From Longimicrobiales bacterium (GTDB lineage Bacteria; Gemmatimonadota; Gemmatimonadetes; Longimicrobiales; Gaopeijiaceae), in assembly GCA_965202985.1 (NCBI GenBank), contig CBDBCF010000001.1:2528001-2592000 (forward strand): DNA of 64,000 nt. The letters are read 5' to 3'. A program made the position numbers and the translations under genes. Numbering within the stretch: position 1 is the first letter of the stretch; every line of letters begins with the position of its first letter. The notes under the pieces are model-generated. The model was not told where the DNA came from and did not search any database. It saw nothing but the letters and a program-made list of their open reading frames with translations. Below are positions 1 through 64,000 of the stretch, in pieces.

Positions 1-1
1 G

Positions 2-262
2 GCGATGGCGAGCGGGGCGCCGGTGGTCGGGTATAGGGCCGGGGGACTGCCGGAGGTCGTGCCCGACGGAGAGGCGGGCTACTTGGTCCGGCCCGGCGCC
101 GCAGAGGAAGCCACCGCCGCCGCCGCGCGCATCTTGGGCGACGAAGGCCGCTGGCGGCGCTTCAGCCAAGCCGGGCGGCGGGTGGCGGTGGAGCGCTTCG
201 ATTCCCGGCGGGTCCTGCCGCTGTACGAGGCGTACTACGAGGCCGTGAGGTCGGGAGCGTGA
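2..262 (+). CDS. Glycosyltransferase family 4 (BshA-like), C-terminal part; 5' end outside window
   Basis: AMASGAPVVGYRAGGLPEVV..GYLV is the GT-B/GT4 C-terminal motif; stop overlaps the uppP start. Confidence 0.75.
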   Translation, partial: AMASGAPVVGYRAGGLPEVVPDGEAGYLVRPGAAEEATAAAARILGDEGRWRRFSQAGRRVAVERFDSRRVLPLYEAYYEAVRSGA

Positions 263-1041
263 CTTGGTACGAAAGCGTCTTCCTGGGCTTCCTGCAGGGG
301 GCTACCGAGTTCCTGCCCGTCTCCAGCTCCGGCCACTTGGTCATGGGACAGGCGCTTCTGGGGGTCGAGCAGCCGGGCGTCGGGCTGGAGATCGTCCTTC
401 ACGTGGCGACGCTGGCGTCGGTGCTGACCGTGTACCGCGCGCGGATCGGCGCCTTGGCGGTCGGGGTCGCGCGCGCGGATCGGGAACACCTGCGCTACGC
501 CGGACTGCTGGTGGTGGCCTCTGTGCCTGCCGGGGTCGCCGGCGTCGGGTTCGGCGGATTCTTCGAGTCGCTCTTCGACAGCTTGGCGGCGACGGGGGCG
601 GCGCTCGTCTTCACCGGGTGCGTTCTTTGGACGGCCCGCCGGGCGCTGGCTCGCTCGCCGTCGGCTTCCCCGGACGCCGGCGCGGCGCTGGTCATGGGGT
701 TGGCCCAGGTCTTGGCGATCGTGCCCGGGGTCTCCCGGTCCGGCACGACTGTCGTGGCGGCGCTGTGGAGGGGCGTGGCCCCGGCGGAGGCGGCGGCGTT
801 CTCGTTCCTCATGTCGATCCCCGCCGTGTCCGGGGCTGCGCTGCTCAAGCTACCGGACGCTGCCGCCGCCGGGTTCTCGGCGTCTTCCGGCACCTGGATC
901 GCCGCCGCCGTCGCATGCGTCACGGGCGTGCTCGCGATCCGCGCCTTCCACGCCGTGCTCGATCGTCGCTCCTTCCACCGCTTCGCGCCGTACCTGTGGG
1001 CGGCAGGGGCGATACTGCTTTGGTACGCGGGACGGCCTTGA
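259..1041 (+). CDS. uppP: Undecaprenyl-diphosphate phosphatase (BacA/UppP)
   Basis: LGFLQGATEFLPVSSSGHL and PGVSRSGTT motifs; multi-TM. Confidence 0.95.
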   Translation: MTWYESVFLGFLQGATEFLPVSSSGHLVMGQALLGVEQPGVGLEIVLHVATLASVLTVYRARIGALAVGVARADREHLRYAGLLVVASVPAGVAGVGFGGFFESLFDSLAATGAALVFTGCVLWTARRALARSPSASPDAGAALVMGLAQVLAIVPGVSRSGTTVVAALWRGVAPAEAAAFSFLMSIPAVSGAALLKLPDAAAAGFSASSGTWIAAAVACVTGVLAIRAFHAVLDRRSFHRFAPYLWAAGAILLWYAGRP

Positions 1042-1886
1042 CGACTTCGGCGCGGGTGCCGGGGTCCGCTGGGGCCGCCGCAACGGAGCTCCTGGCCGAA
1101 TGGGAAGGCGTCTCCGTCGGCGAATGGGCCCGCCGACTGGGGGTTGCGACCGCCGAGTTCCACGGGTGCACCGCCTCGACGAGCGACCGCGCCGCCGCGT
1201 TGGTTCGGGCCGGCCAGCCCCTGCCGGTTCTCGTGGTTGCCGACCGCCAGACGGCAGGGCGGGGGCGCCGAGGAAGGCGGTGGACATCGGACTCTCCCAG
1301 CGGGCTCTGGTTCACCGTGGCGCATCCGTTCCCCCCCGCGGGGGCGGTGCTCCCGCTCCGGGTCGGGCTTGCGGTGGCGCGTGCGCTGGAATCGGTCGAG
1401 CCCGGCATCCGAGTGCAGGTCAAGTGGCCCAACGATCTCCTGATCGCGGGAGGCAAGCTGGGGGGCGTGCTGTGCGAGCGGGTGAGCGACGCAGCCCTAG
1501 TCGGGGTCGGCCTCAACCTCAACCACCCCCAGGACGCGTTGCCGACGGGACCTGAACTGCGCGCCACCTCCATTGCCGCGGAGGTTGGCCGGACCGTGTC
1601 TCGGGGTCGGGTTCTGGAGGCCGTCCGGGATGCGATGGAGGTCGTGTGGCGCCGGCGGGCAAGCGCCATTCCGCCGCCCGAGCGGACCGCCCTGGAACGC
1701 CGTTCGCCCTTGACGGGCCGCCCGGTCGCTGTCGAAGGGGTGATCCGCCTTCGTTCGGGTCGCGCCAAGGCCGTCCGCGGCATGAACGCCGTCGGAGGCC
1801 GCCTGTGCTCCGACGGCTCCCTGGAGCTTGTGGACGCCGCCGGCGCTCGGGTGCGCCTGGTCGCCGGCTCGGCCCGCCCGCGATGA
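1038..1886 (+). CDS. birA: Biotin--[acetyl-CoA-carboxylase] ligase
   Basis: QTAGRGRRGRRW, KWPND and KLGGVL motifs within ORF 264..1886; TTG start inferred from TTGA overlap with the uppP stop. Confidence 0.9.
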   Translation: MTTSARVPGSAGAAATELLAEWEGVSVGEWARRLGVATAEFHGCTASTSDRAAALVRAGQPLPVLVVADRQTAGRGRRGRRWTSDSPSGLWFTVAHPFPPAGAVLPLRVGLAVARALESVEPGIRVQVKWPNDLLIAGGKLGGVLCERVSDAALVGVGLNLNHPQDALPTGPELRATSIAAEVGRTVSRGRVLEAVRDAMEVVWRRRASAIPPPERTALERRSPLTGRPVAVEGVIRLRSGRAKAVRGMNAVGGRLCSDGSLELVDAAGARVRLVAGSARPR

Positions 1887-2767
1887 ACCGGTTGCCTGCG
1901 ATGCCTCCCCCCGCGACGACCCATCCGCACCAGGGTGCCGCCGACTGCCAGCTCGTCGCCGACGTGGGCAACACCGAAACCGCCTTCGGCTTGGTCAGTC
2001 TGTGCGGCACCGAAGTCTTCGACCACTGGCGCGTCAGCACTGGCGTGCAGAGGACCGAGGCCGAGTACCAAGTCCTTCTCGCCGCCCTCTTGTCCAGAGG
2101 GACCCGGCGGCCGGCCAGCGCCCCGCCGATCGCCGTCCGCCGAGCGGTCGTGGGCTCGGTGGTTCCCGCCGCCGCTCCGGCCCTGGAATCGGCCCTGTCC
2201 TCGCTGCTGGACGCGCCGGTCGCGACCGTGACCGCCGAGTCGGACCTGCCGATCGAGCTGGCGGTCGAGGAACCCCTGACGGTCGGCGTGGACCGCATCG
2301 TGAACACGCTGGCCGCCAAGGTTCGCTTCGGCCGGGACACGATCGCCGTGGACCTGGGGACCGCCACCACCTTCGACTGCATCACCGCCGAAGGCGTCTT
2401 CCTGGGAGGGGTCATCGCGCCGGGGGTCGCCGCCGGCCTGGATTGGCTGGCCAAGCGGACGGCCAAGTTGCCCACCGTGGACTTGGCGCCGCCGCGCGCG
2501 GTGACCGGTCGCCGAACGGAGGACTGCATCCGAAGCGGCGTCTTCTACTCCGCCGTGGATTCGGTGAACGGAATCGTCGCCCGCATCAAGGAGGAGTGGC
2601 GCGCCGCCGGTTCCTCGGGCGGCGATCCGCTGGTGGTGGTCACCGGGGGCTTCGCGGCGACGATCGGCCCGCACGCGTCGTCCGTGGACCGCGTCGAGCC
2701 CCTCCTGACGCTGCAGGGCCTGGGGATCGCCGGCACCCATTTGGCCGGCGACTCCGCGGCCGTCTAG
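1883..2767 (+). CDS. coaX: Type III pantothenate kinase
   Basis: DVGNT, VGVDRIVN, VDLGTATT, GGVIAPG and LTLQGL motifs; ATGA overlap with birA. Confidence 0.93.
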   Translation: MNRLPAMPPPATTHPHQGAADCQLVADVGNTETAFGLVSLCGTEVFDHWRVSTGVQRTEAEYQVLLAALLSRGTRRPASAPPIAVRRAVVGSVVPAAAPALESALSSLLDAPVATVTAESDLPIELAVEEPLTVGVDRIVNTLAAKVRFGRDTIAVDLGTATTFDCITAEGVFLGGVIAPGVAAGLDWLAKRTAKLPTVDLAPPRAVTGRRTEDCIRSGVFYSAVDSVNGIVARIKEEWRAAGSSGGDPLVVVTGGFAATIGPHASSVDRVEPLLTLQGLGIAGTHLAGDSAAV

Positions 2768-3922
2768 CTCGGCCGTCTGGCCGGCGACGGAAGCGCCGTT
2801 GGCCGCCTCGGCCAGCATGGCGTCTCCAGTGTCGCACTCCGCTACGGCGTAGCCCACCTGGAGCAGCTGCTCGGGACCCATTGCCGCCACCAGCCTCTCC
2901 AAGCGCTTCGCCGTCTCCGCCCCGAACTTCCGCGACGCCAGACGAAGCACCATCTCCCGGCGACCCCGCGCCACGCCCTGCTTCACGCCCGTGCGCTGTT
3001 GTTCCTCCACCCACTGCTCGTACGTCTGTTCCATCTTCGGCGCCTCCTCTGGTTGAATGATCTGTTGCTCGACGACCCGCCTCCGCTCCGTCGGCACGCC
3101 CGCCGCGCGCATCCGCTCGTCCGTCCACTTCGCGAACGCCCGGCGCGCCGACGCCTGCTCCTCCCCGGCCCACTGCTCCGCCAACGAGGCGTGCACCCGC
3201 CGAAAGGCGTCCCACGGCTTCCGCTCCAGCGCGCCCAGCCAGCCCAGCAACGAGTCCTCCGGCAGCAAGTCTTGCGCCGACGCCGACTGCAAGTCAAGCA
3301 CTTCGTAGCTGTGCGTGCTCGCGCCGGCGTCGGCCCAGACCGCACCGGGCGGCGGCTGCGGCGTCAGCGTCAGAGCGGCCAAGCTGGTCGCGGCGGTCCA
3401 GGGCTCCGGGCCGGTGTGGAGGACGCGGGCGAGAACGAGGGGCACGGAGCCGTCCGAGTCCAGCATCTTCGGGTTGGCGCGCAGCATCTCGATCGTCCCG
3501 GTGGCGTAGGCCAGGGTGCGAAGCGCCATGTCGGGGTCGTGGGAGGACTGGAACTCGACGAGGAAGACGACCGAGGCGGTGCTGTCCTTGAACCAGACCC
3601 TTACCGCGAGGTCGGCCAGCCTGCGCTCGAGCCCTGGGGAGATCGTCTCGGTGGGGACGAGTTCGGCGGTGTCGAGGTCGAGGACGTCGTGGCCTCCGGC
3701 GGCGAGGAAGTCTCGGATCAGGGACTTGATGGCCACATCGTGGGCGAAGAGGGCCTTGTAGGTCTGGTCGTGGGGACGGCGCTCGCGCCGGCTGGGACCG
3801 GCGTCGGGCGGGTCCGGGGCGTCATTGGACGGGTCCGGGGTCTCGCCGGCGGTGGCCTCGTCGGGGGAGCGGAGAGCGTCGCTAGCGCTGGGGGATCGGG
3901 GTTCGCTGCGGGGTCGGTCCAT
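2764..3922 (-). CDS. Rpn family recombination-promoting nuclease (YhgA-like PD-(D/E)XK); no in-frame stop at the expected 3' end
   Basis: HDQTYKALF, LADLAVRV, LVEFQSSHDPDMALR and HTGPEPW motifs; C-terminal RKFG helical domain; ATG at 3922; the frame continues antisense to 920. Confidence 0.8.
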
Positions 3923-4182
3923 CTGGACGAGCGGCCTTTCTCGAGTGGGTCTCGTGCCGCCTCTCCGGGGCGGATACCCAAACGATGGGGCCGAAATCGG
4001 GGCGTTTGGATAGCTGTTTGAGCCCGACTTTGCAGCGGCCGCCCGCGAGTCCGCGCCACGCCATTGGGGCGCAACGGATTTCGCGCGTTCCGGGCGACGG
4101 AACTTCGCGCACCCGCGTCGCCCAAAACATGCCCATCTCCCCGCCCGAAACGCCCTCCCCCTCGCCCGACCTCTCCCCCCGC

Positions 4183-4211
4183 TTGACACGTCGCGCCGCC
4201 TTCCCCATCGT
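4183..4211 (+). promoter_or_regulatory. sigma70-type promoter of groESL
   Basis: TTGACA (4183-4188), 17-bp spacer, CATCGT (4206-4211), directly upstream of CIRCE. Confidence 0.65.
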
Positions 4212-4214
4212 TCT

Positions 4215-4245
4215 TGCTAGCACTCGCACGGATTGAGTGCTAGCA
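4215..4245. promoter_or_regulatory. CIRCE element (HrcA operator)
   Basis: TGCTAGCACTC-N9-GAGTGCTAGCA inverted repeat matching TTAGCACTC-N9-GAGTGCTAA, upstream of groES. Confidence 0.95.
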
Positions 4246-4314
4246 GTCGCGGCTCCGGGCGGAACGCGCGCCGGCCGGCCGCGCAAACCCATACTTCTCG
4301 CAAGGAGGAAGCGC

Positions 4315-4617
4315 ATGTCTGCCGCAGACAAGATCCAGCCTTTGGCGGATCGCGTGGTGGTGAAGGCCTTGGAAGAGGCCGAGCAGATGCGGGGTGGCCT
4401 GTACATCCCCGACACCGCCAAGGAGAAGCCCCAGGAGGGCGAGGTCGTCGCCGTGGGTCCCGGCAAGCTGTCCGACGACGGCAACCGGGTCCCCATGGAG
4501 GTGGCCGCCGGAAACCGCGTGCTGTACGGCAAGTACAGCGGCACCGAGGTCAAGGTGGACGGAGACGACTACCTGATCCTTCGGGAGTCCGACATCCTCG
4601 CCATCGTCACCAACTAA
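4315..4617 (+). CDS. groES: Co-chaperonin GroES
   Basis: [44 protein letters not shown] before ATG 4315. Confidence 0.98.
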
Positions 4618-4641
4618 CCCACGCCAGGAGACAAGAGACAC

Positions 4642-6276
<1,635 letters not shown>

Positions 6277-6302
6277 GCAGCACGGCCGTCCAAGGCTAGG
6301 CA

Positions 6303-6359
6303 GGAACCGGGCCGGGGCGTCCTCCCGTCTTTTCGAGGGGACGTTCCGGCGCCGGTTTC
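6303..6359 (+). terminator. Long GC-rich hairpin after groEL (possible terminator or stabiliser)
   Basis: GGAACCGG-GCCGGGGCGTCCTC ... GAGGGGACGTTCCGGCGCCGGTTTC imperfect inverted repeat; no clear U-tract. Confidence 0.4.
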
Positions 6360-6493
6360 GGCCTCCGTCCTACGGGGTCCGGGGCATGAACGACGCTCCG
6401 GGCCCCGTTCTGCGTTTGGGCGTGGCGGGTCGCGGACAGTGCGCTATACTTTCCGTCCGTCCGAGCAAGCCTCCCACCTTCAGGAGCGCGCCC

Positions 6494-8659
6494 GTGGCCG
6501 TAACGATCACGCGAGGAACCAACGACGTGCCGGTCGCCAGCCAAGCACTGGCCGAGGTCATGGCTGGACTCCCCGGTCTATCGGGGAAGCTCTTTCTCGG
6601 GTACCCCGTAGTCGCCACACTCGACGGCCCTCTTGCGATCGACGCCCTGTGGGCCTCGAGGGAGGCAGGCTTCGTGCTCTTCGACCTAGTCGAGGGGGCC
6701 GACTGGGCAGGACACGACCGACGTCAGGAGAACCTCGGCAACGTCGTGGAGGCCAAGCTGCGGTTCCATAGCGAGCTGGTCGCGCGTTCCGATCAGGGCA
6801 GGGTCCTCCTAGTTCCCGTGCACACGCTGACGTTTGCGCCCGGCGTTTCCCGACTGCCCCACGACTCCGCTGCCGACTTCCCGCTCGCGAACCGGGAAAC
6901 CCTCCCGCAGGTCCTGGACCAGCTTCGATGGACCACCAACGGAGGGGACCGCGAGTTCCGCGTCGCGCTTTCCGATATCGAGAACGTCTCGACGATCCGG
7001 CGGACTGGTCGCGAACATCGCCCCGAACGACCGGATTCGCGGGGAGCCAAGTTGCGCAAGCTGGAAGACTCGGTGGCGACGCTGGACACGCACCAAAACA
7101 ATGCGATCGTCGAGACGACGGACGGCGTTCAGCGAATCCGCGGCCTTGCCGGCTCGGGCAAGTCGATCGTTCTCGCCCTCAAGGCGGCCTACCTCCACGC
7201 CCGACACCCCGACTGGCGAATCTGCGTCACCTTCCAGACGCGCTCCCTGAAGCTGTTCTTTCACCAGCTGATCACCGACGCCTTCGTGTCCCAGACGAAG
7301 GCGATGCCGGACTGGCAAAGCCTGCGCGTCGTCAACGCATGGGGCGCACCAGGCGACAAGGAGCGGGACGGCGTGTACCACCAGTTCTGCACGGCACACG
7401 GTCTACGCTACCATGACTTCACGACTGCGAAGATGACCTTTGGTGCCACGGGCGCATTCAACGGCGCATGCAAGCTTGCGCTGAAAGAAGCAAAATCCAC
7501 GCACGACCTCTACGACGTAGTCCTGGTCGACGAGGCCCAGGATCTTCCTCCTGCGTTCCTACGCATCTGCTATGAACTCCTGACGAAGGACAAGAGGTTG
7601 GTCTACGCCTACGACGAACTTCAAAACCTGGGCCGCGCTTCGATGCCGGCACTGGAAGAGATATTCGGGCAAGACGTGCGTCGCCCGACCGATTCGACTT
7701 CCCACGACATCGTGCTGAAGAAGTGCTACCGCAACTCGCGGCTCGTTCTCGTCACCGCGCACGCCCTCGGTTTCGGCGTTCACCGAAAGCCGGACGAGAC
7801 GACACGCACGGGCATCGTGCAGATCTTCGACGACACGCAGATGTGGCACGACACCGGCTACCGTGCCAAAAACGGCGAAATCCGCGACGGGCAGCGGGTC
7901 GTGCTTGCCAGGACAGCCGAGACCAGTCCATTGTTTCTAGAAAAGCACTCTCCCCCCGAGGACTTGGTGCAGTTTGTCTCCTTCGAGACCGATGACGAAC
8001 AGGTGGAATGGGTAGCGGAGCAGGTGGCGCGGAACATCCGCAATGACGAACTGCGGCCGGACGACATCGTGGTAATCAACCCGGATCCGTTCTCGACTTC
8101 TGCCGCCGTCGGGCCGATCCGCGCACTGTTGCACGACAATAAGATTGAGCATCATCTGGCCGGCATCGACACGGACGCGGACATCTTTCGACAACCCGAC
8201 TCCGTGACCTTCACCGGCATCCATCGAGCCAAGGGCAACGAGTTCGGCATGGTGTACGTGATCAACGCTCACGAGTGCTACTCGGCCCAATACGGCTTGG
8301 CCCGGATACGGAATCGCCTGTTCACGGCGATCACGCGAAGCAAGGCGTGGGTGCGCGTATGCGGCGTCGGCGACGACATGAAGCGGCTGATGGAAGAGTT
8401 CGCGAAGCTGCGCGCCGAGGACTACGAGCTGCGCTTCGTTTATCCGACCGCACAAGAGCGCGCCGGGATGCGCGTCGTGCATCGCGATCGGTCGAGCGCA
8501 GACATCAAGCGCGTCGAGAGGCACAAGAGCAACTTGTCGCAACTCATGGAAGACCTGAAGTCGGGCAGGGTCTACAGGGAGGACCTGCCGGAGATCGGAA
8601 AGGAGATGCGGGAACTGCTCGCGGTGAGGGAAGGGAAGCGTCGCGATGACCAGCGCTGA
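6494..8659 (+). CDS. Superfamily I (UvrD-like) helicase; component of a Helicase+DUF2290 antiphage system
   Basis: GLAGSGKS, VDEAQD, CYRN, IHRAKGNE and LFTAITRSK motifs; GTG 6494 after AGGAG; coupled to the DUF2290 gene. Confidence 0.85.
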   Translation: MAVTITRGTNDVPVASQALAEVMAGLPGLSGKLFLGYPVVATLDGPLAIDALWASREAGFVLFDLVEGADWAGHDRRQENLGNVVEAKLRFHSELVARSDQGRVLLVPVHTLTFAPGVSRLPHDSAADFPLANRETLPQVLDQLRWTTNGGDREFRVALSDIENVSTIRRTGREHRPERPDSRGAKLRKLEDSVATLDTHQNNAIVETTDGVQRIRGLAGSGKSIVLALKAAYLHARHPDWRICVTFQTRSLKLFFHQLITDAFVSQTKAMPDWQSLRVVNAWGAPGDKERDGVYHQFCTAHGLRYHDFTTAKMTFGATGAFNGACKLALKEAKSTHDLYDVVLVDEAQDLPPAFLRICYELLTKDKRLVYAYDELQNLGRASMPALEEIFGQDVRRPTDSTSHDIVLKKCYRNSRLVLVTAHALGFGVHRKPDETTRTGIVQIFDDTQMWHDTGYRAKNGEIRDGQRVVLARTAETSPLFLEKHSPPEDLVQFVSFETDDEQVEWVAEQVARNIRNDELRPDDIVVINPDPFSTSAAVGPIRALLHDNKIEHHLAGIDTDADIFRQPDSVTFTGIHRAKGNEFGMVYVINAHECYSAQYGLARIRNRLFTAITRSKAWVRVCGVGDDMKRLMEEFAKLRAEDYELRFVYPTAQERAGMRVVHRDRSSADIKRVERHKSNLSQLMEDLKSGRVYREDLPEIGKEMRELLAVREGKRRDDQR

Positions 8660-9311
8660 AGGCACGGTCAGCCGCGTTAACGGACTTCTTCGCTACCTTG
8701 GCAAGGTGGGCATTGCGCGTCACTACCAGCGGGCCGTACTCCACCGGGACGGGCGAGTTGCCCAGGTGTCGTTTCCGGGTGCCGAGCATGTGTCGGTGGC
8801 GATGAAGGATCAGGATTATCGGCGAACCTACCGACGCTTCTTGACAGAGCGGGCCTACTCCGCCGTCATGTTGGACAACGCGATCTTGCAGATCATGTAC
8901 CGGTTCAACGGACGCGAACTGGCGGCCCACCGATTGGCGTTCTTTCCGGCTCCGAAGCTGGACGAGTTTCAAAACGCGCCGGACTGGTACTTGCGCGACG
9001 ACGTGTTCGTCGATGTAGTGGCAAGGGCCACGACACCGACGCTCGTCCGATTTGACTACGATGCCAGCGAAGAACGCCATCGGCCAGTGATCCACTCCAA
9101 GTCGCATCTCACGCTCGGACGCTACGAGGGCTGTAGAATCCCCGTCTCGGCGCCGCTGACGCCCTACCGCTTCATGGACTTCGTGTTGCGAAGCTTCTAC
9201 GACACGCCGACGAGGCGCTACTCCAACGACCTGCCGCGAAGCACGGCGCGCTCTGACGATACCATCGACGCGAGGGAGCAGGACGTGCTACACGTGGCGG
9301 TGCCGGCGTAG
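8646..9311 (+). CDS. DUF2290 domain protein
   Basis: HRLAFFPAP, VRFDYD and HSKSHLTLGRYEGCRIPVSAPLTP motifs typical of DUF2290. Confidence 0.8.
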   Translation: MTSAEGTVSRVNGLLRYLGKVGIARHYQRAVLHRDGRVAQVSFPGAEHVSVAMKDQDYRRTYRRFLTERAYSAVMLDNAILQIMYRFNGRELAAHRLAFFPAPKLDEFQNAPDWYLRDDVFVDVVARATTPTLVRFDYDASEERHRPVIHSKSHLTLGRYEGCRIPVSAPLTPYRFMDFVLRSFYDTPTRRYSNDLPRSTARSDDTIDAREQDVLHVAVPA

Positions 9312-9317
9312 GGGGCC

Positions 9318-10205
9318 GTGGTCAGAGGCGGCGTGGACCCGGGACGAAGCTTGCGGCCTGCTGAGGTAAGGGTTGCTCGCGGCGGTGCCAACCGGGTGCG
9401 GACGGCTGGGAAAGGGGTGTCCGCAAAAGGGCGAATGTCCAATGACCCGTTCTGCTCCGTATTGCGTTATCCTTGGCAGCGATCGGAACGTCGGACACAA
9501 CGGAACAGCAGTTCCGACCGTCATGGATGTTCTCTGCTACCGACTCGGATAACGACCGGAGGAGCTGTCCTACGCCGTCGAGTCCTAGGCTTGGCACGAC
9601 GAGCGTTCTACGATATCAAGACGGAGGACGTAAAGTGGAAAACAGTGGGGTTCGTCTTCCGATGGAAATACGATTCCGAGTGTCACGGAAAGCTAATCGA
9701 CGTTCCGGCATTAACAACCAGAGCACTCAAAAATGGAAGTACACGGACAGACAACCAACGACATACGGAAATTGTCCGTCAGCATTATCTGACAATAGCA
9801 TGTTGGACTTGGCGTAAACCGCCCGTCAATGCATTGTCCCGGATATCGGTTTGTGGATACATATTTAGAATAGAAGGTTTTGTGGCAGATACGCCAGCCG
9901 GAACAAAGTATCCACTGAATCTCGACCGGGATCCGCACAATTTCTCGCTCGCCGATGCTCTTGAATTGCAGGATCAGCTTGCTCGGTTGTTGACGATTGT
10001 TCGTAGGTGTGAGAAGGGTGGTATCCTTGCGACAGCAAACAGCAGAGAGCTGTTGGAGCACGGCAGAGCCCGCACCGAAAGAAGGCTCTTGGCTTACGTA
10101 CAGTGTGCGCACATTGGAGAGCGATACGGGCAAATGCGCGGGGCCGGGCGACGAATTCATCGAGGAACTGATGGATATGCTCGACTGATGGAACACTCGT
10201 CATGA
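9318..10205 (+). other. Low-GC region with an uncharacterised, possibly frameshifted ORF
   Basis: Visibly more AT-rich than its flanks; protein-like stretches in the 9318 frame and a plausible C-terminus (DEFIEELMDMLD*) in another frame ending at 10188. Confidence 0.35.
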
Positions 10206-13030
10206 CGACCCAAACCCACCAGAAACTCGTCAACTTCATCTGGAGCATCTGCAACCTGCTTCGCGGCCCGTACAAGCGCAACGAATACCGCAAGGTGATC
10301 TTGCCGATGACCGTGCTGCGGCGCTTCGACTGCCTGCTGGCACCGACGAAGGACGCCGTGCTTGCCAGGCACAAGGAAGCGTCGCACAGGTCGGACGCTG
10401 TGATTCATAGCCTGCTGACCAAGGTCAGCGGACACGGATTCTACAACACGTTCAAGCTGGACATGAAGGGACTTCTTGGCGATCCGAACCACCTTGCGCA
10501 GAACCTGACCGGGTACATTGACGCGTTCTCCGCCGACGTGCGGGAGATCATGGAACGGTTCAAGTTCCAGCAGCAGATTGAGCGGATGGCCGAGAAGAAC
10601 CTGCTGTACGAGGTCGTGAAGCGCTTCGCTGGCACGGACCTGTCGCCCGAACGCGTCGACAACGTGCAGATGGGCTACGTGTTCGAGGAGCTGATTCGAA
10701 TCGGCGCCGAGCAGTCCAACGAGGAGGCGGGCGAGCACTACACGCCGAGGGAGGTCATCCGGCTCATGGTCAACTTGCTGCTGTCGCAGGAGGAGGACCT
10801 TCGGACGAGCCATGTTGTCAAGACGATCTACGACCCCGCGTGCGGTACCGGCGGGATGCTCGCGGTCGCCGAGCAGTACATCCGGGAGCTCAACGCCGAT
10901 GCGAGGCCGATTCCCTGCGGGCAGGAGCTGAACGACGACGCATGGGCCGTCTCCAAGTCCGACATGCTCATCAAGGGGGCGAAGGCCGACAACATCCTGC
11001 TGGGCGACACATTCACAAACGACGGCTTCCAAACCGACGAGCAGGGCAGGAAGTGGACGTTCGACTACATGCTGGCCAACCCGCCGTTCGGCGTCAACTG
11101 GACGCAGCGGCGATCGCACATCAAGCGGGAAGCGGAGTCGCAGGGCCACGCGGGCCGCTTCGGCGCGGGCCTGCCGCGCATCAATGACGGCTCGTTGCTG
11201 TTTCTGCAGCACATGCTGTCCAAGATGCGAGCTCCCTCGGAGGGCGGCAGCCGCATCGCCATCGTCTTCAACGGCTCGCCGCTGTTCACTGGCGGAGCGG
11301 GAAGCGGCGAGAGCAACATCCGTCGCTGGATCATCGAAAACGACTGGCTGGAGGCCGTGGTGGCGCTGCCCGACCAGCTGTTCTACAACACCGGCATCTC
11401 GACGTACGTGTGGGTGCTCACGAACCGAAAGGACCCGCGCCGACGGGGCAAGGTCCAGCTCCTCGACGCGCGCCGCTTCTTCGTCAAGATGCCGAAGAGC
11501 CTGGGCAACAAGCGCAACAAGATCGGCGACCCGGCCGACCGCGACGACGAACCCGACCAGATTCGGGAGATCGCCCGCATCTACGGCAACTTCCAGGACG
11601 GCGAGAGCCGCTCGTTCGAGGAGGAAGACCCTGTTACCAGGGCTCCTGTCCAGCGGGACAGCGTGGTCAGTCGCGTCTTCGAGAACGACGACTTCGGCTT
11701 CCGCGAGGTCGTGGTGGAGCGCCCGCTTCGGCTGAACTTCCAGGTCAGTCCCGAGCGGATCGACCGGTTGGGTGAGGTGCCGGCGTTCGTCAGATTGCCG
11801 GAGAACAGCCAGGAACAGATATGCGATCTAGTAGAAGCCTTCGCGGATTGCCATGGCGAGGGGTTATATCGAGATCGAGCCGAATTCTTGGCGGACTGGC
11901 GGGTTGTCGTTCGTCAGACAGGGAAGCCACAGTTTAAGGCAAAGGAACGCAGGGCATTGCTGGAGGGATTGGGGGAGCGCGACCCGGATGCCGAAGTCTG
12001 TCGCAACAGCCAAGGCGAGATGGAGCCCGATCCGGCTCTACGTGATTCCGAGATCGTGCCGTTGCGCGACGAAGTGGACGAATGGCTTCGGCGAGAAGTA
12101 CGGCCGTACGCATCGGACGCCTGGGTGGACCACAGCAAGACCAAGATCGGCTACAAGATTCCTCTGGTACATCGCTTCTATCGCTACGATCTGCCCCGGT
12201 CTCTCGACGAAATAGACGGCGACATTCGCAAATTGCATAATGACATTAAGGCGTTGGTGGAGGAAATAGGTATAGGTACACCCGCCGGCAACGTTATTGG
12301 GCCGGCCGCGTTCGTTCCGACACTGCCCCGTGACGGCATGCTTGTCGACCAGGTCGCAAGCTCCGGTGACCTCAACCGGATGTCCGTATGGCCACCGTTG
12401 ACGGATTGGCACACCCAAAAGGAATGGAGCGTCCGACCCTTGCGGTACATTATAGGACGTACGGATCGGATATCCGCTAAAGTGAACGATGATGTATCGC
12501 GGCGGTATATCGGGATGGCATCTGTGCAACCAATGACCGGCACCTTGACCGAATCCGCAGCACTGGACTGGAAGCCCCCTTCCTCTTCATCGAGCGGTTT
12601 CCGTAGAGGTGACGTTCTGTTTGGAAAGCTTCGTCCGTATCTGGGAAAATCGTGTATGCCAGATTTTGAAGGGCTGTGTTCGGGCGAGTTTTTAGTACTC
12701 GATGGTAATAGGGACATGGATAATCGCTACCTCTTTTATGTGCTGCTTTCGCAGCCCGTAATCGCATTGGCCGATGCCTCGGCCGTTGGGACCAAGATGC
12801 CTCGCACTAGCTGGCAAGAGATGGGATCGATCATGGTGCCCGTTCCTCCCGTCGAGGAACAAAGGGCAATATGTTCGTATTTGGACGATGTGATCAGAAG
12901 AATCGATGTATTGGATCAACAGGCCAGCGCGCTCATCGAACGCCTTCGCGAAAAGCGCCGAGCGCTTATCACCGCCGCTGTCACGGGCCAGATCGACGTC
13001 CGGGAGGAAGGGAGGGGCGCGACGGAATGA
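10202..13030 (+). CDS. hsdM: Type I R-M N6-adenine methyltransferase HsdM fused to a half-size HsdS (single TRD)
   Basis: EAGEHYTPREV, YDPACGTGGML and NPPF motifs, then GDVLFGKLRPYLGK TRD and PPVEEQRAI..LITAAVTGQIDV HsdS helix in the same frame. Confidence 0.88.
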   Translation: MTTQTHQKLVNFIWSICNLLRGPYKRNEYRKVILPMTVLRRFDCLLAPTKDAVLARHKEASHRSDAVIHSLLTKVSGHGFYNTFKLDMKGLLGDPNHLAQNLTGYIDAFSADVREIMERFKFQQQIERMAEKNLLYEVVKRFAGTDLSPERVDNVQMGYVFEELIRIGAEQSNEEAGEHYTPREVIRLMVNLLLSQEEDLRTSHVVKTIYDPACGTGGMLAVAEQYIRELNADARPIPCGQELNDDAWAVSKSDMLIKGAKADNILLGDTFTNDGFQTDEQGRKWTFDYMLANPPFGVNWTQRRSHIKREAESQGHAGRFGAGLPRINDGSLLFLQHMLSKMRAPSEGGSRIAIVFNGSPLFTGGAGSGESNIRRWIIENDWLEAVVALPDQLFYNTGISTYVWVLTNRKDPRRRGKVQLLDARRFFVKMPKSLGNKRNKIGDPADRDDEPDQIREIARIYGNFQDGESRSFEEEDPVTRAPVQRDSVVSRVFENDDFGFREVVVERPLRLNFQVSPERIDRLGEVPAFVRLPENSQEQICDLVEAFADCHGEGLYRDRAEFLADWRVVVRQTGKPQFKAKERRALLEGLGERDPDAEVCRNSQGEMEPDPALRDSEIVPLRDEVDEWLRREVRPYASDAWVDHSKTKIGYKIPLVHRFYRYDLPRSLDEIDGDIRKLHNDIKALVEEIGIGTPAGNVIGPAAFVPTLPRDGMLVDQVASSGDLNRMSVWPPLTDWHTQKEWSVRPLRYIIGRTDRISAKVNDDVSRRYIGMASVQPMTGTLTESAALDWKPPSSSSSGFRRGDVLFGKLRPYLGKSCMPDFEGLCSGEFLVLDGNRDMDNRYLFYVLLSQPVIALADASAVGTKMPRTSWQEMGSIMVPVPPVEEQRAICSYLDDVIRRIDVLDQQASALIERLREKRRALITAAVTGQIDVREEGRGATE

Positions 13031-14277
13031 TCACGCTCGTCCAGGCGCGCAACTATCGCAATCTTCGGGACGTTCGAGTACCGCTTCGGGACTTTCAGTT
13101 GCTGGTGGGCAAGAACGCTTCGGGGAAGAGCACGTTCATGGACGTTATCGCGTTCATGAGCGATTACTTGTCGGGCGGCCTGGAGAAGGCCGTGGCGGCG
13201 CGCTCGGCGGACCCTCGGGCTCTGGTGTACCAGGGGCGGGGAGATCGCTTCGAGTTGGTCATCGAGGCTGCGGTGCCCGCAGAGGTGGACGAGCGGACCG
13301 ACGGGCTCGACACGGTCCGATATCGCCTGACCGTGGAGGTCGGAGATCGACTCGGCGAATGCCGCGCTGCGGGCGAATCGCTTGCTCTCACGACCTCCGC
13401 AGGCTATCCGCCGTCGGGTAGCGGCACCCCGGCCTTGGAGACGAAAGCGAGCGGGGCGGCGCTGGTGGCGGAAGGGCCTGGAACCGCTCGTCCGGTGGTT
13501 GAGGGCACGGAGGGCACCGTGGCCAACTTCATGCCCGAGTCGGCTGCCGGGCAGACCGGAACGGCACGCGCCGCCACCGTGGACGCCGGCACGTCTGCGC
13601 TGGCAGCCCTGCCGGAGGAGACGGAAGCGTTCCCGGCCGCAACGTGGTTCAGGCAGTACCTGCTGTACGAGATTCACAGGATCGCCTTTGATATTGGGGT
13701 TCTGGCACGTCCCAATCCGCCAACGGATGCCAAGGGTTTCCTGCCCGACGGGTCGAACGTGGCCAGCATCGTAGCGCGGTTCCGAGAGGATTCGCCCGAC
13801 AGGTTTCATCGATGGGTTGACCAGCTTCGGTTGGATGCGCCGGACTTGGCGGACGTGTCGACTGTCGTTCGTGCCGAGGACGGCCATTCCTACCTGGTCT
13901 TCGAGCACCGGGGAGAAGTCAAAGTCCCTGCGTGGCTGGCTTCCGGCGGACTGTTGCACTTGGCTGCGTACACCCTGCCCACTTACCTTGCGTATCCCTC
14001 CGGAACGTACCTGTACGAGCACCCTGGGCGCGATGTCTACGCTGGCACCATGCATTCGATATACAGTGCTCTGACGAGTCTCTGGTACTCGCAGGCCTTG
14101 GTAGCCACGCAATCGATCACTCTTACGGCTTTCTTCAAGCCGAAGGATCTGCTTTGCTTTGGTCGCGACGACGACGGCGAGATCGATGTCGTGAGGGGTT
14201 CCGATCACAGGTACCTAAGGAATTGGAGCGCCGAAGTTGACGTGGGCTCCATCGTCGCATCGGGAATCCTCGGGTGA
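13027..14277 (+). CDS. MAD3-like ABC/AAA_15-type ATPase with degenerate catalytic motifs
   Basis: NYRNL, Walker A GKNASGKST; C-terminus VPAWLASGG..YLYEHP..ATQS..ASGILG aligns by eye with the MADS MAD3 family. Confidence 0.65.
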   Translation: MITLVQARNYRNLRDVRVPLRDFQLLVGKNASGKSTFMDVIAFMSDYLSGGLEKAVAARSADPRALVYQGRGDRFELVIEAAVPAEVDERTDGLDTVRYRLTVEVGDRLGECRAAGESLALTTSAGYPPSGSGTPALETKASGAALVAEGPGTARPVVEGTEGTVANFMPESAAGQTGTARAATVDAGTSALAALPEETEAFPAATWFRQYLLYEIHRIAFDIGVLARPNPPTDAKGFLPDGSNVASIVARFREDSPDRFHRWVDQLRLDAPDLADVSTVVRAEDGHSYLVFEHRGEVKVPAWLASGGLLHLAAYTLPTYLAYPSGTYLYEHPGRDVYAGTMHSIYSALTSLWYSQALVATQSITLTAFFKPKDLLCFGRDDDGEIDVVRGSDHRYLRNWSAEVDVGSIVASGILG

Positions 14278-14900
14278 ACCGACCAGACTTGATTGCGCTC
14301 GTGGCGGACAGAGTCATGTTCGGCGTGTTGGCGCAGGTGCTCAGGCGGCCCGAGTCGCTGGGCATACGTCCGATCGATCCACTGGTGGTTTTAGAGAGTC
14401 GTCATGATCCGGCGTGTGCCAGAATTGGCGTTCAGCGGTTGGGCAAGTATGCGAGGGACTTCGATCACGCCATCTTGATGTTCGACCACGAGGGAAGCGG
14501 AAGAGAGCGGGAATCGCCCGAGGAGATCGAGGCGAGCCTGGACGCGGAGTTTCGGCGGTCCGCCTGGGGTGACCGCGCCCGCACCATCGTCGTGGCGCCG
14601 GAGCTGGAAGTCTGGCTTTGGGGTGGTTCTCCTCATGTCGATCGCGCCATCGGGTGGACCGGGCGGTCGCCGTCACTGCGAAGCTGGCTGGCCGAAGAAG
14701 GCTGGTGGCCGGAGGGTGCTCCGAAGCCGTTGCGCCCCAAAGAGGCGTTCCAAGCGGCAGCGCGCGAGACTCGGACCACGGCCAACCCCAAGATCATGCA
14801 GGAGATCGCCCGGCGCGCGTCTCATCGCAGATGTACCGATCGGGCGTTCCTGAGGCTTCGGGACACGTTGCGGACTTGGTTCCCACTGGACAGCCCGTGA
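14274..14900 (+). CDS. MAD4-like (DUF4276/TOPRIM-like) protein
   Basis: DLIALVAD..RPESLGIRPI..HDP..FDHEGSG..PELEVW..PKEAF..CTDRAF..WFP pattern of the MAD4 family. Confidence 0.65.
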   Translation: MNRPDLIALVADRVMFGVLAQVLRRPESLGIRPIDPLVVLESRHDPACARIGVQRLGKYARDFDHAILMFDHEGSGRERESPEEIEASLDAEFRRSAWGDRARTIVVAPELEVWLWGGSPHVDRAIGWTGRSPSLRSWLAEEGWWPEGAPKPLRPKEAFQAAARETRTTANPKIMQEIARRASHRRCTDRAFLRLRDTLRTWFPLDSP

Positions 14901-17900
14901 CCACCTCCACCGGCGAGACGGCCTTCGAGGCCCAGGTCGAACGGCTCCTTCGACAGGGCGGCTGGCAGTCCGGCGACACCAGCGGCTGGGATGTGGAGCG
15001 CGCTCTGTTTCCCGGCGACGTCTGCGCGTTCCTCGAAGCAACCCAGCCCGCCAAGTGGGACGCCATGCGCAAGTTGCACGGCGACAGGCTGGGCGCGCTC
15101 GTCGTCGATGCGCTGGTCACGGAGCTTCGGATCAAAGGAACGCTTCACGTTCTGCGCCACGGGTTCAAGTTTCGCGGCCGGGTCTTGCGGATGGCGCACT
15201 TCAAGCCCGCCCACGGCCTCAACGACCAGGTGCTGGCACTCTACGACCAGAACAGGCTCACGGTCGCCCGCCAAATCCGCTGCCATCCAACCAAGCGCCA
15301 CACGGTGGACCTGCTCTTCGCGCTCAACGGTTTGCCGGTGACCACGTGCGAGCTCAAGAATCCGGGCACGGGCCAGACATGGCGAGACGCCGTGGAGCAG
15401 TACAAGAACGATCGCGACCCCCAGGCGCCTCTCTTTCGCTTCAAGCAACGGGCGCTGGTGCACTTCGCCGCCGACACGGAACAGGTGCACATGACCACGC
15501 GACTGGCCAAGGGCGACACGCGCTTTCTGCCCTTCAACCGGGGCAGCGACCCCGGCGGCGTGACGTGCGGGGCAGGGAACCCCGAGCACTCGTCCGGCTA
15601 TCGCACGGGCTACTTCTGGGAGGACGTGCTGGGGCGGGACAGCTTCTTGGACATCGTGGGCCACTTCATGTTCGTCGAGGAGCGCGAGAAGATGATCTTT
15701 CCGCGCTACCACCAGCTCGACACCGTGCGAAAGCTGGTGGAGGCGGCCCGAGCCGACGGCCCCGGCCACAACTACCTGGTCCAGCACTCGGCGGGGAGCG
15801 GCAAGACCAACAGCATCTCGTGGCTGTCCCACCGGCTGGCCAGCCTCCACGACATCGCCGATCGCAAGGTGTTCGACTGCGTGATCGTGGTCACCGACCG
15901 ACGCGTGCTGGACAGCCAGCTTCAGGACGCCATCTACCAGTTCGAGCACGCGCAGGGCGTCGTCAAGCGTATCGACAAGGACAGCAAGCAGCTGGCGGTG
16001 GCACTGGTGGACGGCACCCAGATCGTCGTCACGACCTTGCAGAAGTTTCCCTTCGTCCTGGGCGGGCTGCTGCGGGTCGCGGGAGCCGATTCCACCGATG
16101 CCGCCACGGCCTCGGAGCAGGAACGCGCCGACGAATGGGCGGCCGAGATCGCCGGACGCCGGTACGCCGTCGTCGTGGACGAAGCCCATTCCAGTCAGAG
16201 TGGCGAGACGGCCCGGCAGCTCAAGGCCGTCCTGGGGGCGGGAGCGGACACCGGTGTGGGTGACGACGCGGCCTTCGCCTCCGACGACCCTCCCTCCGGC
16301 GACTGGCAAGACGGTCTGAACGCAGTGCTGGCCTCCCGGGGCCGCCAACCGAACCTGTCGTTCTTCGCCTTCACCGCCACGCCAAAGGGGAAGACGCTCG
16401 AGGTGTTCGGCAGGCCCGGTGCCGCCGGGGGGGCGCCCGAAGCCTTCCACCTGTACAGCATGAGACAGGCGATCGAGGAGGGCTTCATCCTCGACGTGCT
16501 GACCCACTACACGACCTACAAGACGTACTGGCGGCTCCTCAAGCGCGCGTCCGAAGACCCCGACGTCCCGAAGCGCCGGGCCGCACGAGCGCTGGCCAAG
16601 TTCATGTCGCTCCATCCGCACAACATCAGCCAGAAGACGGAGGTGATCGTCGAGCACTTTCGCGAGAACGTGGTGGGCCGCCTCGATGCCCGGGCCAAGG
16701 CGATGGTCGTCACGTCGTCGCGTCTGCACGCCGTGCGCTACTTGCTGGCCTTCCGCAACTACATCGCCGAGAAGGGCTACAAGGATGTGCGGCCCCTGGT
16801 CGCCTTCAGCGGCACGGTGCGCGACCCGGGCACGGGCGACGAGTTCACGGAGCCTGGGATGAACCTGGACGCAACCGGCGAGCGGATAAGCGAGAAAGCC
16901 CTGCCGAGCCGCTTCGCGTCGTCGGACTTCAACGTGCTCTTGGTGGCGAACAAGTACCAGACCGGCTTCGACCAGCCGCTGCTCTGTGCCCTGTACGTGG
17001 ACAAGCGCCTGGACGGGGTACAGGCCGTACAGACGCTGTCGCGCCTGAACCGCACTCATCCCGGCAAGGAGCCGCCCTTCGTCCTGGACTTCGTCAACGA
17101 CGCCGACGACATCCTGGACGCCTTCAAGCCCTACTACGACAAGACGGAACTGGAAGCGGGATTGGACCCCAGTCGGCTGGAGGCGCTGAAGGTCGCGCTG
17201 AACCAGGCGCAGGTCTACCACTGGCGCGAAGTCGAGCAGTTCGCCAAGGTCTACTTTGCCGGCCTGCGCAACTCCCGGCCTAGCGTTCACGCCCGCCTGC
17301 AACGCCTCCTCCAGCCAGCGGTGGACCGGTTCGCGGACCTGTCCGAAGACGAGGCCCAGTCCGAGTTCCGCGACAAGCTGTCCGCCTACTTGCGGCTGTA
17401 CGAGTTCGTGAGCCAGATCGTCCCCTATGCCGACTCCGAGTGGGAGAAGCTGCACGCCTACGGAAGCCTGCTCGCACCGCTGCTGGCCGTCGGGCGCACG
17501 CCCAAGCTCACGCTGGACGAGGATGTCAGACTCGAGTACTACCGGTTGCGGCGCGCCCATTCCGGCCGGCTCCAGGTGGAGGAAGGCGACCCCGCGTACG
17601 TCGTCGGCCCCTCCGAGGTTGGGACCGGCCGCCCGGACGAGCCCGAGGCGCCCTTGTCCGAAATCATCGCGCTCCTGAACGACCGCCACGGAAGCGAGCT
17701 GGGCGAGGCCGACCGTCTCTTCTTCGAGGAGGTCCGGGCGGAGGCCTGCGCCGATCCGGAGGTCGTGCACCTCGCCCAAGCCAACGACCTGCAGAAGTTC
17801 GCCCTGGGCGTCCGGCAGCGGGTAGGCGAACTGATGGTGGAGCGACTCGGCAAGAACGACCAGATCGTGACCCGCTACATGGACGACGACGACTTCCAGG

Positions 17901-17959
17901 CCACTGCGTTCAACGTGCTCGTCCGGGCGATCTGGGAGGCGGCGAACAAGGCAGCCTGA
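14897..17959 (+). CDS. hsdR: Type I restriction endonuclease subunit R
   Basis: ELKNP nuclease motif, QHSAGSGKT, DEAH, FTATP, YQTGFDQP and QTLSRLNR; GTGA overlap with the upstream gene. Confidence 0.95.
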   Translation: MTTSTGETAFEAQVERLLRQGGWQSGDTSGWDVERALFPGDVCAFLEATQPAKWDAMRKLHGDRLGALVVDALVTELRIKGTLHVLRHGFKFRGRVLRMAHFKPAHGLNDQVLALYDQNRLTVARQIRCHPTKRHTVDLLFALNGLPVTTCELKNPGTGQTWRDAVEQYKNDRDPQAPLFRFKQRALVHFAADTEQVHMTTRLAKGDTRFLPFNRGSDPGGVTCGAGNPEHSSGYRTGYFWEDVLGRDSFLDIVGHFMFVEEREKMIFPRYHQLDTVRKLVEAARADGPGHNYLVQHSAGSGKTNSISWLSHRLASLHDIADRKVFDCVIVVTDRRVLDSQLQDAIYQFEHAQGVVKRIDKDSKQLAVALVDGTQIVVTTLQKFPFVLGGLLRVAGADSTDAATASEQERADEWAAEIAGRRYAVVVDEAHSSQSGETARQLKAVLGAGADTGVGDDAAFASDDPPSGDWQDGLNAVLASRGRQPNLSFFAFTATPKGKTLEVFGRPGAAGGAPEAFHLYSMRQAIEEGFILDVLTHYTTYKTYWRLLKRASEDPDVPKRRAARALAKFMSLHPHNISQKTEVIVEHFRENVVGRLDARAKAMVVTSSRLHAVRYLLAFRNYIAEKGYKDVRPLVAFSGTVRDPGTGDEFTEPGMNLDATGERISEKALPSRFASSDFNVLLVANKYQTGFDQPLLCALYVDKRLDGVQAVQTLSRLNRTHPGKEPPFVLDFVNDADDILDAFKPYYDKTELEAGLDPSRLEALKVALNQAQVYHWREVEQFAKVYFAGLRNSRPSVHARLQRLLQPAVDRFADLSEDEAQSEFRDKLSAYLRLYEFVSQIVPYADSEWEKLHAYGSLLAPLLAVGRTPKLTLDEDVRLEYYRLRRAHSGRLQVEEGDPAYVVGPSEVGTGRPDEPEAPLSEIIALLNDRHGSELGEADRLFFEEVRAEACADPEVVHLAQANDLQKFALGVRQRVGELMVERLGKNDQIVTRYMDDDDFQATAFNVLVRAIWEAANKAA

Positions 17960-18069
17960 AGCCCCGTCGTCGTCTACTCGTTCCGTGTCCGGCATCTCGA
18001 TTAGCTTCTTGCCGTCCCAGGTGTCCCGCGTTCGCCTGCCCGACGTCCCCTCACGACCCCGGTTCCCAC

Positions 18070-19012
18070 ATGCAAGCGTCCCGCCGACCGACTCGCGCAG
18101 CCTGCCTGGCCCGCACACCCCGCACCGCCCGCGCCCTCCTGCTCGCCGTCGTCCTCTCGACAGCAGTCAGCGTCCTTCCAACCGCAGCCGCCCCCGCCTC
18201 GACCCAGCAGGTCGGCCCCGAGAACGGCAGCCTGATCGTCGCCGGAGGCGCCTTGCGCGATCCCGCCGTCTTCCAGCGCTTCGTGGAGCTGGCCGGCGGG
18301 CCGTCCGCGCCCATCGTCGTCATCCCCACGGCGGGCGGCGCCGACGACTACGACCAGTTCTTCCGGGGACGCCGACCCTTCGAGAACGCCGGCGCCCGCG
18401 ACGTAACCGTCCTCCACACCTACGACCCCGAGGTGGCCGACACCGACGCCTTCGCGGAGCCGCTTCGCCGAGCCCGAGGCGTCTGGTTCACCGGCGGACG
18501 CCAGTGGCGCTTGGCCGACTCCTACCTGAACACCAAGGTGCACGACGCCCTGTGGGACGTGCTGGCGCGCGGCGGCGTGATCGGCGGCTCGTCGGCGGGC
18601 GCGTCGATCCAGGGCTCGTACCTGGTGCGAGGCGACACCCGCACCAACACCCGTCATGATGGGCGATCACGAGGTCGGCCTGGGCTTCCTCAAGGGCGTT
18701 GCCATCGACCAGCACCTGTTGCGGCGCAACCGCCACTTCGACCTGATCGAGGTGATCCGCGCCAAGCCCGAGCTGCTGGGGATCGGCCTGGACGAGAACA
18801 CGGCCATCGTCGTCCACGGCGACCGCTTCGAGGTGGTGGGCCAGAGCTACGCCGTCATCTACGACCACCGGGCCACGCTGGACACAGGCGGCCTGTTCTA
18901 CTTCCTGGCGCCCGGCGACCGCTACGACATGGCGGCCCGACAAGCATTCCGGCCCACCACCGACCAGCAGCAGCTGGACAGAGTGACGGGCACGCCCTGG
19001 CCGCCGTCCTAA
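18070..19012 (+). pseudogene. Secreted cyanophycinase-like peptidase (S51), one-base frameshift at ~18650-18652
   Basis: Signal peptide; IPTAG, FTGGRQWRL and GGSSAGA nucleophile in one frame; IDQH and GIGLDENTA in the next; extra C in AACACCCGTCATG (may be a sequencing error). Confidence 0.8.
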
Positions 19013-19070
19013 ATCGTCGAATGATGCAAGTTGACTGCAAACATACTCATGTCGTACTCAAACCACCGTT

Positions 19071-19844
19071 TTACGCAGCCCTCGTCATCCGTCCGGTGGC
19101 GACGGACCGCCAAACGCCCAGGGCGCCGACCGCGATCCATCCCGCGGCGCAGCCCAGGCACGCCAGCAGCGGCTGCACGCGAAACGGCCGGTCGCCCGTG
19201 AGCCCCAACGTGAAGTGCAGCAGGTCCACCGTCGGGAACAGCAAGATGCGGGCCAATCGCACGGCGCCGCCCCTTTCCAGCTCCGGGTTCTCGAACTCCG
19301 GCGCAAAGGCGAACAGCGCGAGCAGGAACAGCAGCACGACCGCCCCCCGGCCCCCCTTGTCGAACCACGCCGCCATGCCGAACGCCATCGAAGCGACCAC
19401 GAACGAACCCAACGCGGCCACGGGCAGCACGTAGCCCAACGGCCGCTCCGGCTGCCAACCCCGCGCCTCGCCGTACCCCATCATCGCGATGCCGCACAAG
19501 ACGACGACGCCCACCGACAGTGCCATCGTCTCGGCCACGCGAGCAGCTAGGTACCGCCCTTCCCGCACCGGCTTGTGCAGCCACAGCGCACTCTCCGGGC
19601 CGAACATCTCCCGGGGACTCGCAGACAAGATCAGGGGAACGGCGACAAACACCGCGACCATGCCGACGACCCAGTATATGAAGCGCTCTCCGTCCCACGT
19701 CACGAGCGCCAAGGCCCCCGCGACCGCGATCAGGATTCCCATCCCCTTGGTCCGCGAGCGCACCAGCAGCACGATCCGCCGTTCGAAAGGGACCAGGGGC
19801 CGGGTCATCGGCAGGCGCGGGTCCAATCGGCGGGCGCAAGTCAT
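19071..19844 (-). CDS. Multi-pass membrane protein, probable ABC exporter permease
   Basis: About 6 hydrophobic segments; directly downstream of the ABC ATPase; start ATG 19844 or 19808. Confidence 0.65.
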   Translation of the reverse strand: MTCARRLDPRLPMTRPLVPFERRIVLLVRSRTKGMGILIAVAGALALVTWDGERFIYWVVGMVAVFVAVPLILSASPREMFGPESALWLHKPVREGRYLAARVAETMALSVGVVVLCGIAMMGYGEARGWQPERPLGYVLPVAALGSFVVASMAFGMAAWFDKGGRGAVVLLFLLALFAFAPEFENPELERGGAVRLARILLFPTVDLLHFTLGLTGDRPFRVQPLLACLGCAAGWIAVGALGVWRSVATGRMTRAA

Positions 19845-19857
19845 CCGCGGACGCGAG

Positions 19858-20603
19858 TCACTCGTTGCCGCCGAACAGCTCCGCTTCCAGGCGGGCAGCC
19901 GGCGCGGCCTCCGGGTCCCGGTCGGAGCGCGCCAAGTCCCGGGGAGCCGACGTGCCCCCGTCCCGCAGGAGAACCACCGTGTCCGCGACGCGCTCCACTT
20001 CGGCAAGCTCGTGGCTGGCCACCAGGACGGCGACACCCCGATCCCGGGCGGCCCGAACCTCGCTGCGCAACGCGCGCCGAGCCGGCGGGTCGAGTCCTGC
20101 GAACGGCTCGTCGAGGACCAGAACGGCCGGGTCGCCCGCAAGAGCGCACGCAAACCACAGCCGACGCTGCGTACCGTTCGAGCACTTCGCCGCCTCTTTC
20201 CGAGCGTGACGTCGTCGAAGCGAGCCGTCTCGACCGCGCGGACGTAGGCGTCGCCGCGCGCCTCGGGCTCGACGCACAGGTCCACGCTGCGGGCAAGCAG
20301 GTCCCGCACCGTCCACGCCTTGGGAAGCACGACCTGCTCCGGAACGTACCCCACGCCATGCCGACGCCGGTACTCTGCGGGCGCCAAGCCCCCGACCCGA
20401 CAACGCCCGCTGTCGGGCCGCACGAACCCCAGCAAGGTCCTGAACAGCGTCGTCTTGCCGGCCCCGTTCGGCCCCACCACCGCCACGACCTGGCCGGAGC
20501 GCACGCACACTCCGACGCCTCGAAGCGCCACGTGCCTGCGCAACAACCGCTTGTACGACACCACGACGTCTTCGGCGAAGACTTGAGCTTCGGCAGTGCT
20601 CAC
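19858..20603 (-). pseudogene. ABC transporter ATP-binding protein with a frameshift at ~20197-20200
   Basis: Walker A GPNGAGKTT in the 20603 frame; LVLDEPFAGLDP and ASH in the frame ending at 19858; one base missing in GGAAAGAG. Confidence 0.8.
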
Positions 20604-20835
20604 CGACGCCCGGCCCGCGACCGCGGCTCGGCCCCGGCGGGTTGGATTGGCCGGAATGGCGGTCTCCCAGACTCGAACGAAAGGTTGCAGACGGGCTGTG
20701 CCGACCCATCATGCGATCCGATTGGCCGGGGGTCAAACGGCTGCATCGGCGTCGCAAGGCCGTCTAACGGGGCAGCCTACCGCGTCCAGGACCGCGCCTC
20801 CGCCTCCCGGGCGTCAAACGCTGAACCCACCCCCC

Positions 20836-20892
20836 TTGACACGCTCAGGCCGATTTCCCAACATTTCTGTTGCCAACGGTTCTGTTGCCAAC
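20836..20892 (+). promoter_or_regulatory. sigma70-like promoter overlapped by three 15-bp-periodic (GTTG)CCAAC boxes
   Basis: TTGACA 20836-20841; TTTCCCAAC 20854, GTTGCCAAC 20869 and GTTGCCAAC 20884. Confidence 0.55.
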
Positions 20893-20914
20893 AACCTTGA
20901 TGGGAGAAGCGACC

Positions 20915-22174
20915 ATGGGACTCGAGAAGACGCTGGGAAGCCCAGTGGAAGGGAAGAAGTTCTTCGACCGGGAGCACGAGATCGCACTGCTGTCGGAACG
21001 TGTCCGGGAAGGCAACCATACCCTGCTGGTTGGCCAGCGGCGAATGGGGAAGACGAGCGTCGTCCGCGAGCTGTTGCGCCGCCTCCAAGCGACCGGCGAG
21101 TTCGCGACGGTGTTCGTGGACTTCGAGGACGCCCAGAGCCCGGCGGAGACGGTGGTGGAGTTGGCTACGGCCTCGATGCCGATTCGGGGCGTGTGGGATC
21201 GGGCCAAGGGCGCGTTCGCCAACGTCGCTACGGCGGCTGGCCGGCGGATCGACGAGGTGGGATTGTACAGGCTTCGCGTGAAGCTTCGCGACGACATCGA
21301 CTCGGGCAACTGGCGGACCAAGGGCGACGCGGTGCTGGCCGCCTTCGCCGAGCACGACAAGCCCGTGGTGCTGGCGATCGACGAGCTCCCCATCTTCGTC
21401 AACCGCATCCTCAAGGGAAACGACCACAGGACGACGCCTGAAGGCATACGGAGGGCGGACGAATACCTGAGCTGGCTTCGCAAGAACGTCCATCGACATC
21501 AAGGCCGCGTTCGACTGGTCGTGTCCGGAAGCATCGGCCTCATGCCGATCGTCCGGCAAGCCGGCCTCGCTGCCCAAGTCAACGTCTTCTCGCCGTTCGA
21601 ACTGAAGCCGTGGGACGAGCAGACCGCGATGGAATGCTTGCACCAGCTGGCAGCCCATTACGACTTGGACCTGTCGCGCGACGCGCGGCGCGAGATGTGC
21701 CGAAGGCTTCGCTGCTGCGTCCCGCACCACGTCCAGGTCTTCTTTGACAAGGTGCACGAACACCTGCGTCGCTCCAACGCCACGACGGCCACGATCGACG
21801 AAGTGCGGCATGTGTTTGAAGAGGAAATGATCAGCATCCACGAGCATCCGGCGCTTGACCACTATCTCGTCCGGCTGCGAATGGTGCTTGATCCCGAACA
21901 GTACAGCCTTGCCCGGGACCTTCTGACGGAAGCCGCCGTAGCCCAGGGTCGATTGTCCGAGGCCGCGTTGGGGGAGCACTGCCGGCGCTGGCTGTCGGCC
22001 CCGGACAAGAGCGAATCCGATGTCGAGCAAGTGCTTCACGTGTTGGAGCACGACGGCTACCTGGTTTCCGGCGACGACGGGCATCGGTTTGCGTCCGGTT
22101 GGCTGGAGGCTTGGTGGCGCACGCGACACGCACGACGCTTCACCCCTGTTCGCGACCGCACTGGGGACTCATGA
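20915..22174 (+). CDS. P-loop AAA+/STAND-like ATPase (gene 1 of a pair)
   Basis: FFDREHE, Walker A GQRRMGKTS, Walker B LAIDE; C-terminal LEHDGYL..WW, wHTH-like. Confidence 0.8.
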   Translation: MGLEKTLGSPVEGKKFFDREHEIALLSERVREGNHTLLVGQRRMGKTSVVRELLRRLQATGEFATVFVDFEDAQSPAETVVELATASMPIRGVWDRAKGAFANVATAAGRRIDEVGLYRLRVKLRDDIDSGNWRTKGDAVLAAFAEHDKPVVLAIDELPIFVNRILKGNDHRTTPEGIRRADEYLSWLRKNVHRHQGRVRLVVSGSIGLMPIVRQAGLAAQVNVFSPFELKPWDEQTAMECLHQLAAHYDLDLSRDARREMCRRLRCCVPHHVQVFFDKVHEHLRRSNATTATIDEVRHVFEEEMISIHEHPALDHYLVRLRMVLDPEQYSLARDLLTEAAVAQGRLSEAALGEHCRRWLSAPDKSESDVEQVLHVLEHDGYLVSGDDGHRFASGWLEAWWRTRHARRFTPVRDRTGDS

Positions 22175-24366
22175 TCACCGACCAACACGCGTACAACCCC
22201 GGCTTTCTCTCGGACGACGAGCTGGTGGCGTCGTTCTGCGTGCGCACGAGCGAGTTCGAGTCGCTGATGGAGTCGCTTCGAGAGAGTACTGGAAGGGCAA
22301 ATCAGCACCTAATCGTCATCGGCCCCCGTGGAAGCGGCAAGACCACTCTGCTCCTTCGAGTCGCGGCCGAGCTGCGATCCGATCCGGTTCTGTCTTCACG
22401 TTGGTTGCCCGTCGTGTTCGCCGAGGAAAGCTACCAGGTCGGCACCTGCGGGGAGTTTTGGCTGGAGGCGTTGTCGCGTCTGGCCGACCAAGTTCCCAAT
22501 CGGCCCGACCAGCCGGACCTGCGCCAAAGCGTCGCCGACATCCGCGAGGAACAAGACGACCGAGCCCTGCAAGACCGTTGTCTGGGTGCGCTGCTGGACT
22601 TTGCGGACCGACACGACAAGCGCCTTGTGCTCGTCGTGGAGAACCTGAACATGATCTTTGCCGACATGCAGGACGACGATGCGGGGTGGCGTTTGCGGAA
22701 GACGCTTCAGACCGAGCCCAGAGTGTTGTTGCTGGGCAGCGCGACGAGCAGGTTCGGAGAGATCGACAGGCCGGACAAGGCTCTGTACGACCTCTTCAAG
22801 ATCGTGCAGCTTCGACCTCTCGACTACAACGAATGCGCCGTCCTCTGGGAACGAGTGTCGGGCAAACGTCCCGGCGTCGGCCAGATCCGTTCGTTGCAGA
22901 TCCTTACCGGCGGCAATCCGCGACTATTGGCGGTCGTCGCCCGCTTCGGCGCGGAGCAATCGTTTCGAGGATTGATGTCCAACCTCCTCCATCTGGTGGA
23001 CGACAACACGGCCTACTTCAAGAACCACCTGGAATCGTTGCCGTCTCAGGCACGACGCGTCTACCTTGCTCTTGGCGCGCTCTGGAGACCCTCTACGGCG
23101 CGGGAAGTGGCCGGCCGTGCCCGAATGGACGACACCAGCAAGTGCAGCGCCCAGCTGGCGCGCCTGGTCGATAGCGGCGTCGTGGCGACCGTCGACGACG
23201 CCTCTCATCGCAAGGAATACTACTTGACGGAACGCATGTACAACATCTACTACCTGCTCCGCAACAGCCGTGGAAAAAACAGCCTGGTCGAAGCTCTGAT
23301 CGCGTTTATGATCGACTTCTACTCGCTGCCGGATTTGGCGGCTATCGCCAGAAAGACAGTTGAAAGCCTTGGAGCAGAAGATACAAATGAGATGACTGAA
23401 GACAGAATATTTCTCATACGACTTCTTGAGCAACCCATGCTCCGAGAACACATTAAAGCGATCTCGACTGCATCTGAAGCTATTCGTGATCGTATCACTC
23501 TTGCAAAGCAAGCGACAATGGAGGGCGACTACGTACGCGTGCTTGACCTGTATCCAGGTTTGCGAAAAATCATTGCAGACCATCGCGAAGCTCTAGGGGA
23601 CGAGTATGACTTCCTGGACATCGTGGCAAGCACGTATCACGCTTCCGCACTTCTTATTACGAGCCAGGCAAAAAAGGCGCTTGACGTATTTGATGAAATG
23701 GCGAGACAGTACGGCCAGCGCCACGACCCCGCACTAGCGTCCATACTATGCCGGGTTAGCATTGGCCGCGCCGAGGCATTGCGATCCTTGGGAAGGATAG
23801 ACGAGGCGGTGACGGATTATGGAAGATCGGATGCTCGATTCAAAGCGTTTGTGGCCGACCCGGCAGTTGGCGACCTGCTTGTACTAACCGCAATCGCAAA
23901 AGGCGACTTGCTCGGCCAGCTGGACCGGGCCGAAGAACGAGGAGCGGCCTACGCGCGAGCGGCAGCACTTGCAACCGATATAGTAGAGCAACGCGGTTCG
24001 GCCGAGCCACGTCATGTCCTTCGAGCGCTGGAATCGCGTGCCTATGCCCGCGGCATGACCGGAGACAAGGAAGGTAGCGAGCGGGACGTGACGGAGGCCC
24101 TGGTGTTGCTGACGAAGATCAAGCCGCCCCCGGGCGAGAGCACAGGTCGCATACTCACGTTGGGCGTAGTGCTCGGGTCCGACCGGATGGCCGAACTGAT
24201 TCGGAACTCGCCAGCGGTCAAGACGGCCGGCGTCCTTCTTGCGGGCTTCGAACTGGACATGGGCTTGCAGCCACGGGTGGCGCCCGAGGTTCTGAGGGTG
24301 GCCCAGGACGTCAAGAAGACGCTCGACCTCCGCCGACGGAATCTGGAGTTTGCCCGCTGGATCTAA
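22171..24366 (+). CDS. P-loop AAA+/STAND-like ATPase with wHTH and TPR-like C-terminus (gene 2 of a pair)
   Basis: Walker A GPRGSGKTT, atypical Walker B LVVEN, TGGNPR; helical TPR-like repeats; ATGA overlap with gene 1. Confidence 0.75.
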   Translation: MITDQHAYNPGFLSDDELVASFCVRTSEFESLMESLRESTGRANQHLIVIGPRGSGKTTLLLRVAAELRSDPVLSSRWLPVVFAEESYQVGTCGEFWLEALSRLADQVPNRPDQPDLRQSVADIREEQDDRALQDRCLGALLDFADRHDKRLVLVVENLNMIFADMQDDDAGWRLRKTLQTEPRVLLLGSATSRFGEIDRPDKALYDLFKIVQLRPLDYNECAVLWERVSGKRPGVGQIRSLQILTGGNPRLLAVVARFGAEQSFRGLMSNLLHLVDDNTAYFKNHLESLPSQARRVYLALGALWRPSTAREVAGRARMDDTSKCSAQLARLVDSGVVATVDDASHRKEYYLTERMYNIYYLLRNSRGKNSLVEALIAFMIDFYSLPDLAAIARKTVESLGAEDTNEMTEDRIFLIRLLEQPMLREHIKAISTASEAIRDRITLAKQATMEGDYVRVLDLYPGLRKIIADHREALGDEYDFLDIVASTYHASALLITSQAKKALDVFDEMARQYGQRHDPALASILCRVSIGRAEALRSLGRIDEAVTDYGRSDARFKAFVADPAVGDLLVLTAIAKGDLLGQLDRAEERGAAYARAAALATDIVEQRGSAEPRHVLRALESRAYARGMTGDKEGSERDVTEALVLLTKIKPPPGESTGRILTLGVVLGSDRMAELIRNSPAVKTAGVLLAGFELDMGLQPRVAPEVLRVAQDVKKTLDLRRRNLEFARWI

Positions 24367-24407
24367 CCATAGCTCAGGCTGGGCCCATTCCCATTAGCTT
24401 TCCCACC

Positions 24408-26351
24408 ATGAACGTCCCCGCTCCCCCCGCGCCCCCGCGCCCCCTCCGCGTCACCCTCCCCGACGGCCGCCCCGTCGAGCTCCCCACGGACGCCACGGCC
24501 GCCGACCTGGCCGCCCAGATCGGCCCCGGCCTGGCCCGCGCCGCTCTGGCCGCTGTCGTGAACGGCGAGACCGTGGACCTGGACCGCCCCCTGCCGGACG
24601 ACGCGCAGGTCCGCCTGCTCACCGCCCGCGACCCGGAAGCGCTGCCGGTCCTGCGCCACTCCGCCGCGCACGTGCTGGCCACGGCGGTCCGCGAGATCGT
24701 GCCCAGTGCGGGGATCGGCTTCGGCCCCGCCATCGACGACGGCTTCTACTACGACTTCGACGTGCCCGAGCCGTTCACTCCCGAGCAGGTGAAGGCCGTC
24801 GAGGCCAAGATGGCCGAAGTCGCCCGCGCCGCGCATCCGTTCGAGCGCCGGGTGGTCACCAAGGCCGAGGCCCGCGACCTCTTCGCCGACGACGACCTCA
24901 AGCTGGAGCGCCTGGAGGAGTTCGACGACGACGAGACGATCACCGTCTACCAGGACGGCCCCTTCCTGGACTTGTGCAGGGGCCCCCACGTGCCCGACAC
25001 GGGCGCGCTCAAGCACTTCAAGCTGCTCGCGGCCGCCGGCGCCTACTGGCGGGGCGACGAGAAGCGCCGGATGCTGCAGCGCATCTACGGCACGGCCTTC
25101 TTCCGCAAGTCCGACTTGGACGCGCACCTGCAACGCCTGGAAGAGGCCAAGAAGCGCGACCACCGCGTCTTGGGCAAGCAGCTGGACCTGTACTCGATCC
25201 AAGAGGAAGTGGGCTCGGGACTTGTGCTGTGGCACCCCGACGGGGGGCGCGTGCGGCATGTCGTCGAGGACTTCCTCAAGCAGACGCTGATCGAGCACGG
25301 CTACGAGCTGGTGTTCACGCCCCACGTGGCCAGCGAGCAACTGTACAAGCTGTCGGGCCACCTGGACGTCTTCGCGGACGACATGTTCCCGGCCATGGAC
25401 GACGACGGCGAGCGCTTCCGCATGAAGCCGATGAACTGTCCGCATCACTTCATGATCTACCGCTCCGACGTGCGCTCCTATCGCGATCTGCCGGTGCGCT
25501 ACGCCGAACTGGGCACCTGCTACCGCTACGAGCGCTCCGGCGCGCTGCACGGCATGTTGCGCGTGCGTTCCTTCACCCAGGACGACGCCCACATCTTCAT
25601 CCGCGAAGACCAGATCGAGGAAGAGTACGCCCGCCTGCTGGACTTGGAGCACTACCTGCTGGGCGTCTTCGGATACGAATACCGAACCGCGCTCTCCACG
25701 CGCCCCGAAAAGGCGATCGGCGACCCGGCCGTCTACGACGCGGCTTCGGACCGACTGGCCCGCGTCCTGCGCGACCGCGGACTCGACTACGAACTGGACG
25801 AGGGCGGCGGCGCCTTCTACGGCCCCAAGGTGGACGTGCTGGTGACCGACGCCCTGGGCCGGGAGTGGCAAGGCGGCACCTTCCAGCTGGACTTCCTCAT
25901 GCCCCGGCGCTTCGGCCTAGAGTACGTGGGCTCCGACAACCGCCGTCACAACGCCGTCGTCGTGCACCGCACCCTGCTGGGCTCCATGGAGCGCTTCGTG
26001 GGCGGACTGGTCGAGCACTACGGCGGCGCGTTCCCCCTTTGGCTGGCGCCAAGGCAGGTGCGCGTGCTGCCAGTCTCCGAGCAGTGGGCCGCCTCCGCCC
26101 GCGAGTTCGCCGATCGCCTTGTGCGCGAAGGGTTGCGGGCCGAAGTGGACGAGCGCGACACGCTGGCCTATCGCATCCGCACGGCCGAGACGCGCAAGGT
26201 CCCCTACATGGCCATCGTCGGCCAGCGCGAGGCCGAAGCCGGCACCGTGGCCGTCCGCAAGCGCGGCGCCAAGAAGAAGCAAGTGACGATGACGCGCGAC
26301 GCCTTCGCGGAGCAGCTGCGGCAAGAGGTGGCCAGCCGGGCGCTGGATTAG
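24408..26351 (+). CDS. thrS: Threonine--tRNA ligase
   Basis: TGS domain, RHSAAH, DLCRGPH, RDHR, KPMNCP and HRTLLGSMERF. Confidence 0.99.
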   Translation: MNVPAPPAPPRPLRVTLPDGRPVELPTDATAADLAAQIGPGLARAALAAVVNGETVDLDRPLPDDAQVRLLTARDPEALPVLRHSAAHVLATAVREIVPSAGIGFGPAIDDGFYYDFDVPEPFTPEQVKAVEAKMAEVARAAHPFERRVVTKAEARDLFADDDLKLERLEEFDDDETITVYQDGPFLDLCRGPHVPDTGALKHFKLLAAAGAYWRGDEKRRMLQRIYGTAFFRKSDLDAHLQRLEEAKKRDHRVLGKQLDLYSIQEEVGSGLVLWHPDGGRVRHVVEDFLKQTLIEHGYELVFTPHVASEQLYKLSGHLDVFADDMFPAMDDDGERFRMKPMNCPHHFMIYRSDVRSYRDLPVRYAELGTCYRYERSGALHGMLRVRSFTQDDAHIFIREDQIEEEYARLLDLEHYLLGVFGYEYRTALSTRPEKAIGDPAVYDAASDRLARVLRDRGLDYELDEGGGAFYGPKVDVLVTDALGREWQGGTFQLDFLMPRRFGLEYVGSDNRRHNAVVVHRTLLGSMERFVGGLVEHYGGAFPLWLAPRQVRVLPVSEQWAASAREFADRLVREGLRAEVDERDTLAYRIRTAETRKVPYMAIVGQREAEAGTVAVRKRGAKKKQVTMTRDAFAEQLRQEVASRALD

Positions 26352-26381
26352 GGCGGGAAGCGATCCGGCTCCGACTTGTCG

Positions 26382-27310
26382 CTAGTCCAGCGCCGCCAAC
26401 TCCTCCATCAGTTCCCGCAGGCCGATCGCCTCGACGCCGTCCCCCTTGGGGTAGCGCTCGTCGCCTCCGTAGACGAGGAACGCTCTGTCCACGGGCATGT
26501 CCTGCAACGCGACGAGGAAGCCCTTGGGCAGCCGAGGCGCCGTGCTGCGCTCGATTTCCACCGCCCATCTCCGGTTCCCCGGCAGATCGAGCACCAGGTC
26601 GATCTCGGCGCCGGTAAGCCGTTCGGTAGAAGCTGGCCGTCCGAGATGCGGAGGAGCGCGTGGACGATCCCGCTGTCGCGAACGTAGACCTTCGGCGACT
26701 TGACGAGGCGCTTGCGCACGTTGGCGTGAAGGGGAGGCAGGCGGCGCACCAGCAGCAGGTCGACCATCAGGTCCAGGTAGCGGGCGACGGTCTTGCCGTC
26801 CACGCCCAGGCTCCGGGCCAGCTTGGCGCCGTTCCACACGCCGCCTTGGGAGTGGGCGAGCATGGTCCAGAAGCGTCGCAGCACGACCGCGGGGATGCGA
26901 GGGCCCAGCTCGGGGATGTCCCGCTCCAGGTAGGTGCGCACGAAGCTCTCGCGCCACACAGCGCTCGCCCGCGCGTCCCGGGCGAGAAACGACAACGGGA
27001 AGCCGCCCCGAACCCACAGGCGCATCGCCTCCACCGACCCCATCTCCTGCATGTCCAGGGGCGTCAGCTCCAGGTGTCCGATCCGGCCCGCCAGACTCTC
27101 GCCCGACTGGCGGAGCAGCTCCACCGACGCGAAGCCCAGGATCAGGAACTGGCCGGCCGGCTCGCCTGCGAAGATGCGCTCGTCGATGATCTCCCGCAGC
27201 GTCTGGAAGAGCTCGGGGGCGCGGTGGATCTCGTCCAGGACGACGAGACGGTCGCGAACGGAGCCCAAGTAGCCTGCGGCGTCGGAGAGGCGTTCCAAGC
27301 GTCCGTTTCC
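26382..27310 (-). pseudogene. AAA_14/DUF4143 ATPase remnant (5'-truncated, internal deletion with frameshift near 26620-26640)
   Basis: VVLDEIH, ESLAGRI, RGGFP, KRLVKSPKVYVRDSG, then GAEIDLV in another frame; Walker A region absent. Confidence 0.8.
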
Positions 27311-27441
27311 GTGGTGCGCTTCGAGCGTATCGGCGGGGGCAAGGCGGTTCGGACCGCCCGTGTAGTGCACGCTGTCGGTGCCTCTATCGCCTGATCCCGA
27401 CCATTTGCGGGGCGGCCTCATGGTCCACCCACTTAATTTCC

Positions 27442-27470
27442 TTGCGTTCTGGATGGGGAAGGTGTACTGT
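27442..27470 (+). promoter_or_regulatory. Putative sigma70 promoter of peptide locus 1 (second copy at 30699-30727)
   Basis: TTGCGT-17-TACTGT; the duplicate reads TAGCGT-17-TACCGT. Confidence 0.5.
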
Positions 27471-27534
27471 ACCTACGGATGGGCAGGGCGGGGGGTTGGG
27501 GGAGCGTCCACACAAAGCGCGGAGTGTCCGGGCC

Positions 27535-28131
27535 ATGAAGCCAAGAACCTCGGGTCGGCGGGTTCTGGACGGGAGTATCTTCGTGCTGATGCTCTTGGCG
27601 GCGGTTGCCGTTTGGAGGACCACGAGCGTGAACCGGGAGTATCAAGCAGCCCTCCAGTCCACCGGTCCTCTGGCGAACCGCACCCTTGTGAGGGACAGGT
27701 TGGTGGGCGTGCGCGTGTCGTTGCCGATGATTGAGCGGTCGGAAGATCTCGGTGCCGGGGCGGAGTTGGTGTGGGTCGTAGACTCGGACCGTTGCGACGG
27801 GTGCTTCGGCGACGGCGTGGGGGCGTGGAACGCGCTGGCGGCGGATTCGTCGTTGCGCCGTCATCTGTTGGTAGTCGGTGCGGGCGGCCTTCCCGGCGAG
27901 GTTCGTCGTGCGCTGCGTGGTACGACCGTCACGACGGTAACGCGGGAAGAGGTGGAAGCGGCCCTGGGACCGTTGCTCCCGACGACCAAGTTCCTGGTCG
28001 GGTCGGAGGGCACGGTGCTGCTGGCCGATTCGAGAACTGCAAACTCGGAGTGCGGCTGGAGCTTCGAGGCGCAGGTGGGCGTCCTGCGGGACGTTCTGCC
28101 GAGCGCGCTGATCCGCAACACTCAACCCTAA
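27535..28131 (+). CDS. Membrane-anchored thioredoxin-fold protein (CxxC, TlpA-like)
   Basis: N-terminal TM helix; LVWVVDSDR-CDGC; cis-Pro-like LPTTKFLVGSEGTV. Confidence 0.65.
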   Translation: MKPRTSGRRVLDGSIFVLMLLAAVAVWRTTSVNREYQAALQSTGPLANRTLVRDRLVGVRVSLPMIERSEDLGAGAELVWVVDSDRCDGCFGDGVGAWNALAADSSLRRHLLVVGAGGLPGEVRRALRGTTVTTVTREEVEAALGPLLPTTKFLVGSEGTVLLADSRTANSECGWSFEAQVGVLRDVLPSALIRNTQP

Positions 28132-28150
28132 GATCCCAAGGAGGATCGAC

Positions 28151-28393
28151 ATGGAGCTGGTAACGCAGGTTGGTCGCATCGTCGTCGCGGCGGTGCTGGT
28201 GTTCGTGCTGGGGTTCGCTTACGCGACCGTCAGCCCCGTCCCCACGTCGGCGTCTGGAGGATGCGACTCCGACTACTGCCACGACATGCCCGGGAGGGGG
28301 CCGAGCGACGAGTCGTGCGGGGGCAGCGTCTGCGACACTCGGGGGCAGATCTGTTGCTATCCGGAGATAGTAGTCTTCGTACCCCGGTCATAG
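28151..28393 (+). CDS. Small secreted six-cysteine peptide (peptide 1)
   Basis: AAGGAGG RBS; Sec signal peptide; mature C-x4-C-x12-C-x4-C-x6-CC. Confidence 0.8.
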   Translation: MELVTQVGRIVVAAVLVFVLGFAYATVSPVPTSASGGCDSDYCHDMPGRGPSDESCGGSVCDTRGQICCYPEIVVFVPRS

Positions 28394-28401
28394 TCCTAGT
28401 C

Positions 28402-29499
28402 GTGGATCGGCCGGGGACCAAGACCGGGCCGAGCACAATCCTGCTTTCCCTGGGGCTGGCCCTGCTTGCAGGCTGCGAGCCGGGCCAAGCCCCGGGGGAG
28501 GCGCCGGGCCGTAAGGTGCTTGCGGACGTGTTTGCCTTTGAGGGGATCGCGGAGCTTGACGAAGACCCGGCGGACTCGATCGCTCAGCCTGGTGCCTTCG
28601 TGGAGCGCCGACGAGGCGGCTTCGTCTTAGCCGACCGGTTGCTTCCGCGGATAAGGGCATATGGAGACGACGGCCGGTTGGAAGCGGCGTTCGGACGGTT
28701 CGGCGTTAGGGACCCTTGGAGCTTCGAACGGGTTGGGGGCGTGGCCGAGACGGCCGCAGGCGGCATCGTGGCCGTCGAGTACAGCAAGAAACGGCTGGTG
28801 TACCTGACGGATGCATTGGAAAGGGACACGGTTGTTTCGGTGTCCGGGCATCCTCGAAATGTTGTTGGTTTTGGGCCGGACTTGTTGTTGGAGATGCGGC
28901 ACGAGTGGCAAGCAATGCAGGACGAACAGCTGCCGTGGTTTCACCGAGTGACCGGGAACCAAGTGGCCTGGAGCCGGTATGGCTTTCCGTACATTCCATC
29001 CGAACGTCCGTACTGGGCCTCGCTCACGAGTTTCAAGGCGGCCGTTACCGGCGATTCGGTGTTCGCGGTCACCAGTTTGGGCTACCCGGCGGTTGTCTAC
29101 AACAGAAGGGGTGATTCGGTAGGCACAATCGGTATGCAGTCGTCCTCGTTTCGCCCGATCCCAGTGCTTGAATTCGGCGCATTGGTCGACCAGGGTCCGG
29201 GAGGAAGTCTCGCCGATTTCCTGGCTTCGTTCGACATGATTCACCGAATCGATGTGGTGGCGGAATCTTACTTGGTGGTGACGCTGGGCGTCTTGGACCC
29301 GAGCAGGCCCTTCCGTCGTTCAGGGTGGTTGCATACGTCTGTCGAGGTGTACGACAGACACACGGGGACCAAGCTGTACGAGGACGTGCCGTTGCCCGAC
29401 GGATCGGAGGTGCTGGGCGGCGGCCGATTCCTGTACCTGCTGACGAACAGAGAGGAGCCACCATGGAGAATCGCCAAGTTGCGGTTGCGCACGTCGTGA
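28402..29499 (+). CDS. 6-bladed beta-propeller lipoprotein (type A, copy 1)
   Basis: Lipobox LLAGC; NHL-like FVLAD..IRAYGDDGRLEAAFGRFG; GTG start inferred. Confidence 0.7.
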   Translation: MDRPGTKTGPSTILLSLGLALLAGCEPGQAPGEAPGRKVLADVFAFEGIAELDEDPADSIAQPGAFVERRRGGFVLADRLLPRIRAYGDDGRLEAAFGRFGVRDPWSFERVGGVAETAAGGIVAVEYSKKRLVYLTDALERDTVVSVSGHPRNVVGFGPDLLLEMRHEWQAMQDEQLPWFHRVTGNQVAWSRYGFPYIPSERPYWASLTSFKAAVTGDSVFAVTSLGYPAVVYNRRGDSVGTIGMQSSSFRPIPVLEFGALVDQGPGGSLADFLASFDMIHRIDVVAESYLVVTLGVLDPSRPFRRSGWLHTSVEVYDRHTGTKLYEDVPLPDGSEVLGGGRFLYLLTNREEPPWRIAKLRLRTS

Positions 29500-30686
29500 C
29501 CATCAAGACTCGGGTCGGTGCCGCTTGTCGGCGGGCGGCGAAGCGCTTGCGGTTGGCGGCTCCGCTGGTCGCCGTCCTCGTGGCGACATGCACGCAAGAC
29601 GTCGCGGAGCCCGACTCCGACTTCGTGTCCGTGGACGTTGCGGACGCCGAGGAGTGGATGCTCGACGGCAGCCCGCTTTTCGTGCTGGGCGACGACGAGA
29701 CCGATCCGCTGAGCAGCGTGCTCGGCGGACTGCTGATGGACTCGGGCCGAATCGTCGTGGCGGACCGAGGCAACTACCGAGTGCTGGTGATGGACGCCGA
29801 GGGCCAGACGGAGAGAGTCATCGGGGCGAAAGGCGAGGGTCCGCTGGAGTTCACGACGGTGACCAACATCGAGTCATGGGGCGGGGACACCGTGTTCGTC
29901 CACGATTCGCGAGCGAATCGGTACTCGGTATTTTCTGCCGCGACGGGCGAAGGCCGTAGCACCATGTTGCGAGGGACGGATGTGGTGCCAGGCACTGCCT
30001 TTCCTGCTGGTGACGGCGAGCTTTGGCTGACCGGTGGTTTGGGGATCGGGCCCGGAGAGCATGGCGCAGGTAGACGGCGGGTTCCGGTTGACCTCTTCCG
30101 TTACGTGGGCTCCGACAGCGTTGTCAGGGTGGCGACCCTGGCTGGGCCGGAGCTGTTCTTCGGGGCGGGCGGTGTCGGGTTCACGATTCCGCCGGTGCCC
30201 GTGGCGGCGGGAACCTCGCTGTCCCCCGGCGACGACAAGCTGTTTGTTTCGGATGGCGAGCGGCCTGTGATCACCGTCATGGACCGAAATGGCGCGACCG
30301 TGCGAGAGATCGAAGTGGCCGGAATGGACATTGAAGTGACGGACGACCTACGGGACATGATCACGGACTCGCTGTACGCGCTCGTGGCGAAAACCGAGGC
30401 GAGAATGCGAAGTCGGCTCGCGAAGACGCCGATTCCGGTGCAGCTCAGCGGATTTGCGTTGATCAAGTTGGCGGGAGACGGCACCTTGTGGATCGCTGGT
30501 CGCGGGGCGCCTGGGATTGAGACGCGGACATGGGTGAACATGACCATCAACGGGCGGTTGCTTCGCCGGTTCGATCTGCCGCGCTCGGTTGGCGTCCTGG
30601 ACGCCTCCGCCGATCGAGTCCTGTTGCGCACAACCGATGCCCTAGGCGTGGACAGGGTGGAGTTGCACGGCGTAGCGCGCCGCTGA
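29496..30686 (+). CDS. 6-bladed beta-propeller lipoprotein (type B, copy 1)
   Basis: Lipobox-like LVATC; IVVADRGNYRVLVMDAEG..IGAKGEGPLEF NHL-type motif. Confidence 0.75.
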   Translation: MTIKTRVGAACRRAAKRLRLAAPLVAVLVATCTQDVAEPDSDFVSVDVADAEEWMLDGSPLFVLGDDETDPLSSVLGGLLMDSGRIVVADRGNYRVLVMDAEGQTERVIGAKGEGPLEFTTVTNIESWGGDTVFVHDSRANRYSVFSAATGEGRSTMLRGTDVVPGTAFPAGDGELWLTGGLGIGPGEHGAGRRRVPVDLFRYVGSDSVVRVATLAGPELFFGAGGVGFTIPPVPVAAGTSLSPGDDKLFVSDGERPVITVMDRNGATVREIEVAGMDIEVTDDLRDMITDSLYALVAKTEARMRSRLAKTPIPVQLSGFALIKLAGDGTLWIAGRGAPGIETRTWVNMTINGRLLRRFDLPRSVGVLDASADRVLLRTTDALGVDRVELHGVARR

Positions 30687-30791
30687 CCGCTCGCCTCCTA
30701 GCGTTCTGGGCGAGCAGGGGTTACCGTCCGTGGAAGCATGGGATGGAACCGGGAGCGTCCACACTGGGAGTGCGGAGTGTCGGGGCCATGA

Positions 30792-31985
30792 ATGAATGAA
30801 ATGAAGCTCACAACCGCGGATCGGCGGGTTCTGCCGGGAGCCCTTCGTCATCGTCGTAGACGGGCCGTCATAATCGCCAGCTCGTTGATCGGCCCGGCGT
30901 CCAAGACCGGGCCAAACACGATCTTGCTTTCCCTGGGGCTGGCCCTGCTTGCAGGCTGCGAGCCGGGCCAAGCCCCAGGGAAAGTGCCAGCCAGTACGGG
31001 GCTCGCAGACGTATTCGCCTTTGAGGGGATCGTGGAGCTTGGCGAAGACCCGGCGGACTCGATCGCTCAGCCCGGTGCCTTCGTGGAGCGCCGACGAGGC
31101 GGCTTCGTCTTGGCCGACCGGCTACTTCCGCGGATAAGGACGTACAGCGAAGACGGCCGGTTGGAAGCGGCGTTCGGACGATTCGGCGTTAGGGATCCTT
31201 GGAGCTTTGAGCGTGTTGGGGGCTTGGCCGAGACGGCCTCGGGGGGCATCGTCGCCGTGGAGTACACCAAGCAAAGGCTGTTGTACCTAACGGATGCACT
31301 GGAGCGGGACGCGCTCATTCCAGTGTCCGGGTATCCTCGGGACGTTGTTGCTCTTGGTCCGGACTTGCTGCTGGAGATGCGAGTGGACGAGTGGGAAGTG
31401 GTGGAGGCCGACCGGCTGCCGTTCTTTCATAGAGTGATCGGCGATCAAGTGGCCTGGAGCCGGTACAGCTTCCCGTACATTCCATCCGAGCGTCCGTACT
31501 GGGGCTCGTTTGCGGCTTTCCTCGGTACCACGGCAGGCGACTCGGTGTTTGCGACCACTAGCCTGGGCTACCCCGTGGTCGTCTACAACGGAGCGGGCGA
31601 TTCGGTGGGCACGATCGGTGCGCCCTCGACTTCGTTTCGCCCGATTCCGGTGCTCGAACTGGGTGCGTTGGTCGACCAAGGGCCGGGAGGCGGTCTTGCC
31701 GACTTCCTAGCTTCGTTCGACATGATCCACGGGATCGACGTGGTGGCGGACTCTTACTTGGTGGTGACGCTCGGTATCTTGGACCCGACCAAGTCTTTTC
31801 CGCCCTTCAAGTGGCTGAACACGTCGGTCGACGTGTACGACAGACACACGGGGGCCAAGCTGTACGAGGACGTGCCGTTGCCCGAAGGATCGGAGGTGCT
31901 GGGCGGCGGCCGATTCCTGTACCTGCTGACGAACAGAGAGGAGCCACCATGGAGAATCGCCAACTTGCGGCTACGCACGTCGTGA
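30792..31985 (+). CDS. 6-bladed beta-propeller lipoprotein (type A, copy 2), N-terminus fused to a remnant of the thioredoxin gene start
   Basis: Paralog of 28402..29499 with LLAGC lipobox; MKLTTADRRVLPG resembles MKPRTSGRRVLDG; alternative start TTG 30885. Confidence 0.7.
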   Translation: MNEMKLTTADRRVLPGALRHRRRRAVIIASSLIGPASKTGPNTILLSLGLALLAGCEPGQAPGKVPASTGLADVFAFEGIVELGEDPADSIAQPGAFVERRRGGFVLADRLLPRIRTYSEDGRLEAAFGRFGVRDPWSFERVGGLAETASGGIVAVEYTKQRLLYLTDALERDALIPVSGYPRDVVALGPDLLLEMRVDEWEVVEADRLPFFHRVIGDQVAWSRYSFPYIPSERPYWGSFAAFLGTTAGDSVFATTSLGYPVVVYNGAGDSVGTIGAPSTSFRPIPVLELGALVDQGPGGGLADFLASFDMIHGIDVVADSYLVVTLGILDPTKSFPPFKWLNTSVDVYDRHTGAKLYEDVPLPEGSEVLGGGRFLYLLTNREEPPWRIANLRLRTS

Positions 31986-33172
31986 CCATCATGACTCGGA
32001 CAGGTGCCGCTTGCCGGCGAGCGGCGAAGCGCTCGTGGTTGGCGGCTCCGCTGGTCGCCGCCCTGGTGGCGACATGCACGCAAGACGTTGTGGGGCCCGA
32101 CTCGGGCTTCGTCTCCGTGGACGTTGCGGACGCCGAGGAGTGGACGCTCGAAGGCAGCCCGCTATTCGTGCTGGGCGACGACGAGGCCGACCCGCTGAGC
32201 GGCGTGGTCGGCGGACTGCTGATGGACTCGGAACGAATCGTCGTGGCGGACCGAGGCAACTACCGGGTACTGGTGGTGGACGCCAAGGGCCGGACGGAGA
32301 GAGTCGTCGGAGGGCAGGGCGAGGGTCCGCTGGAATTCACGACGATGACCATGTTCGCGCGGTGGCCCGGCGACTCGGTGTTCGTCTACGATTCCCGGGC
32401 GAACCGGTATACCGTGTTCTCCGCCGCGACGGGCGAGGGTCGCAACACCACATTGCGCGGAACGGAAGTGGTGCCGGGCAACGCCCTGCCTGCTGGCGAC
32501 GGCGAGCTGTGGCTGATCGGAGGTTTGCGGATCATACCCGGAGATTTTCGCCCAGGTCGACAGCGGGTTCCGATCGAACTCTTTCGCTACGTCGACTCCG
32601 ACAGCATCCCGAAGGTCGCGGAGCTGGCTGGGCCGGAGGTGGTCTTCGGATCGGGCAGTGTCGGGTTCACGATGCCGCCGGTGCCCGTAGCGGCGGGAAC
32701 CTCGCTGTCCGCCAGCGACGACAGGCTGTTCGTCTCGGACGGCGAGCGTCCGGTGGTTACCGTCCTGGATCGGACAGGCGCGACCGTGGGAGAGATCGAA
32801 GTAGCCGGTTTGGATGTCGAAGTGACGGACGACCTGCGGGAGATGATCACGGACTCGCTGTACGCGAACGTCGCGCAAAACGAGGCGAGAATGCGGAGCC
32901 GCCTCGAGAAGGCGCCGATTCCGGCGCAGCTCGACGGATTCGGCTTGATCCGCTTGGCCGGAGACGGCACCCTGTGGGTCGCCGGCCGCGGTGCGTCCGG
33001 GCTGGAGAGGCGGACATGGGTGAACATAGCCCTCGACGGGCGGCGGCTCCGCCGGTTCGATCTGCCGCGCTCGGTCAGCGTTCTGGATGCTTCCGCCGAC
33101 CGACTCCTACTGCGCAGAACCGACGCCGTGGGCGTGGAACGGGTCGAACTGCACGCGATCTCGCGCCGCTGA
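31982..33172 (+). CDS. 6-bladed beta-propeller lipoprotein (type B, copy 2)
   Basis: Paralog of 29496..30686; GGQGEGPLEF. Confidence 0.75.
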   Translation: MTIMTRTGAACRRAAKRSWLAAPLVAALVATCTQDVVGPDSGFVSVDVADAEEWTLEGSPLFVLGDDEADPLSGVVGGLLMDSERIVVADRGNYRVLVVDAKGRTERVVGGQGEGPLEFTTMTMFARWPGDSVFVYDSRANRYTVFSAATGEGRNTTLRGTEVVPGNALPAGDGELWLIGGLRIIPGDFRPGRQRVPIELFRYVDSDSIPKVAELAGPEVVFGSGSVGFTMPPVPVAAGTSLSASDDRLFVSDGERPVVTVLDRTGATVGEIEVAGLDVEVTDDLREMITDSLYANVAQNEARMRSRLEKAPIPAQLDGFGLIRLAGDGTLWVAGRGASGLERRTWVNIALDGRRLRRFDLPRSVSVLDASADRLLLRRTDAVGVERVELHAISRR

Positions 33173-33197
33173 CCGCTTGCCGATAGTCGATCTCCCC

Positions 33198-34244
33198 ATG
33201 ACACCTTCGCCCACGCTCCCATCCGCCCTGCTGGCAGCGGCAATCGCCCTGTCTTGGTGGGCACCCCCCGCGTCCAGTCAGGAAGTCCAGCGGATCCAGC
33301 GCGCCGAAGGAGCGGACACTTGGTCGCTGCGACTCGAAGAAGTCCTCGCGGTCGGGTCGATGGAGGAGGGCGACGCGTTGTTCGGCCGCATCATGGACGT
33401 CGCCTGGGACGGCCGAGACCGGATTCTTGTCGCGGACGACTTGGGGCCGCACGTCAAGGTGTTCGAGTCGGACGGAACGTACGTCCGCACGATCGGGCGC
33501 GAAGGAGACGGCCCAGGGGAGTTTTCCTTGCCGTGGCAGATGGCCGTGGACGCGAGCGACTCGCTTTACGTGTGGGACGCCGCGCAGTCGCGCATCTCGG
33601 TCTTCTCGCCCGATCACGACTTCATCCGGAGCATTTTGGTCTCGCCGGCGTGGGTCGTCACCTCCATGGAGGTTCCGGCGCCCGATCGGATCGTCGTGGC
33701 CGCGTTCGCTCCCGGCGAGACGCTGCCCGTCAAGGTCCTGGACAAGGAAGGGGCCGTCCTACGCCAAGCGGGCAGAGCCATCGAACCGGCCGACTTGGCG
33801 GGACACGCCGGAAGCCTGCTCGGCGGGTCGCTGGCGCGAGTCGAAGGCGGCTACGCGTACACGAACAAGAGTCCGTGGGCCGTCACTTGGTTCGACCGCG
33901 ATCTGCGGATTGTGCGCACCTGCGTCGGCCCTTCGGAGTGGACGACCCCCCCGGGCGACGCGGTTCAGCGGACCGATCGAGGCGTGGGGCTCGCATGGAA
34001 CAGGTACGTCCACTCCGCGTCCATCGTGGGACTGCCGGGGGGCGTGGTGCTCAATACGATACTGGACCCGGCGGCCGACGTTCGCGTCCTGCACCTGGTG
34101 ACGCCGGATTGCGTGATCAAGTCGGAGATCAGGCTGGAACTTCCGGTCACGCCGACCCTGGCCAAGGGTGATCTGGTTGCGGCCGTGCGCAGCCTGGACT
34201 ACCACGAGGTGGTTCTGTACCGCGCCGCCACGGCCAGCCGCTAG
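33198..34244 (+). CDS. Secreted 6-bladed beta-propeller (NHL repeat) protein (type C)
   Basis: Signal peptide; VKVFESDGTYVRTIGREGDGPGEFSLP..LYVWD..RISVFSPD. Confidence 0.8.
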   Translation: MTPSPTLPSALLAAAIALSWWAPPASSQEVQRIQRAEGADTWSLRLEEVLAVGSMEEGDALFGRIMDVAWDGRDRILVADDLGPHVKVFESDGTYVRTIGREGDGPGEFSLPWQMAVDASDSLYVWDAAQSRISVFSPDHDFIRSILVSPAWVVTSMEVPAPDRIVVAAFAPGETLPVKVLDKEGAVLRQAGRAIEPADLAGHAGSLLGGSLARVEGGYAYTNKSPWAVTWFDRDLRIVRTCVGPSEWTTPPGDAVQRTDRGVGLAWNRYVHSASIVGLPGGVVLNTILDPAADVRVLHLVTPDCVIKSEIRLELPVTPTLAKGDLVAAVRSLDYHEVVLYRAATASR

Positions 34245-34292
34245 GCCGACCTCCGCCGGCGACCCCCGTCGCGCGCCCCCGCAGGGCGGACA

Positions 34293-34322
34293 TTGACGGA
34301 CGCCCCCTCGCGGTGCGATACT
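34293..34322 (+). promoter_or_regulatory. sigma70 promoter of the infC operon
   Basis: TTGACG, 18-bp spacer, TG-C-GATACT extended -10. Confidence 0.6.
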
Positions 34323-34382
34323 CCTTGACTGTACTTCTTCACCTTCCCCCCAACAGCGGCAGCCGCCGCGACACATCCCCGC

Positions 34383-34521
34383 AAGCAGAGGGCTGACCAC
34401 CTCTCACCCTGGTCGCCGAGCCGGCCGCCGGGTTCCGTTCAGCAGGTCCGGCGCCGGACAGCAGGCGCGCCGGGTCCGGTGGTCGCGAAGCCCGGCTTTC
34501 CCGTCCGGGCTTTCTTGCTTT
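34383..34521 (+). ncRNA. Putative L20-leader-like structured 5' UTR of infC-rpmI-rplT
   Basis: AAGCAGAGG..CCTCTCACC hairpin like the Firmicutes L20 leader 5' motif; loop GACCACC complementary to GGTGGTC (34478-34484); ends in a terminator-like hairpin. Confidence 0.5.
34488..34521 (+). terminator. Intrinsic terminator/attenuator upstream of infC
   Basis: AAGCCCGG-CTTTCCCGT-CCGGGCTT followed by TCTTGCTTT. Confidence 0.6.
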
Positions 34522-34570
34522 GCGGAGCGTTCGCGCCGGCGCACCCCAGCCGTGCAAGGAGAGAGCCAAG

Positions 34571-35089
34571 ATCGCAGAAAAACGTGTCCGGGTGAACGAA
34601 CAGATCAGGATCAGCCCCATCCGCCTCATCGCCGAGGGGGGCGGCCAGATCGGCATCGTCTCCCTGGACGACGCTCGTTCGCGGGCCTCGGAGCTGGGGC
34701 TGGACCTGGTCGAGGTCGCCCCCGATTCCCGGCCCCCCGTGGTCCGCATGATGGACTACGGCAAGTTCAAGTACAAGGCGGCTCGGGCCGCCCGGGAGGC
34801 GCGAAAGAAGCAGCACACGGTCCAGATCAAGGAGGTCAAGTTCCGGCCCGGAATCGAGGACCACGACTACGAGTTCAAGCTTCGCCACGCCCGCCGCTTC
34901 CTGGAAGAGGGGAACAAGGTCAAGCTCACGATGATGTTCCGCGGCCGGCAGGTCACGCACCCCGAACTGGGGCGGGAGGTCCTCCTGCGCGTGACCGGCG
35001 ACCTGAGCGACCACGCCAAGGTGGAGCAGTACCCCAACTTCGAGGGACGCCAGATGTCCATGATCCTGACGCCCATCAAGACCCAGTGA
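34571..35089 (+). CDS. infC: Translation initiation factor IF-3, predicted non-canonical ATC start
   Basis: [31 protein letters not shown] 9 nt before an in-frame ATC. Confidence 0.95.
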
Positions 35090-35111
35090 CCGCAACGCCA
35101 AGGAGGAACCG

Positions 35112-35309
35112 ATGCCCAAGATGAAGACGAACCGGGGCGCCGCGAAGCGCTTCCGCAAGACGGGTTCCGGGAAGCTGGCCCGAAGGCGGGCCTACAAGTC
35201 CCACATCCTGACCAAGAAGAACAGGAAGCGGAAGCGACGTCTGGGCTCGGGCACGCTGGCCTCCAAGGCCGACGCCCGCCGCGTCCGCCGCATGCTTCCC
35301 GGCACGTAG
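35112..35309 (+). CDS. rpmI: 50S ribosomal protein L35
   Basis: [21 protein letters not shown]. Confidence 0.98.
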
Positions 35310-35344
35310 ACTTCCCCCTGGAACGCTAGGAAGGAGATGAGTTC

Positions 35345-35734
35345 ATGCCGCGCTCCACACGCGCGCCCGCTCGCAACAAGCGCAAGAAGAAGATACTCCG
35401 CGCCGCCAAGGGGTACTTCGGCGGCCGCAAGAACCTGTACCGCACCGCCAAGGACGCCGTCGAAAAGGGCTGGGAGCACGCCTATCGGGACCGCAAGAAG
35501 AAGAAGCGAAACTTCCGGCGGCTCTGGATTACCCGAATCAACGCCGCCGCCCGGCAGCACGAGCTGTCCTACTCCCGCTTCATGAACGGGCTTCGCGTGG
35601 CCGGCGTGGAGCTGGACCGCAAGGCTCTGGCGGACTTGGCCGTGCGCAGTCCCGACGCCTTCGCGTCGCTGGCCGAGCAGGCCAAGGCGGCGCTGCGGAA
35701 CGGGGCCGCGTCCCGGGAGTCCAACGGCTCGTAG
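35345..35734 (+). CDS. rplT: 50S ribosomal protein L20
   Basis: [31 protein letters not shown]. Confidence 0.98.
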
Positions 35735-35764
35735 CGCGCCCACAGGGCCCATGACGGGCGCGAC

Positions 35765-36772
35765 ATGCCCATGACGGGCGAATCCGTCCTCGAAGCGCTG
35801 CGCGCGCTGGAGGCGGAGGCCCTGGCCGCCGTGGCGGAGGCCGCCGACCCCCAAGCCGCGGAGCATGTCCGCATCGCGTACTTGGGCCGCAAGGACGGGC
35901 GCATCTCGGCGCTCCTGCGGGGCCTGGGCAAGCTGGACCCCAAGGAGCGCCCCGCGGCCGGCGCCGAAGCCAACCGGGTCAAGGCCGCCGTCGGCCAGGC
36001 CCTGGAGGGTCGGCTGGAGGAGCTGGCGCGCCGGGAAGATGCCGCTTCCCGCCCGCTCGTGGACCTGACGCTGCCGGCCCGGAGCCGATGGCGCGGCGCG
36101 GTCCATCCGGTCAGCCAAGTGGTCGCGGACATCTGGGCGATCTTCCGGGACCTGGGCTTCACCCGCGCCCGCGGCCCCGAGGTGGACGACGAGTGGCACA
36201 ACTTCGTCGCCCTCAACACGCCCCTGGACCACCCCGCCGCCGACGAGCAGGACACGCTGTACTTGGCGCCCGGCTTGCTGCTCCGCAGCCACACGTCGCC
36301 CGTGCAGGTGCGCACCATGAAGGCGCACCGGCCCCCGATCCGCATCGTCGCGCCGGGCATGGTCTACCGTCGGGACACCTACGACGCCACGCACACGCCC
36401 GCCTTCGCACAGATCGAGGGGCTGGTCGTGGACGAAGGCGTCACCTTCATGGACTTCAAGGCCACGCTGGCCGAGTTCGCCCGGCGCTTCTGGGGGCCGG
36501 GAACCCAAGTGCGCTTCCGCCCGTCGTTCTTTCCGTTCACGGAGCCGTCGGCGGAGGTGGACGTGAAGCGCCCCGGCGCCGACTGGCTCGAGATCATGGG
36601 CGCGGGCATGGTGGACCCCGCCGTGCTGGAGAACGTGGGCTGCGACCCCGAGCGCTACACCGGCTGGGCGTTCGGCATGGGACCGGCGCGGATCGCCATG
36701 CTGCGCTACGGCGTCAAGGACCTGCGCCTCTTCTACGAGAACGACATGCGCTTCCTGGAGCAGTTTGCTTGA
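35765..36772 (+). CDS. pheS: Phenylalanine--tRNA ligase alpha subunit
   Basis: LRSHTSPVQ, FRPSFFPFTEPSAEVD and GWAFGMG. Confidence 0.98.
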   Translation: MPMTGESVLEALRALEAEALAAVAEAADPQAAEHVRIAYLGRKDGRISALLRGLGKLDPKERPAAGAEANRVKAAVGQALEGRLEELARREDAASRPLVDLTLPARSRWRGAVHPVSQVVADIWAIFRDLGFTRARGPEVDDEWHNFVALNTPLDHPAADEQDTLYLAPGLLLRSHTSPVQVRTMKAHRPPIRIVAPGMVYRRDTYDATHTPAFAQIEGLVVDEGVTFMDFKATLAEFARRFWGPGTQVRFRPSFFPFTEPSAEVDVKRPGADWLEIMGAGMVDPAVLENVGCDPERYTGWAFGMGPARIAMLRYGVKDLRLFYENDMRFLEQFA

Positions 36773-36812
36773 GGCGGCGCGCGACAGGCGCCGGTTGCGC
36801 AGGGGCCGTCCC

Positions 36813-39293
36813 GTGAAGGTCTCCTGGCGCTGGTTGCAGGAGGTGGCGCCCGGGCTCGCCCCGACTCCGGAAGCGGCGGCGGAGCGGTTGGCGCTGCGCG
36901 GGGCGCCGGTCGAATCGCTGGACGACTTGGCGCAGGGCCTCGGGGACGTGGTGGTGGGGCGCGTTCTGGAGGTAGGGCCCCATCCCGACGCCGACCGCCT
37001 GTCGTTGTGCACGGTGGCCGGGCCGGCGGGCGAAGTCCCCGTGGTGTGCGGCGCGCCCGACGTGCGGGCCGGGGCGTGCTATCCCTTCGCGCCGGTGGGG
37101 GCCGTGCTGCCGGGCGGCTTCAAGATCGGGCGGCGCAAGATACGCGGCCGCACCAGCGCAGGGATGCTGTGCTCGGAGCGAGAGCTGGGCCTGGGTCCCG
37201 ACCACGAGGGGATCATGCTGCTGGAGGGGGACCACGAGCCGGGTGCGCCGTTCGCCGCCGCCGTGGGGCTGGACGACGCGCGCCTGGACGTGGAGGTCAC
37301 GCCCAACCGGGGCGACCTGCTGTGCCATGTGGGCGTTGCTCGGGAGCTGCATCCGAAGGGGTGCGCCGGGATCGTGCTGCCCTCGTTTCCGGGCCGGTCG
37401 GCGGGTGAGACCGCGTCGCAGGTGGCGGGAACGCCGTTCGCGCGGGGCGGGGCCGAGATCGCATCCGAGGCGGTCCGCGTCCGCATCGAAGAGCCCGAGT
37501 TGTGCTCGCGCTACTTGGCGGCGGCGATCCGGGGTGTCGTCGTGGGGCCGTCGCCTCCGTGGCTGGCGAACCGCCTCCGGGCGGCGGGCGCGCGTCCCGT
37601 CAACAACGTCGTGGACGCCACGAACTACGTCATGCTCGAGCTGGGACAGCCGCTGCACGCTTTCGACTTGGCCAAGCTGGCCGACGCGACCGTTGTGGTC
37701 GGTAGCGCCCGCCCCGGCGAGACGCTGGTGACGCTGGACGGCGAGCGCCGGCCGCTCGCGCCGGAGATGCTGACGATCCGAGACGCCGAGCAGCCCGTGG
37801 CCGTGGCGGGCGTCATGGGCGGCGCCAACTCGGAGGTGTCCGCCGACACGACCGACGTGTTGCTGGAGTGCGCGCTCTTCGAACCGCGACAGGTGCGGGC
37901 CGCGCGCCGGGCCTTGGGGATGTCCACCGAAGCTAGCTACCGCTTCGAGCGCGGCGTGGACCCCGAGACGATGGAGACGGCGGTGCTGCGGGCGGCGTCG
38001 CTGGTGCTGGCGGTGGCGGGAGGCGCCGTGGACGGCCCGGTGGTCGATGCGTGTCCGGCGCCGTGGACGCCCCCCGTCGTGACCGTGCGGCCTTCGCGGG
38101 TGGCGCGCGTGCTGGGCGTGTCGTTCTCGCCGGACGAGATCGCGGGGCTGCTGGAGCCGCTGGGGTATGCGGCGGCGGACCAGGACTGGACGGCAGGGGA
38201 GCCCGCGACGGCGGTCGAAGGCGCGGAGGCTGCGCTGGCGTTTCGCGTTCCCGGCCATCGCAGCTGCGACACGCTGCGGGAAGTGGACCTGATCGAGGAG
38301 GTGGCTCGCGTCCACGGCTACGACGCCTTCCCCGACGCGCTGGGATCCTATCGCCCCGGCTCGGTGCCCGACCACCCCTTGTTCCGCCTGGAGGACGACC
38401 TGCGGGCCGACCTGACGGCGGCCGGAATCAGCGAAGCCCAGACGCCGGCCCTGGGACCCGAGAGCGACGGCGACGTGCCCGTGCTGAACCCCGTCTCCGC
38501 GCAGGAAGGTTGGCTCCGGCGGGACCGCCTGTCCGGCCTGCTGCCCCATGTCGAGCGCAACATGTCCAGGGGCGTGGGCGACGTGCGGCTCTTCGAGTTC
38601 GGAACCGCGTTCGCGCCGGCGCCCGAGTCCGCGCCGCCGGTGGAGACTCCCCGCGTGGCCGTCGTGCTCACTGGACTTCGGGCGCCGACTCACTGGTCCG
38701 GGGCCGGCGAGACCTTCGACGTCTTCGACGCGGCGTGGGTCCTCGAGCGCATCGTCGCGCGGGCGCACCCCGGTGCTCGCGTGACGCCGGCCGACGCCGG
38801 AGACGATGCGGAGGCGGACCATCCCCACTTCGCGCCGGGCCGCTGGCATCGGGTGACCGACGACGAAGGCCGGGTCGTTGGCGCCGGCGGGGAAGTGCGC
38901 CGCGAGAGGTTGGACCTGCCGCCGTGGGCGGGCGTGGTCGTCGGCGCGGAAGTGGTCCTGCCCGAACTGCCCGATCCTCCCAGTCCGGCGGCGGCGGTGG
39001 AGCTGCCCGACCAGCCTTCCTCCAGCCGCGACGTGGCCATGCTGTTGCCGCAGGGTGTAGCGGCGGGCAAGGTGCTGGATGCCTTCCGGGCGGGCGGCGT
39101 CGCGGTCCTGGAAGACGTGGCGATCTTTGATCTGTACGAGGGGGCGGGCCTGCCCTCCGGGGCGCGTTCGGTCGGGTTCCGCTTGCGCTTTCGGGCTCGG
39201 GACCGAACCCTGACGGAGGCGGAAGTGGAACGTTCGTTCGGGCGATTGCTTCGCAAGGTGAAGGAGAAGACCGGTGTCGAACCGAGGGGCTGA
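36813..39293 (+). CDS. pheT: Phenylalanine--tRNA ligase beta subunit
   Basis: HPDADRL, VTPNRGD, NNVVDATNYVMLELGQPLHAFD and RFERGVD; GTG 36813 inferred. Confidence 0.97.
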   Translation: MKVSWRWLQEVAPGLAPTPEAAAERLALRGAPVESLDDLAQGLGDVVVGRVLEVGPHPDADRLSLCTVAGPAGEVPVVCGAPDVRAGACYPFAPVGAVLPGGFKIGRRKIRGRTSAGMLCSERELGLGPDHEGIMLLEGDHEPGAPFAAAVGLDDARLDVEVTPNRGDLLCHVGVARELHPKGCAGIVLPSFPGRSAGETASQVAGTPFARGGAEIASEAVRVRIEEPELCSRYLAAAIRGVVVGPSPPWLANRLRAAGARPVNNVVDATNYVMLELGQPLHAFDLAKLADATVVVGSARPGETLVTLDGERRPLAPEMLTIRDAEQPVAVAGVMGGANSEVSADTTDVLLECALFEPRQVRAARRALGMSTEASYRFERGVDPETMETAVLRAASLVLAVAGGAVDGPVVDACPAPWTPPVVTVRPSRVARVLGVSFSPDEIAGLLEPLGYAAADQDWTAGEPATAVEGAEAALAFRVPGHRSCDTLREVDLIEEVARVHGYDAFPDALGSYRPGSVPDHPLFRLEDDLRADLTAAGISEAQTPALGPESDGDVPVLNPVSAQEGWLRRDRLSGLLPHVERNMSRGVGDVRLFEFGTAFAPAPESAPPVETPRVAVVLTGLRAPTHWSGAGETFDVFDAAWVLERIVARAHPGARVTPADAGDDAEADHPHFAPGRWHRVTDDEGRVVGAGGEVRRERLDLPPWAGVVVGAEVVLPELPDPPSPAAAVELPDQPSSSRDVAMLLPQGVAAGKVLDAFRAGGVAVLEDVAIFDLYEGAGLPSGARSVGFRLRFRARDRTLTEAEVERSFGRLLRKVKEKTGVEPRG

Positions 39294-39588
39294 CGACCCG
39301 GCCCCCGCCAGCGGGCCGGAGATGGAGACGCTGGAGGCGGCCGTGGACCGGGCTGTCGCCGAGCTGCGGACCGCGCGCAAGCGGGCCAGCGAGGCGGAGG
39401 AACGCGCCGACCGCGGCGACGAGCTGCTCCGCGAGTTCGTGGACGGCAAGCAGGACCCGGCCGCGCTGTCGCGGAAGGTGGCCGAGCTTGAAGCCGAGAA
39501 CGAGGCGTTGCGGTCCCGCATCCGTCAGGGGCGGCAAGGGGTCGACCAGATTCTGGCGCGCATCCGCTTCTTGGAGGACCGACGATGA
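39274..39588 (+). CDS. Coiled-coil protein (ZapB-like)
   Basis: Short coiled coil between pheT and zapA, a conserved position. Confidence 0.55.
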   Translation: MSNRGADDPAPASGPEMETLEAAVDRAVAELRTARKRASEAEERADRGDELLREFVDGKQDPAALSRKVAELEAENEALRSRIRQGRQGVDQILARIRFLEDRR

Positions 39589-40172
39589 CCGCTTCGGACG
39601 GCGACGCCCGCAATACCGTGCGCGTGACGATCGCCGGCGAGGACTACACGATCCGTACCGAAGCCGACGAGGACTACACGCGGCGATGCGCAACCCTGGT
39701 CGATCAGCGGATGAAGGCGATCGCCGGCGAAGGCACCGCCGGGGCCGCCCAGACGCGGGCCGCGATCATGGCCGCCCTGTCTATCGCCGACGACCTGTTC
39801 CAGCAAAAGGCCCGCACTCGCCAGCGGGCGCAGGAGCTGGCCAAGCGCGTGGAGGAGGCGTTGCAAGAGGACGGTGCGACGGGAGGCTCGGGGGGAGCGA
39901 ACGACTCGAAGGGAGGCCTGGGAGCGAAGGGCGACGCGACGGGAGCTCCGAGCGTGCGGGGCGACTCGCCAGGAGCCCACGGCGCAAGGGACGACATGGC
40001 GACTGCCCCGTCGGCCGCCGAGTCGAACGACTTTGTCGCAGGCGACCTTTCCCCGTCGAACGCCGCCGAGTCCGGCTTTGCCGCAGGCGACTTTGTCCCC
40101 GCGGACGCTGCCGAGTCGGACGACTTCGCCCAAAGCGACTTCGTCCCGCCGGACGCCCCGCCCGAGGACTGA
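39585..40172 (+). CDS. zapA: Cell division protein ZapA with an ~100-aa low-complexity C-terminal extension
   Basis: VRVTIAGEDYTI..VDQRM..AAIMAALSIADDLF. Confidence 0.85.
   Translation: MTASDGDARNTVRVTIAGEDYTIRTEADEDYTRRCATLVDQRMKAIAGEGTAGAAQTRAAIMAALSIADDLFQQKARTRQRAQELAKRVEEALQEDGATGGSGGANDSKGGLGAKGDATGAPSVRGDSPGAHGARDDMATAPSAAESNDFVAGDLSPSNAAESGFAAGDFVPADAAESDDFAQSDFVPPDAPPED
39876..40160 (+). repeat. Degenerate tandem repeats in the zapA extension (~27-bp x4, then ~45-48-bp x3)
   Basis: GCGAC..GGAG units, then GCCGAGTC..GACTT..GCGACTT units encoding AAES-x-F-x-GDF. Confidence 0.55.
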
Positions 40173-40181
40173 CTCCCCACC

Positions 40182-41450
40182 ATGCCGCCCGCCAAGGACG
40201 CATCCCGCTTCAGTCGCCGTCGCTGGCTAGCATCGGCCTCCGGAGCGACGGCTGCCGCCTGGGCCATGACCCGCGCCGACGCCTTCGCCGCGGCCCCGTT
40301 CCGGCAGCAGCCCTTGTCCCCCGACCCGACCAAGGTCCCCGGGCGCTTCGTCTCCGAGGTGGGCCGTCGGGCGCCGGGCGAACAGCCGCGTCGCCTGATC
40401 CGCGCCCAGGCGCTGTCGAGCTCGTCGCGGACGCCCCTTCACGAGTTGCAGGGCACGATCACTCCCGCGGACCTGCACTTCGAGCGCCATCACGCCGGGG
40501 TCCCCGAGATCGCGTCCCAGGACCACGAACTGCTCGTCCACGGGATGGTCGAGCGTCCAATGGTCTTTCGCATGGCGGACCTGAAGCGGTACCCGCAGGC
40601 GTCGCGCATCTGCTTCGTCGAGTGCTCGGGCAACGGCGGCGGAGCCTACAGCCGCGACCGGATGCCCACCGAGATCACCGCCCAGCAGCTGGACGGGCTG
40701 ATCAGCACCAGCGAGTGGACCGGCGTCATGCTCTCCACGATCCTTCGCGAGGTGGGCGTTCGTCCGGGCGCGAGCTGGCTCTTGGCCGAGGGCGGAGACG
40801 CCGCCGTGATGGGCCGCAGCGTCCCGCTGGAGAAGGCGAACGACGACGCAATGCTCGCCTACGGCCAGAACGGCGAGGCGATCCGCCCCGAGCAGGGCTA
40901 CCCCGTGCGGCTCCTGCTGCCCGGCTGGGAGGGCAACGCCCAGGTGAAGTGGCTGCGGCGCATCGAGGTCACCGACCGCCCGACGATGACCCGCGACGAG
41001 ACCTCGCGCTACACCGACCCCCTGAAGGACGGGACCGCCCGCCAGTTCAGCTTCGTGATGGACGCCAAGTCGGTGATCACCTTCCCGTCGTACCCCTACG
41101 TCCTGCCGGAGCGGGGCTGGTGGGAGCTCTCGGGACTGGCCTGGACCGGACGGGGCCGCGTGACACGGGTCGACGTGAGCACCGACGGCGGGCGTTCCTG
41201 GACTCCCGCGCAGATGCAGGGGCCGGTGCTGCCCAAGTCCACCGTCCGCTTCCGCCACCTCTGGCGCTGGGACGGCCGCGAGACCGTGATCATGAGCCGC
41301 GCCACCGACGAGACCGGCTACGTGCAGCCCACCGTCCAGCAGCTCTGGCAGGCCCGGGGCGAAGGAACCACGTACCACCACAACCACCAGCGCGCCTGGA
41401 AGATCGCCGCCGACGGAGCCGTCACCTTCGGCCTGGGGGAGTTGGTGTGA
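40182..41450 (+). CDS. soxC: Sulfite dehydrogenase molybdopterin subunit (SoxC/SorA family), Tat-exported
   Basis: SRRRWL Tat motif; GTITPADLHFERHH, ECSGN and EQGYPVRL..PGWEGN..VKWL. Confidence 0.9.
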   Translation: MPPAKDASRFSRRRWLASASGATAAAWAMTRADAFAAAPFRQQPLSPDPTKVPGRFVSEVGRRAPGEQPRRLIRAQALSSSSRTPLHELQGTITPADLHFERHHAGVPEIASQDHELLVHGMVERPMVFRMADLKRYPQASRICFVECSGNGGGAYSRDRMPTEITAQQLDGLISTSEWTGVMLSTILREVGVRPGASWLLAEGGDAAVMGRSVPLEKANDDAMLAYGQNGEAIRPEQGYPVRLLLPGWEGNAQVKWLRRIEVTDRPTMTRDETSRYTDPLKDGTARQFSFVMDAKSVITFPSYPYVLPERGWWELSGLAWTGRGRVTRVDVSTDGGRSWTPAQMQGPVLPKSTVRFRHLWRWDGRETVIMSRATDETGYVQPTVQQLWQARGEGTTYHHNHQRAWKIAADGAVTFGLGELV

Positions 41451-41539
41451 GGGGCGGCGCGCCGTCGCGCCGGCGGAGCCTGTCGCCCTGTTCCCGCCCT
41501 GTCGCCGCGGCCGCTTCCGAAAGCGCTCGAACGGCCTCC

Positions 41540-42154
41540 ATGCGAGCGGCGCTTGCACTGGCGGCAATGGTCGTCCTTGGTGGATGCGGCAGCCCGCCCG
41601 ACGAAATCCCCGGCAACCCGTCCGTTTCGCCCGTTCTGTCCAGCGTCCCCGTTGCGCCCCCGAGCCTCCCCGATCACGCACCCGACCGGTTCGGCTTCGG
41701 TTCGGCCGCCTCCGAAGCGCGCGTCGCCCTCTGGGACATTGACGTGAAGCCCGACGGCGAGGGGTTGCCGCCCGGAAGCGGCTCGGTGGAGGAAGGCCGC
41801 CGCCTCTACGAGGTCCAGTGCATGGCGTGCCACGGCCCGACCGGAACCGAGGGTCCCAACGAGCGGCTCGTGCCAGACGGTGATTGGGAGCAGTGGCCGC
41901 AAGGGCGCACGGTCGGCGGCTACTGGCCCTACGCCACGACACTGTTCGACTACGTGCGCCGGGCCATGCCCCAAGCGACTCCGGGCTCCCTGTCGGACGA
42001 CCAGGTCTACGCCGTCTCCGCCTACGTCCTCCATCTGAACGGCCTGCTGCCCGCCGACGCCGCGCTGGACTCGGCTTCCCTGGCGGCAGTGGAGATGCCC
42101 GCCCGCAACCGCTTCGTCCCCGACGACCGGCAAGGCGGCCCGGAGGTGCGGTGA
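41540..42154 (+). CDS. Monoheme cytochrome c lipoprotein (SoxD-like)
   Basis: VLGGC lipobox; WDIDVKPDGEGLPPGSGSV..CMACHG..YWPYATTLFDYVRRAMP..MPARNRF. Confidence 0.85.
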   Translation: MRAALALAAMVVLGGCGSPPDEIPGNPSVSPVLSSVPVAPPSLPDHAPDRFGFGSAASEARVALWDIDVKPDGEGLPPGSGSVEEGRRLYEVQCMACHGPTGTEGPNERLVPDGDWEQWPQGRTVGGYWPYATTLFDYVRRAMPQATPGSLSDDQVYAVSAYVLHLNGLLPADAALDSASLAAVEMPARNRFVPDDRQGGPEVR

Positions 42155-42190
42155 CAGGCGAAGCCCACGCTTGAAGATGACTTCCAGAGT

Positions 42191-42207
42191 TTGGCACGTA
42201 AATTGCT
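42191..42207 (+). promoter_or_regulatory. sigma54 (-24/-12) promoter of peptide locus 2
   Basis: TTGGCACGTAAATTGCT with exact GG-N10-GC spacing, ~60 nt upstream of the peptide ATG. Confidence 0.8.
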
Positions 42208-42220
42208 GTGTACTGGCGCG

Positions 42221-42239
42221 TCGCGACACGGTGTCGCGA
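42221..42239. repeat. Perfect palindrome TCGCGACAC-G-GTGTCGCGA in the peptide 2 leader
   Basis: 9-bp inverted repeat just downstream of the predicted +1. Confidence 0.6.
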
Positions 42240-42267
42240 AAAACACGTCCCAGCAAGGGAGGCAAAG

Positions 42268-42519
42268 ATGGAGAAGCACCGGCAGATGAGGCTGTTCGCC
42301 ATGATCGCGTCGTTCCTGGCGCTTCTGGCGGCAGGTGCCTGGGTCCAACACCTGGGCGCGGAAGACGACGGAGGCTGCGACCACGGGGAGTGCGAGCACA
42401 GCCACCGTCGCTTCTGGTTCGACAGCCACAAGTGCGTTCCGAACGAGAACGACGTGGCCTGTGGGACCGACCAGTCGGAGCAGCACGGCTGCGAAACGAC
42501 CAGCTGCGGCGCTGCCTAG
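42268..42519 (+). CDS. Small secreted six-cysteine, His-rich peptide (peptide 2)
   Basis: AAGGGAGG RBS; Sec signal peptide; mature C-x4-C-x13-C-x8-C-x9-C-x4-C. Confidence 0.8.
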   Translation: MEKHRQMRLFAMIASFLALLAAGAWVQHLGAEDDGGCDHGECEHSHRRFWFDSHKCVPNENDVACGTDQSEQHGCETTSCGAA

Positions 42520-42521
42520 CT

Positions 42522-43700
42522 GTGGAACAACGGTCGAAGACGAGAAGCCGCCTCGGTGGGCTCATCGTGACGGCGGGCTTGGCCCTGGCGTGCGGCCAAG
42601 AAGGACTGCGCGAAGGCGAGGTCCTTCATCCCACGGCCCAGAACGCTTTGCCGGACGACGCAGCGGTGATCACCAGCGATACGCTTCCCGCGGGACTCTC
42701 CCCGACGGCGCTGGCGGCATGGCGGGAGACGCGAAACGCCCTTCTCGGGTCTGTCACGCAACTCCAACTCGGGGCGGACGATTCGTCAGGCCCTGATGCC
42801 TTTGGTCGAGTTTGGGACGCGGCCGTGGCGGGTCCCTCCGGGCGGCTGTTCGTGCTCGACGAAATCGACCAGGAGATCCGCGTCTTCGATCGCGATGGAC
42901 GCTTCGTAGGCCGTACAGGCGGAATCGGAGACGGACCGACCGAATTCCGATACGCCAACGGAATCGAGATGCTTGGCGACGGGCGACTGGTTGTGTCCTC
43001 CCGGGGTTCCGTTCAGCTGAAGGTGCTGGCGGAATCAGGGTCCGGCTGGGAGCTGGACGCGACGATTCAGCTCCCGGCCGGTCCCGACGATCTTTGTTCC
43101 ACTCCCGACGGGCGGGTCTTCCTTTCCGGCTACAAGCGCGAAGGCAATACTCTGGTGCACGAGGTTGCCGTGACGGAGGGCTCGTCAACCCAAGACTTCG
43201 GGGAAGGCTACCTTGCCGACCACTGGCTGGTCGAACACCAGCTGGCGCCGGGAAGGCTCGCATGCACGGAAGAACAGGGTCCGGTGATGTTCGCTCACGA
43301 GTTGCTCCCGTGGGTGCGCGCGTTCGATCGGGATACCGGTCGTCTGCTGTGGACCGCCGAAATCGAGGACTTTCTGTTGCCGATGGTCGTGTCGAGAGTT
43401 CGGTCCGACGGACGCCACGCAGTGCGACGCGGCCGAACAGAGGTCGAAGACATAGTGGCAGCCCTGCACGCAGTGTCGTCCAACCATCTGCTGTTGCAGG
43501 TCTCGCGATTCCGTGCTAGCGGAAGACAGGTGAGCGTGCGCAGCTACCTTCTTGACGCCGCGACCGGGCTTGGGGCGAGCCTCGGGGACGATGCACTGCC
43601 TCCCGTCGTGTCTACCTTTCCCGGTGGTTATGTCGCCGTCTTCGAGGATCCCTACCCTCGCCTCGAAACGAGGGTCTTCGGCGACGGTGGAGGTCTGTGA
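42522..43700 (+). CDS. 6-bladed beta-propeller lipoprotein
   Basis: LALAC lipobox; LFVLDEIDQEIRVFDRDGRFVGRTGGIGDGPTEF. Confidence 0.8.
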   Translation: MEQRSKTRSRLGGLIVTAGLALACGQEGLREGEVLHPTAQNALPDDAAVITSDTLPAGLSPTALAAWRETRNALLGSVTQLQLGADDSSGPDAFGRVWDAAVAGPSGRLFVLDEIDQEIRVFDRDGRFVGRTGGIGDGPTEFRYANGIEMLGDGRLVVSSRGSVQLKVLAESGSGWELDATIQLPAGPDDLCSTPDGRVFLSGYKREGNTLVHEVAVTEGSSTQDFGEGYLADHWLVEHQLAPGRLACTEEQGPVMFAHELLPWVRAFDRDTGRLLWTAEIEDFLLPMVVSRVRSDGRHAVRRGRTEVEDIVAALHAVSSNHLLLQVSRFRASGRQVSVRSYLLDAATGLGASLGDDALPPVVSTFPGGYVAVFEDPYPRLETRVFGDGGGL

Positions 43701-44329
43701 CGGTGTTGCGCGGGAATCGAAGGCAGTGGGGTTGGATTGCGATTTTCGCGTGCATGGGAGCTCCGGTCGGATATGGACTAGCGTGGGCAGGACTGATTCC
43801 AGACGTGCGCGTCGACTGGCCCGTCGGCCTGCGCGGGAGGGAGTCGTACACGCCCTCCGGCACCCTGTCTTCTGGCACGGAGGTTGTCCTGGTCTACGTC
43901 GGGTCCTCAACCTGCGCCTGGTCGAACGTGCCGAGATTGCCCAAGTTGGTCGAAGAGCTCAAGCTCACGCTTCAGGCGAGGGCGAAGTCCGAAGGCAAGA
44001 CCTTCTTCACGGTTGGCGTTGCCCGCGATCTCGAATCGGACCGAGGCCTTCGTCACCTGGAGGACTTCGGGACGTTCGACGAAGTGATGTCGGGCGGCAG
44101 TTGGATCAATACTGGTATTCTCAAGTACATCTTTGACGACCTGCCGGGTCCCGCGGCTACCCCGCAACTGGTCCTCTTGGAGCGCTTGGTCGAGGTCCGC
44201 GAGGGGAACTATTCCATCGCGGACGAACGAATTCTGGCCCGGGCTGTCGGACTTGAGGAAATCGACGAATGGGGCGCCTCGTGGGCGAGAAGCGGCACCG
44301 CGCCCGACCGCGGGACACGAGGTCGGTAG
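43697..44329 (+). CDS. Membrane-anchored thioredoxin-fold protein (CxxS)
   Basis: N-terminal TM; VVLVYVGSST-CAWS; ATPQLVLL cis-Pro-like motif. Confidence 0.6.
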   Translation: MTVLRGNRRQWGWIAIFACMGAPVGYGLAWAGLIPDVRVDWPVGLRGRESYTPSGTLSSGTEVVLVYVGSSTCAWSNVPRLPKLVEELKLTLQARAKSEGKTFFTVGVARDLESDRGLRHLEDFGTFDEVMSGGSWINTGILKYIFDDLPGPAATPQLVLLERLVEVREGNYSIADERILARAVGLEEIDEWGASWARSGTAPDRGTRGR

Positions 44330-44428
44330 TTCGGGTCCCAGGTCGTCCCTTCCGGCCGGTCGGCCGGGCGCTGGTGGCTGGCTAGCGACCTGCCGACGGC
44401 GCGATCTCCCCGCTCCGCTCGTTGCCGC

Positions 44429-44458
44429 TTGCGCCTTCGTCGGCCCCCGCCGTATGGT
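44429..44458 (+). promoter_or_regulatory. Putative sigma70 promoter of rny
   Basis: TTGCGC-18-TATGGT. Confidence 0.4.
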
Positions 44459-44550
44459 GTAGCCAAATCCAGGGAGCCCGTGGGCAGGCGCGCGGACTTC
44501 CGTTGTCGATTCCTGGGGTCGGTCGGGCAAGACCGGCTTGGAGAAAATAC

Positions 44551-46119
44551 ATGGACCCGCTGGGTTGGGCCCTGGCGGTGGGGGCGGTCGTCGCCGGGGT
44601 TGTGGGGTACCTCCTGGGCAGGAGCCAGGAGCGCCGCCGACAGAGCGAACAGCAGGCCGCGGCCAAGGACGAGGCCTCGCGCATCCGCCGACGGGCCGAG
44701 GAAGAGGCCGGGAGCCTGCGTCGCGCCGCCGAGCTGGAGGCCCGGGAGGAGGCGCTTCGGGTCAAGGAGGCGTGGGAGGCCGAGGAGCGCCGTCGGCGGG
44801 ATGAGGTGGAACGGGGCGAGCGCCGGTTGGCCGAGCGGGCCGGGGCCGCCGACCGCAAGTCCGAGCAGCTGGATCGGCGGGAGACCGGGTTGGACGAGCG
44901 GATTCGGGTTCTCGAGGCCCGGGAGCGCGAAGCCGAGGGCCGTCGCCGCGAGTCCGATCGGCTCCTGGCGAAGTTGCGCGAGCGCTTGGAGGCGGCGTCG
45001 GGCCTGTCGGTGGAGGACGCCAAGGCCGAGTTGATCGCCGGGCTGGAGGACGAGGCGCGGGCGGGGGCCGCCAACTCCATCCGGGCGATCAAGGAAGAGG
45101 CGCAGCGCACCGCCGACCGCGAGGCCAAGCGCTTGGTGGCGATGGCGATCCAACGAATGGCCGCGGTCGAGACCGCCCAGCTCGCCGTGTCGCTGGTGCA
45201 GCTTCCGTCGGACGAGATGAAGGGGCGGATCATCGGCCGGGAGGGACGCAACATACGGGCGTTCGAACAGGCCACGGGGATCGACGTGGTCGTGGACGAC
45301 ACGCCCGAGGCCGTGGTGCTGTCGGGGTACGAACCGGTGCGGCGGGAGATCGCTCGGCTGGCGCTGGCCAAGCTGGTCGAGGACGGGCGCATCCACCCCG
45401 CGCGGATCGAAGAGGTCGTGGAGGCGAGTCGGACGGAAGTGGAGGCCGAGATGCAGGCGGCGGCGGAAGAGGTCCTTTACGAGCTGGGCATCCACAACGT
45501 GCACCCGGAGATCGTCAAGGTGCTGGGCCGCCTCAAGTTCCGCACGTCGTTCGGCCAGAACCAGCTGGCCCACTCGCGCGAGGTCGCCCTGCTGGCGGGC
45601 ACGATGGCCGCCGAAATGGGGCTCGACGCGAAGATGGCCCGGCGCGCCGGCGTGCTTCACGACGTGGGCAAGGCCCTGACCCACGACCAGGAGCTGACGC
45701 ACGTGGAGCTGGGACGACGGCTGTGCAAGCGCCACGACGAGCCCGACGTGGTGCTGAACGCCATTGCCGCTCACCACGGGGACGAGCCCCACGAGTACGC
45801 CGAGGCGTGGCTGGTCACGGCGGCGGACGCCATCAGCGGCTCCCGGCCCGGCGCCCGAAGGGAGATGTTCGACGGGTACGTCCGGCGACTGGAGCGGTTG
45901 GAGGAGCTGGCGATGGAGCAGCCCGGCGTGGAACGTTGCTTCGCCATCCAAGCCGGCCGGGAACTTCGGGTCATGGTGCAGCCCGACAAGGTGTCGGACG
46001 ACGGGATGGCGCAGATTTCGGAAGCAGTGGCCCGGGCGATCGAGAACGAGCTTCAGTACCCCGGCCAGATCAAGGTCGTCGTCATTCGGGAGACCCGAGC
46101 CGTCGACTTCGCCCGCTAA
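44551..46119 (+). CDS. rny: Ribonuclease Y
   Basis: N-terminal TM and coiled coil; [15 protein letters not shown] domain; LHDVGK HD domain; AIQAGRE. Confidence 0.97.
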
Positions 46120-46156
46120 GGGGGCGATCCTCACCTCAACAACGGAAACCTGTTCA

Positions 46157-47065
46157 ATGGCAGCGAAGATCATTTCGGGAACGCGGATCGCCCGCGCCAT
46201 CCGCGAGGAACTCCACGCGCGGGTTGCGCGGATGGCCCAAGACGACCTGGTGCCGGGGTTGGCCACGGTCCTGGTGGGCGAGAACCCCGCAAGCCGCCTC
46301 TACGTGGGCATGAAGAACAAGGCGGCGTCCGAGGCGGGCATCCGCTCCCGCCAAGCGACCCTGCCCGAATCGACCAGCGAGGCCGAGCTGCTGGCCCTCG
46401 TGGCCGAACTCAACGCCGACCCCGCCGTTCACGGCATCCTGGTGCAGCTGCCCCTGCCCGAGCAGATCGACGAGGCCAAGGTCCTCACGGCCGTCGATCC
46501 GGCCAAGGACGTGGACGGCTTTCATCCCGTGAACGTGGGCCGGCTGGCCACGGGCGATCCGCGCGTCCTGCCGCCGTGCACGCCCCGGGGAGTGCTGGAG
46601 CTGCTGCTGCGCAGCGGCGCCGACCCGGCGGGCAAGCACGTGGTCGTGGTGGGGCGGTCGAACATCGTCGGCAAGCCGATGGCCTACCTGCTGCTGCGCC
46701 GGGCGCCCGGAGGCAACGCCACCGTGACCGTGGCCCACAGCCGCACGGCGGACCTGGGCGCCCTGACCCGCCAAGCGGACATCCTCGTGGTGGCCGTGGG
46801 CCGCCCCGGCATCGTGTCGGGCGACATGGTCAAGCCCGGCGCGGTCGTCGTCGACGTAGGCACCAACCGGGTGGACGACCCGGATCGCGAAAAGGGCTAC
46901 CGCGTGGTGGGCGACGTGGACTTCGAGAGCGCGAAGGACGTGGCGTCGGCGATCACCCCGGTGCCGGGCGGCGTCGGCCCCATGACCATAGCCATGCTCC
47001 TGGCCAACACGGTGGAAGCTGCGGCCGCGCAGGCGGGACTCGACGAGGCGCAACCCGGCCGATGA
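46157..47065 (+). CDS. folD: Bifunctional methylenetetrahydrofolate dehydrogenase/cyclohydrolase
   Basis: [21 protein letters not shown] and [11 protein letters not shown]. Confidence 0.97.
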
Positions 47066-48300
47066 GCCCGCAGCCCGACCTGTTTTCCGGCGACGGGACG
47101 GCCGGTTCGGGCATCCCCGCCCCCAAGGTCTGGACCGTGACCCAGGTCAACCGGTCGGTCCGCCTCTTGCTGGACGAGAGCCTGCCCCGGCTTTGGGTCG
47201 GCGGAGAGGTGGCCAACTTCACCCGCCACCGGTCGGGGCACCGCTACTTCTCGCTCAAGGACGGGACGGCGCAGCTGCGCTGCGTCATGTTCCGCCGAGA
47301 AGCGGTTCGCCTTGCCGCGGATCCGTCCGACGGCATGATCGTGCGGGCCTTCGGGGGCGTCACCCTGTACGAGGCGCGGGGCGCGTACCAGTTCGTGATC
47401 TCCAAGCTCGAGGCCGAGCGCGAAGGGGGCATGTGGCGGCTGGCCTTCGACCGGCTTCGGAAGCGACTGGAGGCCGAGGGCCTGACCGACCCCGCCCGCA
47501 AGCGGCCGCTGCCGCCCTTTCCCCGGTCGGTCGGAGTCGTGACCTCGCCGGGAGGCGCGGCCCTGCGCGACGTGACGGCGGTGGTGGCGCGGCGCTCGCC
47601 CTGGGTGCGGCTCGTCGTGCGGGCCACCCGGGTCCAAGGCGAAGGTGCGGCCCGGGAGATCGCCGCCGCCGTGTCGCTGGTGGCCGCCAGCGGCGTGGAC
47701 GCCGTTCTCGTGGCCCGAGGCGGCGGGTCCGCAGAGGACCTGTGGGCGTTCAACGAAGAGCCGGTGGCGCGGGCGGTGGCGGCCAGCCCGGTGCCCGTCG
47801 TGTCCGGCGTGGGGCACGAGACCGACGTGACCCTTTGCGACCTGGTGGCCGACCTGCGCGCCGCCACGCCCTCCGCCGCTGCCGAAGCCGTGGCCCCCGC
47901 CCGCGACGCTGTCGACATCCGGCTGAACGCTTCCACCGCGCGCTTGGCCAAGGGACTTGCGGCGCTGGCCCGCTCGCGCAGAAGCAGGTTGGAGTGGGCG
48001 CGCGACGCCCTCGACAGTCGCATCCGGGCAAGGACGGCCGTCCGTCGGACCCGCCTGGAGCGCGACAAGGAGCGGCTGGCCGCCGCCGCCCACGGGCGCA
48101 TCGGCCGCGACGCCGCCCGGCTGGCGCAGGGCGCAGCCGCCCTGGAGGCCCTATCGCCCCTGTCCACGCTGGCCCGCGGCTATGCAGTGCCGCTGGACGG
48201 CGACGGACGTCTCCTTCGCGCCGCCGCCGACTTCGCACCCGGCGCGCTCTTTCGCCTCCGCGTCGTGGACGGGAACGTGCCCTGCGCGGTTCGGTCGTGA
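47062..48300 (+). CDS. xseA: Exodeoxyribonuclease VII large subunit
   Basis: [31 protein letters not shown] and [11 protein letters not shown]. Confidence 0.96.
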
Positions 48301-48575
48301 CCCCCGACTCGCGCGAGCCTGGCGCGGAAGGCGAGCCGGGCCTGGAAGACCGCCTGCGGCGCATCGACGAGATCGTGGCGGCCCTGGATTCCGACGCCCT
48401 GGGACTGGACCAAGCGCTGGCGCTCTTCGAGGAGGGCGTCGTGCACGTGGGACGGGCCCGGGCGATCTTGGCCGCCGCCGAGCTCAAGGTCGAGGAGCTG
48501 GTCGGGCCCGACGGCGAGGAGCGGCGGGACCGAACGCCGTCGGAGCGCGACCCTGGGCCTGGGGAAGATGCCTGA
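48297..48575 (+). CDS. xseB: Exodeoxyribonuclease VII small subunit
   Basis: LEDRLRRIDEIVAALD..LDQALALFEEGV..LAAAELKVEEL. Confidence 0.9.
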   Translation: MTPDSREPGAEGEPGLEDRLRRIDEIVAALDSDALGLDQALALFEEGVVHVGRARAILAAAELKVEELVGPDGEERRDRTPSERDPGPGEDA

Positions 48576-49467
48576 CGGCTTCCGCGCCTTCCTGGAGGAC
48601 CGGCGCGACAATGTCGGCGAAGCTCTGCGCCGCGCTCTGGACGCCCTGGCCGAGCGGATTCCCCCGAGGCTGGCGGCGGCCGCCGAAGACGGCGTGATGA
48701 GCAGTGGCAAGCGGCTGCGCCCGCTCCTCCTCGTCGCTGCCTACGAAGAGACCGGGGGCGGGGCCACGCAGGACGTGTACGACCTGGCGGCGTCCGTCGA
48801 GCTCGTCCACGCATACTCGCTCATGCACGACGACCTTCCCTGCATGGACGACGCGCCCTTGCGGCGGGGCCGTCCCACGCCCCATGCGGTTCACGGAACT
48901 GGCGTTGCCGCGGTGGCCGGCGCCGTGCTTGTGCCGTGGGCGGCCGCATGGGCCCACGACGCCGCGGTCCGCGTGGGCAGGACGCCGGCCCAAGCGCGGG
49001 CCATCGCGGTACGGCTCCTGGAAGCGGCCGGGGCCGGCGGCATGGTAGGGGGGCAGGCGCTGGACCTGCTTGCCGAAGGGCGGCGCGTGGACGAAGCGGA
49101 GCTGGCGGCGCTTCACGGCCTCAAGACCGGCGCCCTGCTGGCCGCGTCGCTGGAGGCCGGCGTCATGGCGGCGGGCGGGAACGGCCGCGTCCTGGAAGCG
49201 GCTGGAACCTTCGGCCGGAGCGTGGGGCTGGCGTTCCAGCTCGTGGACGACGTGCTGGATGCCACGGCCTCCGCCGTCCAGCTGGGCAAGCGCCCCTCCG
49301 ACGCGGATCGGGAGAAGTCCACCTACGTGGCCCTCTTGGGAGTCGAAGGCGCCCGAGCCCGGGCCCGGCAGCTGGTGGTGCGCGGGACGGCCGCCCTGGA
49401 CGCGGCGGGACTGGCGGCGCCGCGCCTCCGCGAGCTCGGCCGCTTCGTCCTGGACCGTCGCCGATGA
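48568..49467 (+). CDS. ispA: Polyprenyl (farnesyl/geranylgeranyl) diphosphate synthase
   Basis: GKRLRP, HDDLPCMDD..RRG and FQLVDDVLD. Confidence 0.92.
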   Translation: MPDGFRAFLEDRRDNVGEALRRALDALAERIPPRLAAAAEDGVMSSGKRLRPLLLVAAYEETGGGATQDVYDLAASVELVHAYSLMHDDLPCMDDAPLRRGRPTPHAVHGTGVAAVAGAVLVPWAAAWAHDAAVRVGRTPAQARAIAVRLLEAAGAGGMVGGQALDLLAEGRRVDEAELAALHGLKTGALLAASLEAGVMAAGGNGRVLEAAGTFGRSVGLAFQLVDDVLDATASAVQLGKRPSDADREKSTYVALLGVEGARARARQLVVRGTAALDAAGLAAPRLRELGRFVLDRRR

Positions 49468-50384
49468 CCGCCCCGTCGTTCCGCCGCATCTCGGTCGTCG
49501 GCATGGACCCGCAAGCCGGGCCCGACCCGATGGCGGACGCTTTCCGACGCGTGTCTTCGGTGGCCGCCGAGTTCGGCGCCGACGTATCGGCGGCCGTGGC
49601 CGACGCTTCCACCACCGGGGCGGAGGGGGCGCCGCCGCCGGGCGTTCACGCGGAGGCCGACTTGGTCGTCTCGCTGGGTGGCGACGGCACCCTGCTGCGG
49701 GCCGCCCGCTTGGTACTGGGCCTGGGCGTCCCGGTTCTGGGCGTCAACCTGGGGAACCTGGGGTTCCTCACGTCGGTGTCGGGCGCCGAGGTCGAGACCG
49801 GGCTGCGCCAAGTCCTTTCGGGCGATTACGAGGTCGAGGAGCGAACCACCCTGGTGGCGGAGGTCCGCGCGCCGGAATCCGCGCCGAGTGCGTTGCCCCG
49901 TGCGTCGTTCGCCGCGCTCAACGACGTGGTGGTCCACCGACCCGTGGCCTCGCGCGTCAGCCGCCTGGGCCTGTGGGTCGGCGACCCCGGCGAGTCCCGA
50001 GAAGAGATCGGCAGCTTCGCGGGAGACGGCCTGATCCTGTCGACCCCGACCGGCTCCACGGCCTACTCACTGTCGGCGGGTGGCCCGGTCATCGTGCCCG
50101 GCATGAACTGCCTGCTGGCGACGCCGATCCTGCCCCACACCCTGGCCGTCCGCCCGCTGGTGGCGCCCGGCGACAGAGAGATCACCGTCGGAGCGCTGGA
50201 CCCGGGCGATCCCCTCGTGGTGACGGTGGACGGACAAGAGGGAGGACTGCTGCCGGACGACGCCTGCCTCGTCGTGCGCATGGGAACCGCCCGAGCGTCC
50301 CTGATCCGCCTCCCGGGCCATTCGTTCTTCGCAACGCTTCGGCAGAAGCTGAGCTGGGCTGCCCGCGCCCCCGGCGGCAGCTGA
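49464..50384 (+). CDS. nadK: NAD(+) kinase
   Basis: GGDGT, GNLGFL, ALNDVV and TPTGSTAYSLSAGGP. Confidence 0.95.
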   Translation: MTAPSFRRISVVGMDPQAGPDPMADAFRRVSSVAAEFGADVSAAVADASTTGAEGAPPPGVHAEADLVVSLGGDGTLLRAARLVLGLGVPVLGVNLGNLGFLTSVSGAEVETGLRQVLSGDYEVEERTTLVAEVRAPESAPSALPRASFAALNDVVVHRPVASRVSRLGLWVGDPGESREEIGSFAGDGLILSTPTGSTAYSLSAGGPVIVPGMNCLLATPILPHTLAVRPLVAPGDREITVGALDPGDPLVVTVDGQEGGLLPDDACLVVRMGTARASLIRLPGHSFFATLRQKLSWAARAPGGS

Positions 50385-50454
50385 CCGATACGGCCACATC
50401 GAGTCGGCCCAGCCGGCCATGGCGGGTTGCGTCTTGGCACCATTATGCTATGTC

Positions 50455-52164
50455 ATGCTGACCGAACTGCAGATCAGAGACCTCGCCGTCGTCGAGGACG
50501 TGACGGTGCCCTTGGAACCCGGGCTGAACGCGGTTACGGGGGAGACCGGGGCCGGCAAGTCCATCGTCGTCGGCGCGCTGCATCTGCTGTTGGGTGGACG
50601 GGCTTCGGCCGGAGTGGTCCGCAGCGGCCGCCCGCGCGCCGTGGTGGAGGGCGTCGCCGAAGTCGGAGACCGAAAGGACGTAGCCGCCGCCCTTGACGAG
50701 CTGGGGCTGGAACCCGACAACGGGCGCTTGGTCTTTCGACGGGAGATCCGCGCCGGGGGGCGCAGCCGGGGCTGGGTCAACGGATCGCCGGCAGCTGCGA
50801 GCGTGCTCCGGAGCCTGGGCGCCTTCTTGGTGGACATTCACGGCCAACACGAGCACGCGCGCCTTCTGTCCCCGGACTTCCAGCGGCGGATCCTGGACGC
50901 CTTCGGCAACTGTCGAGCGCCGTCCGAAAGGGTCGCAGCCGCGTTCCACCGAGCCGCCGGCCTCCGCGAACGCTTGGCCGAACTGGAGGCGCGCAGCCGC
51001 GACATGGAGGAACGGGCCGGGCTGGCGCGCTTTCAGGCGGACGAGATCCGCGCCGCGGAACTTCGCACGGGCGAAGAGGAAGAGTTGTGCGACGAGGCCA
51101 AGCGCTTGTCCAACGCCGGGCTTCTGGCCCGAGAGACCGGCACCCTCCACCAGTCGCTCTTCGCGGGCGAGGGAGCGGTCACGGACCGGCTGGCCGACGC
51201 GGTGCGGAGGTTGCGCCGCTTGGGCGAAGTCGACCCGGCGCTGTTGCCGGTCGCGTCGGCGCTGGACGACGCCTACCACGGCGTGGCCGAGGCTGCGGCG
51301 GAGCTGGGACGCTATTCCCAGGACGTGGAGCAAGACCCGTCCCGGCTCGAGGCCGTGCAGGAGCGCCAAGCCCTCCTTCACGAGATCGGCCGGAAGCACG
51401 GCGGCAGCGTCGAGGCTGCCATCGAGAAGGGCGAGGCGCTGGCGCGGGAGCTGGCGGCGCTGGACTCGGCCGCCGTCGATGCCGGGGCGCTCGGGGCCGA
51501 GCTGGAGGCGGCCGAAGCGACTTGGCGAACCGAGGCCGAAGCCTTGTCGGCCCGGCGTCGGGCGGCAGCCGACCGGTTGCGCGACGAGGCCAAAGCCCTG
51601 TTCCCGGGACTGGGGCTGGAAGGCGGACGGTTCGACGTGGTCCTGGAACCGCTGCCGGAGCCCTCCCGGCGCGGCCTGGAGGCCGTGCGCCTCATGGCGT
51701 CGATGAACCCCGGCTTTCCCCTGGCAGCCCTGGCCGAGATCGCGTCGGGCGGCGAGCTGTCGCGGGTCATGCTGGCCCTCAAGTCGGTCCTGACGGGCAT
51801 CGACGACCTTCCCACACTGGTCTTCGACGAAGTGGACGCGGGCATCGGGGGCGCGGTCGCGGCCAAGGTGGGCGACTGCCTTGACGCCCTGGCGCGTGGT
51901 CGCCAAGTGATCGTCGTGACCCACTTGGCCCGCGTCGCCAGCCGGGCGTCCAGCCATCTCCTGGTCGAAAAGCGCGTGGCCGGGGACGCAACCACCGTGT
52001 CGCTGGGTCGGCTGGACTTCCCCCAACGGGTCCGCGAGATTGCGCGGATGCTAGGCGGCGACCCCGACTCGGCTTCGTCGGTCCGCCACGCCCGCGAGCT
52101 GCTGGAACGCCCAGACATGGAATGCCCGCTTGGCACGGAATCCCGTACTCGCAGTCCAAGATGA
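50455..52164 (+). CDS. recN: DNA repair protein RecN
   Basis: TGETGAGKS, IHGQHE, ASGGELSR and VFDEVDAGIGG. Confidence 0.96.
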   Translation: MLTELQIRDLAVVEDVTVPLEPGLNAVTGETGAGKSIVVGALHLLLGGRASAGVVRSGRPRAVVEGVAEVGDRKDVAAALDELGLEPDNGRLVFRREIRAGGRSRGWVNGSPAAASVLRSLGAFLVDIHGQHEHARLLSPDFQRRILDAFGNCRAPSERVAAAFHRAAGLRERLAELEARSRDMEERAGLARFQADEIRAAELRTGEEEELCDEAKRLSNAGLLARETGTLHQSLFAGEGAVTDRLADAVRRLRRLGEVDPALLPVASALDDAYHGVAEAAAELGRYSQDVEQDPSRLEAVQERQALLHEIGRKHGGSVEAAIEKGEALARELAALDSAAVDAGALGAELEAAEATWRTEAEALSARRRAAADRLRDEAKALFPGLGLEGGRFDVVLEPLPEPSRRGLEAVRLMASMNPGFPLAALAEIASGGELSRVMLALKSVLTGIDDLPTLVFDEVDAGIGGAVAAKVGDCLDALARGRQVIVVTHLARVASRASSHLLVEKRVAGDATTVSLGRLDFPQRVREIARMLGGDPDSASSVRHARELLERPDMECPLGTESRTRSPR

Positions 52165-55100
52165 TGAAGCACATGCCGTCCGTCTCCGCCGCCGTCGGTC
52201 TCTTGTGGCTGCTTGCGTCGCCGTGGGGCTTGGAAGCGCGCGGGGCGTCGGGGGAAGACCGGGGCGGCCCCGCAGAGGAGGCGGGCGGGGCCCAGCAGGG
52301 GAACGCGCCGGTAGTCAGCGACGTGTACTTCACGACGACCCCGACGCACGACTCGACGTACGAGCGGGGCGAGCCGATCACCGTTCGGGTCGTGTTCGAC
52401 AGGGCGATCGTGGTAACGGGCAGCCCGCAGCTGGCGATGACGATGGGATCCACGACGCGACCGTTCTACCACTTGGCGGTGGGAAGCAACTACATCGACT
52501 TCAACGACTATACCGAATCGACCGACCACGACTTGGACGGGATCAGCATCGGGGCGAGCGCGCTGACGCTCAACGGGGGGACGATCACGTCGAGCGACGG
52601 GACGAATGCGGCGCTGGGGCTGGGAACGCACGCAATCACCAACGATCCGGCGCGCAAGGTGCAAGGAGGTCGGCGGTCGGCGCCGCGCGTGGCAAGCGTA
52701 ACGTTCATTACCGATGCGGGCAGCGACTCGACGTACACGTTCGGCGACGAGATCGAGGTCGTGGTTCGGTTCGACCGCGCAGTCGTGGTGAACCGGCACG
52801 TCACGGTGAGCGGGAGGCCGCAGTTGGCGTTGACGGTGGGGTCGCAGACCCGGCAGGCGCGCTATGAAGTCCAACCAGGACCGACGTCGAACATCCTCTG
52901 GTTCAGCTACTTCGTGCAGGCGTCGGACAGCGACGCGAACGGGATCAGCATCGGGGCGAACGCACTGACGCTGAACGGGGGGACGCTGACGCTGCTGGGC
53001 TATTCTCCGGTGAGCGCGATCCTGGGGCTGGGCACGCACGCCGTCACCAACGCCGCAGCGCACAAGGTGGACGGCAGCAGGGGGACGAAGGTGACGGGGG
53101 TGTCGATCTCGTCGCCGTCGTCGAGCGATTCGACGTTCAAGGGGGCCGACCGGATCAAGGCGACGGTGACGTTCAGCGCGGCGGTCGACGTGGCGAGCAC
53201 ACGGCCCGTCCTGAGCCTGGGGATCGGATCGGCGACGCGGCAGGCGAGCTACGCGCGGGGCGGGGGCACGTCGTCGCTGGAGTTCGAGTACACGGTGTCG
53301 TCGTCGGACTCGGACGCGAACGGGATCAGCATCGCGGCGGACGCGCTCTGCTGCGACGGCCGGGTTCTCGTGGTGGGGCAGGGCACGACCAGAGCGGCGC
53401 TGGGCCTGGGCAGCCATGCGATCTCGAACAGCGCGGCGCACAAGGTGGACGGCAGCGTGGCGGGCGCGCCGGTGGTGACCGACGTGCAGTTCACAACGAC
53501 GCCGGCGAGCGATTCGACGTACGAGGTGGGCGAGCTGATCGGGGTTCGGGTCTTCTTCGACCGGAGCTTCGCGCTGACGGGCCGGCCGCAGTTGGCGTTG
53601 ACCTTCGGGTCCGGGACCGGGCAGATGTCGCCCACGGGGTGGGGCGGCAGCGCCATCTCGTTCGACTACTACCTGCGGGCGACCGACGTGGACACGGACG
53701 GGATCAGCATCGGGGCGAACGCGTTGACGTTGAACGGGGGGACGATCACGTCGAGCGACCGGACGACGAACGCGGAGCTGGGGCTGGGAACGCACGCGAT
53801 CGCCAACGATCCGGCGCAAAAGGCGGATGGACGTCGGGCGACGGCGCCGACCATTACGGACGCCTACATCCATACTTCTGCCGGCAGCGACTCGACGTAT
53901 GCGGTGTCCGAGGAGATCACGATGTGGGTCGTATTCGACCGCGGCGTCGTGATGACGGGAGAGCCCCAGCTGGCGTTGACGATCGGGTCGCAGACGCGCT
54001 ACGCGAGCTACTCCGGGCCCACGCCCACGGCGGCAAGGCGCGACTTCTACTTCCGGTACTTCGTGCAGGCGTCGGACAGGGACGCCGACGGGTTGAGCGT
54101 AGGGCCGGCGCTGGTGCTGAACGGGGGGACGATCAAGGTGGCGGGCGACACGGTGAACGCGAATCTGGCGCTCGGCGCCCACGCGATCGCGAACGCCGCG
54201 GCGCACAAGGTGGACGGCAGCATGGGGACGGGGGTGACGGGGGTGTCGATCTCGTCGCCGTCGTCGAGCGACTCGACGTTCAAGGCAGGCGACTGGATCG
54301 AGGTGACGGTGACGTGGAACCGTGCGGTCGACGTGAATTTGAGCTCGCCGCCCCGCATGGTTCTGGGGATCGGGTTGTTGGACCGCGCGGCAAGGTACGC
54401 GCGGGGGCACGGCACGTCGTCGCTGGTGTTCCGGCACCCGGTGCAGCGGTCGGACTTGGACTTGGACGGGATCAGCATCGCGGCGGGCGCGCTGACCAAC
54501 TGGGGGCGCGGCCGGATCTTCGCAGCGGGGACGAGGACGCAGGCGGGGCTGGGTCTGGGCGCCCACGCGATCTCCAACAGCGCGGCGCACAAAGTGGACG
54601 GTCGCAGGGTGGGCGCGCCGGTGGTGAGCAACGTCCGGTTCACGAGCACGCCGGCGAGCAGCGACTCGACGTATCACCTGGGCGAGCGGATCCATGTCGA
54701 GGTGCTGTTCGACAGGTCCATCAGCTACACCGGCACTCCGCAGCTGGCGCTGTGGGTCGGAGCGGCCACGCGATACGCCGCGCTCAGCAGCGCGTCCCTG
54801 CGCGGATCGCTGGTGTTCACTTACGACGTGCAGGCGTCCGACTCCGACCCCGACGGCGTCAGCATCGGGGTGAACGCGCTGAGGCTGAACGGAGGGACGA
54901 TCACGGCCCGGACGGACACGACGGCCGCGAACCTTGGGCTCGGGTCCCAGATTACGAACGATGGCCGCCACCAGGTGGACGGGAGCCAAGTGACGGCGCC
55001 GTCGGTCGCCGACGTGCGAATTACGAGCAGCCCAGCCAGCGGCAGCACCTACGGGCTGGGCGAGCAAATCGAGGTGGCTGTCGACTTCGACCGTCCTGTC

Positions 55101-58100
55101 GTGGTTACCGGCGAGCCGATAGTGACACTGCTAATCGGGGCCGAGTTTCCGGCGGCGCGCTACCATTGCCCGGGGTGCACAGGAGGCGCCACGACGTTGA
55201 ACTTCCGCCACACGGTTCGAGCGGTGGACCGGGACAGCGACGGGTTGAGCCTCCACAACAACAGCTTGGCACGGTCCATCGGTACGATCAACTTGGCGGC
55301 GAACGGCACGACGGCAGCGAACAGGAGCTTCGGCGCGCACGCGGTCTCGAACGTTGCGGCGCACAAGGTGGACGGCAGCCGAGCGCCCGTGCCGGCGGCG
55401 ACCGCGGTGCAGATCTTGAGCAGCCCGCCGGCCGACCAAACGTACGAGCTGGGAGAGGAAATCGCGTTCAGGGTGTCCTGGAATCGCGCGGTTGCAGTTA
55501 CGGGCACGCCCCAACTGGCGGTGACGATCGGGTCGCGGACGCGGCAGGCGGATTACTACGAGAGCGCTTCGGGCACCCGCACCCACTTCCGCTACAAGGT
55601 GCAGGCGTCGGATGTGGACGCGGACGGGATCAGCGTCGCGACCAACGCGCTGACGCTGAACAGCGGGACGATCAACGACGCCGTCAACGATTCGGCGGCC
55701 GCCTTGACGCTCCCCCGGGCTATCCCGAACACGCTGTCCCACAAGGTGAACGGCGGTCGAACGACCCGGCCGTCGGTGAGCGCACTGTCGCTGAACAGCA
55801 CGCCGGACTTCACGTTCACCTTGGGCGACCGGATCGTCGTCACGGTGAGGTGGGATCGTACGGTCGCGGTTACGGGCACGCCTCGGCTGGCGCTGACGAT
55901 CGGCACGCAGACGCGGCAGGCGGAGTACGCGAGCGGGACGGGCACGAACGCGCTGGCGTTCCACTACACTGTGGCGGCCACGGATGTGGACACGACGGGG
56001 ATCAGCATCGGGGCGAGCGCGCTGACGCTGAACGGCGGGACGATAAAGCATGTCGGATCCAGTGCGGTGGACGCGAACCTGGGTCTCGGGACGCACGCTA
56101 TTACCAACAGCGCCCGCCACAAGGTGGATGGAAGTCAAGTCAGCATCATCATGCGTGGCGTGGGCGTGTCTGGCCTGAGCTGTCCCGAGACCGGCGATAC
56201 TTGCGAACTCGGAGACAGGATCCTGGTCTTTGGCCTCTGGACCGACTCCAACCGACGGCGGATCGTTGGCATAGACGTCACGGGCACGCCCCAGATCGCG
56301 ATTGCCGTCGGGGCGCAGACCCGCTACGCGAACTACGACGCGGTGAAGACGGTCGAGCTGGGCACGTCGGGGCCGGGCGTCGTCTACTTCTCGTACTTTG
56401 TCCAGCCGGCGGACAGGGACACGGACGGGATCCACATCCCGCCCAACGGACTGCGGCTGAACGGCGGCACGATCAAGGTTGCCGGCTCGCAACGCGACGC
56501 GCCGCTCAAGCACGCGGGGTCGCCCGTTGCAACCGACACCAAGGTGAACGGCGGCAGCTTGACGGCGCCCTCGGCGAGGAGCGTGAGGATCGTCAGCTCG
56601 CCGGCCAGCGGGGACACCTACGGGTTCTTTGAGAACATTCGGGTGCGGGTGGAGTTCAGCAGGGCCGTGGCCGTGACGGGCACGCCGCGGCTGGCCCTGG
56701 CGATCGGGTCGCAGACGCGACAGGCGAGCTACGCTTCGGGTACGGGGACGGAGTTCCTCGAGTTCGGCTACCGGGTGCAGGTGTCCGATGCGGACGCCGA
56801 CGGGATCGGCGTTGGGGCGAACGCGCTGACGTTGAACGGAGGGAAGATCGCGTTGCAGGGCGACACGGCCACGAACGCGAGCTTGGCGCTGGGGCACCAT
56901 GCAATCGCGAACGCCGCCGCCCACAAGGTGGACGCCAGCCAGGGTGCGCCTGGGGTCGGCGGCTTGGTGTTGGGCTCGCCGCCGGTGGGCGACACCTTCG
57001 AGCGGGGCGACACGATTGCCGCGACGTTGACGTTCAACAGGGCGGTGGACGTGACGGGGACGCCGCAGCTGGCGCTGACGATCGGCGCGACCACGCGCCA
57101 GGCCGCCTACGTCTCGGGCACGGGCACGGCGTCGCTGGTCTTCCGCTATGTGGTGGTGCAGGCGGACGCGGACGCCGACGGGTTGAGCATCGGCGCAAGC
57201 GCGCTGGCGCTGAACGGCGGCACGATCGACGCGGCGGGCGGGACGACGGACGCGCGGCTGGGGCTGGGCAGTCACGCGGTAGCGAACAGCTCGGGCCACA
57301 AGGTGGCGGGCGGGACGTTCACGGCGGCGGCGGTCAGCGGCGTGTCGATCACGAGCAGCCCGGCCAGCGACAGCACCTACGGCTTTGACGAGGTGATCGA
57401 GGTGCAGGCGACGTTCAACCGCCGCGTGACTGTGACGGGGACGCCGCAGCTGGCCCTGACGATCGGGACACAGACGCGCCAGGCGAACTACACCTCCGGC
57501 ACGGGCACGGCGTCGCTGACGTTCCGCTACACGGTGATGGCGGCGGACGCGGACTCGACCGGCGTCGGCATCGGCGCAAGCGCGCTGGCGTTGAACGGCG
57601 GTGGGATCGCCGACGCCCGGGACGGGAGCACGGCGGCGAGCTTGGGGCTGGGCGCGAACGCGATCGCCGCCGCGGCGGCGCACAAGGTGGACGGCGCCCG
57701 TGGTCCGCCGAGGGTGGCGGGCGTGGCCGTCGGGTCGCCGGCGGTGGGCGACACCTTCGAGCGCGGCGAGCGGATCGAGGTCACGGTCACGTTCACCAAG
57801 GCGGTGGACGTTACGGGGACGCCGCAGCTGGCGCTGACGATCGGCGCGGCGACGAAGCAGGCGGCGTATGCGAGCGGCACGGGCACGGCGTCGCTGGTGT
57901 TCCGCTACCTGGTGGTGCAGGCGGACGCGGACGCCGACGGGCTCAGCATCGGGGCGAGCGCGCTGGCGCTGAACGGCGGGACGATCGACGAGGCGGGCGG
58001 TACGACGGACGCGCTGCTGGGGCTGGGCTCGCGCGCGATCGCGAACAGTTCGGGCCACAAGGTCGCGGGCGGGACGTTTACGACGCCGGCGGTGAGCGGA

Positions 58101-61100
58101 GTGACGATCTCGAGCAGTCCCGGCGTCGGCGACACCTACGCCTTGGCCGAGCGGATCGAGGTCGAGGTCGCATTCAGCAGGCCGGTGAGCGTCTCGGGCG
58201 CGCCGCAGCTGGCGCTGACGATCGGGACGCAGACGCGCCAGGCGGCCTACGCATCGGGCACGGGCACGACCACGCTGACGTTCGGCTACGCGGTGGTGGC
58301 CGCCGACTCCGACACCACCGGCATCAGCATCGGCGCGAGCGCGCTGACGCTGAACGGGGGAACGATCAACGACGTCCGGAGCAGCGCCACGGCGGCGAGC
58401 CTGGGCCTGGGCGCGAACGCGATCGCCAACGCCTCCGGCCACAAGGTGATCGGGACCCCGGCGGTCCCGACGGTGACCGGAGCCTCGGTCGCGAGCAGCC
58501 CGGCGAGCGGAGACGCCTACGGCGCAGGCGAGACGATCACCGTGCACATCGTGTTCCAGGTTCCGGTCGTGGTGACGGGCGCGCCCCAGCTGGCGCTGAC
58601 GGTGGGGCCCGAGACGCGGCAGGCCGCCCTCGCCGGCGGAAGCGGGACGGACACGCTGGCGTTCAGCTACACGACGGTGGCGACGGACACGGACACGGAC
58701 GGGATCGGGGTCGCCGCGAGCGCGCTGGCGCTGAACGGCGGGACGATCCGAAGCGGCAGGGGGACGGACGCGTTGCTGGGGCTGGGCGCGCACGCGATCG
58801 CGAACGCCGCGGGCCACAAGGTGGACGGCAGGGCGACCGCGCCGACGGTGACGGCCGTGAGGGTCGCGAGCACGCCGCTGTTTCAAGTGCGGAACGTCGG
58901 CTTGTACGGACGAGGCGAGACGATCGAGGTGCAGGTCGGCTTCAGCCTGCCTGTAAGGGTGACGGGCGCGCCCCGGCTGGCGTTGACGATCGGCGCGGCG
59001 ACGAGACAGGCGGCCTACGCGGGCGGATCGGGCACGGCGACGCTGGCGTTCCGCTACACGGTTGGCCAGTCGGACGTGGACGGGGACGGGATCGGGGTCG
59101 GCGCGAGCGCGCTGACGCTGAACGGCGGTGCGATCCGGAGCAGGGCGGGCGCCAGCGCGGCCTTGGGACTCGGCAGCCACGCGATCACGGCGGCCTCGGG
59201 CCACACGGTGGACGGTCAGCAAGGAGGCGGCGAGCCGGAAGTGACGGGAGGCTCGATCGTGAGCCGTCCAGGGGTTGGAGACTCGTACGGGGTCGGCGAG
59301 ACGATCAGGTTGCGGGTGGTCTTCAACGAGCTGGTGGCGGTGACGGGGACGCCGCAGCTGGGGCTTGAGATCGGGACGGCGACGCGGCTGGCGTCGTACG
59401 CTTCGGGCACGGGCACGACGGAGCTGGAGTTCCGCTACACGGTCCAAGCGGGGGACAAAGACGACAACGGCGTTGCCGTCCCGGGCACGTTCACCGACCT
59501 CGCTGGATCGATCAGCAGCGTCGCGTCGGGCAACAGCCTGGACACGAGCAAAGAGTATGAACGCGTGAAGACCGCGGACCTCGTCGACCACAAGGTCGAT
59601 GCAGCGAGCGACAACCGGGCGTCGATTCCGATGCCGAACGCGGTGACGATCAGCAGCAGCGCCGGGAACGACAGCACCTACGCGGCGGACGACACGATCT
59701 CGGTGCAGGTGGGCTTCACCGTTGCGGCGACGGTGACGGGGACGCCGCAGTTGGCGCTCTCGATCGGCAGCGCGACGCGCCAGGCGGCCTACGCCAGCGG
59801 AAGCGGGACGGCGACGCTGACGTTCCGCTACGCGGTGACGGACGCGGACGCGGACGCCGACGGCATCAGCATCGGCGACCTCGCGCTTGCGCTGAACGGC
59901 GGGACGATCCGGAGCGGGAGCGGCGCCTATGCCACGCTGACCTTGGGAACGCATGCGATCTCGAACGCGGCGGCTCACAAAGTGGCGGGAACGACGACGG
60001 CGCCCACGGTGAACGCGGCGTCGGTCACGAGCACGCCTGCGACGGGCGACACCTACGGCGCCGCCGAGAAGATCGCGGTGCAGATCGGCTTCCGGATCCC
60101 GGTCGTGGTGACCGGGGCGCCGCAGCTGGCGCTGACGATCGGGACGCGGACCCGGCAGGCCGGCTACGCGGGCGGCAGCGGGACCCGCGTCCTGACGTTC
60201 GACTACGCGACGGTGGCGACGGACGCGGACGCGAACGGGATCGGCGTCGCCGCCGCTGCCCTGACGCTGAACGGCGGCACGGTCCGGAACTGGGCGGGGA
60301 CGAACGCGGTGCTGGGCCTGGGCGCGAACGCAATCGCGAACGCGAGCGGCCACAAGGTGAACGGCGCGGCGACGGTTCCGGCGGTGAACACGCTGACGAT
60401 CGCGAGCACGCCTGCGAGTGGGGACACGTACGGCGCGGGCGAGACGATCTCGGTGGAGGTGGGCTTCCGGATACCGGCGACGGTGACGGGGGCGCCGCAG
60501 CTGGCGCTGACGGTGGGGGCGCAGACGCGGCAGGCGGGATACGCGAGCGGGAGCGGGACGAAGACGCTGACGTTCAGCTACGAGGTGGCGGCGACGGACG
60601 CGGACTCGGACGGGATCGGCGTCGGCGCGAGCGCTTTGGCGCTGAACGGCGGCACGATCCAAAGCGGAGCGGGGACGAACGCGGCGCTGGGCCTGGGCGC
60701 GCACGCGATCGCGAACGCGGGCGGCCACAAGGTGAACGGTGTGGCGACGGTTCCGACGGTGAACGCGGTGACGATCGCGAGCACGCCTGCGAGCGGGGAC
60801 ACGTACGGCGCGGGCGAGACGATCACGGTGGAGGTGGGCTTCCGGATACCGGCGACGGTGACGGGGACGCCGCGGCTGGCGCTGACGGTGGGGGCGCAGA
60901 CGCGGCAGGCGGAGTACGCGAGCGGGAGCGGGACGAAGACGCTGACGTTCAGCTACGAGGTAGTGGCGACGGACGCGGACTCGGACGGGATCGGCGTGGG
61001 CGCGAGCGCTTTGGCGCTGAACGGCGGCACGATCCAAAGCGGAGCGGGGACGAACGCGGCGCTGGGCCTGGGCACGAACGCGATCGCCAACGCGGGCAGC

Positions 61101-64000
61101 CACAAGGTGGACGGGGCGGCGACGGCGCCGACGGTGAACGCGGTGACGATCGCGAGCACGCCTGCGAGCGGGGACACGTACGGCGCGGGCGAGACGATCA
61201 CGGTGGAGGTGGGCTTCCAGATACCGGCGACGGTGACGGGGACGCCGCAGCTGGCGCTGACGGTGGGTTCGCAGACGCGGCAGGCGGGGTACGCGAGCGG
61301 GAGCGGGACGAAGACGTTGACGTTCAGCTACACGGTTCTGGCGACGGACGCGGATTCGGACGGGATCGGCGTCGGCGCGAGCGCTTTGGCGTTGAACGGC
61401 GGGACGATCCAGAGCGGAGCGGGGACGAACGCGGCGCTGGGTTTGGGCACGAACGCGATCGCGAACGCGAGCAGCCACAAGGTGGACGGGGCGGCGACGG
61501 TTCCGGCGGTGAACGCGGCGACGATCGCGAGCACGCCTGCGAGCGGGGACACGTACGGCGCGGGCGAGACGATCTCGGTGGAGGTGGGCTTCCAGATTCC
61601 GGCGACGGTGACGGGGACGCCGCTGCTGGCGCTGACGGTCGGCGCCTCGACCGTCCAGGCCCAGTACGTTCGGGGAAGCGGCTCCGGGACGCTCGTCTTC
61701 GAGCACGTCGTGCAGGCCGCGAACGTGGACGCGGACGGGATCAGCATCGGCGCGAGCGCGTTGACCTTGAACGCCGGCACGATCCGGAGCGGAGCGGGGA
61801 CCAACGCGGTGCTGGGCCTGGGCACGAACGCGATTGCCAACGCGAGCGGTCACAAGGTGAACGGCGCCACGGCCACTCCGCCGACGGTGAGCGCGGTCGC
61901 CGTCGCCAGTTCGCCGGCGAGCGGGGACACCTACGGCGCCGGCGAGCGGATCGATGTGACAGTCGGCTTCGACATCGCAGTGGACGTGACGGGCGCGCCG
62001 CAGCTGGCGCTGACGATCGGCGCCCAGACGCGCCAAGCGGCGTACCGAAGCGGCGGCGGGACGCGAACCCTCGCCTTCGAGTACGTGGTGCAGTCGGCGG
62101 ACGCGGACAACGACGGCATCGGCATCGGCGCGAGCGCGCTGGCGCTGAACGGCGGCACGATCGGCAGCAGCTTCGGCGCGTCGGCGGTGCTGGGTCTGGG
62201 CACGAACGCGATAGCCAACGCGAGCGGCCACAAGGTGAACGGCGCCACGGCAACGGTTCCGACCGTGAGCCGGGCGGCGATCGCCAGCGCTCCCGCAACC
62301 GGAGACACGTACGGCGCCGCCGAAGCGATCACGGTCGAGATCACGTTCACGACGCCTGTGACGGTGACGGGCGCGCCGCAGCTGGCGTTGACGATCGGCG
62401 CCCAGACACGGCAGGCGTCCTACGCCGCCGGAAGCGGCGACAAGACGCTCTCGTTCGCCTACGCGACCACGGTGGCGGATGCCGACAGCGACGGGATCGG
62501 CGTGGGCGCGAGCGCGCTGGCGCTGAACGGCGGGACGATCCGGAGCCAAACGGGGACCAACGCGGCGCTGGGGTTGGGCGCGCACACGATCGCCGACGCG
62601 AGCGGCCACAAGGTGGACGGGACGACGACGGTGCCGGTGGTGAACGCCGTCGCGATCGCCAGCTCTCCGGCGAGCGGCGACACCTACGAGATCGGCGAGA
62701 CGATCACGGTCCAGGTGGGCTTCCAGATCGCCGTCACGGTGACCGGGACGCCCCAGCTGGCGCTGACGATCGGGACCCGGACGCGGCAGGCGTCCTACGC
62801 CGCGGGAAGCGGTGCGGACTCGCTGACGTTCAGCTACACGGTGGAAGCCGGCGACTCGGACTCGGACGGGATCGGCGTGGGCGCGAGCGCTCTGTCGCTG
62901 AACGGCGGCACGATCCGGAGCGGGACGTCGACCAACGCGGCCCTGGGGCTGGGCGCGCACGCAATCGCGAACGCCGCCGCCCACAAGGTGGACGCCAGCC
63001 AGGGTCCGCCGGGCGTCGCCGGCTTGGTCTTGGGCTCGCCGCCGGTGGGCGACACCTTCGAGCGGGGCGACACGATCGTTGCGATGGTGACGTTCAACAA
63101 GGCCGTGGACGTGACGGGCGCGCCGCAGCTGGCGCTGACGATCGGCGCGGTCGTGCGCCAGGCTGCGTACGCCGGCGGCACGGGCACGGCGTCGCTGGTC
63201 TTCCGCTACGTGGTGGCGTCGTCGGACACGGACGCCGACGGGTTGAGCGTCGGCGCGAGCGCGCTGGCGCTGAACGGCGGCACGATCCGGCTCGCAGGCG
63301 GCACGACCAACGCGCTGCTGGGCCTGGGCAGCCGAGCGGTGACCAACAGCGCGGGCCACAAGGTGGCGGGCGGCGCGTTGAGGGCGCCTGCGGTGACGGG
63401 CGTCGTGCTTGTCGGTAGCCCCGACAGCGCATCGACCTACGGCCTCGGCGAGGAGATCACGGTCCAGGTGACGTTCGGCCGCCCGGTGAACGTGAGGAGG
63501 ACGCCGCGGCTGGCGCTGACGATCGGAGCCCAGTCCCGCCAGGCGAACTTCGTCTTGGGCTCGGGCACGGCGACGTTGACGTTCCGCTATGTCGTGGCGT
63601 CGTCGGACGCGGACGCCGACGGGCTGAGCATCGGGGCGACCGCGCTGACGCTGAACGGCGGCACGATCGTGGACTTGCGCGACGGAGCCACGGCCGCCGC
63701 GCTCGGCTTGGGCGCGAACGCGATTGCCGACGCCGCGGGCCACAAGGTGGACGGCAGCATGGAGAAGGCCCCGGCGGTGGTCGGCGTGCAGATCGGGAGC
63801 ACGCCGGCGGACGGCACCACCTACAAGCGGTCGGAGAAGATCAGAGTTGAGATCGCCTTCGACCGGGTGGTGGCGGTGACCAACTCGCACCGTCTGGGGC
63901 TGGCGCTGACGCTGGGGACGCAGACGCGGCAGGCGAGCTACCTGAGGGGCACCAGAACGAAGACGCTGACGTTCGAGTACACGGTGCAGCCGTCGGACGC
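52161..64000 (+). CDS. Giant secreted repeat protein / adhesin (>3,900 aa, 3' end outside window)
   Basis: ATG 52161 overlapping the recN stop; signal peptide MMKHMPSVSAAVGLLWLLASPWGLEA; the same frame still encodes the repeat at the window end (..KTLTFEYTVQPSD) and the ORF track lists no closed ORF in this frame. Confidence 0.88.
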   Translation, partial: MMKHMPSVSAAVGLLWLLASPWGLEARGASGEDRGGPAEEAGGAQQGNAPVVSDVYFTTTPTHDSTYERGEPITVRVVFDRAIVVTGSPQLAMTMGSTTRPFYHLAVGSNYIDFNDYTESTDHDLDGISIGASALTLNGGTITSSDGTNAALGLGTHAITNDPARKVQGGRRSAPRVASVTFITDAGSDSTYTFGDEIEVVVRFDRAVVVNRHVTVSGRPQLALTVGSQTRQARYEVQPGPTSNILWFSYFVQASDSDANGISIGANALTLNGGTLTLLGYSPVSAILGLGTHAVTNAAAHKVDGSRGTKVTGVSISSPSSSDSTFKGADRIKATVTFSAAVDVASTRPVLSLGIGSATRQASYARGGGTSSLEFEYTVSSSDSDANGISIAADALCCDGRVLVVGQGTTRAALGLGSHAISNSAAHKVDGSVAGAPVVTDVQFTTTPASDSTYEVGELIGVRVFFDRSFALTGRPQLALTFGSGTGQMSPTGWGGSAISFDYYLRATDVDTDGISIGANALTLNGGTITSSDRTTNAELGLGTHAIANDPAQKADGRRATAPTITDAYIHTSAGSDSTYAVSEEITMWVVFDRGVVMTGEPQLALTIGSQTRYASYSGPTPTAARRDFYFRYFVQASDRDADGLSVGPALVLNGGTIKVAGDTVNANLALGAHAIANAAAHKVDGSMGTGVTGVSISSPSSSDSTFKAGDWIEVTVTWNRAVDVNLSSPPRMVLGIGLLDRAARYARGHGTSSLVFRHPVQRSDLDLDGISIAAGALTNWGRGRIFAAGTRTQAGLGLGAHAISNSAAHKVDGRRVGAPVVSNVRFTSTPASSDSTYHLGERIHVEVLFDRSISYTGTPQLALWVGAATRYAALSSASLRGSLVFTYDVQASDSDPDGVSIGVNALRLNGGTITARTDTTAANLGLGSQITNDGRHQVDGSQVTAPSVADVRITSSPASGSTYGLGEQIEVAVDFDRPVVVTGEPIVTLLIGAEFPAARYHCPGCTGGATTLNFRHTVRAVDRDSDGLSLHNNSLARSIGTINLAANGTTAANRSFGAHAVSNVAAHKVDGSRAPVPAATAVQILSSPPADQTYELGEEIAFRVSWNRAVAVTGTPQLAVTIGSRTRQADYYESASGTRTHFRYKVQASDVDADGISVATNALTLNSGTINDAVNDSAAALTLPRAIPNTLSHKVNGGRTTRPSVSALSLNSTPDFTFTLGDRIVVTVRWDRTVAVTGTPRLALTIGTQTRQAEYASGTGTNALAFHYTVAATDVDTTGISIGASALTLNGGTIKHVGSSAVDANLGLGTHAITNSARHKVDGSQVSIIMRGVGVSGLSCPETGDTCELGDRILVFGLWTDSNRRRIVGIDVTGTPQIAIAVGAQTRYANYDAVKTVELGTSGPGVVYFSYFVQPADRDTDGIHIPPNGLRLNGGTIKVAGSQRDAPLKHAGSPVATDTKVNGGSLTAPSARSVRIVSSPASGDTYGFFENIRVRVEFSRAVAVTGTPRLALAIGSQTRQASYASGTGTEFLEFGYRVQVSDADADGIGVGANALTLNGGKIALQGDTATNASLALGHHAIANAAAHKVDASQGAPGVGGLVLGSPPVGDTFERGDTIAATLTFNRAVDVTGTPQLALTIGATTRQAAYVSGTGTASLVFRYVVVQADADADGLSIGASALALNGGTIDAAGGTTDARLGLGSHAVANSSGHKVAGGTFTAAAVSGVSITSSPASDSTYGFDEVIEVQATFNRRVTVTGTPQLALTIGTQTRQANYTSGTGTASLTFRYTVMAADADSTGVGIGASALALNGGGIADARDGSTAASLGLGANAIAAAAAHKVDGARGPPRVAGVAVGSPAVGDTFERGERIEVTVTFTKAVDVTGTPQLALTIGAATKQAAYASGTGTASLVFRYLVVQADADADGLSIGASALALNGGTIDEAGGTTDALLGLGSRAIANSSGHKVAGGTFTTPAVSGVTISSSPGVGDTYALAERIEVEVAFSRPVSVSGAPQLALTIGTQTRQAAYASGTGTTTLTFGYAVVAADSDTTGISIGASALTLNGGTINDVRSSATAASLGLGANAIANASGHKVIGTPAVPTVTGASVASSPASGDAYGAGETITVHIVFQVPVVVTGAPQLALTVGPETRQAALAGGSGTDTLAFSYTTVATDTDTDGIGVAASALALNGGTIRSGRGTDALLGLGAHAIANAAGHKVDGRATAPTVTAVRVASTPLFQVRNVGLYGRGETIEVQVGFSLPVRVTGAPRLALTIGAATRQAAYAGGSGTATLAFRYTVGQSDVDGDGIGVGASALTLNGGAIRSRAGASAALGLGSHAITAASGHTVDGQQGGGEPEVTGGSIVSRPGVGDSYGVGETIRLRVVFNELVAVTGTPQLGLEIGTATRLASYASGTGTTELEFRYTVQAGDKDDNGVAVPGTFTDLAGSISSVASGNSLDTSKEYERVKTADLVDHKVDAASDNRASIPMPNAVTISSSAGNDSTYAADDTISVQVGFTVAATVTGTPQLALSIGSATRQAAYASGSGTATLTFRYAVTDADADADGISIGDLALALNGGTIRSGSGAYATLTLGTHAISNAAAHKVAGTTTAPTVNAASVTSTPATGDTYGAAEKIAVQIGFRIPVVVTGAPQLALTIGTRTRQAGYAGGSGTRVLTFDYATVATDADANGIGVAAAALTLNGGTVRNWAGTNAVLGLGANAIANASGHKVNGAATVPAVNTLTIASTPASGDTYGAGETISVEVGFRIPATVTGAPQLALTVGAQTRQAGYASGSGTKTLTFSYEVAATDADSDGIGVGASALALNGGTIQSGAGTNAALGLGAHAIANAGGHKVNGVATVPTVNAVTIASTPASGDTYGAGETITVEVGFRIPATVTGTPRLALTVGAQTRQAEYASGSGTKTLTFSYEVVATDADSDGIGVGASALALNGGTIQSGAGTNAALGLGTNAIANAGSHKVDGAATAPTVNAVTIASTPASGDTYGAGETITVEVGFQIPATVTGTPQLALTVGSQTRQAGYASGSGTKTLTFSYTVLATDADSDGIGVGASALALNGGTIQSGAGTNAALGLGTNAIANASSHKVDGAATVPAVNAATIASTPASGDTYGAGETISVEVGFQIPATVTGTPLLALTVGASTVQAQYVRGSGSGTLVFEHVVQAANVDADGISIGASALTLNAGTIRSGAGTNAVLGLGTNAIANASGHKVNGATATPPTVSAVAVASSPASGDTYGAGERIDVTVGFDIAVDVTGAPQLALTIGAQTRQAAYRSGGGTRTLAFEYVVQSADADNDGIGIGASALALNGGTIGSSFGASAVLGLGTNAIANASGHKVNGATATVPTVSRAAIASAPATGDTYGAAEAITVEITFTTPVTVTGAPQLALTIGAQTRQASYAAGSGDKTLSFAYATTVADADSDGIGVGASALALNGGTIRSQTGTNAALGLGAHTIADASGHKVDGTTTVPVVNAVAIASSPASGDTYEIGETITVQVGFQIAVTVTGTPQLALTIGTRTRQASYAAGSGADSLTFSYTVEAGDSDSDGIGVGASALSLNGGTIRSGTSTNAALGLGAHAIANAAAHKVDASQGPPGVAGLVLGSPPVGDTFERGDTIVAMVTFNKAVDVTGAPQLALTIGAVVRQAAYAGGTGTASLVFRYVVASSDTDADGLSVGASALALNGGTIRLAGGTTNALLGLGSRAVTNSAGHKVAGGALRAPAVTGVVLVGSPDSASTYGLGEEITVQVTFGRPVNVRRTPRLALTIGAQSRQANFVLGSGTATLTFRYVVASSDADADGLSIGATALTLNGGTIVDLRDGATAAALGLGANAIADAAGHKVDGSMEKAPAVVGVQIGSTPADGTTYKRSEKIRVEIAFDRVVAVTNSHRLGLALTLGTQTRQASYLRGTRTKTLTFEYTVQPSD
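52305..64000 (+). repeat. About 30 complete plus 1 partial ~125-aa (~375-bp) Ig-like repeats with a DxDxDG motif
   Basis: HKV(D/N)G-like ends counted about 30 times; exact 375-bp period at 60351, 60726, 61101, 61476 and 61851; consensus GDTY..GE.I.V.V.F...V.VTG.PQLALTIG..TRQA.Y.SGSGT..L.F.Y.V...D.D.DGI.IGASAL.LNGGTI. Confidence 0.92.

Follow-up and report, generated by a model that had tools for sequence, protein, structure and literature searches.

Organization of the two loci

The window comprises 64,000 nucleotides of a Gemmatimonadota genome and contains two loci that each combine a six-Cys peptide with a Sec-type signal, a TM-anchored thioredoxin-fold (Trx) protein and NHL/DUF5128-type propellers (locus 1, 27535-34244; locus 2, 42268-44329). 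All ten genes lie on the forward strand at the positions given in the preliminary description. The host bacterium occurs in sponge metagenomes. In locus 1, trx1 and pep1 are separated by 19 nt and pep1 and prop1 by 8 nt, while in locus 2 only 2 nt lie between pep2 and prop6, and prop6 overlaps trx2 by 4 nt. This spacing of 2-19 nt and the 4-nt overlap fit a co-expression of the module genes. TM helices, lipoboxes and AxA-type sites predict that every component is secreted or located in the membrane. Gene content and Pfam searches revealed neither a tailoring enzyme, in agreement with the preliminary description, nor a transporter in the two loci, which also lack an exporter, peptidase or lysis gene as well as regulators. 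The G+C content of the module (0.64) is lower than that of its neighbors (~0.70), and its flanks lack conservation.

The pep1 gene (28151-28393) encodes an 80-aa precursor and has a Shine-Dalgarno (SD) sequence (AAGGAGG) 6 nt upstream of its ATG. The Sec-type signal ends with AYA in front of TV and is followed by the pro-region TVSPVPTSASG, an acidic mature part without Trp and a terminal EIVVFV tail; the Cys framework is C-x4-C-x12-C-x4-C-x6-CC. The 83-aa precursor encoded by pep2 (42268-42519; SD AAGGGAGG) likewise has a Sec-type signal and six Cys, and its acidic, His-rich mature part shows the framework C-x4-C-x13-C-x8-C-x9-C-x4-C. Both genes thus match the initial picture of ~80-aa six-Cys peptides with an SD and a Sec-type signal. 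The common motif C-x4-C-x12/13-C at the start is real in both, and the family profiles align with 92% probability and an E-value of 5.7e-7, a score that may be inflated by signal-peptide and Cys composition. Five Cys columns are invariant in the alignment of the pep1 family, which comprises 27 clusters among 5.8 billion proteins, and all six, with no other column, in that of the pep2 family. The comparison of pep1 among 11 close relatives showed that residues 1-37 (signal and pro-region) are 94% identical, whereas the mature part reaches only 55%, which corroborates the proposed strong variation on a fixed Cys scaffold; trx1 is 82-95% identical among the same strains. Cleavage of the signal is an assumption, and the near-invariant hydrophobic N-terminus could instead serve as a permanent membrane anchor. 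Mature peptides are acidic in 18 of 18 cases for type 1 (mean net charge -6.2) and in 13 of 19 for type 2. A sigma-54-type promoter match (TGGCACGTAAATTGCT; 42192-42207, forward strand) is located 76 nt 5' of the pep2 ATG; it is one of 16 such matches in the 3.86 Mb host genome, which harbors rpoN, and was found at none of the 40 and 22 related loci.

The trx1 gene (27535-28131) encodes a 198-aa protein with an N-terminal TM anchor, a predicted TlpA/ResA-like thioredoxin fold and a CDGC site; a third invariant Cys lies within ECGWSFEAQ. In the homologue alignment C90 and C173 are invariant and C87 is near-invariant, and none of the 44 homologues contains a Pfam domain. The AF2 model (pLDDT 78) retrieved ResA/CcmG/DsbE with Foldseek (E 2e-5; VIA Z 12.0). 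The 210-aa product of trx2 (43697-44329) has a TM anchor, a probable tryparedoxin/TlpA-like thioredoxin fold, the monothiol site CAWS and the cis-Pro loop TPQ; C73 and P156 do not vary across 34 sequences. The best structural matches of its AF2 model (pLDDT 90; Foldseek E 1.8e-4; VIA Z 10.2) are tryparedoxins, which presumably belong to the Thioredoxin_8 class like the Trx domain of NHLRC2; SOQ1 ranks 41st (VIA Z 7.6). Pfam and NCBIfam gave no match for trx1 or trx2, and the thioredoxin fold of both is supported by AlphaFold models, Foldseek and VIA, with models resembling periplasmic TlpA/ResA/CcmG/SdbA-type oxidoreductases. The claim of the same three gene types in both loci therefore holds for the presence of the trio, but not for the two Trx as a single gene type, since hhalign detects no relation between them: trx1 is of the CxxC type, and proteins of the trx2 family are mostly CxxS. 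The relatives of trx2 fall into 1998 representative clusters at E<=0.001, and no propeller-trx2 fusion is present among the best 150 of them.

The first propeller gene, prop1 (propA type; 28402-29499), starts with GTG and encodes an NHL-type lipoprotein (lipobox LLAGC) that was recovered by the propeller HMM of its own genome with E 9e-50. Its family profile matches NHL propellers of the PDB (E 1.5e-21), including the macromolecule-binding NHL domains of TRIM71, Brat and Thin, and the ESM Atlas clusters closest to it belong to DUF5128 (score 0.95). The propA alignment (16 sequences) lacks an invariant His or Asp, and the only invariant Cys is that of the lipid anchor. The genes prop2 (propB type; about 29463-30686; DUF5128 E 3.5e-6; HMM E 6e-106; signal ending with VATC) and prop4 (about 31949-33172; DUF5128 E 1.2e-6) are paralogues with 77% aa identity, and prop3 (about 30885-31985; start uncertain, ATG 30792 or TTG 30885) is a propA paralogue with 79% aa identity to prop1 and 90% to propA of the related locus L013. 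Locus 1 ends with prop5 (about 33198-34244; DUF5128 E 3.2e-13; HMM E 5e-59), which has a Sec-type signal without lipobox. In locus 2, prop6 (42522-43700; DUF5128 E 2.1e-6; lipobox LALAC) begins with a GTG 2 nt past the pep2 stop. The Pfam DUF5128 matches of prop2, prop4, prop5 and prop6 exceed the cut-off, and prop1 and prop3 have no Pfam match.

Recurrence and loss of the module

The 22 trx1 loci on contigs of related genomes all harbor a propeller and a six-Cys C-C-C-C-CC peptide ORF, which is broken in L013; the set includes the near-duplicates L001/L004 and L015/L016. The gene order is trx-pep-prop in 20 cases and pep-prop-trx in two, and the prop1-type gene comes after the peptide gene. 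At the trx2 loci a propeller adjoins in 37 of 40 cases, 33 of which end at the trx2 start. A six-Cys ORF was found by a uniform scan at 22 of these 40 loci, and looser scans added four more (L052, L054, L055 and L081; 26 of 40). The peptide is accordingly missing from the fetched stretch at 18 loci (14 including the looser scans), most of which still carry a propeller next to trx2. The six-Cys peptide is thus a non-obligate partner of trx2, and the retention of the propeller implies that the Trx may act for the propeller no less than for the peptide. The distribution is patchy: of 201 genomes from the order, 19 carry trx1 and 53 carry trx2. The recurrence both genome-wide and in related genomes bears out the proposal of a polymorphic module.

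The host genome contains about 84-95 propeller paralogues, some of them as tandem arrays. The contrast of ~84 propellers with ~14 peptides and a handful of Trx genes suggests that most propellers work without either. Conversely, nine of the ten distinct strict Cys-rich secreted small ORFs of this genome are located less than 600 nt from a propeller ORF, a zone that covers 5.6% of the genome (binomial p about 5e-11). Four kinds of the thioredoxin superfamily reside beside peptide-propeller units, namely trx1, trx2, a Thioredoxin_2-like 170-aa protein as third gene at C1:1887515 (Pfam E 9e-5, slightly below the cut-off) and a TM-anchored DsbA with a CPFC site as third gene at C1:161773-162400, which substantiates the predicted thiol-disulfide oxidoreductase-like protein of each module's own. 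This recruitment of redox partners by peptide-propeller units is convergent and takes place although general DsbA, VKOR and CcdA are also encoded in the genome. One further peptide-propeller pair has an ECF sigma factor gene immediately 5' (C1:575690).

Locus 1 contains the scar of a second trx1-pep unit (30695-30880, forward strand), recognized by its blastn collinearity with 27438-27570 and by three-frame translation. It fuses the 5' region of trx1 and its initial codons to the 3'-terminal codons of a peptide gene (…FVIVVDGPS*) and weakly matches the head of L013. The scar and L013 represent two differing deletions in which trx1 and the peptide were lost jointly and propA/propB stayed intact, and the retained propellers are under purifying selection (dN/dS 0.2-0.5). 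Between locus 1 and L013, the DNA of the mature peptide is the most diverged part (75% vs 84-94%).

Comparison with known systems

In NHLRC2 of animals and some bacteria and in SOQ1 of the plant thylakoid lumen, a Trx-like domain is stably associated with a six-bladed NHL propeller, and the redox motif, set in the cleft that separates the two, faces the propeller as proposed substrate platform (PMC6107167; bioRxiv 10.1101/2021.03.16.435614). The former assigns the Trx domain to the Thioredoxin_8 class (PMC6107167); the latter proposes a disulfide exchange between the Trx-like and the nDsbD-like C-terminal domain of SOQ1 (bioRxiv 10.1101/2021.03.16.435614). The module shares with them a predicted TlpA/tryparedoxin-class fold beside an NHL propeller in an oxidizing compartment, with a TM tether as in SOQ1. 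It differs in its separate genes, its motifs (CDGC/CxxS instead of CC(I/V)NC), the lack of a beta-stranded domain at the C-terminus and the co-encoded hypervariable six-Cys mini-protein. No sequence homology to NHLRC2 or SOQ1 was detected, and the PDB matches of the propA profile are other NHL proteins.

MauB, the propeller of the methylamine dehydrogenase (MADH) cluster, is a seven-bladed soluble subunit. The small subunit (MauA) with its six disulfides requires MauD and MauE for maturation (bioRxiv 10.64898/2026.03.05.709764). Both systems bring together a short exported polypeptide rich in Cys, a beta-propeller and an own membrane-associated Trx-like maturation factor, which is MauD in the MADH cluster. 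However, MauA is conserved, contains 12 Cys and bears a cofactor derived from Trp, and the module lacks MauG and MauE.

The peptide bacteriocin cluster of sublancin reportedly includes its own thiol oxidoreductases bdbA/bdbB. For bacteroidetocin, the deletion of a thiol oxidoreductase lowers activity (PMC6671954). Such clusters apparently resemble the module in uniting an exported Cys-containing peptide with a disulfide enzyme in one operon. Their peptides differ by double-glycine leaders and an ABC transporter/peptidase, with no known propeller, whereas those of the module have Sec-type signals and propeller lipoproteins and no transporter. In Bacteroidales (FCB group), small exported NVEALA proteins adjoin DUF5128/TolB-like six-bladed propeller lipoproteins, a neighborhood that may resemble that of the module. 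PF14055 (NVEALA) had no match in the host genome, and the same search was also blank in every control genome; the literature searched mentions neither NVEALA nor DUF5128 and holds no description of the peptide/Trx/propeller trio. Conotoxin precursors combine a near-invariant signal/pro-region, a hypervariable mature part and a fixed Cys framework with conotoxin-specific PDIs. The evolutionary pattern and the dedicated disulfide catalysts would be the same, but these are animal venom genes and the likeness is an analogy only.

Proposed function of the module

We tentatively favor, as quite possible though short of probable, a module dedicated to the disulfide folding and the capture of a rapidly evolving mini-protein with predicted propeller binding, in which Trx and propeller would correspond to a split SOQ1/NHLRC2. 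Sec would export the six-Cys mini-protein, and the three products would come together on the periplasmic side of the membrane. The neighboring NHL-type propeller lipoprotein is predicted to hold the mini-protein, unfolded or folded, and the membrane-anchored Trx likely forms or shuffles its three disulfides, trx1 putatively as a CxxC oxidase/isomerase and trx2 as a monothiol isomerase or as a holder via a mixed disulfide. The folded mini-protein would then be displayed or released. Trx and propeller may cooperate like the fused thioredoxin-NHL proteins, but as separate genes. In favor of this reading are the recurrence of the trio, the convergent recruitment of several redox partners, the oxidoreductase-like Trx models, the NHLRC2/SOQ1 precedent, the match of the propA profile to macromolecule-binding NHL domains, the joint loss of trx1 and the peptide and the tight gene spacing. 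Against it count the trx2 loci without a peptide, the many propellers that lack both partners, the absence of CC(I/V)NC from the trx families and of a propeller-trx2 fusion among the best 150 of 1998 trx2 relatives, and the low rank of SOQ1 for trx2; a folding helper for one peptide also leaves the extra propeller arrays (prop2-prop5) unexplained.

The main rival, which is rather unlikely, is a bacteriocin-like toxin system: the peptide would be a secreted antagonist, the Trx its foldase, and the propellers immunity proteins, cognate or orphan, which trap it in the envelope. A signal that stays conserved beside a hypervariable mature part, the DNA divergence of the latter from L013, the purifying selection on propellers after two separate trx-pep deletions, their large excess over peptides and their tandem arrays, the patchy spread, the unconserved flanks and the lower G+C are all in line with this explanation. 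Membrane-active bacteriocins are for the most part cationic, however, and the mature peptides are predominantly acidic; Sec export leaves the peptide in the producer's own periplasm, and neither locus encodes an exporter, peptidase or lysis gene. A pure foldase also fails to explain the trx2-propeller pairs without peptide, and we know of no propeller immunity protein against a peptide toxin. In favor of this rival, bacteroidetocins need dedicated thiol oxidoreductases for full toxin activity (PMC6671954).

An envelope thiol relay or sensor, with the mini-protein as redox partner rather than product of a Trx-propeller enzyme that senses or repairs oxidative damage, appears improbable: SOQ1 offers a precedent (bioRxiv 10.1101/2021.03.16.435614), and the monothiol CxxS of trx2, the ECF sigma factor gene and the sigma-54 match before pep2 agree with it, but conservation would be expected of a housekeeping redox partner, rather than 55% identity where trx1 reaches 82-95%; moreover, the window loci lack regulators, and the sigma-54 site shows no conservation. 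It is very improbable that a propeller enzyme following the MauA/MauB/MauD logic has the peptide as its small disulfide-rich subunit. The three-part gene logic matches, and MauD and MauE are needed in small-subunit maturation (bioRxiv 10.64898/2026.03.05.709764); this idea is nevertheless disfavored by the hypervariable peptide, the missing Trp for a quinone cofactor in mature pep1, the absence of MauG- or MauE-like genes from both loci and NHL-type lipoproteins without invariant catalytic-looking residues. Mere chance adjacency without a common function is hardly credible. The abundance of propeller ORFs permits random neighbors, but the nine of ten Cys-rich ORFs, the neighborhoods conserved in 22/22 and 37/40 cases and the Cys columns that are invariant while all else varies refute it for practical purposes.

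The overall interpretation of the preliminary description is hence supported in part, namely for a recurrent polymorphic module with its own oxidoreductase-like protein and hypervariable mature peptides. For the folding and capture module that we prefer, this hypervariability, together with propellers that outlast the peptide, points to a putative role of the mini-protein in recognition or antagonism.

Organization of the two loci and their products

The genome of the Longimicrobiales bacterium comprises 3.86 Mb on two contigs (C1 and C2) with a G+C content of 68-69%. Locus 1 (27535-34244) contains the genes of a membrane-anchored thioredoxin-fold protein (trx1, 27535-28131), a small exported six-Cys peptide (pep1, 28151-28393) and five propeller proteins (prop1, 28402-29499; prop2, about 29463-30686; prop3, about 30885-31985; prop4, about 31949-33172; prop5, about 33198-34244). 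Locus 2 (42268-44329) consists of pep2 (42268-42519), prop6 (42522-43700) and trx2 (43697-44329). Intergenic gaps measure 19, 8 and 2 nt, the end of prop6 overlaps the trx2 start by 4 nt, and the strong Shine-Dalgarno sequences that the preliminary description had reported ahead of both peptide genes are present at pep1 and pep2. The G+C content of both loci is 0.64-0.65 versus about 0.70 in their surroundings. Locus 1 is flanked by thrS and a DUF4143 ATPase gene on one side and by infC-rpmI-rplT-pheST on the other; the neighbours of locus 2 are a molybdopterin oxidoreductase gene with its cytochrome c on one side and the RNase Y gene on the other. The AAA_14/DUF4143 ATPase gene next to thrS (26382-27421, minus strand) is spanned by two overlapping reading frames, and its 3' end is seemingly truncated or frameshifted.

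In both peptides the N-terminus is hydrophobic and carries an AxA-like site, and the mature part, about 45 residues long, contains six Cys. The framework is C-x4..8-C ... C-x4-C-x5..7-CC in type 1 (pep1) and C-x4-C ... C ... C ... C-x4-C in type 2 (pep2), where the six Cys columns are the sole invariant ones. Their shared motif may reflect a distant kinship, since the two family profiles align at 92% probability. The mature peptide is acidic in 18 of 18 type 1 and 13 of 19 type 2 sequences. Neither pep1 nor pep2 has a Pfam match, and PF14055 (NVEALA) matches are absent from the genome as well as from all 14 control genomes.

Structural models predict a thioredoxin fold for trx1 and trx2 and liken both to periplasmic oxidoreductases of the TlpA/ResA/CcmG-like class. 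In the trx1 model (pLDDT 78) a long helix at the N-terminus precedes a Trx domain resembling ResA, CcmG, DsbE and SdbA (Foldseek E 2e-5; VIA Z 12.0, rmsd 2.5, 123 aligned). For the trx2 model (pLDDT 90), Foldseek gives E 1.8e-4 and VIA Z 10.2 (rmsd 3.3, 129 aligned), the matched proteins being tryparedoxins (Z 10.2) and TlpA-like proteins. Neither protein has a Pfam or NCBIfam match at E<=0.1 or a sequence match in the PDB, profile searches included. The CDGC active site of trx1 follows directly after strand 76-83, with C90 invariant and C87 near-invariant; the CxxC is near-invariant among 44 relatives, which share a third invariant Cys. In the trx2 (CAWS) family the first Cys is invariant, the second position is mostly Ser (CxxS), a few members have CxxC, and the TPQ loop is conserved. 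This is a large family: a cut-off of E<=0.001 yields 1998 representative clusters, and one of E<=1e-30 still 940. Homology of trx1 and trx2 was rejected (hhalign probability 1-4%; families without detectable relation). The proposal that both loci share the same three gene types thus stands for the modelled Trx fold, but not for a single Trx gene type. The top-scoring trx2 relative (P0077, 342 aa) is matched in two stretches, suggestive of a domain duplicated in tandem.

By sequence, prop1 to prop6 are assigned to the DUF5128/NHL propellers. Four of them (prop2, prop4, prop5 and prop6) exceed the cut-off of PF17170 (DUF5128), but only across model positions about 40-130 of 321, equivalent to one or two blades. 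No Pfam match was obtained for prop1 and prop3; their family profile (16 sequences) retrieves the NHL domains of Thin, TRIM71, TRIM2/3 and Brat from the PDB in four stretches with E-values down to 1.5e-21, and the ESM Atlas neighbours of prop1 are DUF5128 clusters (0.95). NCBIfam yielded ScyF-type NHL matches only, all far below threshold. A lipobox is present in prop1, prop3 and prop6 and a plain signal in prop5. Many propeller lipoproteins of type 1 loci carry an acidic residue (Glu or Asp) just past the lipid-anchor Cys, among the first few positions (CE.., CAE.., CD..). Acidic residues near this Cys act as a sorting signal in other bacteria, and by analogy they might do so here.

Recurrence of the three gene types

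An iterated HMM search retrieved 95 propeller ORFs in the genome, 84 of them at E<=1e-20, which probably corresponds to around 3% of the genes if their number is estimated at roughly 3,000. A strict scan (Shine-Dalgarno, hydrophobic N-terminus, at least four Cys) revealed ten distinct small Cys-rich ORFs, nine of which adjoin a propeller gene (p 5e-11); a looser scan located 14 peptides next to 15 of the 84 propellers. The peptide-associated propellers do not form one clade, but are scattered among distant paralogues. A third unit of trx1, peptide and a propeller of the prop1/prop3 type is located on contig 2 (895.2-897.2 kb) and has a broken trx1 copy. Only the C-terminal 72 residues of this copy (C2:895239-895790) are in frame (68% identical) and an internal stop is present, with peptide and propeller intact; a full-length version of the protein exists elsewhere (P0009). 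In the unit at C1:1887515 the third gene encodes a Thioredoxin_2-like protein. Another row of genes (C1:161500-165000, minus strand) encodes a peptide with eight Cys (CC..CC..C..C..C..C), a propeller lipoprotein and a DsbA with a TM anchor and CPFC (161773-162400), which is a fourth kind of redox partner in the same gene layout. At C1:575690-578272, an ECF sigma factor gene lies upstream of genes for a four-Cys peptide ending in CCEIIPPA, a propeller and a 178-aa lipoprotein without Pfam match, all in one direction.

The strict genome-wide search for sigma-54-type sites returned 16 hits, three of which precede propeller loci: at 42192-42207 before pep2, at C1:1214583 (plus strand) before a propeller gene (C1:1214281-1215831) and at C2:828761 (minus strand) before a tandem array at C2:823-828 kb. 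This array consists of four propeller paralogues (C2:823442-828532, minus strand), and no Cys-rich peptide was seen alongside. An rpoN gene is present at C2:443416-443889. Sigma-54 control as a family feature was discarded: a perfect site of the pep2 type precedes 0 of 40 trx2-type and 0 of 22 trx1-type loci elsewhere.

The genome- and phylum-wide search proposed in the preliminary description established that the trio of peptide, Trx and propeller recurs. All 22 loci found with the trx1 profile, including the broken copy of the closest related genome locus (L013) and two near-duplicate pairs, contain a six-Cys type 1 ORF and a propeller. Among the 40 trx2 loci fetched, a propeller is adjacent in 37 and ends at the trx2 start in 33; a six-Cys ORF is present in 22 according to a uniform scan and in four more according to looser scans. 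In the order, trx1 is present in 19 and trx2 in 53 of 201 sampled genomes; across the phylum sample trx2 occurs in 51 of 301 genomes, all from one class. The MAGs in which relatives of the module genes were found carry the labels Gemmatimonadota, Longimicrobiales and Candidatus Palauibacter. Flanking genes are not common to the related modules, and thrS, infC, the Mo-oxidoreductase and RNase Y genes were not found next to them, except for one ThrS fragment (L002). The runs in which at least 80% of the sampled sequence words of 27400-30700 occur are four sponge-metagenome runs from a single study and two runs of a coded organism; no RNA run is among those listed. Contigs from four DNA runs cover this stretch in a fragmented and strain-mixed manner.

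Peptide divergence and gene loss

For 11 close relatives of pep1, residues 1-37 (the signal and TVSPxPTSASG) show a mean identity of 94% versus 55% in the mature part (47% once the Cys columns are left out); in relatives of comparable closeness, trx1 identity at the protein level is 82-95%. The nucleotide comparison of locus 1 with L013 shows 94% identity for trx1 (aligned parts), 91% for the peptide signal, 75% for the mature peptide and 84% for the propellers. The dN/dS value of the mature peptide (0.49) was rejected as proof of positive selection, because it is based on only 44 codons compared with the broken L013 copy.

Locus 1 consists of two diverged tandem units of the four-gene type trx1, peptide and two propellers. 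The second unit corresponds to that of L013, with 90% (prop3) and 82% (prop4) identity to the propellers there. In the prop2/prop3 intergenic region, a scar of 190 nt (30695-30880) connects the region upstream of trx1, together with its initial codons, to the final codons of a peptide gene, thereby indicating that locus 1 once comprised two complete four-gene units. Judged from this junction, the second unit lost trx1 and the peptide gene by deletion. In L013 (6900-7700), trx1 deletions total 133 nt and a 47-nt deletion of the peptide gene lies inside the signal peptide; the propellers are intact. These deletions differ from that of the scar and could represent gene decay or a long-read assembly error. 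The separate losses of trx1 and peptide beside intact propellers are indicative of a trx1 that goes with the peptide and of propellers that are kept without either.

Known systems and possible roles

We regard the loci as a putative thioredoxin-NHL unit in split form, accompanied by a co-encoded Cys-rich candidate partner that evolves fast. In NHLRC2 and SOQ1 a Trx-like domain and an NHL domain belong to one polypeptide, whereas they are encoded by separate genes in both loci. No propeller-Trx fusion was found among the best 150 of the 1998 trx2 relatives (141-342 aa, too short for a propeller), and ten long propeller-bearing open frames of the genome are devoid of a Trx domain. One fetched locus (L064:1801-4014) has propeller and trx2 in a single in-frame run of 737 codons that no stop interrupts; since the TM segment of trx2 is retained between the parts, a true fusion would have an odd topology. 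Two further apparent fusions (L067, L073) were dismissed as out-of-frame artefacts of high G+C. The NHLRC2 redox motif CC(I/V)NC, described in PMC6107167, is absent here, where trx1 has CDGC and trx2 CAWS. SOQ1 (7djk) matches the trx2 model with Z 7.6 at rank 41 and is not among the best 50 matches listed for trx1. Bacteroidetocin-type and class II clusters are characterized by a double-glycine leader and a C39-peptidase ABC transporter, whereas the signals here are of the Sec type; no transporter or peptidase gene is present in either locus or among the flanking genes (thrS, DUF4143 ATPase, infC, Mo-oxidoreductase, cytochrome c, RNase Y). The reported absence of a RiPP tailoring enzyme was borne out, as no enzyme family besides the Trx-fold proteins is present in or next to either locus, and PADLOC defence models had no match for 8 proteins. 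Defining features of NHLRC2/SOQ1 (one polypeptide, CC(I/V)NC), of the mau system and of double-glycine bacteriocin clusters are missing; the likeness to each of these is one of logic only.

We tentatively favour, at somewhat less than even likelihood, a dedicated module for folding and capture of the peptide, whose binding and redox steps we infer. The peptide would emerge via Sec at the membrane, where the TM-anchored thioredoxin and the lipid-anchored NHL propeller would await it; the propeller would keep hold of the peptide, whose three disulfides the thioredoxin would form or rearrange. This preference is based on the co-occurrence counts of the trio, on four kinds of Trx-superfamily partners, recruited independently alongside the DsbA, VKOR and CcdA that the genome already encodes, and on the stable Trx-NHL pairing with a redox motif in the inter-domain cleft known from SOQ1 and NHLRC2 (bioRxiv 10.1101/2021.03.16.435614; PMC6107167). 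The main rival, a bacteriocin-like peptide with propeller immunity, best accounts for why the peptide is hypervariable, why orphan propeller arrays exist and why propellers are retained once the peptide is lost. It poorly fits peptides that are acidic, loci that lack any exporter and trx2-propeller pairs without a peptide, and we regard it as rather unlikely.

A redox relay or sensor is improbable. The mau system of methylamine dehydrogenase (MADH) has a small subunit with 12 Cys and a Trp pair for tryptophan tryptophylquinone, together with MauG and MauE. In contrast, the peptides described here have six Cys, mature pep1 is devoid of Trp and both loci lack MauG and MauE genes; a MADH-like enzyme subunit is very improbable, and a chance association of the genes hardly credible. 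Beyond the folding-and-capture reading, it is conceivable, though unlikely, that sponge-metagenome Gemmatimonadota possess a conotoxin-like arsenal of hypervariable acidic three-disulfide mini-proteins, each with its own thioredoxin and cognate NHL-propeller receptor or immunity lipoproteins. If true, the FCB group would have a new polymorphic system for peptide recognition, and sponge-type knottins a possible source in bacteria; according to PMC12426817, the sponge disulfide peptides traced so far originate from the sponge itself.

The literature searched on NVEALA, DUF5128, Palauibacter, Gemmatimonadota NHL, Cys-rich or thioredoxin-like proteins and propeller-disulfide peptide clusters contained no description of the trio. 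None of six terms searched for is mentioned in PMC10469786 (Palauibacter), and the available text of the sponge-peptide review PMC12426817 does not mention Gemmatimonad, thioredoxin or propeller. The literature searched likewise gives no account of bacterially encoded three-disulfide mini-proteins that combine a conserved signal with a hypervariable mature part. Among Trx-NHL proteins, NHLRC2 is essential in mammals and mutated in FINCA disease, and SOQ1 regulates plant photoprotection. The accessible parts of the respective papers put forward a cleft for binding and a potential exchange of disulfides, and name no Trx-NHL substrate (bioRxiv 10.1101/2021.03.16.435614; PMC6107167). A bacterial split Trx-NHL pair with a co-encoded Cys-rich candidate substrate would represent a tractable model that could be expressed in E. 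coli to study the role of the pair. The propeller expansion and the trx2 family, with its 1998 representative clusters and no Pfam model, constitute a large unannotated set of envelope genes in Gemmatimonadota.
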